64,000 nt of DNA from assembly GCA_027050205.1 (NCBI GenBank), contig JALUCS010000083.1, forward strand, positions 32,001-96,000. Reading direction: 5' to 3'. The stretch's first letter is position 1, and every line of letters starts with the position of its first letter. This DNA comes from a candidate division WOR-3 bacterium. Lineage in GTDB: Bacteria > Hydrothermota > Hydrothermia > LBFQ01. Of this stretch, positions 1-64,000 are shown one piece after another. The notes beneath the pieces are model-generated. The model was not told the DNA's origin. It saw nothing but the letters and a program-made list of their open reading frames with translations, and did not search any database. A program made the translations under genes and the position numbers.

Positions 1-1
1 C

Positions 2-463
2 CTTATGTGGTACGAGAACCTCGGAGGCCGGGCGTGGGAGGAGCATCCCATAGACTTCGGGGGGAACAGTTGCTCCAGCGACTACCCCTACCCTTACGGG
101 GTGCGTGTGGGCCTCCTTGACGAGACTACGGACACCGGGAGGGCGGACATCGTGATCGTCTACGGTGCGAGCAACTCCATCTACGCGTACTACAACGTAA
201 CCCCCTCCATCAGCTGTTCCCCTCTGGCCTACGAAGGGGACCTTACGGTATCCGAGTTGGACGATGGGGAGTGGTTGGCCGTGGTACCTGTGCCGAAGGG
301 GATACGGATAACAGCCCGGAGGGCCTCAAAGGTCGCCGTCTTTAGGGCTGACGGCTCCTCCCTCTTCCAAGGGACGGTTGAGGGGACGGAGTACCTACGC
401 CTACCTCCCGGCGCGTACTTCGTAAGGGCGGAGGGCCGGACCTACCGGGTGGTGGTGAGGTAG
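2..463 (+). CDS. C-terminal part of a secreted FG-GAP/VCBS-type protein with T9SS-like C-terminal domain (5' end outside the window)
   Basis: Frame is open from the window edge. WYEN.GG.W..H.ID repeat resembles the protein at 57521-59299. Tail is VFRADGS...LPPGAYFVRAEGRTYRVVVR. Confidence 0.7.
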   Translation, partial: LMWYENLGGRAWEEHPIDFGGNSCSSDYPYPYGVRVGLLDETTDTGRADIVIVYGASNSIYAYYNVTPSISCSPLAYEGDLTVSELDDGEWLAVVPVPKGIRITARRASKVAVFRADGSSLFQGTVEGTEYLRLPPGAYFVRAEGRTYRVVVR

Positions 464-470
464 ACCGCCC

Positions 471-1964
471 TCATCGGACGAGGACCTTTCCGACCTTCCC
501 GCCCTTAACGACGAAGTATATGCCCCTCCCCATCCTCTCCACCCTCCTGCCAGCGACATCATAGACGGTGCCGTCCTCCGGAACGGACGGGCCGGGACGG
601 GAGGCTACGGAGGAGGGGAGGTCGTTCAGGAAGATGAAGTTCCCGCGGCTGTCCTCCCAGTTGCTCACCGTTATATCGGCGTAGGGGGTGTATGTGTAGG
701 AGACTACCAACGCAGAGGAGGGGCCAACGGAGTCGGAGGGGACGGACAGATACCCGCTTTCGTACAGTAGGACGTAGGGGACGGGACGACCGTCAAGCCT
801 TACGGAGTTTATGGATACCACCGGGGAGTGGGACAACCTCACTACATTCCGGGGAGGGGAGAGGGTGAAGGTGTCCGAGATGGGGACCGCAGCGTTCAGG
901 TCTATGTCCCCCAGGACGATGTTTTCGGCAACTAAGTCGTAATAGGGGGTGGGCTGCCAGTACCATACGGGGGAGGAGGAGAAGGTACCGCCAAGGTTTT
1001 CAAAGAGGACGAGGGGGTCCCACCATCCCCCTCCTACGAGGTCCGGGTCTCCGTCCCCATCCACGTCCCCCAAGGCCACGGCCGAGTGGTACCTACCCGG
1101 ATCGTAGGCCACCCACGAGGGGGAGGTCTCAAGCGTCCCGCCGACGTTCAGGTAAAGCTCAAACCGGCTCCGGGCGGTGTCCATTTGGAAGGTGTTGGCG
1201 ACGACGACGTCCACCCATCCGTCCCCGTTCACGTCCCCTACGGCTATACGGTTGGCAAAGCCGAGGCTGTCGCTCTCCCAGACGGGTACCGTATCCAAGT
1301 AGCCGCCGAGGTTGAGGTAGAGGCGGTGCCTTCCAGGGGAGAGGCCGAGGAAGAGGTCCAGGTCCCCGTCGTTATCCACGTCAAGGAAGGCCGCCCCAAG
1401 GGAGTAGATGGAGTCCGGGGTCTGCCAGACCGGTCCGACGAGGGTGGAACCGTCCGATACGTAAAGCTGGGCAGGTTGGGGGTCGGAGGAGTAATCGTTC
1501 CCACAGGAGAAGAGGAAGTCGGCGAGACCGTCCCCGTTTACGTCCCCGCTGGCCACACCGAAACACCTACCGCTGTCCGACGTCCAGACCGGTAGGGGCA
1601 GGAAGGTGCCTCCATCGTTAAGGTAGAGGGCGTTCACCTCCATGTTCCATCCTGCACCGTACCCGCTGAATCCGGCCACAGCGAGGTCCATATCCCCGTC
1701 CCCATCTACATCGCCGAGGGAGAGGTGACCATGGTACCGGGCGACGGAGGAGGACCAGGAGGGTGTGGTGAAGGGTAGAGGGGACGCACCGAGATAGACC
1801 TCAACGCTCTCGCGAGCCATATCGTTGCCGTTGGAGACTACCAAGTCCGGATAACCGTCCCCGTTTACGTCCCAGACGGCCAGACCCGTAGAGTAATCCC
1901 CCGACTCGGACTCCCACGAAGGAGCGGAAGGGAAACCGCCAAACAGTATAACGAAGACAGTCAT
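471..1964 (-). CDS. Secreted FG-GAP/VCBS repeat (integrin-like beta-propeller) protein with short T9SS-like tail
   Basis: About seven D(V/I)(N/D)GDG.xDL repeats. Tail is VYDVAGRRV...GIYFV...KVLVR. Start moved to ATG 1964 (MTVFVILFGG), 7 nt after a TAGAAT box. Confidence 0.85.
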   Translation of the reverse strand: MTVFVILFGGFPSAPSWESESGDYSTGLAVWDVNGDGYPDLVVSNGNDMARESVEVYLGASPLPFTTPSWSSSVARYHGHLSLGDVDGDGDMDLAVAGFSGYGAGWNMEVNALYLNDGGTFLPLPVWTSDSGRCFGVASGDVNGDGLADFLFSCGNDYSSDPQPAQLYVSDGSTLVGPVWQTPDSIYSLGAAFLDVDNDGDLDLFLGLSPGRHRLYLNLGGYLDTVPVWESDSLGFANRIAVGDVNGDGWVDVVVANTFQMDTARSRFELYLNVGGTLETSPSWVAYDPGRYHSAVALGDVDGDGDPDLVGGGWWDPLVLFENLGGTFSSSPVWYWQPTPYYDLVAENIVLGDIDLNAAVPISDTFTLSPPRNVVRLSHSPVVSINSVRLDGRPVPYVLLYESGYLSVPSDSVGPSSALVVSYTYTPYADITVSNWEDSRGNFIFLNDLPSSVASRPGPSVPEDGTVYDVAGRRVERMGRGIYFVVKGGKVGKVLVR

Positions 1965-2657
1965 CGCCAAGATTCTAAGGGGAGAAGACGGGCGGGAAAC
2001 TTTGGTATTCAACGGATGGAACAAGGCACCCTCCGAAGAGCCACCCCACATCACCGGTGCCAGGAGCTGAAGCCGGGTTACCGATTTTCTGTAGTCCAAT
2101 TGCGATTGCGTTCTATCGGTGTAATACCCGGATTTTAAACCCTTGGAGGAGGGATGCCGTACCCGATTTGGAATGCACCACAGGGCCAAGCGTTGTAATA
2201 CTTGTCCTATCACCGAAAAACTACGTATTTTTACAAGTTTATGACTTAATATGGCAAAATTTTACTCAAAAATTGATGTATATTGTCGTTTGATGACGAC
2301 ATCAAAATTCACAGCAGGGATTACGACCGAACCCTTCACCACTTCGGAAAGAGCAGGGTGCGGACGGTGGGCTACCCTCATCAGCGAAATACCGAAACTT
2401 CCCATCGCCCGCAATTTGGCGCCGCATCGGCCATCCCCAAACCTTTGCCGGTGTCCCGTATTTCCCTTTTCGTTCTCCGAATACCATCCCCCGGAGTTCG
2501 GGACTTTCGGTCATAGTCTCCGCGTGAAACGGTGGGAAGTTTGAGCTTTAAGGTCTGGATGCGGTATAAATCGGTAAATTTTAACTGTGATGCAAAATTA
2601 GACGAATTTTGGAACTTTTGGCCTTTCCCCTCCGTAGCCGCCTTAAAGTCCGTCCTC

Positions 2658-3509
2658 ATGATGAGAAGGCTGACGATTTTCCTGATGGTAGGGATGGTAG
2701 GGGTTGCCGGTTGTAGGAAGGAGACCCCTAAGGAGACGCCGTCCCCTCCCCCGGAGGATACCCTGTCCGTCCCGACGGCTTTTGTGAAGGCCGTAAGCCT
2801 TTACCTGCTTGACCCTTACGGTGAGTCCAGCTCACACACCGTAGACGTAATAGGTATCAACTCCAACCACGTCCCCAATATAGTCATAAACGGATACACG
2901 ATCCCAAGTGACCGCATAACTTCTGGCTTAGGTGAGTACCACGCCTGGGATACCCTGCCAATGGCGTCGCCTCTGACGGACGTATCCCTGAACGTGGCCT
3001 ACTACGACCTCAACGACGAGCGGAAGGAGACCACTTCACAGGTACATCTTCCTCCGGAGCCTCATGGAATGGCTCTAAGCATTACCGGTAGTGATGTGAG
3101 CGTATCCTGGAACAAACCCGACAGTAGTACCACCCACTTCATCTACATAGGCCTCTACGCTTCCTGTACAGATGGATACGACCATCAGAACGCCTTCGTT
3201 GATACCGTAATAACGGATATAGGGAACACCACATCGGTATCCCGTTCCCTCCCCAGCATCTGCGACGAGATAGACTCCATCGCCGCCGCCTACGTTTACG
3301 CTACCGTCTTCAACATGCAAGGCCCTTGGAGCGGCGATAGGGACAACGTTGAGGGGGCCAAGGGTCAGTACTACGGAGGTGCCGGAAAGGCCGATACCGC
3401 GAGCTACCACTCCTCCTACCTCAAGGTGAGCCAAACCTTCACCGCTCCCAGGGTGGACTGGGGTAGGAGGATCCTCAAGGCCCTCGGTAGGTACGGAGGC
3501 GAAAGGTAA
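2658..3509 (+). CDS. Lipoprotein of unknown function, paralog of 3724-4545
   Basis: Lipobox MMRRLTIFLMVGMVGVAG-C. Start moved to ATG 2658 behind TAAAGT. Collinear similarity to the next gene. Confidence 0.8.
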   Translation: MMRRLTIFLMVGMVGVAGCRKETPKETPSPPPEDTLSVPTAFVKAVSLYLLDPYGESSSHTVDVIGINSNHVPNIVINGYTIPSDRITSGLGEYHAWDTLPMASPLTDVSLNVAYYDLNDERKETTSQVHLPPEPHGMALSITGSDVSVSWNKPDSSTTHFIYIGLYASCTDGYDHQNAFVDTVITDIGNTTSVSRSLPSICDEIDSIAAAYVYATVFNMQGPWSGDRDNVEGAKGQYYGGAGKADTASYHSSYLKVSQTFTAPRVDWGRRILKALGRYGGER

Positions 3510-3723
3510 GGCAGGCTTAAAACCCCAACGATCGCCACATAAAACACCGTATAACCGGGGAGATTCTTAGGAATTTCGGCGTTGAAGGATCCTCCAATGG
3601 ATTTTGTAAAATTATCGCACATTATCCGAATAAACTGAAAAATTTACCAAACAATATGAAACGCATATCCAATTTCGTCATCTTGATCCCACTACATCCC
3701 CGGCTACCTTAGAATCCGTTCTC

Positions 3724-4545
3724 ATGAGGAAGCTATCCATCTTTCTGGCGATTGCTGTAGTGGGGGTTGCTGGATGCAAGAAGGCTGCACCGACGACCTT
3801 CATAAAGGCGGGGAGCTTTTATCTGAACTATCCCGGAGGACAGTCCAGCATCCACGACGTCCATATAACCACCGTTAGCCCCAACTACCTTCCCACCATA
3901 ACTATAAACGGACGCACCGTCCAAAGGGACCGCATTGAGACAGGATGGGGCGAGTACTACGCCCAAGACACCCTGCCATCGGTGTCGCCGCAGACGGAGG
4001 TAGAGCTTAAGGTGACCTACTACAACCTCAACGACGAGCAGAAAGAGGCCTCCGCCAAGGTGAAGCTCCCTCCGGAGCCGCAGGGGATGGCCCTAAGCAC
4101 CAACGGTGGTGAGGTGAACGTATCCTGGAACAAGCCCGATAAGAAGAACACCGACTTCATCTACGTGAGTATAGACGCCGTATGCTCGGACGGGGTGATT
4201 TACCAGAGGGCCACCGTTGACACCATAATAGCCGACATAGAGAACGTCACGTCCGTGACTCGGTCCCTCGGTAGCATCTGCGACGAGATAGACCCTATCC
4301 TCACTGCTTGGGTCTTCGCCGCCGTCTTCAATATGCAAGGCCCTTGGAGCGGCGATAAGGACAACGTCAAGGGGGCCAAGGGCCAGTACTACGGAGGTGC
4401 CGGAAAGGCCGATACCGCGAGCTACGTATCCTCCTCCTCCCTCAAGAGCAGTTACTCCCCCTCCTTCCCCGATGCGGATTGGGGTAAGAGGATCCTCAAG
4501 GCCCTCGGTAAGTACGCGGACGAGGGCAACTGGATAGGGATGTAA
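3724..4545 (+). CDS. Lipoprotein of unknown function, tandem paralog
   Basis: Lipobox MRKLSIFLAIAVVGVAG-C. Shares the block FNMQGPWSGD.DNV.GAKGQYYGGAGKADTASY with the previous gene. Confidence 0.85.
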   Translation: MRKLSIFLAIAVVGVAGCKKAAPTTFIKAGSFYLNYPGGQSSIHDVHITTVSPNYLPTITINGRTVQRDRIETGWGEYYAQDTLPSVSPQTEVELKVTYYNLNDEQKEASAKVKLPPEPQGMALSTNGGEVNVSWNKPDKKNTDFIYVSIDAVCSDGVIYQRATVDTIIADIENVTSVTRSLGSICDEIDPILTAWVFAAVFNMQGPWSGDKDNVKGAKGQYYGGAGKADTASYVSSSSLKSSYSPSFPDADWGKRILKALGKYADEGNWIGM

Positions 4546-4554
4546 GGTTAGCAC

Positions 4555-4586
4555 GGGGGCCTGCCGTTAGGGTAGGCCCCCTCTTT
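4555..4586 (+). terminator. Probable intrinsic terminator after the lipoprotein pair
   Basis: GGGGGCCTGCC-GTTAG-GGTAGGCCCCC, an 11 bp stem with one G-U pair, followed by TCTTT. Confidence 0.55.
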
Positions 4587-4597
4587 AGAATGGCGGC

Positions 4598-5203
4598 TTG
4601 CTGAAAATATACATTTACTTTTCCTACAAGTACGTCTCCCTCATAAGCCGGGCGATAGGGTTGTACAGTTTCTACCACTGCGTCCTCGGCTCCTCCGTCC
4701 TTAAGTCCATTTTGATAACCCTACGGCACATCTTCAACGTACGGGAGAACGCCCACTTCAACAACGTATTCTCCCACGCCGGTATAATGGTGGAGCTTGA
4801 TGGGGTGGAGTACATAGTGGAATCCGACTACAGGCACGGCATAATAATCCGTAGGAGCGACCTCCACTTCACCGATGGCGCACGTGTCGTGAGGTTCCCC
4901 TACCACCTCCCCCTCAAGACCTTCACATCCCGATTCTTCCGGATAAAGGCGAGGGAGTTTGAATGCAGGTGGAGGAGAAAGCACCTCTTTGGGTTCATAG
5001 GATACTACTGGAAGGACATCCTGTCCTTCCTCCTCCCCTACGTAAGGACGAGGGAAACCGCCCTGATATGCTCCGAGTTCGTCTATAAGATGTTCCCCGA
5101 AATCTTCAGGGACCTTGAGAGGGGTTGCAAGGTGGTAAGTCCCAACGAACTTTACGCCCACCTCCGCGCCCGATTCGGCACACCAGAGGTGGTAAGGGAA
5201 TAG
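4598..5203 (+). CDS. Permuted papain-like NlpC/P60 (YiiX/YaeF-like) amidase/peptidase
   Basis: His motif FSHAGI lies before Cys motif LICSEFV; C-terminal SPNELY. Confidence 0.65.
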   Translation: MLKIYIYFSYKYVSLISRAIGLYSFYHCVLGSSVLKSILITLRHIFNVRENAHFNNVFSHAGIMVELDGVEYIVESDYRHGIIIRRSDLHFTDGARVVRFPYHLPLKTFTSRFFRIKAREFECRWRRKHLFGFIGYYWKDILSFLLPYVRTRETALICSEFVYKMFPEIFRDLERGCKVVSPNELYAHLRARFGTPEVVRE

Positions 5204-5827
5204 CTAGCCCCTGGCTAGGGTGGCCCCCACGACTTCACCGGCTCCGGCATCAAGGAGGGCGGAGGCGGCCTGATAGAAGGTGTTGCCCGTGGTTATGACG
5301 TCGTCCACGAGGACCACCTTCTCGCCGTTCAGCGTTTCCAGACAAGCGAAGGCCCCCTTTACGTTGGTAATCCTCTCCTCCGCCTTCAGGAGGGCCTGGG
5401 GCCTGGTGTATCTCCTGCGGTATATCACCCTCTTTACGGGTATCCCCAACTCCCTGCCTAAGGCCTCTGCTATTACCCTCGTCTGGCTGAAACCCCTCTC
5501 CCTGATACGAGCGGGGTGTAGGGGTAGGGGGACGATCGCGTCCGGAGCCTCAACCCTTAGGTACTCCGACAGGGCCTCGGCGAAGAGTTCGGCCAGTACC
5601 CTCATACCCCCGTACTTCATCCGCTCTATGGCCTCCCTGACCCTCCCCCTGTATCGGAAGAGGGAATAGACCTTAAAGCCGAAGTACTGCTTAGGCTCAA
5701 AGACCTGACTCCTTAGGAGTTCCCCCCAGCACACATCGCACACCTTACCGCTGGCCAACCTCCCCTCGCAGACGGGGCAGATGGGTGGAAAGAGGAAGTC
5801 CAAGACCTCCCGTAGGGGGAGCCTCAC
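5204..5827 (-). CDS. comF: ComF-family phosphoribosyltransferase-like protein
   Basis: N-terminal [24 protein letters not shown], and PRPP loop [12 protein letters not shown]. Confidence 0.9.
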
Positions 5828-6207
5828 TCCTCCTTGCTCCTCTCAACCTTTACGACGGTATGTACGTTTCCCCTTGGGTTCCAGTCCCCTATGACGATGA
5901 GCTTCCGGGGTTTGAGTAGGTTCCACAGGGCGTCAAAGACCTCGTTGGTGGCCGCCTCGTGGGAGATGTACCGGTTCCGGAACTTGTTCAGCCAGAGCTT
6001 TAGGGACTTCAGCTCCACGATGTACTTATCGGGGATGTACTTGATATAAAAGGTGGCGAAGTCGGGATAGCCGGACCTCGGACACAGGCAGGTGAACTCC
6101 GGGAAGGTTATCTCCACCCAGTAGTCCCTGTCGGGATAGGGGTTCTCCCACGCCTCCAGCTCGGCCTGTTCTATGGCTATCTCACCGTACTTCTTCTCCC
6201 CCTCCAT
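5824..6207 (-). CDS. queF: NADPH-dependent 7-cyano-7-deazaguanine (preQ0) reductase
   Basis: [27 protein letters not shown] and PRGN motifs. Start at ATG 6207. Confidence 0.95.
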
Positions 6208-6218
6208 CGTACGGAATT

Positions 6219-6944
6219 CTACGGGCGGTTCATAAGATAGACAACTAACCCCACGAGCAGTAGACCGCCTACGACGACAAAAATACTCAAGATTAACCCA
6301 AACATAAAGTACCATCTAAGATTAGTGAGGTATCCGACCACGTAGTCGGCGTTGGTCTCGTTTATCTCCCCCTCTATCTTCTCCCTGAACGATGCGGCCC
6401 TCCAGAGGAAAAAGATCATAGGTGCGAGGAGGATGAGGGTTATAACGGAGCCGAGCGGTTTCCCGGTCATTAGGGTGTTGAGGACGTTAAGAATCGCGAG
6501 TATCCTCATCATATTTGCCGCGTTGGACCTCTTAAGGGCGACCGCCCCAACCCCTCCTATAGGGGTTGTGAAAAGCGATATCACAGGGATTGCAAACCTA
6601 ACTGCCTCAAAGGCCGTCAGAAGAGTGAAGAACCTGTCCAGATGGGTGATAGCCCCGACTAAGGCGGGTAGGGAGGTATGGCTCTCATCTAAGTAGTTCG
6701 CAGCCTTCCAGAGTATCCTGTAGGTATAGATAATAAACGCCCCAGCAGCAAGCACGATCATGGGAATCACATAAGCGGGTATCCCGAAGAACCTAGTCGC
6801 GGAAGTGAGGGTCATCGGGAGCCAGACCAGGCCTCCGGCAACCAACAGGACACCTGCGGCTATCCCAACGAAGGTGTTGGCCTTCATCCATACCGTCGCA
6901 CCCTTTGCGGCCCTTGCTACGCTCTCGGGAACTTTCTCAATCAT
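6219..6944 (-). CDS. Membrane protein with two DUF5362-like halves
   Basis: Repeated pattern: TM-TM-LW(K/R)AA...(I/L)T(H/N)L..(F/Y)F-TM. Start at ATG 6944 after TATAAT. Confidence 0.6.
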
Positions 6945-7129
6945 AACGACGATATTATAAACCACCGACGTATTGACCTGCAAGTGGGTCGCTTCCAATT
7001 TTAACTCCGGGAGTGGGTCAAAGCAATGCCTCTCTACTAGAAATGTCTGGGGAGGGAAATAACCATAGAATTGTCATACTTTTATGCTGTAGGCGGCAGA
7101 CCTTTCCTAAGTTCCGTCTGTAAATCTCC

Positions 7130-7912
7130 TTACCAGCAGATGCCGAAGTCCGCCTTGCCGACGTCCTCCTTCAGGTTGTTTAGCGGTATAACCACCACCC
7201 CCCTTTCACCGGTCATACGCTCTACCCTGTTGGGTATTCCCAGGCGGTTATACACGTGGCCAGAGCCTACGAGGACGACTACCCTACGGCTGGGTTCCCT
7301 CTTGAGGTACTTTGCTATGGCGTAGGCCATACCCTCGTCCCAGATTATCATCGCCTTGAGGAAGGTGTTGAGGGTCTTTTCGTCAAAGTGGGCGTGGCCT
7401 CCCATCATACTCTTGAACTGGGCGATGTACGCGCTGTCAGGTTCCTGGAGGTCCGGAGGGAGGAGAGGGGTCTTTCGCATACGCTCGTAGGACATCCTCT
7501 TGGCCTTCTTGCGGAAGTTATCGGGGACGTTTATGGCCAGCATGGGTACTTTGTGTTTTCTGGCGAAGAGCCACGTTTTGCGGTAGAGGCCTATGTCGTA
7601 CTTCCAGGTCTCGTGCCATCGGGCTTTGTAGAGCATTACCACCTCGTGTATCTTGCCCTCCACGTACTCGTCCAGATACGGTTGGGCCGGCTGCTGGAAC
7701 ATTTCGTAGGCTATGGTGAGGTTGCTGTCCCTCTCGTAGAGCGACCTTATGACCTCCATCTGGAAGTCGTGGACCTCCTTGCTGGTATGGACCTCTCCGA
7801 GGTATACGACCCTCGCTTTGGTATCTATTATGCGGTTTATTAAGGTGTCAAGGGGCACTCTCTCCCCGCTTTTGAGGTCGTACAGGCAGGAAGCAACGAG
7901 CGTTAGGAGCAT
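7130..7912 (-). CDS. ChaN-like (EreA/ChaN fold) haem/iron-uptake family protein
   Basis: VVYLGEVH, YEMF...QPYLDEY, WDEGMA and VGSGH motifs. Start at ATG 7912 (MLLTLVASC). Confidence 0.85.
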   Translation of the reverse strand: MLLTLVASCLYDLKSGERVPLDTLINRIIDTKARVVYLGEVHTSKEVHDFQMEVIRSLYERDSNLTIAYEMFQQPAQPYLDEYVEGKIHEVVMLYKARWHETWKYDIGLYRKTWLFARKHKVPMLAINVPDNFRKKAKRMSYERMRKTPLLPPDLQEPDSAYIAQFKSMMGGHAHFDEKTLNTFLKAMIIWDEGMAYAIAKYLKREPSRRVVVLVGSGHVYNRLGIPNRVERMTGERGVVVIPLNNLKEDVGKADFGICW

Positions 7913-7920
7913 AGACGGGA

Positions 7921-8574
7921 TTATACGAGGGTCGGGTAGAACAGGAGGAGGGCCAGGAGGGAGGCCCAGAGGGCAAGGACGAGGTTCTCCCACTTTACGA
8001 GGAACATCTCAACTATACCCACGGCCGCACCTAACAGGAGGAAATCAAGGGGAGCGTCAAGGACCAGACCCACCACACCCCCCCATACCACAAAAGCGAG
8101 GAACCCCGTCAGGGTCTTGCCGTTCAGTACCTTAGGGCCACCGATGGACTTGCCGGTGAGGGAGGCCAAGGCGTCCCCCGGAACGGAGATGGCCAAACCG
8201 AGGAGGGCGTATTTCCCAAAGAGGGATACGGATAGAGCCACACCTAAGGTCATAAAGGTGGCGTCGCTAATCTCCCGCCTTTCCCTGTCCTTTATGAACC
8301 TCCCCGTTATACCCTCAAGGAGGTCGTAGAGGCGGGCGTACTCCGGCAAAAGGACACGAAAGTAATCAAGGGCAGCGACGTAGAGGACGGAGGCCCAAGT
8401 GAAGAGGGGGTCGGAGAGGAGGTAGAGGAGGAGGGCGTAGGCGTAGGAGGAGAGGTGGAAGGTCTTGCGGAAAAGCTCCCCTTCTAAGGCTTGAAGCCAA
8501 CGAGGTAGGTAACGAGGCTGTCCGAGGCGGTTATGGCGACGTTCTTTACCGGTCCTATGCCGCTCTTCCACCAT
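7921..8574 (-). CDS. Dolichol/phytol kinase-like CTP-dependent membrane kinase
   Basis: ELFRKTFHL and GDALASLTGK...KTLTG motifs. Start is uncertain; the ATG gives a 91 nt overlap with the upstream gene. Confidence 0.75.
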   Translation of the reverse strand: MVEERHRTGKERRHNRLGQPRYLPRWLQALEGELFRKTFHLSSYAYALLLYLLSDPLFTWASVLYVAALDYFRVLLPEYARLYDLLEGITGRFIKDRERREISDATFMTLGVALSVSLFGKYALLGLAISVPGDALASLTGKSIGGPKVLNGKTLTGFLAFVVWGGVVGLVLDAPLDFLLLGAAVGIVEMFLVKWENLVLALWASLLALLLFYPTLV

Positions 8575-9242
8575 ATCTTGAGGAGGGTTATCTCTATGCC
8601 GAGGTTACAGACGCCTCCCTTGATGAAGTAGTCCACCCGCATGGACTTCTTGTACTCTTTCTTCCCCTTGAACCTCTCGGTGGAGGGGCTGTAGGTTATG
8701 TCCTCGTACCCTCTTGCCCTCGCCCATATGTCCAAAGTTAGGGAGCAGGTGTCGGAGCCGATTATTATCTTCCCGCGGCTTCTCGTCATGAGCCATTCAA
8801 GGCCCGGCCTGACGTACAGGGGGAGCCATCTGACCAGGACGCTGTCCTCATCGTAGATGAGGTAGATGGTCCTGCTACCGTAGGGTACGCTGTCGGGGAA
8901 GAGACCTTCGGTGGGGAGCCACTCCTTTATGAAGGAGTTGTGGAAGAACACGGTGTTGGTGTCCTCAACGAGGCCGGCGTAGGAGCTTTCGTGCCGTTTA
9001 TACACCCGCCAAGCTTTGACCTCACTTTTACCGGTCTTCTCTGCTACGGTTACGGTGGTCTCCCGGAGTACGACTATGGAGTCTAAGGGGATGGGGAGGG
9101 TGTCCGGATAGTCCGGTGGCACATCCTCTTCGTAGTACCAAACCACCCCCTCCCCAATGGGATAGACAAAGAAGACGTCCGGCAACCCCCTGTACCTACA
9201 ACCCAAGATGAGAAGTAAAGGTAGGAGGACCCACCTCTTCAT
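8484..9242 (-). CDS. Lipoprotein of unknown function
   Basis: MKRWVLLPLLLILG-C lipobox; C-terminal WWKSGIGPVK motif. Confidence 0.75.
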   Translation of the reverse strand: MKRWVLLPLLLILGCRYRGLPDVFFVYPIGEGVVWYYEEDVPPDYPDTLPIPLDSIVVLRETTVTVAEKTGKSEVKAWRVYKRHESSYAGLVEDTNTVFFHNSFIKEWLPTEGLFPDSVPYGSRTIYLIYDEDSVLVRWLPLYVRPGLEWLMTRSRGKIIIGSDTCSLTLDIWARARGYEDITYSPSTERFKGKKEYKKSMRVDYFIKGGVCNLGIEITLLKIWWKSGIGPVKNVAITASDSLVTYLVGFKP

Positions 9243-9247
9243 GGTTT

Positions 9248-9733
9248 TCAGTGATGGTGTCCACCTTCACCGTGGGCGTGTCCGTGTTCCAACTCCTCCG
9301 GCGTGGCGTCCCGGATGTTGAGGATCTCTATCTCAAAGGTCAGGTCCCTCCCCGCCAAGGGGTGGTTCATATCAACTATCACCTCGTCGTCCCCCGCGTG
9401 AAGGACGACCATGTTTATGGGACCTTCGGGGGTATCGGCCTCCAAGACCATACCTCTCCGCAGCTCTATATCCCCGAACAGGTGGCGCGGTAGCACCTGA
9501 ACGAGGTCGTCGTTCCTAAGGCCGTAGGCCTCTTCGGCCTTTAGGTCTATGTCCTTGCTCTCTCCCACCTCCATTCCCATCATCCTCTCCTCAAGGGCGG
9601 GTATTATCTGCTGGCCACCTACGAGGATGGTCAGAGGCTCTCCGTGTTCCTTGCTGCTCTGAATGACCTCCCCCGTCTCCTTGTCCTTGAGGACGTAGTG
9701 GAAGGTCACCACTTTACCCTTTTCTACCTTCAT
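9248..9733 (-). CDS. slyD: FKBP-type peptidyl-prolyl isomerase SlyD
   Basis: VDMNHPLAGRDLTFEIE motif and His-rich tail HGHAHGEGGHHH. Confidence 0.95.
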   Translation of the reverse strand: MKVEKGKVVTFHYVLKDKETGEVIQSSKEHGEPLTILVGGQQIIPALEERMMGMEVGESKDIDLKAEEAYGLRNDDLVQVLPRHLFGDIELRRGMVLEADTPEGPINMVVLHAGDDEVIVDMNHPLAGRDLTFEIEILNIRDATPEELEHGHAHGEGGHHH

Positions 9734-10253
9734 GAGTGCCGTATTATACGGGATGAATGTGTGTATGCTAACCTTCCTCCCGTGTTATAGGGGAACTGTG
9801 CCTTCGCGTGAAAATCTGCGATTTGGAACGTATGGGTTTTACAATTTATGTGCGATAACTATTGGGTATGTTTTACTAATGGGAGGATAGCCTACTACCC
9901 AACCTTACGGGAATCTTTAAAGGACATAAGTCCATCCTTCCAGAAGGGAGTAATTGAAGGATTACATCGTACGATCCGACGGCGGTATTAACGCCGATGG
10001 AATGACGCCCCATCCATCAGTTTTGGAAGCCGGAAGTTGCATTTCAATCCGTTGATCCTTAGAGTACCGGGTAATTTCTGTAGTTCTATCTATAACCGAT
10101 AATTGTGAAACATATTCTTGCAAATGGCTTCTGAAAAGCTCACTTCAAGGTAGAGGCGATATCCAACAATTTTCTATTTCTGTATATACGGAATAAGTGC
10201 TTTATTAGCACGTTTCGTTCTTTCATCCTTTAACCTCCGTAGAATGTTCAACG

Positions 10254-10817
10254 ATGTTCTTCACCCCTAGTTTGAGGCTGCGGGCGGTGAGCCGTGAAGA
10301 TCTGCCCGACCTTGCCCGCTGGTTCAGCGACGTAGAGGTCCTACAGTACCTCTCCCGCGTGTGGCCACACTCGGTGGAGGACGAGGAGGAGTGGTTTCAG
10401 AAGGTGCGTCAACGCCCGATGTGGGAGAGGCCCTTCACCATTGACATACGGGAGGGGGAGGGCTGGAAACTGATAGGAATCACGGGGCTTAGTCGCATAG
10501 ACTGGATAAACCGCTCGGCCATCCTGGGTATAGCCATAGGTGAAAAGGACTACTGGGACAGGGGATACGGCACGGAGGCTGTGCAGGCTATGCTCGCCTT
10601 AGCCTTTGATATACTGAACCTCAACAGGGTGGAGTTGGAGGTCTTTGACTTCAACGTTCGGGCGAGGAAAGCCTACGAGAAGGCCGGTTTCCGTATGGAG
10701 GGCCGCCGTCGTCAGGCCCGCTATCCATCGGGGAGGTACCACGACGTACTCGTTATAGGGATACTGCGGTATGAGTGGGAGCCTCCGGAGTGGTGGAGAC
10801 CCCTTCCTCTGCACTAA
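10254..10817 (+). CDS. RimJ/RimL-family GNAT N-acetyltransferase
   Basis: IGEKDYWDRGYGTEA, LNLNRVELEV and NVRARKAYEKAGF motifs. Confidence 0.9.
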   Translation: MFFTPSLRLRAVSREDLPDLARWFSDVEVLQYLSRVWPHSVEDEEEWFQKVRQRPMWERPFTIDIREGEGWKLIGITGLSRIDWINRSAILGIAIGEKDYWDRGYGTEAVQAMLALAFDILNLNRVELEVFDFNVRARKAYEKAGFRMEGRRRQARYPSGRYHDVLVIGILRYEWEPPEWWRPLPLH

Positions 10818-10841
10818 AATGCCAAGAACGGAGGTAGTTTT

Positions 10842-12701
10842 ATGAAAAGAGAAGTCCCCCTTATACCCTTAGAGCTGTTCTTCAAGCATCCGGAATACGT
10901 CCAGGTGCGGGTATCACCCGACGGGAGATCCTTGGCTTACCTGCGGCCGTGGGAGGGGGTGATGAACCTGTGGGTACAAGATCTATCAACGGGTGAGAGC
11001 AAACGCATAACGGAGGATCGCGGCAGGGGGGTGATGGGGTTCAGGTGGGCCTACAACGGCCAACTCCTCTACGTCCAAGACAGGGACGGGGACGAGAACT
11101 GGAGGGTGTATGCCGTAGGTCCGGAGGGGGGTGAGGCCCGTCTCCTGACTCCGGGTGAGGGCGTTCAGGCCAGATTCGTAAAGCTCCATCCGGACCATCC
11201 CCACAGCGTCCTCCTTGCCGTAAACGACAGGGATCCGGCCCTTCATGACGTCTGCCGCGTTGACCTCAAAACCGGCGAGTGTGTCCGGGTGATGGAAAAC
11301 GATATAAACGCCACAGCGTTTATCGCGGACGAGAACCTGCGGGTGCGTGTGGCCTCGCGTATGACGGACGACGGCGGTGGGGAGCTTCTGCACCTAACGG
11401 AGGAAGGCTGGAAAGTCTTCTATAGGTGGGGCTTGGAAGACTGGCTCGTCTCACCGGCTGAACTGCGTGGAAACACCCTATACCTCTTCAGCAGTCTTGG
11501 GAGGGAGACCGCCTCCTTGAGAGCCTACGACCTTACGACCGGCGAGGAGAGGATTCTCGCGGAGGACCCGGAGTACGACATGGACCCGTACACCTTCCTC
11601 GGACCGGCCCTCCTCTTCCATCCGAGGGCAGAGAGGCCGGAGGCGGTTGCCGTGTTCAGGGAAAAACTCACGTGGATAGTCCTTGACCCGGACTTGAGGG
11701 AAGACTTTGAGCGACTGGCCGAGGTTGAACCGGACTGCCAGTTCGGGATCTACAGCCGGGACCTTTCCAACCGCATCTGGGTGGTGGTTTATGAGGGGGA
11801 TCGTAAGCCCCCGCGATACTACCTATACGACCGTCACACGAAGGAGGCCCGCTTCCTCTTCTCCTCCAACCCGGAGATTGAGAGATATCCCCTGGCCGAA
11901 GTCAAGCCTGTGCGGATAAGGGCGAGGGACGGCCTGATACTGCACGGCTACCTCACCCTGCCGCCGGGGATTGAGCCGAAAAGCCTCCCTACCGTCATCC
12001 TGCCCCACGGAGGTCCCTGGGCGAGGGATGTCTGGGGATGGGACCCCGTCGTTCAGTGGCTGGCAAACAGGGGCTACGCCGTCCTCCAGGTCAACTTCAG
12101 AGGCTCTACGGGGTACGGTAAAACCTTCCTTAATGCCGGGAACAGGCAGTGGGGGAGGAAGATGCAGGACGACCTGACGGATTCCGTCCTGTGGCTTATA
12201 AGCGAGGGCATCGCCGACCCCAAACGCGTGTGTATAATGGGGGGAAGCTATGGAGGCTACGCCACCCTGGCCGGACTCACCTTTACGCCGGAACTCTACG
12301 CCTGCGGTGTGGATATAGTTGGCCCCTCCAACCTCTTCACCCTACTTGAGAGCATACCGCCCTACTGGAAGCCCTTGGTTAGCCTCTTTTACCACCGCAT
12401 GGGCCATCCGGAGAGGGACGCCGACCTTCTAAGGGAGGTCTCACCCCTCTTCCACGCCGAGAGGATACGCGCTCCGCTGCTGATAGGTCAGGGGGCGAAC
12501 GACCCCCGCGTCAAGCGTCGGGAGAGCCTGCAGATAGTGGAGGCCCTGAGGAGACTGGGGCGGGAGGTGGAGTACGTTGAGTACCCGGACGAGGGCCACG
12601 GTTTCTTTAAGCAGGAGAACCGTCTGGACTTCTACCGCAAAGCCGAGAGGTTTCTGGCCAAGCACTTAGGGGGAAGGACGGAGGAGCGTCCCAACCCTTA
12701 G
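10842..12701 (+). CDS. S9-family (acylaminoacyl/dipeptidyl) peptidase
   Basis: HGGPW, GGSYGGY nucleophile, NDPRV Asp and DEGHGF His. SD GGAGGT upstream. Confidence 0.95.
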   Translation: MKREVPLIPLELFFKHPEYVQVRVSPDGRSLAYLRPWEGVMNLWVQDLSTGESKRITEDRGRGVMGFRWAYNGQLLYVQDRDGDENWRVYAVGPEGGEARLLTPGEGVQARFVKLHPDHPHSVLLAVNDRDPALHDVCRVDLKTGECVRVMENDINATAFIADENLRVRVASRMTDDGGGELLHLTEEGWKVFYRWGLEDWLVSPAELRGNTLYLFSSLGRETASLRAYDLTTGEERILAEDPEYDMDPYTFLGPALLFHPRAERPEAVAVFREKLTWIVLDPDLREDFERLAEVEPDCQFGIYSRDLSNRIWVVVYEGDRKPPRYYLYDRHTKEARFLFSSNPEIERYPLAEVKPVRIRARDGLILHGYLTLPPGIEPKSLPTVILPHGGPWARDVWGWDPVVQWLANRGYAVLQVNFRGSTGYGKTFLNAGNRQWGRKMQDDLTDSVLWLISEGIADPKRVCIMGGSYGGYATLAGLTFTPELYACGVDIVGPSNLFTLLESIPPYWKPLVSLFYHRMGHPERDADLLREVSPLFHAERIRAPLLIGQGANDPRVKRRESLQIVEALRRLGREVEYVEYPDEGHGFFKQENRLDFYRKAERFLAKHLGGRTEERPNP

Positions 12702-12767
12702 GGGCCGTAAGTCCTCACCGATAAAGCATTTGGAGGTGAGTTCCCCTCGGAGGACCAATAAAAAAAG

Positions 12768-12842
12768 CGCCCCCACCGGGATTTGAACCCGGGTTTCGTG
12801 GCTGAGAACCACGCGTCCTAGACCTGGCTAGACGATGGGGGC
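12768..12842 (-). tRNA. tRNA-Glu(CUC), CCA not encoded
   Basis: Acceptor stem GCCCCCA/TGGGGGC, anticodon arm CGTGG-TTCTCAG-CCACG, T-loop GGTTCAAATCC. Discriminator G is followed by CTTTTTTT. TATAAT at 12856-12861. Confidence 0.97.
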
Positions 12843-12888
12843 GCGTGAGGATGATATTATAAGGGTGAAATGGGGCCACGGGGAGGCC

Positions 12889-13206
12889 TCAATCTATGAC
12901 CTCCCCGCACTTCTTGCAGTACCTCACCTTGCGGCCGTCCTCAAGGAAACGGAAGCCAACGCGGGTGGGCTGCCCGCACTTGGGACACACCAACATCAGC
13001 TTGGAGATGTATATCGGGGCAGGTACCTCCTCAACCTGGCCCTCCTGTTGGCCGTGTCTCTTCCCCCTGTGCCTCTTTACGAGGTTCACCCCCTCAACTA
13101 TGGCCCTACCCTTACGGGGGAACATCCGCATTACCCTACCCTGATGCCCCTTCCACTTTCCGGAAAGGACTATGACGATATCCCCGCGCTTTATCTTCTG
13201 GGCCAT
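12889..13206 (-). CDS. rplX: 50S ribosomal protein L24
   Basis: KIKRGD.V.VLSGK.KG..G.V and EGVNLVKRH motifs; position in the operon. Confidence 0.97.
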   Translation of the reverse strand: MAQKIKRGDIVIVLSGKWKGHQGRVMRMFPRKGRAIVEGVNLVKRHRGKRHGQQEGQVEEVPAPIYISKLMLVCPKCGQPTRVGFRFLEDGRKVRYCKKCGEVID

Positions 13207-13592
13207 CACAGTACCTCCGGTGCGAGGGAGACTATCTTAAGGAAGCCCTTGTCGCGCAGCTCACGGGCCACGGGTCCGAAGACGCGGGTCCCCTTAGGCT
13301 CACCGGCCTGGTTTATGAGGACGACGGCGTTGTCCCCGAAGCGGATGTAGGAGCCGTCCCTCCGGCGGATCTCCTTCTTGGTACGGACTATTACGGCCTT
13401 GTGGACCTCCCCCTTCTTGGCGGAGGCGTTGGGTATGGCCCTCTTTATGGAGACCACCACCACGTCGCCGACGTTGGCGGCCACCCTTCCCCCTCTGCGT
13501 CCGCTCCCCTTAAGCACCTTGATTATCAGGGCCTCCTTCGCCCCAGTGTTGTCGGCCACGACGACGTAGGAAAGTTCAGGCAGATTCCTCAT
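13206..13592 (-). CDS. rplN: 50S ribosomal protein L14
   Basis: [21 protein letters not shown] and SLAPEVL motifs. Confidence 0.98.
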
Positions 13593-13890
13593 TTTGCAGT
13601 ACCTCCTTCGCTATCTCCTCAAGGACGGGCGCCTTGCGGAGTATCTTGACGAGCCTCCACCTCTTGAGCTTGGAGAGAGGCCTCGTCTCCATCACCTCAA
13701 CCAGGTCCCCTACCTTACTCTCGTTGTTTTCATCGTGGACGTATATCTTCTTGCGCACCTTTACGTACTTCCTGTACTTGGGGTGCATCTTCATCCTGTA
13801 GATGGCCACGACGCGGGTCTTGTTCATCCTGTCGCTGACGACTATGCCGCGGAGGACCTTCCTCCTCCCCCTGTGTCCCTGATTGCTCAT
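13576..13890 (-). CDS. rpsQ: 30S ribosomal protein S17
   Basis: [17 protein letters not shown] and [11 protein letters not shown] motifs. Confidence 0.98.
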
Positions 13891-14090
13891 AGCTTTACCC
13901 CCTTCTCACGGAGTACCGTCAGTACCCTCGCTATCTCCCTGCGGTAGTACCTTACCAAGTTGCGATCCTCAAGCTGTCCGAGGGCCTTCTTGAAGCGGGC
14001 GTCCCGGAGTTGGGCGCGGAGTACCCGGAGCCTCGCCTGAAGCTCGTCTACGCTCATAGCCCTTAAATCCTTGGCCTTGGTGGGCTTCAT
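13887..14090 (-). CDS. rpmC: 50S ribosomal protein L29
   Basis: KAKDLR...RREIARVLTVLRE; position in the operon. Confidence 0.95.
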   Translation of the reverse strand: MKPTKAKDLRAMSVDELQARLRVLRAQLRDARFKKALGQLEDRNLVRYYRREIARVLTVLREKGVKL

Positions 14091-14506
14091 CTCCCGACCT
14101 CCTTGGTTGAGACTATCTTGGTGCGGACGGGGAGCTTGGAAGCCGCGGTCTTGAGGGCCTTGATGGCGTCCTCTTCCTTGGCGCCGGCGATCTCAAAGAG
14201 GATGGTACCGGGCTTTACGACGGCGTACCAGGCGTGGACGTCCCCCTTACCGCCTCCCATACGGACCTCTGCGGGCTTCTTGGTGTAGGGCCTGTGGGGG
14301 AAGATGCGGATCCAGAGTCGGGCCTTCTTGCCAACGGCACGGACTATGGCGACGCGGGCGGCCTCTATCTGCCGGGCGAAGACCCTACCCCTGTCTATGC
14401 TCTTTAGGGCGTAGTCGCCGTACTCTATGCGGTTCCCGGCCGTGGCCACCCCCTTGAGCTTGGCCCTGTGTTGCTTCCTCCACTTCACACGGCGGGGCTG
14501 CATCAT
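14087..14506 (-). CDS. rplP: 50S ribosomal protein L16
   Basis: QIEAARVA, WIRIFP and KPAEVRMGGGKG motifs. Confidence 0.98.
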   Translation of the reverse strand: MMQPRRVKWRKQHRAKLKGVATAGNRIEYGDYALKSIDRGRVFARQIEAARVAIVRAVGKKARLWIRIFPHRPYTKKPAEVRMGGGKGDVHAWYAVVKPGTILFEIAGAKEEDAIKALKTAASKLPVRTKIVSTKEVGR

Positions 14507-15177
14507 GGCTTTACCTCCTTCTTACCGCGGAGGATGTCCCCCTTGTATATCCAGACCTTCACACCGATGGTTCCCCACTTGGTGAAGGCGGTGTCGTACC
14601 CGTAGTCTATGTTGGCTCGGAGGGTCTGGAGGGGTACCCTTCCCTTGATGTACCACTCCTTACGGGCTATCTCGGCCCCGCCTATACGTCCCTTCACCTG
14701 TACCCTTATCCCCTTGGCGCCCATCCTCATGGCGGAGTAGACCGCCCTCTTCATCAGGCGGCGGTGATAGACTCGCTGCTCAAGGCGACGGGCTATGTTG
14801 TATGCCACGAGCTGGGCGTCAAGTTCGGGGTGGGTTATCTCCTGATGCTCAACGAATATCCTCTTCTCCGGCCCCCCGAAGGTCTTGTTCAGGGCCTCCC
14901 GGAGTCCCTCTATGTTCTTTCCGCCCTTACCGATTATCACACCCGGACGGGCGGTGTGTATGGTGACGTGTACGTTCAGGCCCACACGGTTTATGGTTAT
15001 CCGGGAGATCTGGGGGTCGTTGGGGAGCCTCCTGTAGTACTCGGTTATGAACTTCCTTATCTGGTAGTCCTCAAGGAGGTTCTGAACGTACTCCTGCTTA
15101 GTCTCGGCGTACCAGATTGACTGCCAGGGCCTGAAGTACCCCGTCCTAAGTCCGATAGGGTTGGCTTTCTGACCCAT
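14503..15177 (-). CDS. rpsC: 30S ribosomal protein S3
   Basis: [21 protein letters not shown] and GRVPLQTLRANIDY motifs. Confidence 0.98.
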   Translation of the reverse strand: MGQKANPIGLRTGYFRPWQSIWYAETKQEYVQNLLEDYQIRKFITEYYRRLPNDPQISRITINRVGLNVHVTIHTARPGVIIGKGGKNIEGLREALNKTFGGPEKRIFVEHQEITHPELDAQLVAYNIARRLEQRVYHRRLMKRAVYSAMRMGAKGIRVQVKGRIGGAEIARKEWYIKGRVPLQTLRANIDYGYDTAFTKWGTIGVKVWIYKGDILRGKKEVKP

Positions 15178-15605
15178 TACTTACCCTCCTTCTTTACGTC
15201 GGGCAGGACCACTACGGTTATGTGGGAGGTCCTGCGCCTGAATATTCCGTTCCCTCCGAAGCGGGCGGGCTTCACCGCGGGCTTGGGTATCTTCCACATC
15301 GGTCCCCTGTCCACCTTCACGATGGCTATGCGGAGGTAGGGGTAGAGGTCATCTACGCTCTTGTCGGGGGCGAACTTGTCCCTGTAGGAGGCGACGGCCG
15401 CCCGGAGGACCTTGCGCATTATGCGGGCGCCTTTCTTGGGCGTGAACTGGAGGACGTAGTCGGCCTCCTGGACGTTCATCCCCTTTACGAGGTCGGCGAT
15501 GAGCTTCATCTTCTTGGGGGATATCCTGGCCCTGCGGAGGGTGGAGTACCCACCTACGGCCTTCCACTCCCTCTTGGTGAGCTGCCCGAAGGGTCTAACC
15601 TTCAT
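15177..15605 (-). CDS. rplV: 50S ribosomal protein L22 (divergent tunnel hairpin)
   Basis: [15 protein letters not shown] and VDRGP...RTSHITV motifs; lies between rpsS and rpsC. Confidence 0.95.
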
Positions 15606-15886
15606 TTCCTACCCGCCTTCTTGCCCTCTTTGTCCTTATGCCCTCCGAACTTGCGGGTGGGGGCGAACTCTCCGAGGCGGTGTCCCACCATTTCCTGGGT
15701 GACGTAGACGGGTATGAAGGTCTTGCCGTTGTGGACGAGGAAGGTCAGGCCTATGAACTCCGGCAGGATCATAGACGCCCTGGACCACGTCTTTATGGGG
15801 GTCTTGTCCCCCTTCTCCAGAGCCTTACGCACCTTCTTAAGCAGCTTTGGATGTACGTACGGCCCCTTCTTCAGGCTTCTGGCCAT
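15602..15886 (-). CDS. rpsS: 30S ribosomal protein S19
   Basis: [17 protein letters not shown] and [11 protein letters not shown] motifs. Confidence 0.98.
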
Positions 15887-15890
15887 AACT

Positions 15891-16739
15891 TCACTCCTTT
15901 GATCCGTATCCTATCCTCCGACGCTTGACGATGAAGGTGTCGGAGGGCTTCCTCTTTCTGCGCGTCTTAACGCCGCGGGCGATCTTACCCCAGGGCGTCT
16001 TCGGTATCTTACCCTTGGTGCGGCCCTCACCGCCTCCGTGGGGGTGGTCTACGGGGTTCATTGCGACGCCCCTGACGGCGGGACGGCGTCCGAGCCAGCG
16101 GTTCCTGCCAGCCTTACCGAGGGTGACGTTCTCGTGGTCCACGTTGGAGACCTGTCCGACGGTGGCGTAGCAGTTGTGGTGAAACTTCCGGATCTCCTTT
16201 GAGGGGAGCTGGACGTATATCCAGTTCTCGTCCTTGGATAGGATGGTGGCGTAGGTGCCGGCGGCCCTCACCAGCTGGCCGCCCTTACCCGGTATTATCT
16301 CAAGGTTGTGGATTGGCGTTCCCTCCGGTATCTTCTCAAGGGGTAGGGCGTTCCCTATCTTTATGGGGGCGTCCGGTCCGGCTATCACCTCGTCCCCCAC
16401 CTTCAGGCCCTCCGGGGCCAGTATGTACCGCTTCTCCCCGTCCCTGTAGGCCACCAACGCTATGAAGGACGTCCGGTTGGGGTCGTACTCTATGGACTTA
16501 ACTATGCCGGGAACGCCCACCTTGTCGTGGCGCACAAAGTCTATTATGCGGTACTTCCTCTTGTTGCCTCCGCCCCTGTGGCGGACGGTTATCTTACCCT
16601 GATTGTTCCTCCCGGCCTTCTGCTTCTTGGGTTTCGTCAGGGACTTCTCCGGCTCCTCCTTGGTTACGTAAGCGGAGTAGTCTATAACGCTCATCCAACG
16701 GCGGCCGGGAGTGTAGGGTTTGTACTTCTTAACGGGCAT
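15891..16739 (-). CDS. rplB: 50S ribosomal protein L2
   Basis: [22 protein letters not shown] and [14 protein letters not shown] motifs. Confidence 0.99.
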
Positions 16740-16740
16740 A

Positions 16741-17037
16741 TCACACCCCCAGGTCTATCCTGTGGCCCTCGGCCAAGGTCACGATGGCCTTCTTGTACCT
16801 GCTCGTGCGTCCTATGATGCGACGGCGACGGAGGTCCCTGCGGGGCTTGGGTTTGTAGTTCATCGTGTTGACCTTGACGACCTTGACCCCGAATATCTTC
16901 TCAACGGCCTCCTTTATCTGGTGCTTGTTGGCGTCAGGATGCACTATGAAGGTGTATTTGTTGTACACGTCCCGTAAGTACAGGGCCTTCTCCGTAAGGA
17001 CCGGTCTTATCAGTACCTCCTCGTAAGAGAGTTTCAT
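16741..17037 (-). CDS. rplW: 50S ribosomal protein L23
   Basis: [26 protein letters not shown] and KKAIVTL motifs. Confidence 0.97.
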
Positions 17038-17657
17038 AGCAGCCTCTCCTTCAGTTTATCTATCGCCCCATCCTCCGCGACCACGTAGTCGGCCCAGAGG
17101 ACGTAGTAGGTGTTCAGCTGATCTGCGTGGAGGACATGGACGTCGGGGATGTTGCGGGCGGAGAGGTAGAAGGTGCGGTTGTAGTCCTTCGGTACGAAGA
17201 GGACGTTCTTCCCGACCAGACCCACGCTCTTGAGGAAGTTGTAGACGGTCTTGGTCTTGGGCTGCTCCAGGCTCATGCTCTCAAGCAGGAGCAGGCGCTC
17301 GTTCTGCGCCCTGTCGGCGAGGGCCATACGGAGGGCGAGCCTCTTGGCCTTCTTGGGCATCTTTATGTAGTACTCCCTGGGTCTGGGGCCGTGGGCCTTC
17401 CCTCCTCCCACGAATATGGGGGCGTACCTGTCCCCGTGCCTGGCCCTACCCATGTGCTTCTGGGGCCATATCTTCCGGCGGGAGCCTTTCACCTCGCCGC
17501 GGGTCTTGGCGTGATGGGTCCCCTGTCTCTGGTTATACAAGTAGGCCCTGACGGCCTCCCACAGTAGGTGGCCGTTGGGCTTTATTCCGAAGAAGTCTTC
17601 GGGGAGGTCCCGCTCGCCCTTCTTCTCTCCGGTTATGCTGTAGATAGGGGCCTTCAT
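17034..17657 (-). CDS. rplD: 50S ribosomal protein L4
   Basis: RQGTH..KTRGEV, QKHMGRARHG and GGG.AHGPRPR motifs. Confidence 0.98.
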   Translation of the reverse strand: MKAPIYSITGEKKGERDLPEDFFGIKPNGHLLWEAVRAYLYNQRQGTHHAKTRGEVKGSRRKIWPQKHMGRARHGDRYAPIFVGGGKAHGPRPREYYIKMPKKAKRLALRMALADRAQNERLLLLESMSLEQPKTKTVYNFLKSVGLVGKNVLFVPKDYNRTFYLSARNIPDVHVLHADQLNTYYVLWADYVVAEDGAIDKLKERLL

Positions 17658-18322
17658 CGCTTATCACCTCCGTACTTGTAAACGGCCGGCCTGACGAAGA
17701 CGTAGGCGCCCCTGTGTCCCGGAACACCGCCCTTGACGAGGAGGAGGTTGTCGTCGGGGTATATCCGCACGAGCTTGAGGTTGAGGATGGTGACGGTCTC
17801 GTTCCCGTAATGACCGGCCATCTTCTTGCCCTTCCACACCCTACCGGGGTAGGTGTGCTGACCTATGGACCCCGGCCTCCTGTGGAACTTGGATCCGTGG
17901 GCGGCTGGGCCTCCCGAAAAGTCCCACCTCTTCATCACCCCCGTGAAGCCCCTACCCTTGGTCTTGCCCTGTACGTCCACCACCTCTATCCCGTCAAAGA
18001 GGGCGGCCCCGAGGGAGGAGCCTACGGGGTACCTGTCCAGCTCGTCCGTTTTGAACTCGTAGAACTTAGTGGGATACCTTTCTTTATCGCCCAGCGCCCC
18101 CTTCACGAACCCAAGGACCGGTTTCTTTATCTTGTGGGGTGGTTTGAACTCGTAGCCCACGATGACGGCGTTGTACCCGTCCTTTTCGGCCGTCCTATGG
18201 CCAACGACGACGTTCTCCGGTACCTGGAGGACGGTGACGGGTACGGGGATGCCGAAAGGCTCATGCTCCGGTTTCACGTACACCTGCGTCATCCCCACCT
18301 TCTTGGCTATCAGTTTGAGCAT
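17654..18322 (-). CDS. rplC: 50S ribosomal protein L3
   Basis: KKVGMTQ, KGRGFTGVMKRW, HGSKFHRRPGSIG and KKMAGHYG motifs. Confidence 0.98.
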   Translation of the reverse strand: MLKLIAKKVGMTQVYVKPEHEPFGIPVPVTVLQVPENVVVGHRTAEKDGYNAVIVGYEFKPPHKIKKPVLGFVKGALGDKERYPTKFYEFKTDELDRYPVGSSLGAALFDGIEVVDVQGKTKGRGFTGVMKRWDFSGGPAAHGSKFHRRPGSIGQHTYPGRVWKGKKMAGHYGNETVTILNLKLVRIYPDDNLLLVKGGVPGHRGAYVFVRPAVYKYGGDKR

Positions 18323-18326
18323 GGCT

Positions 18327-18638
18327 CTACTCCGTGATTATCTTTACCTTTATGTCCACGCCCGGAGGTAAGTCTATCTGTGAGATCTTCTCTATGGTCT
18401 CCGGGGTGGCGTCCCTTATCTCTATGAGGCGGGCGTGCCTCTTTAACCAGAAGTGTTCCTGTCCCCTCTTGTCTATGTGTGGGCCTCGTATGACGGCGAA
18501 GAGGGACTTCTTGGTCGGAAGGGGGATGGGTCCGGCCACCTTGGCACCGGTGGCCTTAGCCGTAAAAACGATCTCCCGGGCCGTCCTGTCAAGGACGGCC
18601 GGGTCAAAACTCTTGAGCTTCAGGCGGATCTTGTCCAT
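18327..18638 (-). CDS. rpsJ: 30S ribosomal protein S10
   Basis: IRLKLKSFD, GPIPLPT and LPPGVDI motifs. Confidence 0.97.
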   Translation of the reverse strand: MDKIRLKLKSFDPAVLDRTAREIVFTAKATGAKVAGPIPLPTKKSLFAVIRGPHIDKRGQEHFWLKRHARLIEIRDATPETIEKISQIDLPPGVDIKVKIITE

Positions 18639-19858
18639 CACTCAAGGATCTCGGTGATCACCCCGGCGCCCACCGTACGGCCACCCTCACGGATGGCGAA
18701 CCGCAGTCCCTTCTCTATGGCCACGGGGTATATCAGCTCAACGTCCATGGTGACGTTGTCGCCGGGCATGGCCATCTCACGGTTGGGGTCGGCGAACTTG
18801 ATGGTGCCGGTCACGTCGGTGGTACGGAAGTAGAACTGGGGCCTGTAGCCGTTGAAGAAGGGCGTGGAACGGCCTCCCTCCTCCTTCTTGAGGATATACA
18901 CCTCGGCCCTGAACTTCTTGTGGGCCTGTATGGAGCCGGGTTTGGCGAGGACCATACCCCTCTCCACCTCGTCCTTGCCTATACCACGGAGCAGGGCGCC
19001 GATGTTGTCGCCGGGGATGGCCTCGTCAAGGATACGACGGAACATCTCTATGGACGTGACGACGGTCTTGAGGGGCCTCTCCCTGAAGCCCACGATCTCA
19101 ACCTCGTCGCCGGGACGCAGGACGCCACGCTCAACCCTACCGGTCACGACCGTACCACGACCGGTGATGGAGAAGACGTCCTCTATGGCCATCAGGAAGG
19201 GCTTGTCTATCTCCCTCTTCGGCTCGGGGACGTACTCGTCAAGGGCCTCAACGAGCTTGAGGATGGCCCCGGCGCCTATGGGGTCGTCAAAGTCGGAGGG
19301 GTTCTGCAGGGCCTTGAGGGCGGAACCCCTTATCACGGGTACCTCGTCGCCGGGATAACCGTACTCGTTCAGGAGGTCCCTGACCTCCATCTCCACCAAC
19401 TCAAGGAGATCGGGGTCGTCCACGAGGTCCACCTTGTTGATGAAGACGACTATGGCCGGGACACCGACCTGACGGGCCAGAAGGACGTGCTCACGGGTCT
19501 GGGGCATCACGGAGTCTACGGCGGAAACCACCAGTATGGCCCCGTCCATCTGGGCGGCACCGGTGATCATGTTCTTGATGTAGTCGGCGTGGCCGGGGCA
19601 GTCTATGTGCGCGTAGTGATACTTGTCGGACTCGTACTCAACGTGGGCCACGTTGATCGTCAGGATCTTGGTCTCGTCCTTACGGGCGATCTTGGCGTCG
19701 GCCTTGGCCACCTCGTCGTAGGACTTGAACTCCGCCTGTCCCTTCTGCGCCAGCACGGCCGTTATGGCGGCCGTCAGCGTCGTCTTACCATGGTCTATGT
19801 GACCGATGGTACCCACGTTCTTGTGGGGCTTCGTACGCTCAAACTTGGGCTTAGCCAT
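18638..19858 (-). CDS. tuf: Elongation factor Tu
   Basis: [21 protein letters not shown] and [13 protein letters not shown] motifs. SD AGGAGGT upstream. Confidence 0.99.
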
Positions 19859-19891
19859 CGCTCTTTACCTCCTTTTTTTCTCCCCTTTACT

Positions 19892-19974
19892 AAAAAAGCG
19901 ACCTGCAATTATACGGCTGCACAGCAGGCCGCGACGCACCCAAACCCCCCTTTGGGTCTGGAGTGTGTATTCTA
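19892..19974 (-). promoter_or_regulatory. tuf/S10 operon leader with two -10 boxes and terminator-like hairpins
   Basis: TAGAAT at 19974-19969 and TATAAT at 19913-19908. Hairpin ACCCAAA-G6-TTTGGGT. Stem GCGGCCTGC/GCAGGTCGC followed by T6. Confidence 0.55.
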
Positions 19975-20427
19975 AGGGAGACTCGGAGCAAATTCGGTGG
20001 GTACGACGTAATGAAGGGTGGGAGTAAAAGCCGTTCCCGGTTTGCCGCTTGTGGCAAGATAACCGATAAGTCGTCCCCGAATCCCTACGGTATGGGGACA
20101 AAATCTCGTGGCCTTAATTTCGTTCAATTTTTATGTTAATCGCGTCATACAAAAGTTAAACAATTAAGTAAAATTACCGAAATATCACACATTGGAGGTA
20201 TTTCCCATCATATTGATCAACTCGTCATTCCATCCGAAAATATAGATGGTGAACGAATGAAAGGGAGGGCATAAAATACGATGTCTTGAGATGGTTCGGA
20301 GCCTTCGCAGAGCTGGGGCTTGCCCTCTCCTCCCGCCCCCAAACGTCGGGGAGATATACGGGATTAGGTTGGCCTTCTCCGGCGGGATACGTACGACTAC
20401 ACCCTACTGACCGCTGATAGGCCGCCC

Positions 20428-21471
20428 TTAAGAAAGGAGCCTCCCCCTAACCGTGTCGGCGAGCTTGAGGAAGGCCCGTCCGCTCGGTGAATCCGGGTAG
20501 GCATGGACCACGGGAACGCCCGCATCCCCGCCGCTGGAGACGTACTCGTCTATGGGTACCCTCACCAGAACGGGTACGCCCGTGATCTTGGAGAGTTTAT
20601 CGGCCCCACCCTCCCCGAATATGTGGTACCTCCTACCGCTGTCCGGACATACGAAGTATGCCATGTTCTCCACTATGCCGAGTACGGGGATCTCCAACTT
20701 CTCAAACCCCTTTATGGCCCTTAGGACGTCTGCTATGGCTACCGTCTGGGGCGTCGTAACGACGATGGCTCCGTCCACCTCGTACCCTTGGGCCAGGGAA
20801 AGGTGGGAATCACCGGTACCCGGAGGCAAATCTACGACGAGGACGTCAAGGTCTCCCCAGGCCGTTTGAAGTAGAAGCTCCTCGTAGGCCTTGTGGAGCA
20901 TGGCCCCCCTCCAGAGTATGGGGGTGTCCTCCTTTACGAGGACCCCGAAGGTGAGGACTTGAATGCCGTACTTCTCTATGGGTTTGAAGCGCCTGTCCTC
21001 CGTTACGTAGACTCTCTCGCCCTCCAAGCCGAGGAGGACGGAGACGGAAGGGCCATACACGTCGGCGTCAAATAGGCCGCTCTTCAGCCCAAGTTTTGAG
21101 AGGGCGACGGCGAGGTTTACGGCCACCGTGGATTTACCCACTCCCCCCTTACCGCTGGCTACGGCGAGGACCTTCTTAACTCCGGGGATCCTCTTCTTCG
21201 TCTTCCCTACGGGGCCGACGTTGACCCTAAGTGGAGGCTTCCCTTCCCTTATCCGGTACCTGACTTCGGGCTTGAATCCCCCCTCTATCAACCTCTTCTC
21301 AACGGCCGTCTTGATGGCCTCCGCTTGACCTTTCAAAGTCGCAGGCAGGAGGAGTACGACCTCCGCCCTGTCCCCTTCAACGGACAGACTTCCCAAGAAC
21401 CCGGAACTTACGAGGTCCTTCCCACCTACGGTTACGGTCTTCAGGATGTCCAAAGCCTTTCTGGTACTCAT
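20428..21471 (-). CDS. mrp: Mrp/ApbC/NBP35 Fe-S cluster carrier ATPase
   Basis: ASGKGGVGKST, DADVYGPS, DLPPGTGD and ENMAYFVCP motifs. Confidence 0.95.
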   Translation of the reverse strand: MSTRKALDILKTVTVGGKDLVSSGFLGSLSVEGDRAEVVLLLPATLKGQAEAIKTAVEKRLIEGGFKPEVRYRIREGKPPLRVNVGPVGKTKKRIPGVKKVLAVASGKGGVGKSTVAVNLAVALSKLGLKSGLFDADVYGPSVSVLLGLEGERVYVTEDRRFKPIEKYGIQVLTFGVLVKEDTPILWRGAMLHKAYEELLLQTAWGDLDVLVVDLPPGTGDSHLSLAQGYEVDGAIVVTTPQTVAIADVLRAIKGFEKLEIPVLGIVENMAYFVCPDSGRRYHIFGEGGADKLSKITGVPVLVRVPIDEYVSSGGDAGVPVVHAYPDSPSGRAFLKLADTVRGRLLS

Positions 21472-21865
21472 AAAGCGGGAATTATACTCCCGGCCGGATG
21501 AAGGAGGGTATATCCCCGTCTCGTCCCTAGCTGCGGCCGACTTCTTGGGCGTTGTAGGTATTTCACCGATAGGATGCCACCCCGTCCATCGCCTGTGAAA
21601 CTACATCGTACAATCCGAAGAATACCATAATTTCTAAGGAATATGGTCAAAATTTACCTAATTTTATGATTAATTTTAGTATAATTGGAAAGTTTTGCGG
21701 CAAAAATATAGGAATTTACCAACTTTAGACATTCGTCGTATAGAGTGATACAATCTCCGAAGAGTCGCTGGCATAAAGTACCCCTTACCGATTTCCATCA
21801 ATTGCACCTCGCATAGGATGGGCAAAATCCGCATATAGATGGCAACAACATTGAATCCAATTTCG

Positions 21866-22435
21866 TCATATTTCAAGGTAGTTAAAGGCTTGATGGTCCA
21901 GTCGCTTTAGGAGTTCTGCAGCTTCCTCTGGGGTTTCCGGGTAGGCTTCCTTCGCCAGGACGGCGACGGAGGAGAAGGGCATAGGGACCCTGAAGAAGTC
22001 CCAAGAGGGGAGGACGTACGCCGAGGAGAAGGCCACACCGACAAAGACCATCCTGACCCCCAATCTGCGGGCGAGGAGTAGGGTATTCTCCTTGAAGTGC
22101 AGGGCGGGGCCGCGGGGTCCGTCCGGGGTGATGGCCACGTTCCACCCCTCCCTCACTGCCCTAACCACCCCCATCACACCCTTAAGTGGAGACTTGTACT
22201 GGGAGGACCATATCACGCCGAGACCTTTCCTCTGTACCAACTCCCCTATCCTCCTCCCGTCCCGACTGGGGGATACCATAACCTTTATGGGTGAATCCCT
22301 GAAGATGTACGGCAATGGGAAGAGGTTCCGATGCCAGAAGAAGAAAACCGTAGGTTCCCCTTCCTTGAAAACCTCACCCACCACCCTCGCCCTGACGGTT
22401 GAGACCAGAAGGTCGTAGAGCCGGTACGCCTTCAC
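21866..22435 (-). CDS. DUF374 lysophospholipid acyltransferase-family protein
   Basis: FWH, SPSRDG, ITPDGPRGP and SWD.F.VP.PFS motifs. Confidence 0.9.
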   Translation of the reverse strand: MKAYRLYDLLVSTVRARVVGEVFKEGEPTVFFFWHRNLFPLPYIFRDSPIKVMVSPSRDGRRIGELVQRKGLGVIWSSQYKSPLKGVMGVVRAVREGWNVAITPDGPRGPALHFKENTLLLARRLGVRMVFVGVAFSSAYVLPSWDFFRVPMPFSSVAVLAKEAYPETPEEAAELLKRLDHQAFNYLEI

Positions 22436-23538
22436 CCTTCCGAACCGAAGAGGGCAGCGAGATGCTCTGGGACGTCCCTAAGGACGTTGGCCTTTATCTC
22501 CTTCCACCTCCTACCCGTAAAGGACGCTATCTCCTCTTCGTACTGCTTATACACGTTCCGGATGAACTCGGCGTACTCGTCGGGGTAGGGGTTGGTAGGG
22601 TGGGCGAAGTTGAGGACACGGTCGTTTGCCATCTTGAATATTATCTCCCCCACCAACTTACGGGACTCCTTAACGAGTTCGTTGAAGGTGGCCTTTATGA
22701 GGGGAATGTCCGAGAAGTAGTACTTGAATATCGGTTCCATCTCCACTATCGGATAGGCATCAACGAGCCTCCCCTTCTTCTGGAACTCTTTCAACAGCTT
22801 GGAGGTTATGACGGGAGGGACGGCCGGCCTCATAACCAACAGGAGGTTCTCCCCGTCCGATACGGCGAGGATCCTGTCCCCCGCCCCGAAGGACTCCAAC
22901 GTTCCCTCGTGTTCGGTTATCCTCTCGTAGGTCCAACTACCGGCGGGGGTATCAACGGCTATCTTGGTTAGGGCAAAGTATCCGGATAGGTAAGGTACGA
23001 AGTCCCCCTCAAGAACGTAGAAGTACGCCTTGTAGGCCCTCAACTCGTCCAAAAGTTCCGGCACCGAGAAGTCCTCGTCCGTGGGTCTCAAACCCACGAG
23101 GTGGCCCTCCACGAAGGCGGCGAGAATCGTACGTTTGTCCCTTGAGGGGAAAATTACCAGAGCAGTGCGTTCCTCCTTCTCCATTTCGGTTAAGAAATCG
23201 TAGAAGTTGGCCTCTATCACCTTCGGCTTGAGGGTGTCGTATATGGCCCTAACCTCAACCTTCTCTATGTCCTTCAACTTTATGTTGTGTAGCTCCGGTA
23301 CGTCCCCCTCGTATATGGATACCTCGTAGGTCAGGACGTCAAAGCTTTCAAGGGCCTTCAGGGCGGCCTTTCCCCGCAGGTCCCCGTACTCGGCGTACAG
23401 GATGGTCTCACCGCGGGTTAGGAGCCTCCCCTCCTCCGTACCGGCTTTTACCTTGAACTCCCAAACGAAGTCCCCCCCTATGTTTGCACTCGCCCGTATG
23501 GCTGTTAGGAGCGACGCAAAGTTTCCAACTTTCTTCAT
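22432..23538 (-). CDS. Hypothetical protein with DUF4388/PatA-N-like N-terminal domain
   Basis: G.LL..GE.ILYAEYG.LRG.AALKAL pattern; translationally coupled within the ilvE operon. Confidence 0.55.
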
Positions 23539-23948
23539 TCACCTATTATTTTAATCACGACGCGTTTGGGACGCTGGCCATCGTACTCAAAGTAGAAGAT
23601 TTCCTGCCAAGGACCCAGGTCCAGGTCTCCGTTCGTTATGGGTAGGACTACCTGGAGGTGGGTTAGGAGGTTCTTCAGGTGGGCGTCGGCGTTGTCCTCG
23701 CCCGTGCGATGGTGTTTGTAGTCGGGGCGGTAGGGGGCGAGCCTCTCCAACCACTCCCACATATCCTCGTGCAGGCCGGACTCGTTGTCCTGTATGAGGA
23801 CGGAGGCCGTGAGGTGCATGGCCGACACCAGGCACAGGCCCTCCTTCACCCCGGACTCCCTCACGGCCTCCCTAACCTGCTCGGTTATATGCACCACGGC
23901 CCTGCGGGTGGGCGTGTTGAACCAGAGGTATTTGGTGTAGGTCTTCAT
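23535..23948 (-). CDS. yjbQ: YjbQ/UPF0047 secondary thiamine-phosphate synthase-like protein
   Basis: [19 protein letters not shown] and [14 protein letters not shown] motifs. Confidence 0.93.
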
Positions 23949-25156
23949 ACCTCTACGTACTCCACCCAGCCGTAGGGATCCTCTACCTTGCCCCGTGCTA
24001 TTCCGGTGTACCTTTCCCTTATCTTTAGGGTGACCGGTCCGGGCTTTCCATCGCCTACGGGTATCCCATCCACGCTCCTTATGGGGGTGACCTCTGCGGC
24101 CGTACCGGTGAAGAAGACCTCGTCGGCTATGTAGAGCATCTCCCTCGGTATCATAGTCTCAATGACAGGGTAGCCGAGGTCCTTTGCTATGCGTATGACG
24201 GAGTCCCTCGTTATGCCGGGGAGGATGGAGGCGGAGAGGGGCGGGGTGTAGATGGTGGCCTTCGTGGGATCCCCGTCCTCGTACATCACGACGAAGACGT
24301 TCTCGCCGGTGCCTTCGGCGACGTGACCGGAGACGGTTAGCTGGATGCTCTCCACGGGCAGGAGGAGGTCGTCAAGTCCGAGGGATAGGTCGACCTTTTC
24401 GTAGTTCTTTTCCCTCGCCTTATTGATAGCATCTTTAACCTTGCCGGCTACGTCCTTGTCCCTGAACATAGCCGAGAGGACGGCCTCCATCTTGGCGAGC
24501 TGGCCCGTGGCGTAGTTGGAGGCTCCCTTGGCCATGAACGGAGTGGTGCTGGGGGCGTTCTTGGCCCACGCCGAGGTTATGACGTCCGCACCCCTCTCTA
24601 TGGCCGTCGTACCGAGGTAGTCGTCCCACAGGAAGGTGGCGATGAACCACTCAACGGGGTTGTTCAGGGGGTTGACGCCGAGGGGTGGGCTAAGGATAGG
24701 GTCCTCCTTCACATCGTAGCCCCGGTAGATGACGGGCCTTATATACACGAAGGGGTTCGCCATCTTCCCCTCTTCCTTCACCTTTTTAGCCTTCCGGTAG
24801 AGGTCGTTCTCACGGATGAGGTCCTTCGTTATCTCCATAAAGCGGGTGATCAGGTCCTCCGTCTTCACCCTTCCCTCCTTCTTGAGGTCTTCGGGGGCGT
24901 AGTCTTCGGGGAGCATCCGGTATATCTTGGCGGAGCGGATGAGGCGACGGTAGTGGTCCCTACCCCTGAAGATGGCGACGCCCTTGTCGGTTACGTAGCC
25001 CCTTATACCCTCAAAGACGCCGCTGCTGTAGTGTATGACGTGCGATAGGACGTGGATCTTGGCTTTGTCCCAGTCAACGTAGTCGGCCTCGACCTTGCCT
25101 CCCTCTACGCGGTACATGTATATGCATCTCTTGCTACAGCATTTGGATCTGGTCAT
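23945..25156 (-). CDS. ilvE: Branched-chain amino acid aminotransferase with large insertions
   Basis: [17 protein letters not shown]...NY, EGTGEN, ILPGITR and [12 protein letters not shown] motifs. Confidence 0.93.
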
Positions 25157-25243
25157 CCGTCTTGTATTCTAAGGTCGTACTCCAAACTCAACCGCATCCT
25201 CCCCTTCAAAGGCTTTTCAACGTTCGTACGTAGAATAGTATCC

Positions 25244-26035
25244 GTGCATCTCCTAAGATTAATCCGTCCTGCCAACGCCCTCCTATCCTCGTTGGTCGTC
25301 CTGACGGCCTGTCACCTGTCCTACTGCCTCGCCGGGAAGCCCCTCCACCTTATGTTAGGAGCCTTTTTCATTACAGCCTTCATAAACGTGACCAACGACC
25401 TCTTGGACGTACCGGAGGACACCCTGAACCACCCGGAGCGGCCCCTCCCGTCCGGGAGGGTGTCGGAGGAGCAGGCTTGGGTTCTGGCAATCACCCTCCT
25501 CTTCTTCGCCCTCTACGTGTCCTACCACCATTCCCCTTGGGTTTTGGCGGTCGGCTCCCTTGCTATGTTCCTCGCCCTCCTCTACAACTACTACCTTAAG
25601 GCCCTACCCTTTCTGGGCAACCTCACGGTGGCCACCGTCGTAGCCCTGGCCTTCCTGTACGGCAGTGGGGGATACCTCCTCCACAGGGTCCTCCCCGCCG
25701 CCCTCCTCGGCGGCTACCTCCATCTCATAAGGGAGTTCGTAAAGAGCCTTCAGGATATGCGGGGGGACGCACCGTACAGACGCACGGTCGCCCACGTCCT
25801 GGGGGAGGGGCCAACGCGGAGGTTAGTATTCTTCGGCCTGATAATTCTTCCCTTACTCTCCGTCCTCCCCGTCTTCGTTGGCTACTCTTACCTCTACGTC
25901 GTATCCGTCCTCCTTTTGGTCGGTTTCCCCGCCCTCCTCACCTCTCCCCTCGTCTTCTATGGGCGCTATCGCCTCCTCTCGTCCATCCTCAAGGTCCTGA
26001 CGGCCCTCGCCCTCGTATCCCTGTGGGTGGCTTAG
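25244..26035 (+). CDS. UbiA-family prenyltransferase, DGGGP-synthase-like
   Basis: LIRPAN, NDLLDVPED..NHPERPLPSG, YN..LK..P..GN and REFVK..QD..GD motifs. GTG start after TAGAAT. Confidence 0.85.
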   Translation: MHLLRLIRPANALLSSLVVLTACHLSYCLAGKPLHLMLGAFFITAFINVTNDLLDVPEDTLNHPERPLPSGRVSEEQAWVLAITLLFFALYVSYHHSPWVLAVGSLAMFLALLYNYYLKALPFLGNLTVATVVALAFLYGSGGYLLHRVLPAALLGGYLHLIREFVKSLQDMRGDAPYRRTVAHVLGEGPTRRLVFFGLIILPLLSVLPVFVGYSYLYVVSVLLLVGFPALLTSPLVFYGRYRLLSSILKVLTALALVSLWVA

Positions 26036-26143
26036 GGAAAGGGGTCTTGAAGAGATAGCCGTACTTCGCCGTTGCAAGATTTTGAACGGCATTCCTGCGG
26101 CACATTGTGGAGGATTGGAGGTGAGGGCGATTGACGGAGGCCA

Positions 26144-26204
26144 CTTCAAAAACTGCAAGCCGGACTTTATTTTATAAAATCGTAAGTCGCACTTTAAGAT
26201 CCTT
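26144..26204 (+). repeat. Internally deleted copy of the dispersed ~80 bp intergenic repeat
   Basis: CTTCAAAAACTGCAAGCCGGACTTTA...ATAAAATCGTAAGTCGCACTTTAAGATCCTT matches both ends of the 36587 and 47585 copies. Confidence 0.65.
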
Positions 26205-26420
26205 AATCCACATAAAACGACCCAAGGCCCGTAATCGGTGAGGGTTGTTACGATCCCGCAAGTCCGGGGACATAGTGGTATAACCTTCATAATTTCGCAA
26301 TTTTATGGGGTAATTGTTGAGATATTGCAGAAATTAACGGGAATACTGCTATCAAAGTCTAAATCACATCTACAGAAATCCGCATTACACGGCATCGCAC
26401 CGCGCGACCGGACGTACCCG

Positions 26421-26825
26421 TTACCCCCTACTCCTTCTCCCTACGCTCTTTACCCCTATCCGCCTCATCAACTTCCAGGCCCCTATGTAGCTGTACTCCA
26501 CCCCGAACTCTTTCCTTATCAACTCTATCACCTCCTTGGGCGTCCAACGGTCCTTCGCCTTCAGAAGTTCCTTCAACCTCTCCTCGTCCTCCTCGCTCAA
26601 CTTCCTCCTCTTCCCTTGGTTTCCTTCCGCCCTCCTGTCCCTCAACCCCTCTATCCCCTCCTCCCTGTACCTCCTCTTCCACTCGTATATCGTCCTCTCC
26701 CCTATCCCCAACTCCTTCGCCACCTCCTTTACCTTCATCTTACCGCTCTCAACCAGATACACTATCACCGCCCTTACCTTTATGTCGTTTTTATTCTCTC
26801 GGATGAACTTCACCAGGTCCTCCAT
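26421..26825 (-). mobile_element. IS630-family transposase N-terminal HTH module with no DDE domain (IS relic or domesticated DNA-binding protein)
   Basis: VKEVAKELGIGERTIYEWKRRYREEGIEGL..R...GKRRKLS...WT...I..EFGVEYS pattern. No catalytic ORF follows. Confidence 0.8.
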
Positions 26826-26890
26826 CTCAACCCTCTATTCTAAACCCGTAATGCATCCTTGTGAGAAGAAGGCCGTTTATGGGGAGGGAG

Positions 26891-27529
26891 TTACCCTCCC
26901 TCCGTACGCCCCTCCCTCTTGAAGAGGACGTAGGAGTAGGCCACCGCCACCACGACCAGAAACACCGCCCCGCCGATTATCACGCCCACCATGAGAGTAG
27001 GGGAGACGAGGGAGGCGAGGCCGATGAGGAGGCCGTAGAGGACGAAGAGGACACCGAATAGCCTGTGGGTCTTCCTCCAGACCCTCTCCGAGGCCAGAGT
27101 CCAGGGGGTACGCACACCGAGGAACCAGTTGTGGGGCAGTTTAGGTAGGTAGTTCCCCAGGAGGACCATAAGGAGGGCGACGAATAGGCCGATGTACCAC
27201 GGCTCCAACCTCCCCCTGAAGGCCGCGAGGACGACCAGACCGTTGAGTACGGCGAAAAGTACGACCGTTATGTCCCTGACCGTACGGACGGTTCCGAGCC
27301 TCTCCCTGACCCTCTCCGAGTAGGGGTCAAACTTCGGTAGGTAGGTCATAAGGGCGTATATGGCCACCATCACCGCCGGCAGGAGAAGGAGGAAGAACTT
27401 GCTGCCGTAAGAGTCCGGTTCCCCCTCAACGTTGAAGTGTATGGGTACGACGGGCGGCAGTACCGCCACCGCCCAAAGGCTCAAACCCACCGAAAGCACC
27501 ATAAAGGCGAGTGCTATCTTCCTAAGCAT
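26891..27529 (-). CDS. sdpI: SdpI-family immunity membrane protein (DUF1648 + SdpI)
   Basis: LP..VPIHFN..GEPD.YGSK and GNYLPK..NWFLGVRTPWTL.SE.VWRKTHR motifs. Confidence 0.9.
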   Translation of the reverse strand: MLRKIALAFMVLSVGLSLWAVAVLPPVVPIHFNVEGEPDSYGSKFFLLLLPAVMVAIYALMTYLPKFDPYSERVRERLGTVRTVRDITVVLFAVLNGLVVLAAFRGRLEPWYIGLFVALLMVLLGNYLPKLPHNWFLGVRTPWTLASERVWRKTHRLFGVLFVLYGLLIGLASLVSPTLMVGVIIGGAVFLVVVAVAYSYVLFKREGRTEGG

Positions 27530-27794
27530 GGTCCTTACCTCCCTTTAGCTTCATAAAGAACTCAATCGCCATCTCTAAGACCCCCATATCTAACGAATAG
27601 ACCACGTTCCTGCCCCGCTTTACGGCTATGACGATGCCGGCACGGGTGAGGCGGTCCATGTGGTAGGAGAGGGAGGGTTGGGATATTCCGAGCCTCTCCC
27701 TTAGCTCCTTCTGGGTCAGGTCCCCATCCTTCAGGATCTCCACGATCTTCAGGCGGACGGGGTCGGAGAGGGCGGCGAAGACCTCCTTAAGCAT
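27522..27794 (-). CDS. sdpR: ArsR/SdpR-family repressor
   Basis: FAALSDPVRLKI, ISQPSLSYH and KRGRNVVYSL motifs; directly upstream of sdpI. Confidence 0.85.
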   Translation of the reverse strand: MLKEVFAALSDPVRLKIVEILKDGDLTQKELRERLGISQPSLSYHMDRLTRAGIVIAVKRGRNVVYSLDMGVLEMAIEFFMKLKGGKDHA

Positions 27795-28638
27795 CCTTCC
27801 TTCTCAACAGGTAGAGGGCCAAGTTGAGGGCGGAGAGGACGAGGAGGCCGCTAAGACCGGTTATGCCGACGGTCAGGTCGTTCCCACCCCTCAAGAAGAG
27901 GAGGTCAAACCCGCCTACGCCGTTGAGGGTGCCGTGGAAGATGGCCGCCGCGAGGGTAGACCTCGCCTTCTCCCGTATATAGAACATCAGGGGACTCAAC
28001 AGGGTGGTGAACAGGACCATCATAAAGACGCCGGGGACGGGATGAATGGGGTAGTTGTGGCCCTTCAGGATCAGGGGGGCGTGCCATAGACCCCAGAGGA
28101 CGCCGACGGTGTAGGACATCCTCCAGAAGCCCATTTCCTTAAACTCGGAGTACAGGAAACCCCGCCAGCCCACCTCCTCGCCGAAGGAGACGATGGCGTT
28201 TATCGTAATCCCGGCCACCATACCGTAGAGGAAGAGGGTTATCAGCATCGGGACGGTGAGGGTGCTTACGGCCTCCTTAACGCTGCCGAGGTCTTGAGGG
28301 GAGACCGTCCGGCTCAACCTCTGGAGGAGGGCGTCGCTGTGGGGCGATAGGCTAACACCGGGCATTAGGAGGTCCACAAGGAACGTCAAGAGTACGACGA
28401 AGGGGGGAAGGAGCCAGGCCACCAGCCACCAGGCGTTGGGGTTGAAGCGGAGGCCGAGATCCGGCAGGGGGTGGCGGAGGACCTTGAGGGTCAGGACGGC
28501 GAGGGTGGGGCCGAACATATAGGCGGTGGAGACGAAGAGGAGGGCAGAGGGAGGGAGGTGGAAGACGTACAGTGCGGATGCCACCGACCAACTGTACGCA
28601 AAGGCCAGAGTCAGGAAGAGGAGCGTCCCTTTCCTCAT
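27787..28638 (-). CDS. CPBP/CAAX (Abi) intramembrane metalloprotease
   Basis: GEEVGWRGFL, WGLWHAP and AAIFHGTLN motifs. Confidence 0.93.
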   Translation of the reverse strand: MRKGTLLFLTLAFAYSWSVASALYVFHLPPSALLFVSTAYMFGPTLAVLTLKVLRHPLPDLGLRFNPNAWWLVAWLLPPFVVLLTFLVDLLMPGVSLSPHSDALLQRLSRTVSPQDLGSVKEAVSTLTVPMLITLFLYGMVAGITINAIVSFGEEVGWRGFLYSEFKEMGFWRMSYTVGVLWGLWHAPLILKGHNYPIHPVPGVFMMVLFTTLLSPLMFYIREKARSTLAAAIFHGTLNGVGGFDLLFLRGGNDLTVGITGLSGLLVLSALNLALYLLRRKDA

Positions 28639-28660
28639 CACCCGGTATTATAAGGGGGAA

Positions 28661-28688
28661 ACATAAACGTATAATGATGTGTTTATAT
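28661..28688. promoter_or_regulatory. Candidate ArsR/SdpR operator (imperfect 12-4-12 inverted repeat)
   Basis: ACATAAACGTAT-AATG-ATGTGTTTATAT, 9/12 arm match, over the expected -35 region of the promoter whose -10 is at 28647-28652. Confidence 0.45.
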
Positions 28689-28729
28689 AAAGACCCCCCG
28701 CCGCAATCCCCAGTAGAATATCCACACGG

Positions 28730-28804
28730 ATGGCCGCCCGGAAGATGCACTCCCTGACCGCATCCCCCATCCTCCTTGGCCCAACGGATGGAGGGGAGAT
28801 ATGA
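28730..28804 (+). CDS. Putative 24 aa leader peptide (uORF) coupled to the GT2 gene
   Basis: MAARKMHSLTASPILLGPTDGGEI*. ATG lies 10 nt after TAGAAT; the stop overlaps the next start as ATGA. Confidence 0.3.
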   Translation: MAARKMHSLTASPILLGPTDGGEI

Positions 28805-29547
28805 GGTTGAGCCTCGTCATACCCGTCTATAACGAGAGGGAGTTCTTCCCCCTCCTCTTTCGCAAGGTCTATGAGATGGACTTCGGCCTGCCCAAGGAGA
28901 TAGTGGTGGTGGACGACTTCTCCACCGATGGGACGAGGGAGTACATAAGGGAGAACGTAGAGGGCCTTGAGGGGGTGAAGGTGATATACCACGAGAGGAA
29001 CAGGGGAAAGGGGGCGGCCCTACATACGGCCTTCGCCCATGCCACGGGCGACATAATCGCCATACAGGACGCCGACCTTGAGTACGACCCGGCCGACCTG
29101 ATCCCTATGATCAAGCTCATAACCGACGGCTACGCCGACGTCGTCTACGGCTCCCGCTTCTACGGGAACCCCCACCGCATCCTCTACCACCACCACTTCA
29201 TGGGCAACAAGCTCATCTCCTTCCTCGTAAACGTCTTCAGCGATATGACCTTCTCCGACATTGAGGTGTGCTACAAGGTCTTCAAGCGGGAGGTCCTGGA
29301 CTACTTTGACCTCACCCTGACGGACTTCGGCTTTGAGGTGGAGTTCACGATGAAGGTCTCCAAGACGGCCAAATACACCAACTGGCGGATATACGAGATG
29401 GGTATCAGCTACCACGGGCGTACGTACGCCGAGGGAAAGAAGATCAACTGGAAGGACGGGGTCAAGGCCCTCTTCTACATCCTCCGCTTCGCCTTCTGGA
29501 AGCCAAAGCTGAAGGACGGGAAACCCGTAAAGGTAAAGGGAGGTTGA
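28801..29547 (+). CDS. GT2 glycosyltransferase (DPM1-like, polyprenol-phosphate type)
   Basis: VIPVYNE, VDDFSTDGT, NRGKGAA, QDADLEYDP and GRTYAEGKKINWKDG motifs. Confidence 0.93.
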   Translation: MRLSLVIPVYNEREFFPLLFRKVYEMDFGLPKEIVVVDDFSTDGTREYIRENVEGLEGVKVIYHERNRGKGAALHTAFAHATGDIIAIQDADLEYDPADLIPMIKLITDGYADVVYGSRFYGNPHRILYHHHFMGNKLISFLVNVFSDMTFSDIEVCYKVFKREVLDYFDLTLTDFGFEVEFTMKVSKTAKYTNWRIYEMGISYHGRTYAEGKKINWKDGVKALFYILRFAFWKPKLKDGKPVKVKGG

Positions 29548-29549
29548 GG

Positions 29550-29852
29550 ATGAGGAAGGCGATAGTTGCCGTCAGCATCGCCCCCCTTGGCGAGGGTCCC
29601 AGCGTCTCCGACTACGTCGCGGAGGCCATAAGGGTCCTGAAGGAGGACGGCAGGGTGGAGTGGGAGCTGGGGCCGATGTGTACGACCATCTGGGGGGACC
29701 CGGCGGTGATATTTGATGTCATATTGAAGATGCAGGAGGCTATGTTCCGGAAGGGGGCGGTGCGGGTAAGCACCGTAATAAAGATGGACGAGAGGAGGGA
29801 CAAGGAGTTGGATCCGAAGAAGAAGGTGGAGTCGGTGATGAAGAAGGTGTGA
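29550..29852 (+). CDS. MTH1187/UPF0045 thiamine-binding family protein
   Basis: VSIAPLGEGPSVSDYVA, GPMCTTIWG and RVST.IK.DERRDK motifs; GGAGG before ATG 29550. Confidence 0.9.
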   Translation: MRKAIVAVSIAPLGEGPSVSDYVAEAIRVLKEDGRVEWELGPMCTTIWGDPAVIFDVILKMQEAMFRKGAVRVSTVIKMDERRDKELDPKKKVESVMKKV

Positions 29853-29862
29853 GGGTCGCGGA

Positions 29863-30594
29863 TCACCGGATTAGGTGGAGGAGGCCCCTCTTTATGAGCC
29901 TCCTTACCAGTTCCGGGGTTTGAGGGTCGGCCGGATAACCGCTCGCCGGGGGTATGTCCCCCTCCAGACCGACCGCCCTGTTTACGGCCAGCATATGGAC
30001 CTCCCTGAAGTACTTGGCGAAGATGGAAGCCAGGGCGACCTCCTTCCACTTAACGTCCGCCCCCTTTACGAACCTTATCTCCTGCTCCCCCTTCCTGTAG
30101 GATACTCCCCCATCCTCCGGGAACCTCTCCCATCCGGGGAGGAAACGGCCGTAGTACTTCACCCCTCCCGCGAGGCCGCTTATCACCCTCTTGCATCCCA
30201 GGCGGAGGGCTACGTCGGCGAGGGCGGAGGCATCCTTCAAAAAGCGATGGCTACGGAGGTGGTTGGCGGGTATCTCCACGGCCACCAACCTATGCACCTT
30301 GAAGGGAAGGTTGCCAACGGTGGCGGAGAAGACGGGGAGGGTTAGACCCTCGTATAGATCCGACGTCCTCCCGAACACCCAACGCCACATATCCATAACC
30401 GTGTCGCCCCGGAAACCGAGTCCCCGGAGGGCGGACAGGACTACACCTTCGGCCCTTGAGTAGGTCCTAAGGCTCCTCCTAAAGACCTCCTTGCTGTCCC
30501 TTACGTCCCTTAGCTCCCCGGAGACCGCTACCCCCACGACAAAAAGGGACCCGACCTTCGGGCCGAGGCCAGCCTCGTCTATGCCGCACCTCAT
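29863..30594 (-). CDS. Divergent ribonuclease HII-family protein
   Basis: GIDEAG.GP..G, RDSK, KGAD...VALASIFAK..RE and GYP.DP motifs. Confidence 0.8.
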   Translation of the reverse strand: MRCGIDEAGLGPKVGSLFVVGVAVSGELRDVRDSKEVFRRSLRTYSRAEGVVLSALRGLGFRGDTVMDMWRWVFGRTSDLYEGLTLPVFSATVGNLPFKVHRLVAVEIPANHLRSHRFLKDASALADVALRLGCKRVISGLAGGVKYYGRFLPGWERFPEDGGVSYRKGEQEIRFVKGADVKWKEVALASIFAKYFREVHMLAVNRAVGLEGDIPPASGYPADPQTPELVRRLIKRGLLHLIR

Positions 30595-31481
30595 AGGAAG
30601 TCGCCGATGTCGGGTTTGACGTACTCTTCTACCCCCCTCTCAAACTCCTCCATTACCTGTCTCCACTCCGCCCGGTTTATGACCTTGGCCTCCGCCCACG
30701 AACCGTAGATCTGCCCTGCGTGAAAGGCCATACCCACTCCGAGGGAGGCCAGGGCCGGGACGTCCCTATGCTCCTTGAAGTGGTAGTACGAGGCCAGGGC
30801 GTAGAAACCCCCGACGAACAGGAACCCCATAAAGGCCGTCCCCTTGTCTCCGATGTACAGCCTCCCCAGACCGGGGATAATGGACAGGAGAGCAGCCACC
30901 GTAGGGGACTTGAGGTTCGGGGGTTGCAGGTAGGACTCAAGGGGCGTTCCGACGATGACTTTCCTTGCCCCCTTCCAATCCCCCTTGCCCAACTTCATCC
31001 ACGCTATCAGGACCCTCCTCTGAAGAGACTTACGGGGCATCTCGGACAGCTCGGAGTAGAAGGCTACGGTATCCCCGAGGTAGAGGTACAGTTTTGCCAA
31101 CTCGTAGTGCGCCCAAACCTGTCCTTTCCGTCCCTCCTCTATGTGCCGCTTCAGAAGTTTTTCCGCTGACTCGTACATACCGGCTAACTTGTAGTTGTAG
31201 CCCGCCATAAAGTGGGCGTAGTCGGCGCTATCACTGTTCGGGAAGAGGGTAACGAACCGGAGGTACTCCACGGCCGCCTCCCTGTACTTTCCCCTCCTCT
31301 GTAGGTCCTCGGCGAAGGATAGGACCTCCTTGGCCCGTACCACCTTGACCTCCCTCTCCATCTCCTTGAGCATCCGCTCTATCTCCTCCGGAGGAAGCTG
31401 GTCGCAGGTACAGGGTTGGAGGCTGTCCGCCGTTCCGCTCTGCCCTCCGGAAGCCTCTAAAAGGAGTGTCAGGAGAAACAT
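30591..31481 (-). CDS. TPR-repeat protein with a C-terminal TM2-like membrane domain
   Basis: TPR helices (A..EY.RFV.LFPNS..AD.A) and KSPTVAALLSIIPGLGRLYIG. Confidence 0.75.
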   Translation of the reverse strand: MFLLTLLLEASGGQSGTADSLQPCTCDQLPPEEIERMLKEMEREVKVVRAKEVLSFAEDLQRRGKYREAAVEYLRFVTLFPNSDSADYAHFMAGYNYKLAGMYESAEKLLKRHIEEGRKGQVWAHYELAKLYLYLGDTVAFYSELSEMPRKSLQRRVLIAWMKLGKGDWKGARKVIVGTPLESYLQPPNLKSPTVAALLSIIPGLGRLYIGDKGTAFMGFLFVGGFYALASYYHFKEHRDVPALASLGVGMAFHAGQIYGSWAEAKVINRAEWRQVMEEFERGVEEYVKPDIGDFL

Positions 31482-31485
31482 GAGG

Positions 31486-32676
31486 CTATTTTACCCCAGA
31501 AAGGCTGTCCTTGACGATGTCGACGATCGTCTGGAGGGTACCGGGTAGGGCGGATTCCACCCTCTCCCACACGGGCAGGCGGGGGGACGGGTTGGTGTTC
31601 TCGGCGAACTCCTTGAAGGCGTCGTCTATGCACCCGGAGAAGAGTTCTATGTAGCGGAACTCCCTGTGGATGTTGAACTCCAGGCCGTTCAGGAGGGCTA
31701 CGGCTTCGTAGGTTTCAACGTAATCCTTGGCCGTGGTCACGTAGGTTTGCTTTATAGTGCGCTCTATACCGGAGGTGAAGATCACTCCCCTTGAGGAAAG
31801 CTCCACGAGGAAGGTCTTGAAGATGTCCGTCACCATCCGGCGGAGGTCGTCCCCAGGGCGGTGCTTGTGGTCGTACCTGTGGGCTATCTGTACCTGCACC
31901 ATGTCCCCTATACGCATCGTGCGGTAGGCCTCGGCGAGTATGCTAACCTCCATCCCCCAGTCGGAGGGGATGCGGAGCTTCTGGAAGACCCCGACGTACC
32001 CTGCCATCTCGCCGGATAGGGGATATCGGAAGTCGCCCATGTACTCAAGGAAGGGGTCGTAGCCGAAGATGATCTTCAGCGCCCGGATTATGGGGAAGTA
32101 GAACAGGCGAACTACCCTCCCGTAGAGTCTCTTACCGTAGCGGGCATAGAAACCCTTAGCGAAACGGTAGTTCAGACGGGCTATAGGGTAGGCCAGAAGC
32201 AGGGGCATCTCGGCCGTATAGGTCTTTATGTCGGCGTCGTGTAGGACGAGTATGTCCGTCTCCCCCTCACCGACCACGTACCCTATCCCCGTCCATACGG
32301 CTGTCCCCTTCCCCCTCCTCCCAAGGGAGAACTCCCGACCTATCGTCTGCCTTACCTCCCTCAAGTAGGGGTTGTCGTTCCATATTACCGTACCCTTACC
32401 TCTCAAGATGTCCCTGGTTATCCGTAGGGCCGTCTTGAACTCCTCGTGGGTGGCCCTATCCAAAACGATATAGACCCTGTGTATTCCTTCCGTACTCGCC
32501 AAAGTTCCGAGGATATACATCATCTCCTCGGTTGAGAAGTCCGAGTACAGGGCGGGTATTAAAACCCCCACTTTCTTTCCCGTCTGCTCAATCTCGGAGG
32601 AGAGTACGTCCGCGTTCCGCTTTCCGGGACGGAGGTACGGAATCGTGGGAACGAGGTTCTGATGCAGATCAGCCAT
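31486..32676 (-). CDS. Glucosyl-3-phosphoglycerate synthase-like glycosyltransferase (compatible solute synthesis)
   Basis: MAD.HQN, IPALYS, GKG..VW, HDADIKTY, KGFYAR, GRV.RL, RYPLSGE, DWG.E and YDHKH motifs. Confidence 0.85.
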   Translation of the reverse strand: MADLHQNLVPTIPYLRPGKRNADVLSSEIEQTGKKVGVLIPALYSDFSTEEMMYILGTLASTEGIHRVYIVLDRATHEEFKTALRITRDILRGKGTVIWNDNPYLREVRQTIGREFSLGRRGKGTAVWTGIGYVVGEGETDILVLHDADIKTYTAEMPLLLAYPIARLNYRFAKGFYARYGKRLYGRVVRLFYFPIIRALKIIFGYDPFLEYMGDFRYPLSGEMAGYVGVFQKLRIPSDWGMEVSILAEAYRTMRIGDMVQVQIAHRYDHKHRPGDDLRRMVTDIFKTFLVELSSRGVIFTSGIERTIKQTYVTTAKDYVETYEAVALLNGLEFNIHREFRYIELFSGCIDDAFKEFAENTNPSPRLPVWERVESALPGTLQTIVDIVKDSLSGVK

Positions 32677-32787
32677 ACGAAAAAATTGTAAAGGTGAAGG
32701 TGGAGAGTTAGAGCCTCTTTTGGACGCCTCTTTTCATAAAGGAGATTGAACGAATAGAATAAGCGGTCGTATAATCCCTTCCTCATA

Positions 32788-33405
32788 ATGCTCGGAAGGC
32801 TTTACGTTATTCTGGATGACACTTACCTAACCCCAAGGGATATCCCCAAGGTAGCCCAGAAGGTCCTGAAAGGTGGGGCGGACGTCCTCCAGATAAGGAG
32901 TAAGAGGTGGTCTAGAGAGGTACTGTTAAAGGTGGCGGACGAGGTGTATTCTCTCACTAAGGATTACGGAGTTCCCTTGATAATAAACGATTATCCCGAT
33001 ATTGCCGTTAGGTACGACGGTGTGCATGTAGGGGCGGAAGACACCCCTTACTCCATCGCGAGGGAGATCCTCGGTAAGGACAGGATAGTGGGTGTGTCCT
33101 GCTACGGCTCGCTTGAGACGGCCGTACGGATGCAGGAGGAAGGTGCCGATTACGTCGCCCTCTCATCCCCCTACCCCTCACCCACCAAGCCGGAAAAGGA
33201 CATCGCTCCGCTGCGGCTCCTTAGGGAGGCCTCGCAGGTCCTCCGAATACCCTTCTACGTCATAGGGGGGATAGACGAAAATAGGGCGAAGGAGGTAGTG
33301 AGAGCGGGAGCGTACGGTGTGGCCGTGGTTAGCGCCATCCTGAAGGCGGAGGACCCGGAAGAGGCCACGAGGAGGTTGAGGGATGCGGTATATTCTTCCG
33401 CTTAG
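32788..33405 (+). CDS. thiE: Thiamine-phosphate synthase
   Basis: LQIRSK, LIIND, DGVHVG.ED, SPTK, IGGI and AVVSAI motifs. Confidence 0.95.
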   Translation: MLGRLYVILDDTYLTPRDIPKVAQKVLKGGADVLQIRSKRWSREVLLKVADEVYSLTKDYGVPLIINDYPDIAVRYDGVHVGAEDTPYSIAREILGKDRIVGVSCYGSLETAVRMQEEGADYVALSSPYPSPTKPEKDIAPLRLLREASQVLRIPFYVIGGIDENRAKEVVRAGAYGVAVVSAILKAEDPEEATRRLRDAVYSSA

Positions 33406-34117
33406 CCTCCTCCTGACGTCCTGCTCCCTCCCTTTCCTACACAGGAAACCTCCCCCTTACGAGAGGGTGGTAGTTGTGGTCTCCTATGATGGGAAGGGGC
33501 TGTCGGCCATCTCCCCCGATACGGCGGCCGGTATGGTACGGATATCCTTGATGGGGGATAGGGGAAGGAGCGACTTCCGCCTCACCAAGAGGGTGCATTT
33601 CGGTAAGTACGACGAGAATACGGGGTCCTACGTGATGGATCCGAAGATGGTGGCCATTCTGGAGGCCAACGTAGGTAAGGAAGTCTCAAGGGTGAGGCTG
33701 CGGGTGGAGAGGATGGTTAAGGCCCTTAAGGTTCCGGGTGATGTGCGTATAGTTGAGCCTTCCTCCAACCTCCCCGACTGGGGAGAGGTATCCATTAGGT
33801 GGGAGGGGAGGGCCAGAAGGTACCTGCTCCGCCTGTACGCCTTTACTATGATGGATCAGAAGGACGAGATCGTACTTGCGGACAGCACCCACTACGTGTT
33901 TGACCTTGGGAACTTCTACGGGGACGGTTTTTTGAGCGTAGCCGTCTGCCCGATAGAGGGGAGCGACCCACGGAAGAGGGAGAGGATCAAGGTCTATGCC
34001 CTCGGTCGGTGCGTCAGTAGGACCATCTTAGTAGGGGATACGTCGGTATGGGAGGGTGAGATGCCGGAGCCTCCGTGGAACGAGGACGACCTCCTCTGGT
34101 ACCTCCTTATGATGTGA
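33383..34117 (+). CDS. Lipoprotein of unknown function
   Basis: MRYILPLSLLLTS-C lipobox; overlaps the end of thiE. Confidence 0.7.
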   Translation: MRYILPLSLLLTSCSLPFLHRKPPPYERVVVVVSYDGKGLSAISPDTAAGMVRISLMGDRGRSDFRLTKRVHFGKYDENTGSYVMDPKMVAILEANVGKEVSRVRLRVERMVKALKVPGDVRIVEPSSNLPDWGEVSIRWEGRARRYLLRLYAFTMMDQKDEIVLADSTHYVFDLGNFYGDGFLSVAVCPIEGSDPRKRERIKVYALGRCVSRTILVGDTSVWEGEMPEPPWNEDDLLWYLLMM

Positions 34118-35183
34118 GCCTGTCCCTGCTGATCAGGACCCTGTCCATCCAGAAGGCCATTGCCAGAGCCATCCAGGCGACGGACCACCTCATAAACACC
34201 CTCCTGTCCTTCGGTCCGTTATAGACCTCCCCCTTCGGTCCCACCAAAGTACGGCAGGCGTACTCTACCAGGTTCCGGGCCTCCTCGCCGAAGAGCTTTA
34301 GGGTGATTATGGCGGCGGCGACATCGTGGGCGTCGTGGGACCCCCTACCCAGACGGTTTATGGGGAGGCCTTCGGCGTTGAAGAGGTTGCCTATGTAGAA
34401 GCGGAATCCCCTAACTATCGCCTCCTCCCACCTGTCCGTTCGCAGCAACTCGGACGCCCACCTAAGGCCCCACAGGTTGTATGCCGTGTGGATGTGGTCC
34501 ACGTAGGCCATACGACGGCTTCCGAGGCCGTAGACCCAGGAACCGTCCTCCCGTTGGTAGTGGGCGAGGGTGTCTCCTATCCGGCGGAGTACCTCCCTAC
34601 TCCCCCCGGCCACGGCCTGGGCGACCGCCCCCAGGATAGAGGCGTTGAATATGCGGTACCTGTCCAAGGGTGTGTAGCTCATCCACAGGTTTCCCCTCTC
34701 GTCCTCAAAGGTGTTGAGAACCCTCTCGTAGAAAGGAAGGAAGACGGAGAGGTCTATATTCCATCCGAACCTACGGTTGGCCTCGTTTAGGGCGAAGACG
34801 GCGAAGGAGGTCGCTATGACGTTGGGGGTAAAGGCGGGTACGTAGAAGATGCTGCTCTGCCAATCAAAGTTGTAGCCGAAGGCTATTCCCCCCTCCACCT
34901 CTGTACGGTACCGCATAAGGGTACCGTGGGCTTTCCGCGCCCTCTCCTCGTCCCCGGCCAAGGTGTAGGTCCAGAGGAACAGAGCCAGACCCTTGGGATT
35001 GTGGGATGGGGGAACGAGGAGCAACCTCCTGACCCATATCGGGGAACGCTTCAAAAGCTGTTGAAAGAGAAGCCGGTAGAGGGGAACCGGTAGGCGCCCC
35101 AAGGGGGAGAGGAGACCGTCGTAGGGGTCGTACCCCCTCCACCCCTCCCCCTCGGCGTAAGAGAGTATCTTATCCAAGCACAA
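34107..35183 (-). CDS. Alpha/alpha-toroid protein of the GYDPYDGL family found in polysaccharide loci
   Basis: GYDPYDGL.SP, NPKG.ALF, GYNFDWQS, YQREDGSW.YG, D..HT.Y.L and FMRWS.AWM motifs. Confidence 0.7.
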   Translation of the reverse strand: MCLDKILSYAEGEGWRGYDPYDGLLSPLGRLPVPLYRLLFQQLLKRSPIWVRRLLLVPPSHNPKGLALFLWTYTLAGDEERARKAHGTLMRYRTEVEGGIAFGYNFDWQSSIFYVPAFTPNVIATSFAVFALNEANRRFGWNIDLSVFLPFYERVLNTFEDERGNLWMSYTPLDRYRIFNASILGAVAQAVAGGSREVLRRIGDTLAHYQREDGSWVYGLGSRRMAYVDHIHTAYNLWGLRWASELLRTDRWEEAIVRGFRFYIGNLFNAEGLPINRLGRGSHDAHDVAAAIITLKLFGEEARNLVEYACRTLVGPKGEVYNGPKDRRVFMRWSVAWMALAMAFWMDRVLISRDRLTS

Positions 35184-35186
35184 CGT

Positions 35187-36467
35187 TCAGTCTATCCTCT
35201 TCCACTTCCTCCAGGCCTTCTTCCTCCACTGCTTTACCCTGTTCAACTGTTTTTGGGCGTAGGACTTGATGGCTCCGCTACCGAGGAGGGCTGCCTGCTG
35301 GTACGCGGCGATGGCGCTGTCAAACGCAGAGACGGCCTCCTCGTACTTCTTCTTCTTGTAGAGGGCTATGGCCCTCCTCTGCCTTATATCCCCCAGTAAG
35401 GCCCACGCGGGCGCCCTGTACCTGGGGTCTATCTCCTTGTCGGTGGCTACCTCCCTCGCCAACTTCTCGGCCTTGGCCGTGTTCCCGATGTCGTCGTAGA
35501 GGTACGCTATCCGCACCTTTAGGGCCTTGAAGTTGGGGTTCAGCTCCAGCGCCTTCTCGTAGTCGGCTATGGCCTCCTTCTTCTTACCTACCTTCTCGTA
35601 GATTTTCCCCCGCTTTACGTAGTACTTGGCCTTCTCCGAACTGTCGGCCAGCTCTATCAGTTCCGTGGCGTACGGGATGGCCCTGTTGAGGTCCACGTCG
35701 GCTCCGGCCTTTTTGGCCTTCAGATACGCATCTACTATAGTCTTTAGAAGTTTCACCATCCTCTTCTTATCCTTCTCCTCGCTCATTCCCTCCTTCTTCG
35801 TAAGCTCGTAGGCCTTCTCAAGGTACTTCAGGGCCTCCGCGTACTTGCCCTGGTCAAACAGGAAGTCGCCGTAGGATCTATTAAGGGCGGCGTTGTCGGG
35901 TTTGCGGGATAGGGCCTCCGTGTAGAGCTTCTCGGCTTCGTCCAACTTCCCGGCCTTCTCGTACACCTTGGCGAGGCCAAAGAGGATGTCAGGGTTGTCG
36001 GGGGACAGCTCCAGGGCCTTCTTGTAGAACTCCTCCCCCTTGACGTAGTCCTCCTTGACTATGCCGTAGAGCCAACCGAGTCCCTGCCATCCCCTCGGAT
36101 CCGTTGAGTCTATCTCTATGACGTGCCTGTAGTAAAACTCGGCGGAGTCTAACTGCCCGTTCTTCAGGAGGGCGTAGGCGAGGTCTAAGGATATGTTCTT
36201 CCTTAGGGTGTCCAAGGTGCCGGTGGTGTCCTTCGCAAGGGTGTAGCCGTAGGCCTTCTTCAGCTCCTTTATGGCGGTCTCGTAGCTGGCCCTACCGTCC
36301 AGGGCCTTGAGGAGGTCGTCCTTGCCAACGGAGTACCAGACGCGGGCGGAGTCTATACGCTGCTCAAGGGTTAGCTTCGGTCCTTCCTCCTGTAGGGTGA
36401 CGCAGGAGGTATGCGTAAACGCCACCGTTATAGCCGCCACTCCTCCCAAGATTAAGTACCTCTTCAT
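35187..36467 (-). CDS. TPR-repeat lipoprotein
   Basis: Signal ends in HTS-C; many A...Y.KALEL.P TPR units. Confidence 0.85.
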   Translation of the reverse strand: MKRYLILGGVAAITVAFTHTSCVTLQEEGPKLTLEQRIDSARVWYSVGKDDLLKALDGRASYETAIKELKKAYGYTLAKDTTGTLDTLRKNISLDLAYALLKNGQLDSAEFYYRHVIEIDSTDPRGWQGLGWLYGIVKEDYVKGEEFYKKALELSPDNPDILFGLAKVYEKAGKLDEAEKLYTEALSRKPDNAALNRSYGDFLFDQGKYAEALKYLEKAYELTKKEGMSEEKDKKRMVKLLKTIVDAYLKAKKAGADVDLNRAIPYATELIELADSSEKAKYYVKRGKIYEKVGKKKEAIADYEKALELNPNFKALKVRIAYLYDDIGNTAKAEKLAREVATDKEIDPRYRAPAWALLGDIRQRRAIALYKKKKYEEAVSAFDSAIAAYQQAALLGSGAIKSYAQKQLNRVKQWRKKAWRKWKRID

Positions 36468-36586
36468 GGTGGGCTATTATACTGGGGAAGGCGAGGCGTA
36501 CGCTAAGGCCAAAAGCCAACGTCCCGGTGAGGTTCGGAAAGATGGGTTTTATGCTGATAGAGGGATACGATAGTGCATTGTTTCAC

Positions 36587-36664
36587 CCGCATCTTCAAAA
36601 ACCGAAAGCGAGGCTTTAAGAAACCGAAACTTACCCTTTAATAAGCCACAAATCGTACTTTAAG
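36587..36664 (+). repeat. Dispersed ~80 bp intergenic repeat, copy A
   Basis: 65/78 ungapped identity to 47585-47662 by hand alignment. Confidence 0.85.
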
Positions 36665-37400
36665 TAATCCTATTAACGAGGATAGAAAAATCGGCAAGGT
36701 CCGGTATCTATGGGATTGATGGGAGCGCGAAGTTTTACCGCAATGCTGGACTTGAATACAGGTCATTTCCAAAATTTTAAAACCATATTTTTTTAACATC
36801 ATTCGGATCCACCGAACGGTATTGAGCCATCTATCGTTTTCATTTGAAGGCGTTGGACACAAGGCATCATTTCATAAGCGTAATACTAACCCGAACTCTT
36901 CAATTATACTCCATTAGAATACGGAAGGTGGATTTTTGTAGGGTTTGCTTGGAATGGATTACATACGAAGCGGGTACAATCCCTCATCAGACCTAATATT
37001 ACGTCCGATTCTACTCCCCATAAAACCACAATGAATGACTTACATCCTTCACAATTTTGGTGCTTTACGAAGAGAACCGTGGGAATTCTTGGAGTCCCCA
37101 TGGATTAACGGAGGAGTTCAGGTACTAACGGATTTTGAACGGCATCGTGTGCGGCTCACTTAGGAAGACTGAAACCGGGTTCCACGAGGTACAACCGTTT
37201 TGGTACCTGCGATACGGGAAACCTTATGCCTACGGTCCATCGGAGGTCGCACCACTACACCGCCCTACGATCAGAAGGAGGAAACGCTCGGACAAACAAC
37301 GGTAAGACCCTAGGAGTTCAAAAGGCGTAGGTGTCGGTTCAACAGGGTAGGTTTAACCTCCCACCTTGACCGTCCAACCTCCCTTTTAACATCACCGATT

Positions 37401-38684
37401 ATGAGGAAGATGAGCGTTATAGCCCTCGTGATATGGGGAACGCCGCTCTACGGCACCGGTTTCGTAGGTGTTGGACACAGCAACAACTGGAGGACCTACG
37501 TCGCCCCTTCCCCTGACAGTGGGGCTGTGGTGTGCGCCGGGTACAGGGTCTTCAAGGTCAACCCCTCCGGAAGCGTAGCCTGGGCGAGGTCCCTTTCCAA
37601 CTACTGTGAGGGCGTCTTCACCTATGCCAGCGGGTACGTGGTGGTGGACGGGTACGGCAGCGACGTACACATCCATTCCCTGGCCGCCGACGGCTCCGAG
37701 CAGTGGGGCTACTCCTACACCCTCCCCGGCGACTACAACAACGTACGAAAGATGGTAAGCTCCGGTGGGAACCTGATATTCCTGTTTGAGAGCTATCTGT
37801 CCTCCGTCTATTACCCCCTACTGCTCTCCCTTACCACGAGCGGGAACGTGAACTGGGCCAAAAGCTACGACGTTCCGGGACTCATCAATACGTTCGTCCC
37901 GTACGACGGCGGGTACATAATAAGCCTTCTGGATACGACCTATAACCGCGACCTCGTCCTCATAAAGACGGACGCCTCCGGAAACGTCTCCCTGGCCAGA
38001 ACCATGGGGGCATACGCCAGCGTAGGTGGAAGTATTACGGTGGGGATGGTCGTCATAGGTGGGGACCTCTTCGTATCCTCGGACTACAACCTGTTAAAAC
38101 TGGACAACTCCCTGAACGTCATATGGGCAAAGCGGGAAGGCTCGTACTACCTCGCCAGAATTGAGGCGAGCGAAGGCGAAAACCTCTACATGGCCGGCGA
38201 CTGGGACGAGATATTCAAGATAGACACGTCCGGCAACGTCATCTGGTCAAGGGAGTACGCCTCATCTCTGAACATATCCTTCCACGGTATGGTCCTCTCA
38301 GGTGGAAGGCTCTACGCAGTTGGAGACGCCGACGCCCTTACGGACAGCATAGCAGTTGTGAGCGTAAGGACGGATGGGTCCCTTCCGTGCGCCTCCCATT
38401 ACAACCTATCCTTCGTCACCTCGTCCGTTTCCCCCTCAAACATAACCGTCTCTGCCCAGAGCCGGAGCGTCAGCAAAGGCCCGTCCGTTTCCACCGGCTC
38501 CGCATCCTACACCCTCAACCTCCGTTGCGTTTCTACCGACGTCAGGGAAGCGTCCGGGAATATCTGTGGCGGTGGCGGGGAGGTTTACGACGCATCCGGA
38601 CGGAGGTACGACAGGGTACCCGATAGGCCGGGTGTGTACTTCATAAAGACGCCTGAAGGAGCGAAGAAGGTCATAAGGAGGTGA
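37401..38684 (+). CDS. Secreted beta-propeller protein with short T9SS-like tail
   Basis: Normal signal peptide; repeats K.D.SGNV.WA(K/R); tail VYDASGRR...PGVYFIK...KKVIRR. Confidence 0.8.
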   Translation: MRKMSVIALVIWGTPLYGTGFVGVGHSNNWRTYVAPSPDSGAVVCAGYRVFKVNPSGSVAWARSLSNYCEGVFTYASGYVVVDGYGSDVHIHSLAADGSEQWGYSYTLPGDYNNVRKMVSSGGNLIFLFESYLSSVYYPLLLSLTTSGNVNWAKSYDVPGLINTFVPYDGGYIISLLDTTYNRDLVLIKTDASGNVSLARTMGAYASVGGSITVGMVVIGGDLFVSSDYNLLKLDNSLNVIWAKREGSYYLARIEASEGENLYMAGDWDEIFKIDTSGNVIWSREYASSLNISFHGMVLSGGRLYAVGDADALTDSIAVVSVRTDGSLPCASHYNLSFVTSSVSPSNITVSAQSRSVSKGPSVSTGSASYTLNLRCVSTDVREASGNICGGGGEVYDASGRRYDRVPDRPGVYFIKTPEGAKKVIRR

Positions 38685-38687
38685 AGG

Positions 38688-39968
38688 ATGCTGTTTTTCC
38701 TTACGGCCACTTTTGTAAAGGGACTGCGGTACTCCGATATGTCCTGGAAGAGCATATTGACGCCGGCGAGGGACAGCGGCGTTGTCCTGTCCGTAGGCTT
38801 CGGGTACGCCAAACTGACCCCATCCGGCAGTGTCGTATGGGCGAAATCCGTCCCCACCTGGAGGCTGGACTACATCGGGACGTACCCCGGAGGCTACTTC
38901 TTCACACAGGACGGGAGCGGATTTATTCTATCACTGATAGACGAAAACGGGAACATAGTGCGCTCCTTCACCTACTCCTACCCTTCCTTCTGCGGGACCA
39001 ACGTTCAGGACGTCGCATGGGACGGTGATGGCTTCGTCTTCCTCCTAAAATCCTGTTTTAGCGACCTCTCCGCCTACAGGCCGGCCCTCGTAAAGATAGA
39101 CACCCTCGGGAACGTAATGTGGGCGAAGAGGTACCCTTCCCTCGGTCCCCAAACCGACGCCCTCGTAAAGGTTGGGGGCAGGCTCTTCGTAGCAGCGACG
39201 GATACGAGCGATACGGTGATAATATTTGCGATGGACGGAAACGGAGACCCCCTGTGGGCGAAGAAGATGGGTTTTATGCGACAGATGTCCTACTGGGGGT
39301 GGAGGGTTATGCGACTTGAGAGGATAGGGACGGACGTCCTGTTCTACCTGCGGACAGGTTCGGAGCCTCTTGTGCGCCTTGACACGCTCGGGAACGTCGT
39401 ATGGGACAGGCGTCTGCTCTACATGAACGGCTACGACCTCCTGGTCCTCGGTGGTCACATATACGTAGGTGGATGGGAGAACGTTGTAAAGATGGACAGC
39501 GCCGGAAACCTCATATGGAAGAAGAAGTACGCCACGGAGTGGGTGGCGAGCATCTACGACATAACCTTCGCCGACGGCCACATCTACGCCTACGCGGACC
39601 CGAACTTCGCGGCGGACACCTTACTTCTCATAAAGATTGACACGGCGACCGGCTACGCCCCCTGCTCACGGGACGCCTCCGTCTCCGCCTACGATACCAC
39701 CTTCTCCATCTCAAGCATCACGCCACCCGCAGCCGAAAACCTGACCCTTTCCAGATCCTCCGGGGAGACGGCCGGCAGCGCCACGGTTGCCGTATTCAAC
39801 GGGTGTATCTCTACCGATATATCCGAGGGTGAAACACCCGTTCCGTGCGAGAGCAAGAAAGAGATATACGACGCCTCCGGCCGAAGGTACAGGCAACTTC
39901 CCGACAGGCCCGGAATATACTTCATAAGGGTACGGGGAAGGGTGCGGAGGGTGATTAGGGTCCGATGA
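38688..39968 (+). CDS. Secreted beta-propeller protein with short T9SS-like tail (tandem paralog)
   Basis: Repeats K.DT.GNV.WAK; tail IYDASGRR...PGIYFIR...RRVIRVR. Confidence 0.8.
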   Translation: MLFFLTATFVKGLRYSDMSWKSILTPARDSGVVLSVGFGYAKLTPSGSVVWAKSVPTWRLDYIGTYPGGYFFTQDGSGFILSLIDENGNIVRSFTYSYPSFCGTNVQDVAWDGDGFVFLLKSCFSDLSAYRPALVKIDTLGNVMWAKRYPSLGPQTDALVKVGGRLFVAATDTSDTVIIFAMDGNGDPLWAKKMGFMRQMSYWGWRVMRLERIGTDVLFYLRTGSEPLVRLDTLGNVVWDRRLLYMNGYDLLVLGGHIYVGGWENVVKMDSAGNLIWKKKYATEWVASIYDITFADGHIYAYADPNFAADTLLLIKIDTATGYAPCSRDASVSAYDTTFSISSITPPAAENLTLSRSSGETAGSATVAVFNGCISTDISEGETPVPCESKKEIYDASGRRYRQLPDRPGIYFIRVRGRVRRVIRVR

Positions 39969-40029
39969 GGGAGACAGGGCCATTGGGGCGGCTTGACCTC
40001 CCTTGGGCGACGGGTGTAAAATACTCCGT

Positions 40030-41739
40030 ATGCTCCGCAAGGTAGTTCTGGCACTTTTCGTAATTCCGGCTATCCTTAAGGCGGATACTTTGGCGATAAT
40101 CCACATAAACGATACCCATCACCACCTGTTCCCCTACAAGTCTTGGAACGGTATAGCATCGGCCGCCTACCTCATAAGGTACCTGAAGGCCACCTATCCC
40201 AACAACCTCTTCTTCCACGCTGGGGACATCTTCGTCGGGGACTTCTCCTTCCCCTACGGTCTGGGCAGGGAGGAGTTGAGGCTACTTAGTCTCCTCCACC
40301 CCGATGCCATAACCATAGGAAACCACGAGCTAGACATAACTCCCGATAGCCTCTACTCCGTCCTCTCCGACGTCGGTGGCTTCACGACCTTTCTCTCGTC
40401 CAACCTCCGTCCGGACACCATTCCCCTCGCCTCCGTAGTCAGGCCCTACACAACCTTTACTAGGTCCGGGAGGCTGATATGCGTCCTCGGCCTGACCACC
40501 AACCAGTTCAACCTCCTGAACCCCGCCCAGCAGCCCGTCCAGTTTGAGAACCCCGTGTACGTAGCCCGGATGTACGAGGATACCTTTGACGTCTTGGGGT
40601 GCGACTACCGGATAATCCTCTCCCACTCCGGCGTGAACGTGGATAGCGCCATAGCATCCGGCACCCACAGCTACAACCTCATAGTCTCCGGCCATACCCA
40701 CACGTGCTACGAGGAGCCGGCTAAGGTGGTGAACCTCTCCGGGGATACGACCTACTTCGCCGAAGCTTGCTCCCACTATCAAGCCGTTGGCCTCTGGCTG
40801 ATAGATATGGACGCCCTAAGACCCATCAGCCATACCCTATTTCACTTGGACGCCACCTCTCCCGTTGATAGCGAGTTCGTGGATTCCCTCAACGCCCTGA
40901 AGGCGAGGATTGAGGCCGTATACGGACCCGTCTTCTCCGACTTCGTGGCCTACGCTCCGAGGGAGCTTAGGAACGTACCCGACAGTTCCCAGTACCTTGA
41001 TACGCCCCTCGGCAACCTCATAGCAGACGCCTTAAGGGAAAAGGCGGGGACGGACATAGGGGTTGTACCCTACTTCTACATGGCCGAACCCCTCGCCGCC
41101 GGTCGTATAACCTCCAACGACGTCTTGATGGCCTTTCCCTACGGCCTAAGCGAGACGGCCATAACCGGTACGAACCTGTACCTCTTGAGGGTCACCCTCC
41201 GGGGGGCGGACCTCTACACCCTCCTCTCGGTTTCCCAGAGCTTCGTCGGCCGGACCCCCATAGCCCAAGTTTCGGGGATGACGTACAGGTTTGATCCGGA
41301 GGACAGCCCGCCCCTTGAGCCTTCGGATATAACCGTCGGCGGTGTTCCGTTGGACACCACGGCCACCTACTCCGTGGCAGCAGATATGGGTACCCTCTAC
41401 CTCGCCAGCCTCCTCGGTATAACCCCCGTCTCGGTGGAGACCACGGCCTACACGATGTTTACGGCTATGAGGGAGTACTTCTCCGAGCTGGGCCTTCTGG
41501 AGGCCACCTCCGAAGGACGGATAGCTTACAAGGGGGTGGTAGCCTTAGCCGAGAGGAGGAAGGTTCCCGGCCTTGAGGTGGAGGTTTCCGGCTTGACGAT
41601 CTCCTCCGAAGCTCTTATGTTCATCTACGACCCCTCTGGTCGGCTCCTGACGAGGGGCAGCCGCCGATTCACCGCCCCGGCTCCCGGCATCTACTTCGTA
41701 AAGGTGGGCGACAGGGTAAAGAAGGTGGTATTGAGGTGA
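40030..41739 (+). CDS. 5'-nucleotidase/metallophosphoesterase with T9SS-like tail
   Basis: HINDTH, AGD, GNHE, LSHSG, SGHTH and LGNLIADA motifs; tail IYDPSGRL...PGIYFV...KKVVLR. Confidence 0.9.
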   Translation: MLRKVVLALFVIPAILKADTLAIIHINDTHHHLFPYKSWNGIASAAYLIRYLKATYPNNLFFHAGDIFVGDFSFPYGLGREELRLLSLLHPDAITIGNHELDITPDSLYSVLSDVGGFTTFLSSNLRPDTIPLASVVRPYTTFTRSGRLICVLGLTTNQFNLLNPAQQPVQFENPVYVARMYEDTFDVLGCDYRIILSHSGVNVDSAIASGTHSYNLIVSGHTHTCYEEPAKVVNLSGDTTYFAEACSHYQAVGLWLIDMDALRPISHTLFHLDATSPVDSEFVDSLNALKARIEAVYGPVFSDFVAYAPRELRNVPDSSQYLDTPLGNLIADALREKAGTDIGVVPYFYMAEPLAAGRITSNDVLMAFPYGLSETAITGTNLYLLRVTLRGADLYTLLSVSQSFVGRTPIAQVSGMTYRFDPEDSPPLEPSDITVGGVPLDTTATYSVAADMGTLYLASLLGITPVSVETTAYTMFTAMREYFSELGLLEATSEGRIAYKGVVALAERRKVPGLEVEVSGLTISSEALMFIYDPSGRLLTRGSRRFTAPAPGIYFVKVGDRVKKVVLR

Positions 41740-42647
41740 AGGCGGAACCCCACTTCTCAACGGCCTACTGGGTGTTCCCCAAGGACGCCAATCCCCTCGG
41801 CTACCTGTTCGGCGGTCGTCTGATGCACTGGGTGGTAAGGAGCGCCTCCGTCTACTCCTCCATGCTCCTCCGCCGCCCCGTCGTCATCGGTTATATGGGC
41901 AGTTTTGACTTCATAAACCCCATAAGGGTCGGAGATATGGTGGAGGTCCAGATATCCCCCCTATTCACTACCACCCACACCGTAACCGTCAAGGTCGCCG
42001 TCTTCGCTGGGGCAACGTCCGACGAAGAGTTCCGCTTTACGACGGCGGCCGAACTTACCTTCGTATCCATAGACGACAGGGGAAGGCCGGTAGCCCACGG
42101 CCTCTCCATCCCTTCCCCCACCTTGGAGAAGGAACTCAAGGAGAAGATAAAGGCTATGAAAGGGGCCTACGAGAGGTTAAAGGAGCCGGAGGGCTACGAC
42201 CTCAAGACCGTCTATGGGGTAACCACGGAGGACACCTTCTTCTACAACCTGATGTCGGGCGCCCGCCTCTTAGAGTACATAGACCAGCTCTCCGTCCTTA
42301 CGGCCATCAGGTACGCCGGGGCCTCTATGTTCACGGCCTCCATTGACGAGACCATCTTCATAAGCCCCATAAGGCAGGACGAGTACGTGGAGATATACAC
42401 CCGCCTTAACGCTGTATGGCGCACATCGGCCGAGGTGGAGGTCTGGGTCTTCGCCAACGACCCCATATCCGGTAGTAGGAGACTCTCCACCCATACCTTC
42501 GTCAGCGCCGTCCTCGTGGATAGGAGTAGGCACCTGAACCCCTACGCCCCCTCTCCGGAACTTTACGCCGAGGCCACCCGGAGGAAAGAGCGAAGGTTAG
42601 CGAGAAAGAGGAGGCTCCTGGAGGGGGTACTCCTCCCCTATAATTAA
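41736..42647 (+). CDS. Double-hotdog acyl-CoA thioesterase
   Basis: Two hotdog units: VFPKDANPLGYLFGG..F.NPI.VGD and DTF....SGA.LL.YID..TASID..F.SPI. Confidence 0.85.
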   Translation: MKAEPHFSTAYWVFPKDANPLGYLFGGRLMHWVVRSASVYSSMLLRRPVVIGYMGSFDFINPIRVGDMVEVQISPLFTTTHTVTVKVAVFAGATSDEEFRFTTAAELTFVSIDDRGRPVAHGLSIPSPTLEKELKEKIKAMKGAYERLKEPEGYDLKTVYGVTTEDTFFYNLMSGARLLEYIDQLSVLTAIRYAGASMFTASIDETIFISPIRQDEYVEIYTRLNAVWRTSAEVEVWVFANDPISGSRRLSTHTFVSAVLVDRSRHLNPYAPSPELYAEATRRKERRLARKRRLLEGVLLPYN

Positions 42648-42654
42648 CGGCCCC

Positions 42655-43686
42655 TTGAGGATAGAGGTACGGGAGCTCTCCAAGGTGTTCGGCGACTTCG
42701 TCGTCCTCTCTGGCCTTAGTTTTGAGATAGGGGACGGGGAGTTCATAGTTGTACTCGGACCGTCCGGATGCGGCAAGACCACCCTCCTGCGGATAATAGC
42801 CGGCCTTGAGAGGCCCACCTCCGGTACGATCCTCTTTGACGGGAAGGACGTCACCCACCTGCCGCCGGCCAAGAGGGACATCGGTATGGTCTTCCAGAAC
42901 TACGCCCTCTACCCCCATATGACCGTCTACGAGAACCTCGCCTTCCCCTTGAGGCTCAAGAAGGTGCCGAAGGACGAGATAGACCGGAGGGTGAAGGAGA
43001 TAGCCACCCTCTTAAAGATAGACCGCCACCTCCACAAGAGGCCCCGTCAACTCTCCGGAGGTCAGAGGCAGAGGGTGGCCCTCGGCAGGGCGCTCATAAA
43101 GAGGCCCAAGCTCTTCCTGTTTGACGAGCCTCTCTCCAACCTTGACGCCAACCTCCGTACGGAGATGAGGGCGGAGATAGGGAGGCTCCACCGGGAGTTC
43201 AAGACCACCAGCCTGTACGTCACCCACGACCAGGTTGAGGCGATGAGCCTCGCCGACCGTATCCTCATCCTCAACAGGGGGAGGATAGAGCAGTTCGCCG
43301 ACCCCCTGACGGTTTATAACGAGCCGGCGACGGCCTTCGTGGCCTCCTTCGTCGGCTCCCCCCCTATGAACCTCGTAGAGGGGGTGGTGGAGGAGGGTAA
43401 GTTTAGGTCGCCCGGAGGGTGGTGGGTGGCCGTGGATACCGACTACAGGGGCAAAGCCCTCCTTGGGTTCAGGCCGGAGGGTGCCAAGCTCCGGGAGAAG
43501 GGGATAAGGGGGAGCGTCGTCCACCGCGAGATCTTTGGCCACGAGAGTATCGTTTATGTGGATATAGGTGGCGGGATAACCGTAAGCGTGAAGCACTACT
43601 CCCTTCCCCCCTCCATAGGCGAGAACGTGGCGATATGGGTAGACCGGTACTACCTCTTTGACGGGGAGGGGAAGAGACTCCTTTAA
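42655..43686 (+). CDS. MalK/MsmX-type sugar ABC transporter ATP-binding protein
   Basis: GPSGCGKTT, VFQNYALYPHM, LSGGQRQR, DEPLSNLD and YVTHDQ motifs. Confidence 0.95.
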   Translation: MRIEVRELSKVFGDFVVLSGLSFEIGDGEFIVVLGPSGCGKTTLLRIIAGLERPTSGTILFDGKDVTHLPPAKRDIGMVFQNYALYPHMTVYENLAFPLRLKKVPKDEIDRRVKEIATLLKIDRHLHKRPRQLSGGQRQRVALGRALIKRPKLFLFDEPLSNLDANLRTEMRAEIGRLHREFKTTSLYVTHDQVEAMSLADRILILNRGRIEQFADPLTVYNEPATAFVASFVGSPPMNLVEGVVEEGKFRSPGGWWVAVDTDYRGKALLGFRPEGAKLREKGIRGSVVHREIFGHESIVYVDIGGGITVSVKHYSLPPSIGENVAIWVDRYYLFDGEGKRLL

Positions 43687-43696
43687 AATACTTGAT

Positions 43697-45178
43697 ATGC
43701 TTCCGTTGATAGCCTCTCTGAACTTGGAGTTCTACGCTGCGGAGCCTACAGCCCAGCTCTTCTTCAACCACGTGGGCTTCCTCTCGGTTGGCTCCGCGGA
43801 GGGACCGGTGGGTCCCTACCTCAACCCGGCCGTCCTCACCCGCACCAGGGGGACTTTCTCCGCGTACCTGGGTTACTCCTCCTCCGCCCAGACCCCGCCG
43901 GACAGCTTCGGCTTCAAGGTACCCCTCCGTATGGACAGCCTCTCCTACGACCTCAACCTCTCCTCCAAGGTTACCTTCTCCGACCTCGGAGGGCCGAGCT
44001 ACCTTGGGGTGGCCTTCCACATCGGACCCGTGGCCTTCGGGGGGTCCCTCTTCCGGCCATCCCTCTTCGGTGCCTCCGTAGATGGGGACGTACCCGTTGA
44101 GTACGAGAGCGACAGCCTCGCCACCTTCAGCTACGTCGTATCCGACCCCGACAACGACAGCGTGGCCGTAAATCTGACGCCCTACGGTACGGTTAAGGGA
44201 AAGATCTTCCCGAAGGGCGACATCAGGATGAGGGAGACCCCCCTCTTCGCCGGTGCCGCCGTCGGCGGTAAGGTGTTGGCCTTCGGTGTGGGGTTGAACG
44301 TACGGAGGATAGAGGGGAGGTTGAACTTCGGTACCCACCTCTCCGTAGATTCGGGTACCACCCTGAAGGCGAAGGTGAGGCCCGCAGACCCCGGATGGGA
44401 CGCGAGTAATCTAAACGTTTCCCTCGTGTACGACCCCGACTCCTCCCTCGTTGGGACGAGGGCCTCCGGCTCCTTCGCTGCTACCTACATCGCCCCGGTC
44501 GTGGGTCTCAACCTGAACCTCCTTGTGGTGGGTGTGAATCTCGCCGCCGAGATGGGACTCTCCGGGAGTACAGGGGCCAACTTCTCCACCTCCCTCCTTC
44601 TTCCCAAGGACGCGGGGATGGAGGTCCTGGCCGACTCCGTGGATATTGACAGCACCACCCGTAGGATCTCCGGGAGCCTGCTCTTGAGGGTAAGGAGGAC
44701 GGAGGACACCACCGTAAGCAGGGACTTCTCCGCCACCTACAGGCTCGCCCGGTACGTCGGAGTTCGGGGCGGGGTCCGGCTCTTCTTCCTCTCCATCTCC
44801 GGTGCGGCCGAGTTCCCCGTTGAGGTGGGTAAGGGTCTCTTCTACTACGGCCGGAACTACTTCACCCCCAACCTACTAATCCCCCTCGGTCCGATTGAGG
44901 CGAGGGTAGGGGGCGTCTTTATGTGGAGGTACGCCTTCTTCGGGAATACGGTCCTGCCTTCCGCTCCTATGTTCTACGGAGGTGGCGGTCTGTCCCTAAA
45001 GGCGCCGCTGGGTACGGAGGCCTTCGGCATAGAGAGGTTGGACGTCGGGGTACGGGGCAGCTTCCTCTCCTATCTCGTGAAGGTGGTGGCTGAAGGGCTT
45101 TCCGGAGGTAAGCTCGGAGACTTCTCCACCGCCCCTACCGTTGCCTTCAGCCTTGGGACGCAACTCTACGTAAGGTGA
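43697..45178 (+). CDS. Outer-membrane beta-barrel, FadL/PorV-like
   Basis: N-terminal YLNPAVL hatch-like motif, alternating amphipathic strands, and C-terminal [10 protein letters not shown]. Confidence 0.55.
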
Positions 45179-45645
45179 TGAAGGGCCTCGTAAGGGACCC
45201 CCGTCTCCTCGGTGAAGCCTTGAGGGGAGCTAACCTGAAGGTGGTCTTCACCAACGGATGCTTTGACATCCTCCACCGGGGACACGTGGAGCTGTTGAGG
45301 TTTGCCAAGGGCCTTGGGGACGTCCTGGTCGTGGGTCTCAACACGGACGACTCCGTCCGCCGTCTCAAGGGACAGGAGAGACCCATCAACCCCCTCCCCG
45401 ACAGGGCGGCCGTCCTGCTGGCTATCCGCTGGGTAGACTTCGTCGTCCCCTTCGGTGAGGATACGCCGGAGAGGTTAATACGGGAGTTGAGGCCCGACGT
45501 CCTCGTAAAGGGTGGGGACTACAGGTTGGAGGATATAGTGGGGGCGGAGTTCGTTACGTCCTACGGCGGGGAGGTTAGAATCTTCCCCTACCTTGAGGGG
45601 TACTCCACCACCTCCATAGTTAGGAGGCTCAAGGGTCAATCGTAG
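45178..45645 (+). CDS. rfaE2: D-glycero-beta-D-manno-heptose 1-phosphate adenylyltransferase
   Basis: [35 protein letters not shown] and YSTT motifs. Confidence 0.95.
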
Positions 45646-46007
45646 GTTTGGGATATCTCCTCCCAGAGCCTCCTCGCCCCCGCAACGAAACCTTCCATAT
45701 AGTCGTCCGTGCTAAGCATCATCAACGGCCTCTCCTCGTCCCCCTCCACCAGTACCACACTTATAAAGCCTCCTACCTCCATCGCGTCCCAAGTCTCACC
45801 GAAGGGTAGCTCCGCCACGAACTCCACATCGCCAACCTCCACCGTGAAAAGGAGGTAGGGGGCATCGTCCTCCTCACCGTACATAACGTCAAGGTTCACG
45901 GGCAGGGAATCACTCTTCGGTAGCTCTATCTCCCCCTCCGCCTTGAAGTATAAGCGGAGGCCCAACTCGTAGACCTCCGCGCGGAGCATTTTGAAAACAC
46001 GTTTCAT
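45636..46007 (-). CDS. Hypothetical acidic protein
   Basis: 123 aa ORF with host-like codon usage at the end of a minus-strand run. Confidence 0.6.
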
Positions 46008-46020
46008 AATCCACCCATTG

Positions 46021-46434
46021 CTAAGCCAAGGCCGATAGAAGTTCCTCCGTATCCGTATCCTCAGTCAGGATCTCCTGCAGGATGTTGTACGTCGTGCGAG
46101 GCTCCCTGTCCAGGCGGTCTATCACCCTAAGCATACGGGAGTACAGCTCCCCGTCCTGCGGCCACGAGTTGGCGATGACCCGGTAGATCCGGGAGTAGCT
46201 CTCAACGACTATGGGGTTGCGGAGGATGTAGGAGTAGTCCTGTACGGGTTCGTACTCCAAGAGGTAGTAGAGGTTGCGTCCCTTCTTCAGTTGGACGTCG
46301 TACACGCCGAGCATAGACAGGTTCCTGCCGATGATCTTTATGACGCCGATACCGTCGGCCACGCTCACGTACAGGCGTTGCTTACCTTTATACACACGCT
46401 CATCAAGTACGAGAACTCTTGCCCTGTACTCCAT
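46021..46434 (-). CDS. Short RecO-like protein (N-terminal OB fold plus part of the helical region)
   Basis: VLVL..RVY....R......G.I...G...L...D.QL.KGRNLY.L...E.V.DY..I pattern resembles the RecO N-terminus. Confidence 0.5.
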   Translation of the reverse strand: MEYRARVLVLDERVYKGKQRLYVSVADGIGVIKIIGRNLSMLGVYDVQLKKGRNLYYLLEYEPVQDYSYILRNPIVVESYSRIYRVIANSWPQDGELYSRMLRVIDRLDREPRTTYNILQEILTEDTDTEELLSALA

Positions 46435-47335
46435 AAACTTCTACCTCCTTCTTTTCTTCCGTCTTCAAGGCTACAGGCATAAAGTCAGTATTATACGCGA
46501 AAACCACCTCCCCGTTCCTCCTCAAGGCGATAACCCCGACGGGGTACTCCGTCCTCCTCACCAGCTCCTCTGCGGCCTCCTTTAGTGGGGTGCCGTAGGC
46601 CACCCTATCGCACAGGGTCTTGGTCAGGAGCATCTGGATTATGCCCTCCCCTATACCCGTCGCCGAGGCCCCGCAACCGTTTTCCGCCCACGTCCCCGCC
46701 CCCGGTATGGGCGTATCTCCGACCCTTCCGGGCAACTTTACGGACGTCCCCCCCGTGGAGGTTCCGGCTACCACGCTCCTGCCGTCGGTGGCCACGGCTC
46801 CAACGGTGCCGATGAAGAGGTCCGGGTACTTCCTTATCAGGTCTATCGTCTTCGCCATTAGGGAGAGGTCGTCCCCCACCTCCTCCTTAAGGAGCTTCTC
46901 CCTCACCCTCTCCAACCTCCTCCTGGCGTAGTCGGTTATCAGGTTCCCCTCCGGAAGGTTGAAGAGTCGGGCTATCCTCTCCGCCCCCTCGCCGTACATC
47001 ACATGGTGGGAGGTCCTCTCGGCGATTATCCGGGCGAGGCTTATGGGGTTCTTAACCCTCCTGACGCCTATCACCGCCCCTACGAGGCGGGGGTTATCCC
47101 TGACTATGCAGGCGTCCATCTCCAGACTGCCGTCTATACTTAGGACGCTTCCCTTTCCGGCGTTGAAGTATGGGGAATCCTCAAGGACCTTTACGGCCTC
47201 CTCAACCGCCTTAACAGGATCCTCGTCAAGGAGGGAGTATCCCACTTCGGCCGCCTCCTTTAAGACGGGGAGGGCGTGCTTGAGCCTCTCCTCCCCCCAG
47301 CGTCCGGCTCCACCGTGAACGATTATCGCCTTCAT
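46403..47335 (-). CDS. iaaA: Isoaspartyl peptidase/L-asparaginase (Ntn hydrolase)
   Basis: IIVHGGAG, LEDSPYFNAG.GS, GTVGAVA, TSTGG, GRVGD.P and ATG.GE motifs. Confidence 0.93.
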   Translation of the reverse strand: MKAIIVHGGAGRWGEERLKHALPVLKEAAEVGYSLLDEDPVKAVEEAVKVLEDSPYFNAGKGSVLSIDGSLEMDACIVRDNPRLVGAVIGVRRVKNPISLARIIAERTSHHVMYGEGAERIARLFNLPEGNLITDYARRRLERVREKLLKEEVGDDLSLMAKTIDLIRKYPDLFIGTVGAVATDGRSVVAGTSTGGTSVKLPGRVGDTPIPGAGTWAENGCGASATGIGEGIIQMLLTKTLCDRVAYGTPLKEAAEELVRRTEYPVGVIALRRNGEVVFAYNTDFMPVALKTEEKKEVEVYGVQGKSSRT

Positions 47336-47584
47336 CGGAAAAGTTTTTCATTATAAGGCAGAAACCCGGACCGTTCGCAAAGATTTCTGCAAAGGGCCTT
47401 CCCACCGTTGGGGTATGCTTTTAAGGTTCTGGCATCCGATACCCATAGAAAATGGACGGTAATGTAATAATCCATCACAGTTTGTGCGATTTCTAGCAAC
47501 TTTCAGCGAATGGGATAGGCGAGGGGGATCCGCCTTGTGTGAGTTGGGTATTGAGGGGGTATTACGTTGATAGAGGGATGCCAT

Positions 47585-47662
47585 CCGTACCTTCAAGAAC
47601 TGAAAGTGGAGCTTTAAGAAACCGGAACTTTCCCTTTAATAAATCGCAAATTGTACTTTAAG
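47585..47662 (+). repeat. Dispersed ~80 bp intergenic repeat, copy B
   Basis: 65/78 identity to 36587-36664; both copies are preceded by TGATAGAGGGAT. Confidence 0.85.
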
Positions 47663-47750
47663 ATCCTTGCACTCCTCATTAACGAATTTTGGAGGGTGTC
47701 ATTTCGTAGGGCTGTCTCAAAGGCGGCGTCTCCCTCTTAGAATCGTCTCC

Positions 47751-48266
47751 GTGAAGAGGTTTGGACCCCTGCTTGCGGTCTTCGTAGTCTTGGGGTGCAA
47801 GGGGGAGAAGAAGGGCAGGACACACCACGTGGAGCCGGGAGCCGACTCCGTGAAGGTTATAGCCACCAAGGGGGGACGTAAGCTCTGGGTGATGAAGTCC
47901 GTAAAGGTAAAGGAAAGGGGCGACACCCTAATAGGCTACGGGGTAAGGATAACCTTCTACAAGGGGGGGAAGGCTTCTTCCGTCCTCACCGCCGATTCTG
48001 GCAAGTACGACCAGGCTTCGGGGAATATGGTGGCCCTCGGCAGGGTCCATCTCGTCTCCTCCGACAGTACGGAGATGTGGAGCCAAAGCCTCCACTGGGA
48101 CGAGAAGCGGAGGGTGATATGGACGGAGGACTCGGTCAAGATATACGACCGTAAGAGGGATCGTACCCTGTACGCCAAGGGGATGGAGACGGACGCCTCT
48201 GTCTCTTACATCAAGTTCCTCTCCCCCGTCAGGGGCGAAGGGGAGGAGACGGAGACCGGGAGGTGA
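47751..48266 (+). CDS. lptC: LPS export ABC transporter periplasmic protein LptC
   Basis: Lipobox VVLG-C; LTADSG.YD...M.A.G.V, L.WD...I.T...V.I and G.ETD motifs. Confidence 0.85.
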   Translation: MKRFGPLLAVFVVLGCKGEKKGRTHHVEPGADSVKVIATKGGRKLWVMKSVKVKERGDTLIGYGVRITFYKGGKASSVLTADSGKYDQASGNMVALGRVHLVSSDSTEMWSQSLHWDEKRRVIWTEDSVKIYDRKRDRTLYAKGMETDASVSYIKFLSPVRGEGEETETGR

Positions 48267-50117
48267 TCACCACCCCCCACCTCCACCACCGCCGCCCCCT
48301 CCACCGGAGAAGCCCCCACCGGAGAAGCCACCGCCACCGGAGAACCCGGAGGAGCTGCCCGGAGGTTTGACGGAGGATGCAACAGTCTCGGAGACGTTCC
48401 TCCCTACATCGCGGAAGAAGGTAGCGTACCCGCGGGAGGTGGTGAAACGCATGTAGTAAGGGCCTTCGTACCACTCCGGGCGGTAGTCCATGGCCTTCAG
48501 GTCCTCGGCGAACTTGCTAGCCCACGTATCTACAATGTCCAAGGCGAGGGCGTAGGGCAGAAACCTCTCAAATATCCTCGGTAGGCTCTCCCTCGGAAAG
48601 AGGGCCTTGAGCCGCTCCTTCTCCGCCGTCTGAAGGAACATCCTGAAGCCCTCAATCCTGTCCATCACCTCCCGGCCCTTACGGGTGGGGGCGGCCATGT
48701 ACTTACCGAAGAAGAGGTTGACGGCCACCAACAGGAGGAGGGAGAGGAGTAGGATGGAGTCCCACAGGAGGTTCCCCGTGCCGAAAAGGAAGGTGGATAG
48801 GGGTAGGAAGGCGAGGACGACCACCACTAGCACGATGGCCTTCACCACCTTGGAGGATATGGACAGGGTGCCTACGACCATAACGGCGAAGACGAGGAGC
48901 AACACCCCCCTGAACACCATCTCCTCACCACCGAGGAACAGGGAGAGGGCTACCCCGATCACCGATAGGAGGACGCCGACACCCACGTAGTCCCGGTTGA
49001 GCCTGAACAGATGCCCGTACATCCGGGCGAGGGCGACCTTTAGCCTACCTACGGCCCTACGGATCTCGGAGGAGTAGGAGCCTTTCCTTAGAGTTAAACT
49101 CTGCGGTAGGGCCTCATAGACCTCCCTCTCGTCCTCCGTAAGGTCCTCCCTACCTCCGTCAAGTTTCACCAACTCGTACCTCCCTCCCCTCTCCTCCCGT
49201 ATCTTCAGGGATCGCTTTACGGCCATATCTATGAGGTTGGCGGCGAAGCAGGTGTCGTCGTATCCCATCCTCATCACGTACCTGACGGCCGCCGGGGACA
49301 TACCCTCCGGTGGCCTGAACTCCGGCATTATCGTACCCTTCGGTGGGTCTTTCCCCACCCTCGCCCAAGCCCAGAGGTAGTAGAGGGAGACGACTGCCAA
49401 GGTTAGGAGGAGGACGAGGACGTGGAGGTTGTCCGTCAAGAACCACAGGAGCCTCCGCACCGTACCCGGTTCTCTAACGTACCCCTTCGGCCATCCGACG
49501 ACGATGGTAAGGTTCTCCCCGGCCATGAGGGGGCGAGTTGTCCTGAAATGCACCCTACCGCCCTCATCCACCCACGCCTCGTAGTCCCTCCCCTTCTCCC
49601 CGTACCTCCCCGTATAGGCCTCGTACCGGATGCTGTCCTTCGGGACGCCCTTCGGCAGTACCACCGTAGCTTCCACCCTCAAGAGGGGGAAGCGCCAACC
49701 CGTCCCGTTCACGTTCCAGTAGAGCTCGTCGTGATCCTTGAAGAATCCTATCTGCCTGTCCGTCGTATATACGAGGGTGTAGGTGTGGGTGCCGGGTGGG
49801 AGGAGGACGTCCTTCTTGCCTACGTATATCCGGACACCGTTGGAGAGTTTCTTCACAAACCAATCCTCCGGTTTCCCATCCCTCATAACCTTCAACACCT
49901 TGAAGCCCACCCTGAAGTTGTAGCCCTTCCAACGGTAGGCGGTGGGAAACTCTCTGTATATCCCGTGCCTTATCCTGTTGCCCTTGGACTCAACGGTAAT
50001 GTCCTCACGGACGAGGAGGGAGGCGTCCTCCCTGACCATCACCCTCTGCTTGAAGGCCACCACGCACTCCCCCACACCGACCTGTTCCTGACATACGGCA
50101 AGTAAAGCTAAAAACAT
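48267..50117 (-). CDS. DUF2207 family membrane protein
   Basis: HGIYREFP, DELYWNVNG.GW.FP, IEGFRMFL and FERFLPYALAL motifs; Gly-rich GGGGGGW tail. Confidence 0.93.
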   Translation of the reverse strand: MFLALLAVCQEQVGVGECVVAFKQRVMVREDASLLVREDITVESKGNRIRHGIYREFPTAYRWKGYNFRVGFKVLKVMRDGKPEDWFVKKLSNGVRIYVGKKDVLLPPGTHTYTLVYTTDRQIGFFKDHDELYWNVNGTGWRFPLLRVEATVVLPKGVPKDSIRYEAYTGRYGEKGRDYEAWVDEGGRVHFRTTRPLMAGENLTIVVGWPKGYVREPGTVRRLLWFLTDNLHVLVLLLTLAVVSLYYLWAWARVGKDPPKGTIMPEFRPPEGMSPAAVRYVMRMGYDDTCFAANLIDMAVKRSLKIREERGGRYELVKLDGGREDLTEDEREVYEALPQSLTLRKGSYSSEIRRAVGRLKVALARMYGHLFRLNRDYVGVGVLLSVIGVALSLFLGGEEMVFRGVLLLVFAVMVVGTLSISSKVVKAIVLVVVVLAFLPLSTFLFGTGNLLWDSILLLSLLLLVAVNLFFGKYMAAPTRKGREVMDRIEGFRMFLQTAEKERLKALFPRESLPRIFERFLPYALALDIVDTWASKFAEDLKAMDYRPEWYEGPYYMRFTTSRGYATFFRDVGRNVSETVASSVKPPGSSSGFSGGGGFSGGGFSGGGGGGGGGGGW

Positions 50118-50283
50118 TCCCACATTTTACCCCCGAAACCTCCCGCGGAGGCGGGCCGTCCGGACCCAGAGGATGCACACTGTCGCCCACATAATCGCAA
50201 ATAATGTGGAATGAGAAATTACATTCAACAAACTTCCGGAAATTAACTGCAGAAGGATAGAATTCCTCCTTAGAATTCTCTCT

Positions 50284-50505
50284 ATGACAACGTACGTCGC
50301 AAAGGTGAAGGGTATGACCTGCCCCCACTGCGCCATGAAGGTCAAGAAGGCCCTTGAAAGGGCTGGATACAGCGACGTTCAGGTCTCCCTTGAGAGGGGG
50401 GAAGCGCGGTTCAAGAGCCAGGAGGAGGTCTTCTTTGAGGAGGTGGCGGAGGTAATAGGGGAGATAGGATACGAACTGGTAGAACTAACGGAAAGCAATC
50501 AGTAG
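50284..50505 (+). CDS. copZ: CopZ-like heavy-metal-associated chaperone
   Basis: V.GMTCPHC..V.KAL motif. Confidence 0.9.
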   Translation: MTTYVAKVKGMTCPHCAMKVKKALERAGYSDVQVSLERGEARFKSQEEVFFEEVAEVIGEIGYELVELTESNQ

Positions 50506-50541
50506 CCCAGCGAACGCTGTACTCCCTTATCATTCCCATCT

Positions 50542-52011
50542 ATGATAGGGATAGCAAGTCTCCTAATAGCGGAAACTTTCGGACCTGCGAGCCTTGAGTG
50601 GAAGCAGTTCAGGCACGATTACAAGAGGACGGGGCGCTCCGCCCTGCGAGGCAACTGCTCCTCCCTCTCGGAGCTTTACGACCGCGTCCACGGAGGTTTG
50701 GACCTAAGCGTCATAGCCGTGAACGTAAACTCGGACGGGGATCACGACATCATAGCCGCCGAGTACAACGACGACGGCGTGGCGGCGAAGGACGGCAGCA
50801 GTGGCTCCTCTATCTGGAACCGTTATATGAGCGGCGAGTACTTCGGTAGGCCTATGGCCTCCGTGGCGGCCTCAACGTCTGCGGGGAGGGTGTATGCACA
50901 CGGTAGATCCAGGTTCTGGGTCCTCTCGCTCTCCAGCGGCGGCGTGATATACTCGTGGACCAAGTCCTCCACCAGAGGGGAATCCCCCCTCATAGCCGAC
51001 GTAGATGGCGACGGGTGTCCGGAGATATACATCACGCCTACGAGCAGGGCCTACAGCGTAGACGGCTGCGCCTCCTCCTTCTCCTACCACTGGTCGGTGT
51101 CCCTGCCTGCCGACGCCCACGCCGCCGCCATGGGCGATGTGGACGGCGATGGGGATATGGAGGTCCTGTTCCCTATGACGAACGGCAGCATCTACGTCGT
51201 CGACGCCCTCACCGGCACCTACCACAGCTCTTTCTCCGCCGGTGTGCCTTCCTCCCCCACCTCCCCCGACTACACGGTCGCCCTTGGGGATCTGGACGGG
51301 GACGGAAGGGACGAGGTGGTCGTCCCCCGGTCCTCAGGCATAGCAGTGTACGACTACACCACCTCGTGGAACCTGGCGTGGAGCGTGTCGGTCTCCAGCC
51401 CGGTGGCCGTGGCCCTCGGAGATAAGGACGGGGACGGCCTTGAGGACGTATGGACCAAGAACGGCTCCGAGCTTTCCGTCTATAGGGGGACGGATGGGGC
51501 GCACCTCGGCTCTACGAGCGGCCTCGGTATGGCTTCTAAACCTCCCGCCCTCCTCCACCTGAACCTGGACGGGGTCATAGACGCCGTCGTTATACGGGGC
51601 TACACCATCGCCCTCGTGAATGGGGCCACGATGAGCGTAATGGGAACCTACGGTACCACCCCTTACAGCATCACGTCGGAGGTCGTTCCCCTCAAGCTCT
51701 CGCCGACATCCATAGGCTTCACGGTTGGGGACTACTCTTGCCACATCACGACCTGGGGGTCCTGTCCCCTCGGCTCTCCGGACGACGAGCTTGCCGTCTC
51801 GGAGAAGGGTAGTGTCGGTGAGAGGATAACCGTAGCATCCGGTCGCGTTGAGGTGGAGGTGGCCGAAGGGACGCCAGTATCCCTCTACACCTCCTCCGGC
51901 CGCGTGGTGTTTGAGGGTACCTCCAAGGGGAAGGTGGTCATTAGCGACCTCAAGAAGGGGGTCTATCTCCTCAAAGTCGGGGACAGGTTCAATCGCATAA
52001 TCGTAAGGTAG
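50542..52011 (+). CDS. Secreted FG-GAP/VCBS repeat protein with T9SS-like tail
   Basis: W.QFRHD..RTG start, D(V/L)DGDG repeats, and tail LYTSSGRVV...KKGVYLLKVG...IIVR. Confidence 0.85.
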   Translation: MIGIASLLIAETFGPASLEWKQFRHDYKRTGRSALRGNCSSLSELYDRVHGGLDLSVIAVNVNSDGDHDIIAAEYNDDGVAAKDGSSGSSIWNRYMSGEYFGRPMASVAASTSAGRVYAHGRSRFWVLSLSSGGVIYSWTKSSTRGESPLIADVDGDGCPEIYITPTSRAYSVDGCASSFSYHWSVSLPADAHAAAMGDVDGDGDMEVLFPMTNGSIYVVDALTGTYHSSFSAGVPSSPTSPDYTVALGDLDGDGRDEVVVPRSSGIAVYDYTTSWNLAWSVSVSSPVAVALGDKDGDGLEDVWTKNGSELSVYRGTDGAHLGSTSGLGMASKPPALLHLNLDGVIDAVVIRGYTIALVNGATMSVMGTYGTTPYSITSEVVPLKLSPTSIGFTVGDYSCHITTWGSCPLGSPDDELAVSEKGSVGERITVASGRVEVEVAEGTPVSLYTSSGRVVFEGTSKGKVVISDLKKGVYLLKVGDRFNRIIVR

Positions 52012-52043
52012 GCGACCGGTGGCCGTCCTTAGAATCGTCTTCC

Positions 52044-53498
52044 ATGCTCGTCAAGGACGATAAGGTGATATTTGAAAAACACAAGGAGGGGGCGGGGAGA
52101 TTCCCCGTCCCCGACTTCCCCGTTGGGTACGACATCCCCCCGGAGTTGAAACGCACCGTCCCCCTTGATCTCCCGGAGGTCCCGGAGAACGAGGTCGTCA
52201 GGCACTACGTCAGGCTCTCACAGAAGAACTGGGGTGTGGATATAGGCTTCTACCCCCTCGGCTCCTGCACGATGAAGTACAACCCCAAGTTCAATGAGGA
52301 CGCCTCCCGCCTCCCCGGATTCACCCACCTGCATCCCCATTCCCCCACCCATCTCGTTCAAGGGGCGCTGAAGTTGATGTACGAGCTTCAGGAGTACCTG
52401 AAGAAGCTCACGGGGATGGACGGGGCGACCCTCCAGCCCGTTGCCGGCGCCAGCGGGGAGCTGACGGGCATATTCATAATAAAGGCCTACCTGAAACATA
52501 AAGGGGAGGGACACAGGAACGAGGTCCTCATACCGGACTCCGCCCATGGCACCAACCCCGCCACGGCCTCCATGGCCGGCTTCAAGGCGGTTGAGGTGAA
52601 GTCCAACGAGAGGGGTACCCTGGACGTTGAGGACCTGAAGGCCAAACTATCGGAGAGGACTGTCGGCCTCATGATAACCAACCCCAACACCCTCGGCCTC
52701 TTTGAGAGGGACATAAGGCGGATAACCGACCTCGTCCACAGGGCCGGTGGTCAGGTGTACATGGACGGGGCGAACTTCAACGCCCTGATGGGGTGGGTGA
52801 GTCTGGCCAACCTCGGTATAGACGTCGTACACCTCAACCTCCACAAGACCTTCTCCACCCCTCATGGCGGAGGGGGACCGGGGGCCGGGGCCGTGCTGGT
52901 CAGGGAGCATCTGAAGGACTTCCTGCCCGTCCCGACGGTTGAGTACGACCCGGAGAGTGGGGAATACTACCTGAACTGGGACAGGCCCCTGAGCATAGGC
53001 AAGGTCCACGCCTTCTACGGCCACTTCCTCGTGATGGTGAGGGCCTACGCGTACATCCTCTCCATGGGTGGTGAGGGCCTTAAGCAGGCGGCCGCCGACG
53101 CCGTCCTCAACGCCAACTACCTCCGTCACCTCGTTGAGGGGGAGTACAAGATAGCCTACCCCACCCGCAACATGCACGAGTTCGTCGCCACCGCAATGCC
53201 CATCAAGAGGGAGACCGGCGTAAGGACGTACGACATAGCCAAGAGGCTACTTGACTACGGCTTTCACGCCCCGACCGTCTACTTCCCCCTGATTGTACCG
53301 GAGGCCCTGATGATAGAGCCAACGGAGACGGAGACCAAGGAGACCCTTGAGGCCTTCGCCGATGCCCTCATAAAGATAAAGAGGGAGGCCTACGAGAACC
53401 CGGACCTCGTGAAGGAGGCCCCCCACAACACCCCGGTGAGGCGGCTTGACGAGGTGAAGGCGGCGAAGCAGTTGAAGGTCAAGTGGGAGGGTAGTTAG
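52044..53498 (+). CDS. gcvPB: Glycine dehydrogenase (decarboxylating) subunit 2
   Basis: YPLGSCTMKYNPK, PDSAHGTNPA, LNLHKTFSTPHGGGGPG and MIEPTETE motifs. Confidence 0.97.
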   Translation: MLVKDDKVIFEKHKEGAGRFPVPDFPVGYDIPPELKRTVPLDLPEVPENEVVRHYVRLSQKNWGVDIGFYPLGSCTMKYNPKFNEDASRLPGFTHLHPHSPTHLVQGALKLMYELQEYLKKLTGMDGATLQPVAGASGELTGIFIIKAYLKHKGEGHRNEVLIPDSAHGTNPATASMAGFKAVEVKSNERGTLDVEDLKAKLSERTVGLMITNPNTLGLFERDIRRITDLVHRAGGQVYMDGANFNALMGWVSLANLGIDVVHLNLHKTFSTPHGGGGPGAGAVLVREHLKDFLPVPTVEYDPESGEYYLNWDRPLSIGKVHAFYGHFLVMVRAYAYILSMGGEGLKQAAADAVLNANYLRHLVEGEYKIAYPTRNMHEFVATAMPIKRETGVRTYDIAKRLLDYGFHAPTVYFPLIVPEALMIEPTETETKETLEAFADALIKIKREAYENPDLVKEAPHNTPVRRLDEVKAAKQLKVKWEGS

Positions 53499-53517
53499 CC
53501 CCCTTAGAATGGACCTT

Positions 53518-54108
53518 ATGTTAGCTTTGCTTGCGCTGTCGCCGAAGGTGCCGGTTAGCCTTTACGTGTATGAGGAACACTGGGGGGCGAAGATACCGCT
53601 CGCTAAGGTTGAGGGGAAGAGGGGCGTATCCCTGCGGACGATAAATACCCGGACCTTCTACTGCCGCATAGATGTACCCGATTCCATCCTGGACCCGGAG
53701 AGGTGGAAGGGCCTGAAGGATAGGTACGCAATGTTTCAGGGGACGGACCTACCCACCTACCACTTCCGGTACAGGTACGGGGATATGCTGAAGGAGGTTG
53801 AGACCTACGGCCCTCCGAACGTCCAGCCCTTCCTCGGAGCCGTCTTCACCACCCTTATGCAGGTTCCCTGTAAGGGGGAGGTTAAACCCAAGAGGATCAC
53901 CCTTGAGTGGAGGGAGGTACAGGTCAAGCGGAAGCCCATCCCGGCCGGTAAGTACGAGGCCCTCATAGGTAAGACGGAGGTCAGGGGGAAGGACTACGAC
54001 CTCGCCTACGACCTCATCAAACGCTTTGGCCACATGGCCTTCACGGGCGTCATCCTTATGGACAGTAAGAAGAGGACGTGGGAGGTGAGGGTGAAGGTGG
54101 AGATTTGA
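53518..54108 (+). CDS. Hypothetical, probably exported protein
   Basis: Host-like codons; hydrophobic N-terminus MLALLAL starts 7 nt after TAGAAT. Confidence 0.65.
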   Translation: MLALLALSPKVPVSLYVYEEHWGAKIPLAKVEGKRGVSLRTINTRTFYCRIDVPDSILDPERWKGLKDRYAMFQGTDLPTYHFRYRYGDMLKEVETYGPPNVQPFLGAVFTTLMQVPCKGEVKPKRITLEWREVQVKRKPIPAGKYEALIGKTEVRGKDYDLAYDLIKRFGHMAFTGVILMDSKKRTWEVRVKVEI

Positions 54109-54114
54109 CCTCCC

Positions 54115-54840
54115 CTATCGGAGGTTCGCCGGAAACCTCGCCCACCTTACGACGTAGACCCTCCTGTTGGTATCCCCCCCCATTTCAGCCTTCAGTTTTA
54201 AACTGGATGGAGAAGGGCTTATCCCCAAGTCCACGAGGTCGTATCCCAACTCAAATCCCCGGCTTATACCGAGGTGGAGCAGGTAGGTGGGTACGAAGTT
54301 GAAGCCCCTCCAACCCATTTGCCACAGGAGGTACCTGTCCGGAAGGGCGAGGTTCAGTAGGACGCCGACCACCTCCCCCTCCACTGCTACCCCTACCCCC
54401 TCCACGCCGGGCAGGTCGTAAATCTCCCTAAGCCTCCCCTCCGGTATGGGCCTCCTACCGTAGCGTCTGACGGTTGAGGCGTAGAGGGGGTAGAAGACCT
54501 CAAAGGGCAGGGGATCCACAACCTTCCCCTTCTCCTTGGCCCGCCTTATCAACCTCCTCCTCTCCCTGTGGTACCTTGCCCCCCTCCTAACTACGGGCGA
54601 AGGGAAGGACAGGGTTGCCTCCGGGTGGGGGTAGAGGAGGGCTATCTCGCCCGCCGTAAAACTACCCGTTATGTGCCGCAGGGTTTTGGGATCAAGTGAG
54701 TGGGATGTGGGGAGGGTGTACGGAAAGGAGAGGAAAAGGCGAAAGAACAGGTACCTCCTAACCTCTATCCCAGGAAAACCCCCAGCCTCCACGTACCTAC
54801 CACCCACGACCCGCTCGCCGAACTCCTTCAGTGAGAGCAA
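54115..54840 (-). CDS. FemAB-like GNAT-fold protein
   Basis: RR.IRRA.EKG, FY.LY..T..R.G and LL..GI..G.E.GY..VDLG.S...L..K...GG motifs. Confidence 0.75.
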   Translation of the reverse strand: MLSLKEFGERVVGGRYVEAGGFPGIEVRRYLFFRLFLSFPYTLPTSHSLDPKTLRHITGSFTAGEIALLYPHPEATLSFPSPVVRRGARYHRERRRLIRRAKEKGKVVDPLPFEVFYPLYASTVRRYGRRPIPEGRLREIYDLPGVEGVGVAVEGEVVGVLLNLALPDRYLLWQMGWRGFNFVPTYLLHLGISRGFELGYDLVDLGISPSPSSLKLKAEMGGDTNRRVYVVRWARFPANLR

Positions 54841-55931
54841 GCCTCCATTTTAAGAGCGTTCCAGAACTCCCTCCACCGCTCCCTTGAGGTCTCAACGAAG
54901 AGCGATAGGGCGAGATCTCTGGCCCTACGGGATATCCTTTCCCTGTACTCCCCATCCTCCACCAACCGCCTCAAAACCCCCTCCGCCTCGTCAAGGCCAC
55001 CTACGACCGTCCCGTCGGCTCCGTTCAGTACGCCGAAGTCGTCCCCCAAAGATACGACGGGCGTCCCCAAAAGCATAGCCTCTATGGCCACGTTCGGTAT
55101 CCCCTCCGTCTTGGGCCTGCTCGTTATGACGAGGGCGGTTGCCCCCTTCAACAGGGAGTGCAGTTTCCTACGGGGCATTCGCGGGAGGGTCATCAGGTTG
55201 GGGGGACCGTCCATCGGGTACCCCACCATAACGAATTTCACCTCCGGCAATCTGCGGGCGAGTTCGGAGAAGAGTTCCGGCCTCTTGTTGGGGTTAGGGC
55301 GGGCCGAGACCCACAGGAAGTAGGGAGAAGGGATAGGGGGAGGGTCGGAAACGGAGGGGACGGTCTGGAGGTTGGGTAAGAGAACGACATCCTTTCCAGG
55401 GAACTTGGCCTTGACCCCGGCGAGCTGCCTTTCGTTCTGAACGGTTACGACGTCGGCCGCCCGCATCCCCAAGGCGACCCCCAAATCCAAAAGGGAGAAG
55501 AGGGGAAGGAGTAGGAGCTTCTTCAGGGGGGAACGGCGGGAGGCCATCAAGGTACGCACGTACTTGAAGTCCTCGTACCCTTCCTGGGCGTTTACGCTCC
55601 ATACGAGGGTACTACCCTTCAGGAGCTTGGCTATAAGACCCACTATGAGGTGATAGCTCCGCCCCCGCGCATAAACGGCGGACGGAGAGAGGTTTAGGGT
55701 CGCCCTTAGAAGGCGGAGGAGACGCGCGACCTCCCACCGGGAGGGACGGAGTAGAACGACCCTCAAGTTGCCCACCCTGTACTCCCGCCCCTTCCCCCGA
55801 TGGTCAAAGGCCACCAAAACACTCTCACAGACCTGCGATGCCACCTCACCGACGAAGTAGGTCTGTAAGTGGGACCCCGTGAAGGGTGCGTCGTCCTCCA
55901 CGGGGTACTCCGATAGGAGCAGGAGCCTCAC
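54828..55931 (-). CDS. GT4-family glycosyltransferase
   Basis: KRPELF and TS...EGIPNV.IEAM..GTPVVS motifs. Confidence 0.9.
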   Translation of the reverse strand: MRLLLLSEYPVEDDAPFTGSHLQTYFVGEVASQVCESVLVAFDHRGKGREYRVGNLRVVLLRPSRWEVARLLRLLRATLNLSPSAVYARGRSYHLIVGLIAKLLKGSTLVWSVNAQEGYEDFKYVRTLMASRRSPLKKLLLLPLFSLLDLGVALGMRAADVVTVQNERQLAGVKAKFPGKDVVLLPNLQTVPSVSDPPPIPSPYFLWVSARPNPNKRPELFSELARRLPEVKFVMVGYPMDGPPNLMTLPRMPRRKLHSLLKGATALVITSRPKTEGIPNVAIEAMLLGTPVVSLGDDFGVLNGADGTVVGGLDEAEGVLRRLVEDGEYRERISRRARDLALSLFVETSRERWREFWNALKMEACSH

Positions 55932-56593
55932 CGGGTGATGGCGTCCCGGATCTTCCTTAGGGTAGCTACGGGGTCTTTGGCTTCGGTCACCTCCCTACCC
56001 ACGATGAGGATATCGTCCTCCTGGAGCCACTTCAGACGCTCCGGAGGGACGGTACGGGCGTGGTCGTCCTTCTTCCTCCTTAGCCTTACCCCCGGAACGA
56101 CCACGTTGAGCATCTTGAAGTACTTCCTAACGGCGCGGGCCTCCAGGCCACTTACGACCACACCCCAGGCCCTCGCATCCGAGGCCATTCGGCTTAGCTG
56201 AATGGCGAGCTTGCGGGGGAACTTGCGGTAGATCTCACGGGCTTCGCTCACGTCAAGGCTGGTCAGGAGGGTAACGGCGACGACGCGGATGTCCGGTCGG
56301 GCCTCAACGGCGGCCTCCATCATCTTCTTACCACCGGTGGCGTGGACGGTAACGTACTCCACCTCCGGCAGGTCCCTCACGGTGGTGGCGACCACGGAGG
56401 GGATATCGTGGAGCTTCAGGTCCAAGAAGATGCGGACCCCATCGCGCAGGAGGGCGACGACCTCGTCGCGACCTTTCCCCGAGTACAGAGGCAGACCGAC
56501 CTTAAAGAGGTCGGCCTCTTCCCTAAGCTTCTCTACTAGCGCTCGCGCCTCCTCCCAAGAGTCGGTGTTAAGCGCTACGCATATCTGTGCCAT
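55928..56593 (-). CDS. pyrF: Orotidine-5'-phosphate decarboxylase
   Basis: FKVG, FLDLKLHDIP, TVHA.GG, VTLLTS, VPGVR and VGR motifs. Confidence 0.95.
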   Translation of the reverse strand: MAQICVALNTDSWEEARALVEKLREEADLFKVGLPLYSGKGRDEVVALLRDGVRIFLDLKLHDIPSVVATTVRDLPEVEYVTVHATGGKKMMEAAVEARPDIRVVAVTLLTSLDVSEAREIYRKFPRKLAIQLSRMASDARAWGVVVSGLEARAVRKYFKMLNVVVPGVRLRRKKDDHARTVPPERLKWLQEDDILIVGREVTEAKDPVATLRKIRDAITR

Positions 56594-57443
56594 ATTCGTA
56601 CAACCTCCCTTTTAGGTTTATGGTTTCCGCTATAACTTTGAGCGAATTCTCCCCCTTCATCTTCAACTCGTCCCCGTAGAGGATGAAGGCCCCGATGAAG
56701 AGTCCCCGGTAGCCGAGGACGGAGACGTATATCCCCCCTAAACTTGACAGGAGGATGTGCCATATTGCGTTCGGGTTCCTCTTGAGCCGCTCAACCTCCA
56801 CGGGTAGGTCCCTACCCTCCACCTCCCTGCCAGGGGCGAAGAAGGGGACGGATACGGCGAGGGCGACCAGATGGTCCACCTTAACCATACGTTCCCCTTC
56901 GTCCGGGAACTGGCCTATGCCTATCCTCTCCACCTTGTCCCCGATCAGACGGAAGGTGTAGAACTCCTCACCGGCTATGAAGACGGAGGCGTAGCTCCGC
57001 CCCTTCTGGAGGAAGAAACTCCTGTCCCCAACCTTTCCCTCCTTGATCCGTCGCATCTCCTCCGGAGATATGGGGACGCTCTTCCCTATCCTTATCGCCA
57101 TCAGGTCCCTCGCCTCGTCGGGCGATATGTCGCGAAGGCGGCCTTTGACGTTGGCCACCTCCATACCCACCAAGAGGGCCAGGGCCTCCTGCCTCGGTAT
57201 GTACAGCTTGGGGAGGTGGTCCGAGGGGTCTATCGGAGACCTTTGGACTATGGCCTTGTCCCACTCAAACATATGGTGCAGGCTCTTGAAGGTGGCCCCC
57301 CAGGTGCTGTCAAGACCTACGATGTTTCCGTCTACCAAGGCAACCTTCACCACCCCGAAGCCCCTTTTCCCCGAAGGGACGAACTGGAGTTTCCCACTCT
57401 CCTTACGCTTTATCGCCAGATAGAGGGCAACCACCGGATGCAT
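56568..57443 (-). CDS. Hypothetical protein with DUF4388/DUF2226-like repeats
   Basis: K.SGKL......G.V...DGNIVG......L..M.EW at the N-terminus; Y.G.FIGA......KGE.SL at the C-terminus. Confidence 0.55.
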   Translation of the reverse strand: MHPVVALYLAIKRKESGKLQFVPSGKRGFGVVKVALVDGNIVGLDSTWGATFKSLHHMFEWDKAIVQRSPIDPSDHLPKLYIPRQEALALLVGMEVANVKGRLRDISPDEARDLMAIRIGKSVPISPEEMRRIKEGKVGDRSFFLQKGRSYASVFIAGEEFYTFRLIGDKVERIGIGQFPDEGERMVKVDHLVALAVSVPFFAPGREVEGRDLPVEVERLKRNPNAIWHILLSSLGGIYVSVLGYRGLFIGAFILYGDELKMKGENSLKVIAETINLKGRLYEYGTDMRSA

Positions 57444-57520
57444 CTAACCCATCTATTATAATGGCGATTAACGGACTTTTACCAGCCCACCGGGATGTGC
57501 GATTATTTTAGGATTTGTGT

Positions 57521-59299
57521 CTATCTCACCACCACCTGCCTCACGGTACGGTTGCCGACCACCACCCCGTAGACTCCGGGCTTCAGCTTCACGACCACCT
57601 CCTCTACCCCCTCGGCTACCACCCTACCATCCACACCTATCACCCTTACCTCACCCCTGCCCCTCACCTTCAGTACCCTCCCCTCCAACCTCACTCCGTA
57701 CTTACCTTCCCCGGCCTCACCTACCGCCAGATCTCCCCCATTACCGAGGGGATCGTACGTGAAGACTATCTCGTCCAGTATCGGCGTCAGGGTAGAGTCC
57801 GCGTTCGCATACAGCTCCACCCTGTACTGCAGGTACCGGAAACTCTCTACCGCAAACGTGTCTGAACCCGGTATGGAGGGGTCGTTCAGGTTCCTGCTTC
57901 CGCTACCCGTAAAGACGTAAGGCCCTATCCAAGTCGTCCAAGAGGAGCCGTAGCGGGAGGCCCTAACATAAACGTGTATCTCCTTCCCCGGTGCGGAGGG
58001 GTTGCAGTTGGAGAAGGAGACCTGCACCTGGAGCCACCTCCTATATACGCCGGCGTCCAAGATGGAGGAGGTGAGGGTGGCCGTAGGCTCGTACTTGAGG
58101 ACCGTCTTGTACCACCAGAGGCCCTCCTTAGGAGAAGGATACAGCCCGGCCCTAACGAGGATGTCCGGGGAGGCGTCGCTGTTGAGGTCCCCTATCCCTA
58201 CGCCGAAGTAGTGGCGGGAAGTTATGGAGGGGGAGGTTCGGGTGAAGCCCAGAGAGCCGTCGTTGAGGTAGATGTATATCCTCTGGGCGTTCTGGTCGGC
58301 AACGGCTACGTCCAAGTCCCCGTCCGGTTCAAAGTCGGCCACCTGGATTCCCATGGGCCTGTTGGCGGAGTTATCAACGGTTATCCGGGTGAAGCTCATC
58401 CCTCCGTCGTTGCGGTAGACGTACACCTTCCCCGTCCTGTCGGTTAGGGCGAGGTCGTAGTCCCCATCGCCGTCCATATCCCCCTTGGCCAGCCCGTATC
58501 CGTCCGAGAGGGTGTTGTCTATGACGAGGTGGGTGAAGGAGCCTCCCCCGTCGTTCCGGAAGATGCGGAGGGCGTTGCGGGTGGCCAGCGCTATGTCGTT
58601 GTCGCCGTCGTTGTCGTAGTCCCCTATCACCACGTCGTAGGTAGTGCCGAGGCCGGTACCGAGGCCGTGCTTTACCCACCCGCTCCCCGTGTTCTCGTAC
58701 CACCATAGGCCGCCGGCGAGCCACGTGACGGCTACGTCGTAGTCCCCGTCCCCGTCCAGGTCTCCGGCGTCTATCCCCTCACCCTCGGAGCTGGAACTTA
58801 TGGCGGGGTCTATCACATGAGTGCTGAAGGTCATGCTCCCGTCGTTCCTGTAGAGGACGACGTCCTTACCCGACGAGGGATGGGAGGCGGCGAAGACGTC
58901 CATATCCCCGTCCCTCTGGTAGTCCACGGCCACCACCTCGTCCACGCTCGCTATGTCCGGGTCTATGGTGTGCCTCGTGAAGGAGCCGCATCCGGCGTTC
59001 TCGTACCAATAGACAACGTTCGGGCCGGCCTCGTCGGAGACGAGGAGGTCGTTGTCGCCGTCTAAGTCCATATCCACGATGTCGGGGTCGTTGTCCCAAC
59101 CTCCGATGGAGTTATCCACCGAGTACTCCTCAAGCGTACGGAAGACCCCCCTCAAGCGGAGCTTACCCGGAAACTCGTAGAAGGCGGAGGAGTCGGCCGA
59201 GCAGAAGGTGTTCCCCCAGGTTGAGACGGGGCCGCATACCCCCGGCCCCCCCGACCAGTCGCTCTGCGAGACCGATTGAGAGATGAGAAACAGTACCAT
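57521..59299 (-). CDS. Secreted FG-GAP/VCBS repeat protein with T9SS-like tail
   Basis: QSDWSGG start, about seven D.D.DGD.D repeats, SSILD...YLQYRVEL...TP.L..I domain, and tail VIGVDGRVV...KPGVYGV...VVVR. Confidence 0.88.
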   Translation of the reverse strand: MVLFLISQSVSQSDWSGGPGVCGPVSTWGNTFCSADSSAFYEFPGKLRLRGVFRTLEEYSVDNSIGGWDNDPDIVDMDLDGDNDLLVSDEAGPNVVYWYENAGCGSFTRHTIDPDIASVDEVVAVDYQRDGDMDVFAASHPSSGKDVVLYRNDGSMTFSTHVIDPAISSSSEGEGIDAGDLDGDGDYDVAVTWLAGGLWWYENTGSGWVKHGLGTGLGTTYDVVIGDYDNDGDNDIALATRNALRIFRNDGGGSFTHLVIDNTLSDGYGLAKGDMDGDGDYDLALTDRTGKVYVYRNDGGMSFTRITVDNSANRPMGIQVADFEPDGDLDVAVADQNAQRIYIYLNDGSLGFTRTSPSITSRHYFGVGIGDLNSDASPDILVRAGLYPSPKEGLWWYKTVLKYEPTATLTSSILDAGVYRRWLQVQVSFSNCNPSAPGKEIHVYVRASRYGSSWTTWIGPYVFTGSGSRNLNDPSIPGSDTFAVESFRYLQYRVELYANADSTLTPILDEIVFTYDPLGNGGDLAVGEAGEGKYGVRLEGRVLKVRGRGEVRVIGVDGRVVAEGVEEVVVKLKPGVYGVVVGNRTVRQVVVR

Positions 59300-59389
59300 C
59301 AACTGTATATTTTAAGGCAAAATCTTTCCCCGCTCTACGGGTAGCGTTCGGCGTTTGTTTGGAATAATTACAAAAATCCCCCAAAATTC

Positions 59390-59405
59390 TATCAAATATT
59401 TGATA
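59390..59405. promoter_or_regulatory. Perfect 16 bp palindrome in a divergent promoter region (candidate operator)
   Basis: TATCAAATATTTGATA equals its own reverse complement. Confidence 0.45.
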
Positions 59406-59575
59406 TTTTTTTTAAATTTACCCCGAATAATAGGCAAAAATCTAAAAAGTCTTCATCTTACATAAGTGAGTCGGGTTGGGGGTTCGGTACCCATCCCCAA
59501 CACCGCCGGTGGCTGCCCGTTCTCAAAACCGGTGGAAATGGCGGTACGGTTGAATCCCTGTTAGAATACCCACCC

Positions 59576-60505
59576 ATGCCTTCAGACCTCTACGCCGTAA
59601 TCTTGGCCGGAGGGCAGTCCAAGCGGATAAAGTCCAAACTCCCGAAGGTCTTCCACAAGGTCTCCGGCCGTATGATGATAGAGTGGGTGATAGAGAGCGC
59701 CCTTGAGTTGGAGCCTGTGGAGATACTGATCGTAGGGAACTCCTCCAACCACGCCCTCTTGAGGGAGGTAGCCTCCCGCTACCGTAAGGTCTCCGTGATA
59801 GTGCAGGAGGTTCCGAGGGGTACGGGGGACGCCGTTCGCTACGCCGAGGGTCACGTACCCGAAGATGCTATCCTCTACGTCGGGAGCGGGGACGCCCCCC
59901 TCATAAGGGGAAGCACCCTAAGGGCGATGTACCGGAGGCTCCTCTCCACTGACGCCGACGCCGTCCTCCTTACGGCCGAGGTCCCGGACCCGACGGGGTA
60001 CGGTAGGATAATCCGGGAGGGGGACCGCTTCGTCAGGATAGTGGAGCATAAGGACGCGACGGAGGAGGAGAGGGAGATAAGGGAGGTGAACGCCGGGTTC
60101 TACATGTTCAGGGCGGGGCCTCTGTTCGCCGGCCTCAAAAGGATAACTCCAAATAACGCACAAAATGAGTACTATTTAACGGATGTTTTCAAATTTTTGC
60201 AAAAAATCGTCATACATAGAACGGACAATTGGGAGGAGATCTTGGGCGTGAATACCCGCCGCCAGCTCGCCTTAGTTGAGGGGATAATGCAGCGGAGGAT
60301 AAAGGGTAGGTGGATGGACGAGGGCATAACCTTCATCCTTCCCGAAACCACCTACGTTGAGTACTCCGTCAAGATAGGCAGGGACACCGTCATATACCCC
60401 AACGTCTCCCTCCTCGGAAACACCGTCATAGGGGAGGATTGCGTCATCGGGCCGGGCCGCGTCCTCAAGGACGAGGAGATACCGGACGGGACGGTCCTGC
60501 TATGA
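59576..60505 (+). CDS. glmU: GlmU-like N-acetylglucosamine-1-phosphate uridyltransferase, C-terminally short
   Basis: ILAGG...RIKS.LPK..H, GTGDAV, GDAPL, DPTGYGRI, EVNAG.Y and N.Q.EYYLTD motifs; only a few hexapeptide turns. Confidence 0.88.
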   Translation: MPSDLYAVILAGGQSKRIKSKLPKVFHKVSGRMMIEWVIESALELEPVEILIVGNSSNHALLREVASRYRKVSVIVQEVPRGTGDAVRYAEGHVPEDAILYVGSGDAPLIRGSTLRAMYRRLLSTDADAVLLTAEVPDPTGYGRIIREGDRFVRIVEHKDATEEEREIREVNAGFYMFRAGPLFAGLKRITPNNAQNEYYLTDVFKFLQKIVIHRTDNWEEILGVNTRRQLALVEGIMQRRIKGRWMDEGITFILPETTYVEYSVKIGRDTVIYPNVSLLGNTVIGEDCVIGPGRVLKDEEIPDGTVLL

Positions 60506-61290
60506 TCAGGCTCGTAGGACTGCCCTTTGAGACGGAGGCCAACTTCCTCCGAGGTGCGGCCCTCGGAGCCTCTCACCTAAGGTGGCATATGTGGGGCATA
60601 GACGAGTACAGCCCCCTGCAGAGGGCGAAACTCCCGGAGTACGAGGATGCGGGGGACCTGTGGCTCAACTTTGACCTCCCCCCGAAGGAGAGGCTGGAGC
60701 GGATGGAGGACCACCTGAAAGCCCTATTCTCCCGCTACCCACCCCAAAGCCAACCCTACCTCTTCCTCGGCGGGGACCACACCGTAACCTGGGCGACCGC
60801 GAGGGCCTTGAGGGGGGCAGTGGGGGAGTTTGCCATCCTCCATTTGGACGCCCACCTTGACCGCTGGGACGACTACGGCGGCAGGTTCTCCCATGCTACG
60901 GTTATGAGGAGGCTTGAGGAGGAGGGCTTTACGATCGGGACCTTCGGCTACAGGACGGTCGGCAGTCAGGAGTATATCCCCCGGTACGGTGAGATGTACT
61001 CCCTCAAGGGGGTGAAGGGGTTCGTAGAGAGGTACGGGAAGGTCTTCCTATCGTTAGACCTGGACGTCCTTGACCCCTCCGAGTTCCCCTGTGTAAGCAA
61101 CCCGGAGCCTATGGGCGTAAGGTTCTCCGAGTTGATGGAGGTCCTCCTATCCCTCAAGGGGAAACTCTTAGGGGTGGAGGTGGTGGAGTACCTACCCACG
61201 TTGGATACCTCCCACCGTTGCGGGAGCGTCGGGGCGGTCCTCCTTAGGGAGGTGATGATCCTCCTCTCGGCGTCCCAACCGCAGCGTTAG
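60502..61290 (+). CDS. speB: Agmatinase/ureohydrolase family protein
   Basis: GGDHTV, LDAHLD, SHAT and SLDLDVLDP...V.NPEP.G motifs. ATG 60502 overlaps the glmU stop. Confidence 0.85.
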   Translation: MIRLVGLPFETEANFLRGAALGASHLRWHMWGIDEYSPLQRAKLPEYEDAGDLWLNFDLPPKERLERMEDHLKALFSRYPPQSQPYLFLGGDHTVTWATARALRGAVGEFAILHLDAHLDRWDDYGGRFSHATVMRRLEEEGFTIGTFGYRTVGSQEYIPRYGEMYSLKGVKGFVERYGKVFLSLDLDVLDPSEFPCVSNPEPMGVRFSELMEVLLSLKGKLLGVEVVEYLPTLDTSHRCGSVGAVLLREVMILLSASQPQR

Positions 61291-61300
61291 AATATACGCT

Positions 61301-61858
61301 ATGAACGACGTTTATAGGGAAATGGAGGACTCTATGAAAAAGGCCGTAGAGTACCTCAAGCGGGAGCTGTCCAAGATCCAGGTCGGCCGTCCCAACCCCG
61401 CCATCCTTGAGGGCGTCAAGGTAGACTACTACGGTCAGAAGGTACCCATCCGCCAGATAGCCGGCATAAACGTCCATCCCCAGGAGAGCGCCCTCGTCGT
61501 GCAGCCTTGGGATCCCTCCGCCATAGGCAACATAGAGAACGCCATCCGGGCCGCCAACCTCGGCCTCAACCCCATACGGGAGGGTAAGGTCCTGAAGGTC
61601 CCCATCCCCCAGCCTTCGGAGGAGAGGAGGAGGGAGCTCCTGAAGCTCGCCCGACACCTCGCCGAGGAGACCCGCATCCACATCCGGAACGCCCGCCGTG
61701 AGGCCATAGAGCAGGTGAGGGAGATGGAGAAGGCCAAGGAGATCACGGAGGACGACCGCTTCCGCGCCGAGAAGGAGATCCAGAAGATAACCGACAGGTA
61801 CATAGAGCAGGTCAACGAGATACTCAAGAAGAAGGAAAAGGAAATACTTGAAGGGTAA
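61301..61858 (+). CDS. frr: Ribosome recycling factor
   Basis: GRPNP..L..VKVDYYG, QPWD, LGLNP, EERRREL and IRNARR motifs. Confidence 0.97.
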   Translation: MNDVYREMEDSMKKAVEYLKRELSKIQVGRPNPAILEGVKVDYYGQKVPIRQIAGINVHPQESALVVQPWDPSAIGNIENAIRAANLGLNPIREGKVLKVPIPQPSEERRRELLKLARHLAEETRIHIRNARREAIEQVREMEKAKEITEDDRFRAEKEIQKITDRYIEQVNEILKKKEKEILEG

Positions 61859-62537
61859 GATCCCGCTACACGTCGGCATCATAATGGATGGCAACGGGCG
61901 GTGGGCGCAGAGGAGGGGCCTGCCGCGGGTGATGGGCCACAAGGTGGGGGTGGAGTCCGTAAGGTCCGTAATCAGGGCGGCGAAGAAGGCCGGTGTCAGG
62001 TACCTGACGCTCTACACCTTCTCCTCGGAGAACTGGCAGAGGCCGGCCGAGGAGGTGGGGGCGCTGATGTACATGCTGAAGTTGCTCTTGAGGCGGGAGA
62101 TAAGGAACCTCAACCACCTCGGCGTCCAGGTCAGGGCCATCGGGGAACTCCACCTCCTCCCGCCCGACGTGCGGGAAGTCTTAGACTACGCCATAAAGGA
62201 GACGGCCAAGAACGGCGAGCTTATCCTTACCCTCGCCCTCTCCTACGGGGGGAGGAGGGAGATCGTATCCGCCGTCAATCGTGCGATAGAGGCGGGGGTG
62301 AGGGAGGTGGACGAGGAGAGTTTCCGCCGGTTCCTCTACGACCCCGACCTCCCTGACGTGGACCTCGTCATAAGGACGGCGGGGGAGTACAGGCTGTCCA
62401 ATTTCCTGCTGTGGCAGTCGGCCTACGCCGAGCTGTACTTCACGGACACCCTCTGGCCGGACTTCCGCGAAGAGGACTTCTTCAAGGCCCTTGAGGACTA
62501 CGCCAAGAGGGTTAGGAAGTTTGGGAAGGTTCTCTGA
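61848..62537 (+). CDS. uppS: Undecaprenyl diphosphate synthase
   Basis: HVGIIMDGNGRWA, FSSENW.RP, YGGR.EI and IRTAGE.RLSNFLLWQ motifs. Confidence 0.97.
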   Translation: MKGKIPLHVGIIMDGNGRWAQRRGLPRVMGHKVGVESVRSVIRAAKKAGVRYLTLYTFSSENWQRPAEEVGALMYMLKLLLRREIRNLNHLGVQVRAIGELHLLPPDVREVLDYAIKETAKNGELILTLALSYGGRREIVSAVNRAIEAGVREVDEESFRRFLYDPDLPDVDLVIRTAGEYRLSNFLLWQSAYAELYFTDTLWPDFREEDFFKALEDYAKRVRKFGKVL

Positions 62538-63285
62538 CCTCCTCCCACGGGTGGTGGTGGCGGTCGTACTCATCGCCATCCTTGGGGGGAGCCTCTATCT
62601 GGGTGGCCTCGCCTTCCGGGTGGTCGTGTACGTGGCCGTCCTCTTGGTGTATTACGAGCTTTACCGCCTCGTCGCTTTCAAGTTCAGCCTCGTCAGCTTC
62701 CTCGCCGGGGCGGTGGCCATATCCGCCGCCTTCTGGACGGGGAGCGTCGCCCTAACGGTCGTCCTCCTCGCCGTCTTTGGCCTCGCCAACTACCTAATGG
62801 GCTTCTCCGTAAAGGAGGCCTTCACCCTCATATCTGTAGCCGTCTTCATCCTCCTGCCGGCCTACGTCGCCGTTAAGCTCCGGGAGGAGTCCGTTTGGCT
62901 CCTCGTCTACGTTATGACGTGCAACTGGTCCTCGGACACCTTTGCGTACTTCTCCGGCAAGCTCTTCGGCAAACACCGGATATTCCCACAGGTTAGCCGG
63001 GGAAAGACGCTGGAAGGGTACATCGGTGCTATAGTGGGGAGCGCCCTTGTGGGTGGCGTAATGGGGTACTTCCTCGGATACGACGTCCTTATGTCCGTCC
63101 TCGGAGGGGCCTACATCGGCCTCTTCGCACAGATAGGGGACCTCGTGGAGTCTGCCCTGAAGAGGGAGAAGGGGGTAAAGGACTCCGGGAAGCTCCTCCC
63201 CGGCCACGGGGGACTCCTGGACAGGGTGGATAGCCTCCTCCTCTCCCTGCCGGCCTTCTGGGTGGTGAGGGACCTCTTCTTCTAA
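62521..63285 (+). CDS. cdsA: Phosphatidate cytidylyltransferase
   Basis: SDTFAYF.G..FGKH, S.GKT.EG and GDLVES.LKR..GVKDSG..LPGHGG.LDR.DS motifs. TTG 62521 chosen as start. Confidence 0.95.
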   Translation: MGRFSDLLPRVVVAVVLIAILGGSLYLGGLAFRVVVYVAVLLVYYELYRLVAFKFSLVSFLAGAVAISAAFWTGSVALTVVLLAVFGLANYLMGFSVKEAFTLISVAVFILLPAYVAVKLREESVWLLVYVMTCNWSSDTFAYFSGKLFGKHRIFPQVSRGKTLEGYIGAIVGSALVGGVMGYFLGYDVLMSVLGGAYIGLFAQIGDLVESALKREKGVKDSGKLLPGHGGLLDRVDSLLLSLPAFWVVRDLFF

Positions 63286-63307
63286 AGACGCCTGTAGAAT
63301 CGCCGTT

Positions 63308-64000
63308 ATGAAGGTAGCCATAATAACGGGTGGAACGAGAGGTATAGGTCTCGCGACGGCGAGGGTCCTCAAGGGGGAGGGATGGTCCCTAACCCTCGTG
63401 AGCAGGAAGCCTCCGGAGAGCCTAAAAGGGGAGTTCCCGGAGGACCTGATCCTCGCCGCCGACGTCTCCAGGCCAGAGGCGGCCCAAGAGGTCGTAAAGG
63501 CCACCTACGAGAGGTTCGGCGGAATAGACGCCCTCGTCAACAACGCCGGTATAACCTTGGACAAGCCCCTAATAAGGATAAGCGATAGCGACCTTGAGAG
63601 GATCTTCCGAGTGAACCTCTTCTCCGCCTTCCACTTTTCAAAGGCCGTCCTCCGTTATATGAAGCGGGGAGGGGTGATTGTAAACGTCTCCTCCGTCGTT
63701 GGCATTACGGGGAACTCGTGGCAAACGGCCTACGCCGCCACCAAGGCCGGACTGATAGCCCTCACCAAGTCCCTGGCTAAGGAGATGGGTAGGAGGAACG
63801 TCAGGGTGGTGGCCGTCGCCCCCGGCTTCATAGAGACCAGTATGACCGAGGAGCTGCCCGAAGAGGTCAAGAGGAGGTACATAGAGGGTACGGCCCTCGG
63901 TCGTCCGGGCAAACCGGAGGAGGTGGCCAACGTCATAGCCTTCCTCCTCTCCGACCGCGCCTCCTACATCACGGGACAGGTGATGGTGGTCGACGGGGGT
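63308..64000 (+). CDS. fabG: 3-oxoacyl-ACP reductase (SDR), runs off the window end
   Basis: Translated by hand: MKVAIITGGTRGIG, LVNNAGIT.D, NVSSVVG..GN..Q..YAATKAG, APGFIET.MT, YITGQ...VDGG. Absent from the ORF track because no stop falls in the window. Confidence 0.92.
   Translation, partial: MKVAIITGGTRGIGLATARVLKGEGWSLTLVSRKPPESLKGEFPEDLILAADVSRPEAAQEVVKATYERFGGIDALVNNAGITLDKPLIRISDSDLERIFRVNLFSAFHFSKAVLRYMKRGGVIVNVSSVVGITGNSWQTAYAATKAGLIALTKSLAKEMGRRNVRVVAVAPGFIETSMTEELPEEVKRRYIEGTALGRPGKPEEVANVIAFLLSDRASYITGQVMVVDGG

Follow-up and report, generated by a model that had tools for sequence, protein, structure and literature searches.

Short uncharged leaders as candidate minimal Sec signals in a candidate division WOR-3 bacterium

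Results

Most exported proteins other than lipoproteins in this candidate division WOR-3 bacterium appear to begin with Met and about six uncharged hydrophobic residues. Reading the sequences, we hold with moderate confidence that this leader is a cut-down Sec signal, whose removal by signal peptidase I (SPase I) is predicted to follow a small residue at about position 7. An earlier note on a 64,000-nucleotide stretch of the genome (the window) had proposed a minimal export signal without an n-region from nine N-termini, all of which agreed in sequence and position with our own reading. Cargo with a T9SS-type C-terminal domain (CTD), core envelope proteins, orthologs and paralog alignments support that proposal.

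Within the window, short leaders can be set beside classical controls. The CTD protein encoded at 37401–38684 (plus strand) has a classical 18-residue signal ending TPLYG (37401–37454), whereas its paralog (gene 38688–39968, plus strand) opens with MLFFLTATF (38688–38714), confirming a pair proposed as an internal control. The paralog starts 3 nt behind the 37401 stop, is led by a Shine–Dalgarno site, has an in-frame stop 2 codons upstream and keeps its short leader in 3/3 orthologs. A second control, a 5'-nucleotidase-like CTD protein (gene to 41739), carries the classical signal MLRKVVLALFVIPAILKA (40030–40083, plus strand), and a lipoprotein has a normal basic signal and lipobox (MRKLSIFLAIAVVGVAGC; 3724–3777, plus strand).

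FG-GAP proteins with a CTD open with MTVFVILFGG (1935–1964, minus strand; gene 471–1964; TAGAAT box 7 nt upstream) and MVLFLIS/Q (59276–59299, minus strand; gene 57521–59299), where the slash marks the leader end aligned with ...GLYA/Q of a classical paralog. Another FG-GAP protein, with a TIGR04183 T9SS sorting domain, begins MIGIASLLIAE (50542–50574, plus strand; gene 50542–52011); it alone scored above the TIGR04183 cut-off among the five window CTD proteins scanned. The DUF2207 membrane protein (gene 48267–50117, minus strand) starts MFLALLAVC (50091–50117), a leader that is short in 4/4 genus orthologs; in homologs from other phyla the signal is long and reaches the same end point. Short leaders also open a TPR protein with C-terminal hydrophobic segments (MFLLTLLLEA, 31452–31481, minus strand; gene 30591–31481), a probable outer-membrane barrel (MLPLIASL, 43697–43720, plus strand; gene 43697–45178; kept in 3/3 orthologs) and a further protein (MLALLALSP, 53518–53544, plus strand; gene 53518–54108) whose leader is kept in 4/4 orthologs, one directly behind an in-frame stop. 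Export of these last three products is only inferred, because 43697 and 53518 match no family. The ChaN/Tiki protein (gene 7130–7912, minus strand) begins MLLTLVASC (7886–7912); its Cys probably does not mark a lipobox, as close orthologs read MFWLVVSQC, with Gln before Cys. One public record starts this gene 18 residues downstream.

Across the genome, a DNA-only start model combined with one N-terminal rule called short leaders at 269/1753 starts (15.3%) and at 275/7812 internal Met positions (3.5%), so that short leaders at starts exceed chance. CTD proteins provided a set defined from C-termini alone, independently of leaders. A profile seeded on those of the window found 122 proteins at E<1e-3, and the complete ones (n=120) were divided by rule into 94 with a short uncharged leader, 19 classical and 7 called neither. 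About four in five T9SS-type surface-secreted proteins thus carry a short uncharged leader, and the SprA translocon scored above its profile cut-off. Short leaders also occur on BamA, SprA, Skp, SurA, LptD, LolA, one TolC-type and one TonB-dependent protein, with POTRA, OmpH, SurA_N and OEP domains (Pfam) starting at residues 9–13. The leader was kept with altered letters in 16/18 homolog stretches, and close orthologs are short-leadered too, which speaks against decayed alleles.

In the short leaders, Lys and Arg are excluded from positions 2–6 by the rule itself, have a frequency of 0 at positions 6–7 and reach 0.04 at positions 8–9. Mean hydrophobicity falls beyond position 7, and the lengths of the uncharged run tail off broadly, up to 13 or more. 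Lipoproteins keep normal signals, as had been claimed: 86 rule-called lipoproteins have Lys/Arg n-regions. A lipoprotein (SPase II) reading of the short leaders was rejected, with Cys at position 9 in 5/266 and no enrichment (p=0.12). So was a Tat reading, the leaders having no Arg and the genome encoding two ordinary RRxFLK proteins.

We judged the starts by DNA motifs, stops and orthologs, using our own start model and rules. An artefact, with the real starts further upstream (at non-canonical codons or through frameshifts) or with proteins that stay in the cytoplasm, is in our view very improbable. A near-cognate codon does lie 6 or more codons upstream in 38/83 short CTD genes, and the rule yields false positives such as enzymes starting MCGIVG and MISAIV, but the extensions of those 38 genes resemble no signal when judged by eye. 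An in-frame stop falls within 5 codons upstream in 34/83 short CTD genes, orthologs start right behind stops, and BamA, LptD and SprA could not function in the cytoplasm. Among the window genes, an in-frame TAA is found five codons upstream of 59299, stops lie at most 4 codons upstream of 31481 (exactly 4), 50117 and 38688, and 50542 has one 13 codons upstream. Longer upstream frames are open at 1964, 7912 and 43697, which could lead gene callers to GTG 2213, GTG 7993 or TTG 43658. These three extensions contain no signal-like sequence, and three orthologs of 43697 have a stop 2–3 codons upstream. Together, these stops and extensions bear out the view that missed upstream starts are unlikely.

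The earlier note had also pointed to -10-like boxes, and TANNAT does precede the ATG by 6–9 nt in eight of the nine genes. The box does not mark them, however: it occurs in 887/1845 genes genome-wide, and in 66/83 short versus 13/18 classical CTD proteins (p=0.53). Leaderless translation as a cause was rejected, as short and classical CTD genes are alike and 42/269 short genes are led by a Shine–Dalgarno site.

Where a short leader ends, a classical signal is predicted to be cut. Paralog pairs align as VPLWG/IPTYARRY with MLVAIIS/IPAFARMY and as GLYA/QPYAQGNW with MVLFLIS/QSVSQSDW, and in paralog pairs, BamA orthologs and DUF2207 the leader end coincides with the mature N-terminus of homologs, classical sites being predicted by eye. 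Gln is enriched at position 8 (30/266 against a 2.0% background, p=5e-14), and Ala, Ser or Gly precedes Gln in 39/57 cases against 301/1007 (p=1e-8). The small residue–Gln pair at 7/8 and the paralog register point to predicted cleavage by SPase I. A small residue followed by Gln occurs in 12/19 rule-classical CTD signals and in only 14/94 short CTD leaders; Ala, Ser or Gly peaks at 42% at position 7 against about 23%, and position 5 is mostly Leu, Val or Ile. At these frequencies, many leaders have no obvious AxA site.

We think it unlikely, though worth weighing, that the leader directs Sec export and escapes LepB, staying as a short greasy tail or being trimmed by another peptidase. Textbook SPase I geometry calls for a longer leader, a small residue at 6–8 is missing from many of them, and the uncharged run reaches lengths of 13 or more. 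The Gln signature at 7/8 and the register with classical sites nevertheless disfavour the suggestion that the leader is perhaps uncleaved; moreover, it also occurs on the soluble periplasmic LolA and SurA, and its letters vary freely among close orthologs, like those of disposable signals.

As for the machinery, SecY and LepB are present. SecA was not found in this assembly; its loss was rejected, as the gene occurs in 39/41 genomes and two genus copies are cut at contig ends, suggesting an assembly gap. Loss of formylation was likewise rejected, the Fmt and PDF reading frames being intact. The Ffh M-domain was found in 0/41 genomes, Ffh was not found in the class, and FtsY was not found either; SRP RNA was detected in 0/21, a weak negative because a Bacteroides control gave no match either. 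SecY has Arg at E. coli position 405 in 13/13 class genomes, 0/16 other genomes of the phylum and 1/150 diverse SecYs. The pore ring is ordinary save for Ala at 187, common to 12/150 other SecYs. No convincing LepB change tracked the trait, the top column reflecting a shift in the alignment close to the membrane helix.

Arg405 and the undetected Ffh would suit a different account, that the leader is a c-region relic and the mature domain does most of the targeting through a permissive prlA-like translocon in a cell without SRP. The E. coli prlA mutations L407R and I408N sit in SecY TM10, with position 405 two residues off, and prlA channels let defective or missing signals through (PMC11494458, in part). 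Both cases place a charged residue where TM10 begins, close to the pore ring, but the WOR-3 Arg is natural, at 405, and dispensable for short leaders in other families. In a BamA survey, uncharged leaders turned up in 13 genomes from 9 families that have SRP; SecY was aligned for seven of those genomes, and none has the Arg. The hydrophobic run is also strictly kept in orthologs and is therefore under selection. We consider the relic account improbable. The BamA survey did not support SRP loss as the cause of short leaders: the two do not co-vary, and outside the class classical leaders occur in 10 SRP-less genomes. The suggestion of modified SecA, SecY, SRP and LepB recognition thus fares unevenly: the class has no detected Ffh and a class-specific SecY Arg405, but no clear change is seen in LepB, and some short leaders are found with SRP present and SecY without Arg. 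Of the original interpretation, the minimal signal is supported, an uncleaved leader is disfavoured and the evidence on the machinery is mixed.

Discussion

If the leaders are cut-down Sec signals, targeting would probably be post-translational via SecA, because no SRP was found. With nothing to anchor it in the cytoplasm, the uncharged N-terminus, which may still carry its formyl group, could enter the lateral gate and outer leaflet, thereby presenting residues 5–7 to LepB. Lipoproteins would retain n-regions, we propose, because Lgt and LspA require an anchor that spans the membrane. Loss was likely stepwise, from classical signals through uncharged 9–13-mers to 7-mers; the short state would have been tolerated at low frequency phylum-wide and have come to dominate in this family, a shift that SecY Arg405 may have eased in the class. 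A seven-residue helix is too short to span the bilayer, which counts against the reading as a cut-down Sec signal. More tentatively, the class may use a distinct route in which a formyl-Met-capped seven-residue leader, the shortest cleavable Sec signal, is read by SecA and Arg405 SecY without SRP and enters head-first, with no spanning hairpin. On this reading the leaders would form a signal-peptide class outside current predictors, used by most exported proteins, among them essential envelope machinery.

Bacteroidetes signals are normal in length. Bacteroidetes are known for Gln right behind the SPase I site (PMC5837995, in part), and here too it is enriched just past the predicted cut in leaders of both types, short and classical, although in 11–15% of short leaders against above 48% in Bacteroidetes. 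A search of the WOR-3 genome gave no glutaminyl cyclase assignment: a plant-type enzyme was not found, and there were two M28 matches. Like classical Sec/SPase I signals, the short leaders are N-terminal, hydrophobic and fast-evolving, occur on periplasmic, outer-membrane and T9SS proteins, and end at the predicted paralog or ortholog cut, often after a small residue. Unlike them, they have no basic n-region, about seven residues and merged h- and c-regions (PMC9360617, PMC12190922, both in part); typical signals have 15–30 residues and an h-region of 7–15 (PMC12190922, in part). Export in E. coli can do without positive charge (PMC2034453, in part). Prepilin (SPase III) leaders are also very short N-terminal peptides, cleaved there and predicted to be cleaved here, but in prepilins the charged part is removed and the hydrophobic part stays, whereas the short WOR-3 part is itself hydrophobic (PMC9360617, in part). 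Leptospira and Dehalococcoides lack SRP, much as Ffh and FtsY were not found here, but no such short signals are reported there in the accessible part of PMC4758666. We found such leaders described nowhere in the literature searched, which was mostly open-access.

Should about seven uncharged residues be enough, the textbook n-region and membrane-spanning h-region need not be general. These proteins would then be natural substrates for testing how signals open SecY and reach LepB. Hundreds of natural leader variants, and paralog pairs of both types within one genome, make this testable, and a cultured strain, sy37, comes from the same broad cluster (PMC12285271). The secretomes of WOR-3 and comparable lineages have probably been undercounted, with their starts called wrongly. 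The Thermotogota label given to near relatives at NCBI was rejected, as uL2 is 84% identical to that of Ca. Caldipriscus and 64% to that of Thermotoga.

Short leaders across the envelope proteins

Re-reading the sequence bore out all nine short N-termini of the earlier note, in which Met and about six uncharged hydrophobic residues replace a classical signal peptide, as well as its paralogous pair of a classical (37401) and a short-leader (38688) protein with T9SS-type C-terminal domains (CTDs). A CTD profile seeded with the C-termini of five window proteins matched 122 proteins of the WOR-3 assembly G000 (2.05 Mb, completeness 93.5%) at E<1e-3, two of them running off contigs. One N-terminal rule sorted the rest into 94 with short leaders, 19 with classical signals and 7 left unresolved. 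Revision by eye moved two of the 19 to the short group and read four of the seven as short and two as classical, with one ambiguous, bringing the totals to about 100 short leaders and 19 classical signals. A stricter automatic pass over 116 CTD proteins counted 83 as short, 18 as classical-like and 15 as other. Genome-wide, the short rule was passed by 269/1753 starts, including some cytoplasmic false positives, versus 275/7812 internal methionines.

Short leaders also occur on family-confirmed BamA, Skp, SurA, LptD, LolA, YajC, a TolC-type protein, a TonB-dependent receptor, a DsbA-like protein and a second Omp85 protein (confirmation held for 9/9 of those picked by eye), and on the T9SS translocon SprA, also family-confirmed, whose GTG start lies four codons downstream of a stop. 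Lipoproteins keep normal signals, as previously proposed: a basic n-region is present in the 86 lipoproteins called by rule, and no Cys enrichment was found after short leaders. Near-identical short-leader proteins of ~210 aa (MLLYLLSQPVELEGG..., MLLFVYLLADLDE...) recur as paralogs near CTD genes on contigs C109, C126, C114, C101 and C82.

Start assignment

Mistaken starts or localization could mimic short leaders, and a near-cognate codon does lie further upstream in 38/83 short CTD genes. Judged by eye, none of these 38 extensions is signal-like. In-frame stops fall within 5 codons upstream in 34/83 of the genes and within 10 in 41/83, and both the TAA upstream of 59299 and the eight upstream -10 boxes are present as described. 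A CCTTANAAT-like -10 motif 6-9 nt before the start codon precedes 887/1845 called genes genome-wide (for example, 52044, 59576 and 61301 in the window), so leaderless starts are the norm in G000; the boxes uphold the start calls but are not specific to the trait. Genes with the box include cytoplasmic ones, and the mRNAs of about half of all genes are probably leaderless. Relatives retain the leader with changed letters in 16/18 homologue stretches from the same family, the other two having matched paralogs that start beyond the stretch; ChaN proteins of one 90% cluster begin MLLTLVASC or MFWLVVSQC. We consider an artefact very improbable.

Probable cleavage near residue 7

Mean hydrophobicity of short leaders drops past position 7, where Ala, Ser and Gly peak at 42%. 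Gln occupies position 8 in 30/266 distinct leaders versus 2.0% further in (p=5e-14), and in 10/1114 other proteins; in 39/57 cases the Gln follows Ala, Ser or Gly. A small residue followed by Gln ends 12/19 classical CTD signals, resembling Bacteroidetes SPase I substrates (PMC5837995), and in paralog pairs the short-leader end is in register with the classical cleavage site. Counting against cleavage, only 14/94 short CTD leaders have the small residue and Gln, and no glutaminyl cyclase was identified. On balance, these residue statistics and the paralog register make cleavage likely; a leader that stays uncleaved or is otherwise trimmed is a less likely rival. YajC (L345, G000:C132:21825-22148) reads MLNVLIG followed by QQ, and some further membrane proteins whose N-terminus is periplasmic likewise begin with a short greasy leader and then Gln.

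The likeliest reading, which we hold to be reasonably probable, is a minimal Sec signal whose precursors SecA would target post-translationally and LepB would cut near residue 7. The uncharged, perhaps formylated, N-terminus may move into the outer leaflet; we infer that such a step would account for shrinkage being open to SPase I substrates but not to lipoproteins. Positive charge is dispensable for export in E. coli (PMC2034453), which makes a missing n-region plausible; the surprise is the shortened length. The leader would function as a Sec/SPase I signal does while lacking two of the features that define one, and is thus a variant rather than a member. We found no description of such leaders in the literature searched, and the main text of two WOR-3 papers lacks the term 'signal peptide'; the unusual Sec signals of Atribacter (PMC7736352) are of a different sort. 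This analysis adds the cleavage statistics, the orthologue test, a loosened SRP link and a SecY Arg405 lead.

Sec machinery and distribution

On the proposal of modified Sec machinery the evidence is mixed. Genes for SecY, LepB, PDF, Fmt and SprA are present in G000. SecA was found in 39/41 genomes; secA is not in the G000 assembly, and two same-genus copies end at contig ends. None of the 41 class genomes yielded an Ffh M-domain, against 119/201 phylum genomes that did, and no SRP GTPase exceeded the cut-off in G000. Ffh was also not found in families f13, f19, f23 and f25-f28 of the 201-genome sample; the class and these families form two separate groups on the SecY tree, suggesting that SRP was lost more than once. 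Such loss is documented in Leptospira and Dehalococcoides (PMC4758666).

SecY (L001:1405-2745, G000:C95) reads FGGTR in TM10, elsewhere FGGT[S/G/A/T]. This Arg, at the E. coli Ser405 position, occurs in 13/13 class genomes, 0/16 other phylum genomes aligned (another count has 17 such rows) and 1/150 diverse representatives, and adjoins L407R and I408N, two suppressor sites in TM10 (PMC11494458). This single change is equally a clade marker and a candidate adaptation, and a permissive translocon with a relic leader seems a distinctly weak contender. In an alignment across genomes, no LepB changes tracking the trait were found.

Among 80 DUF2207 homologues, the two nearest have short leaders and two lack the N-terminus; in the other 76, from many phyla, no leader shorter than about 15 residues was seen by eye. 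BamA N-termini read by eye in 64 genomes showed leaders of 7-10 residues in the same order, where the start was clear, and 7-16 elsewhere in the class, where some carried a single Lys. Beyond the class, genomes with Ffh had uncharged 7-12-residue leaders in 13 cases from nine families (six starting within four codons of a stop) and classical ones in nine (one ambiguous); those without Ffh had classical leaders in 10/10, from six families. This survey loosens the link between SRP loss and short leaders. On a 31-row SecY tree, the short/normal label, taken from BamA alone with 7-mers and intermediates lumped, requires a minimum of three changes. The short class accounts for 0 to 8.5% of the genes of six other families (0.2-0.4 Mb samples) versus 15.4% in G000 (nulls 2.6-4.0%), and their CTD cargo is mostly classical (short in 2/19, 2/23, 0/3, 5/22, 1/2 and 1/7). 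The trait is thus graded: widely tolerated, and dominant and shortest in the family of G000.

Lineage and other window features

The window corresponds to G000:C83:32001-96000. Across 239 residues, the uL2 of this assembly shares 84% identity with its Candidatus Caldipriscus sp. counterpart; the values are 65-68% for other named WOR-3 proteins and 64% for Thermotoga. We read G000 as probably a WOR-3 bacterium within the hot-environment cluster that holds cultured strain sy37 (PMC12285271); PMC12542636 assigns sy37 to class Hydrothermia, presumably also the class of G000. The Thermotogae label that NCBI gives near relatives is at odds with the uL2 identities and with the T9SS and LptD genes.

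An intergenic repeat of roughly 110 bp (window about 47580-47700 and 36584-36671) gave 15 blastn matches, the self-match among them, spread over 12 contigs with identities of 69-85%; its predicted fold is weak, and it is not a tRNA. A tRNA-Glu (CTC) lies at 12767-12842 on the minus strand, adjoining the end of a ribosomal protein operon.
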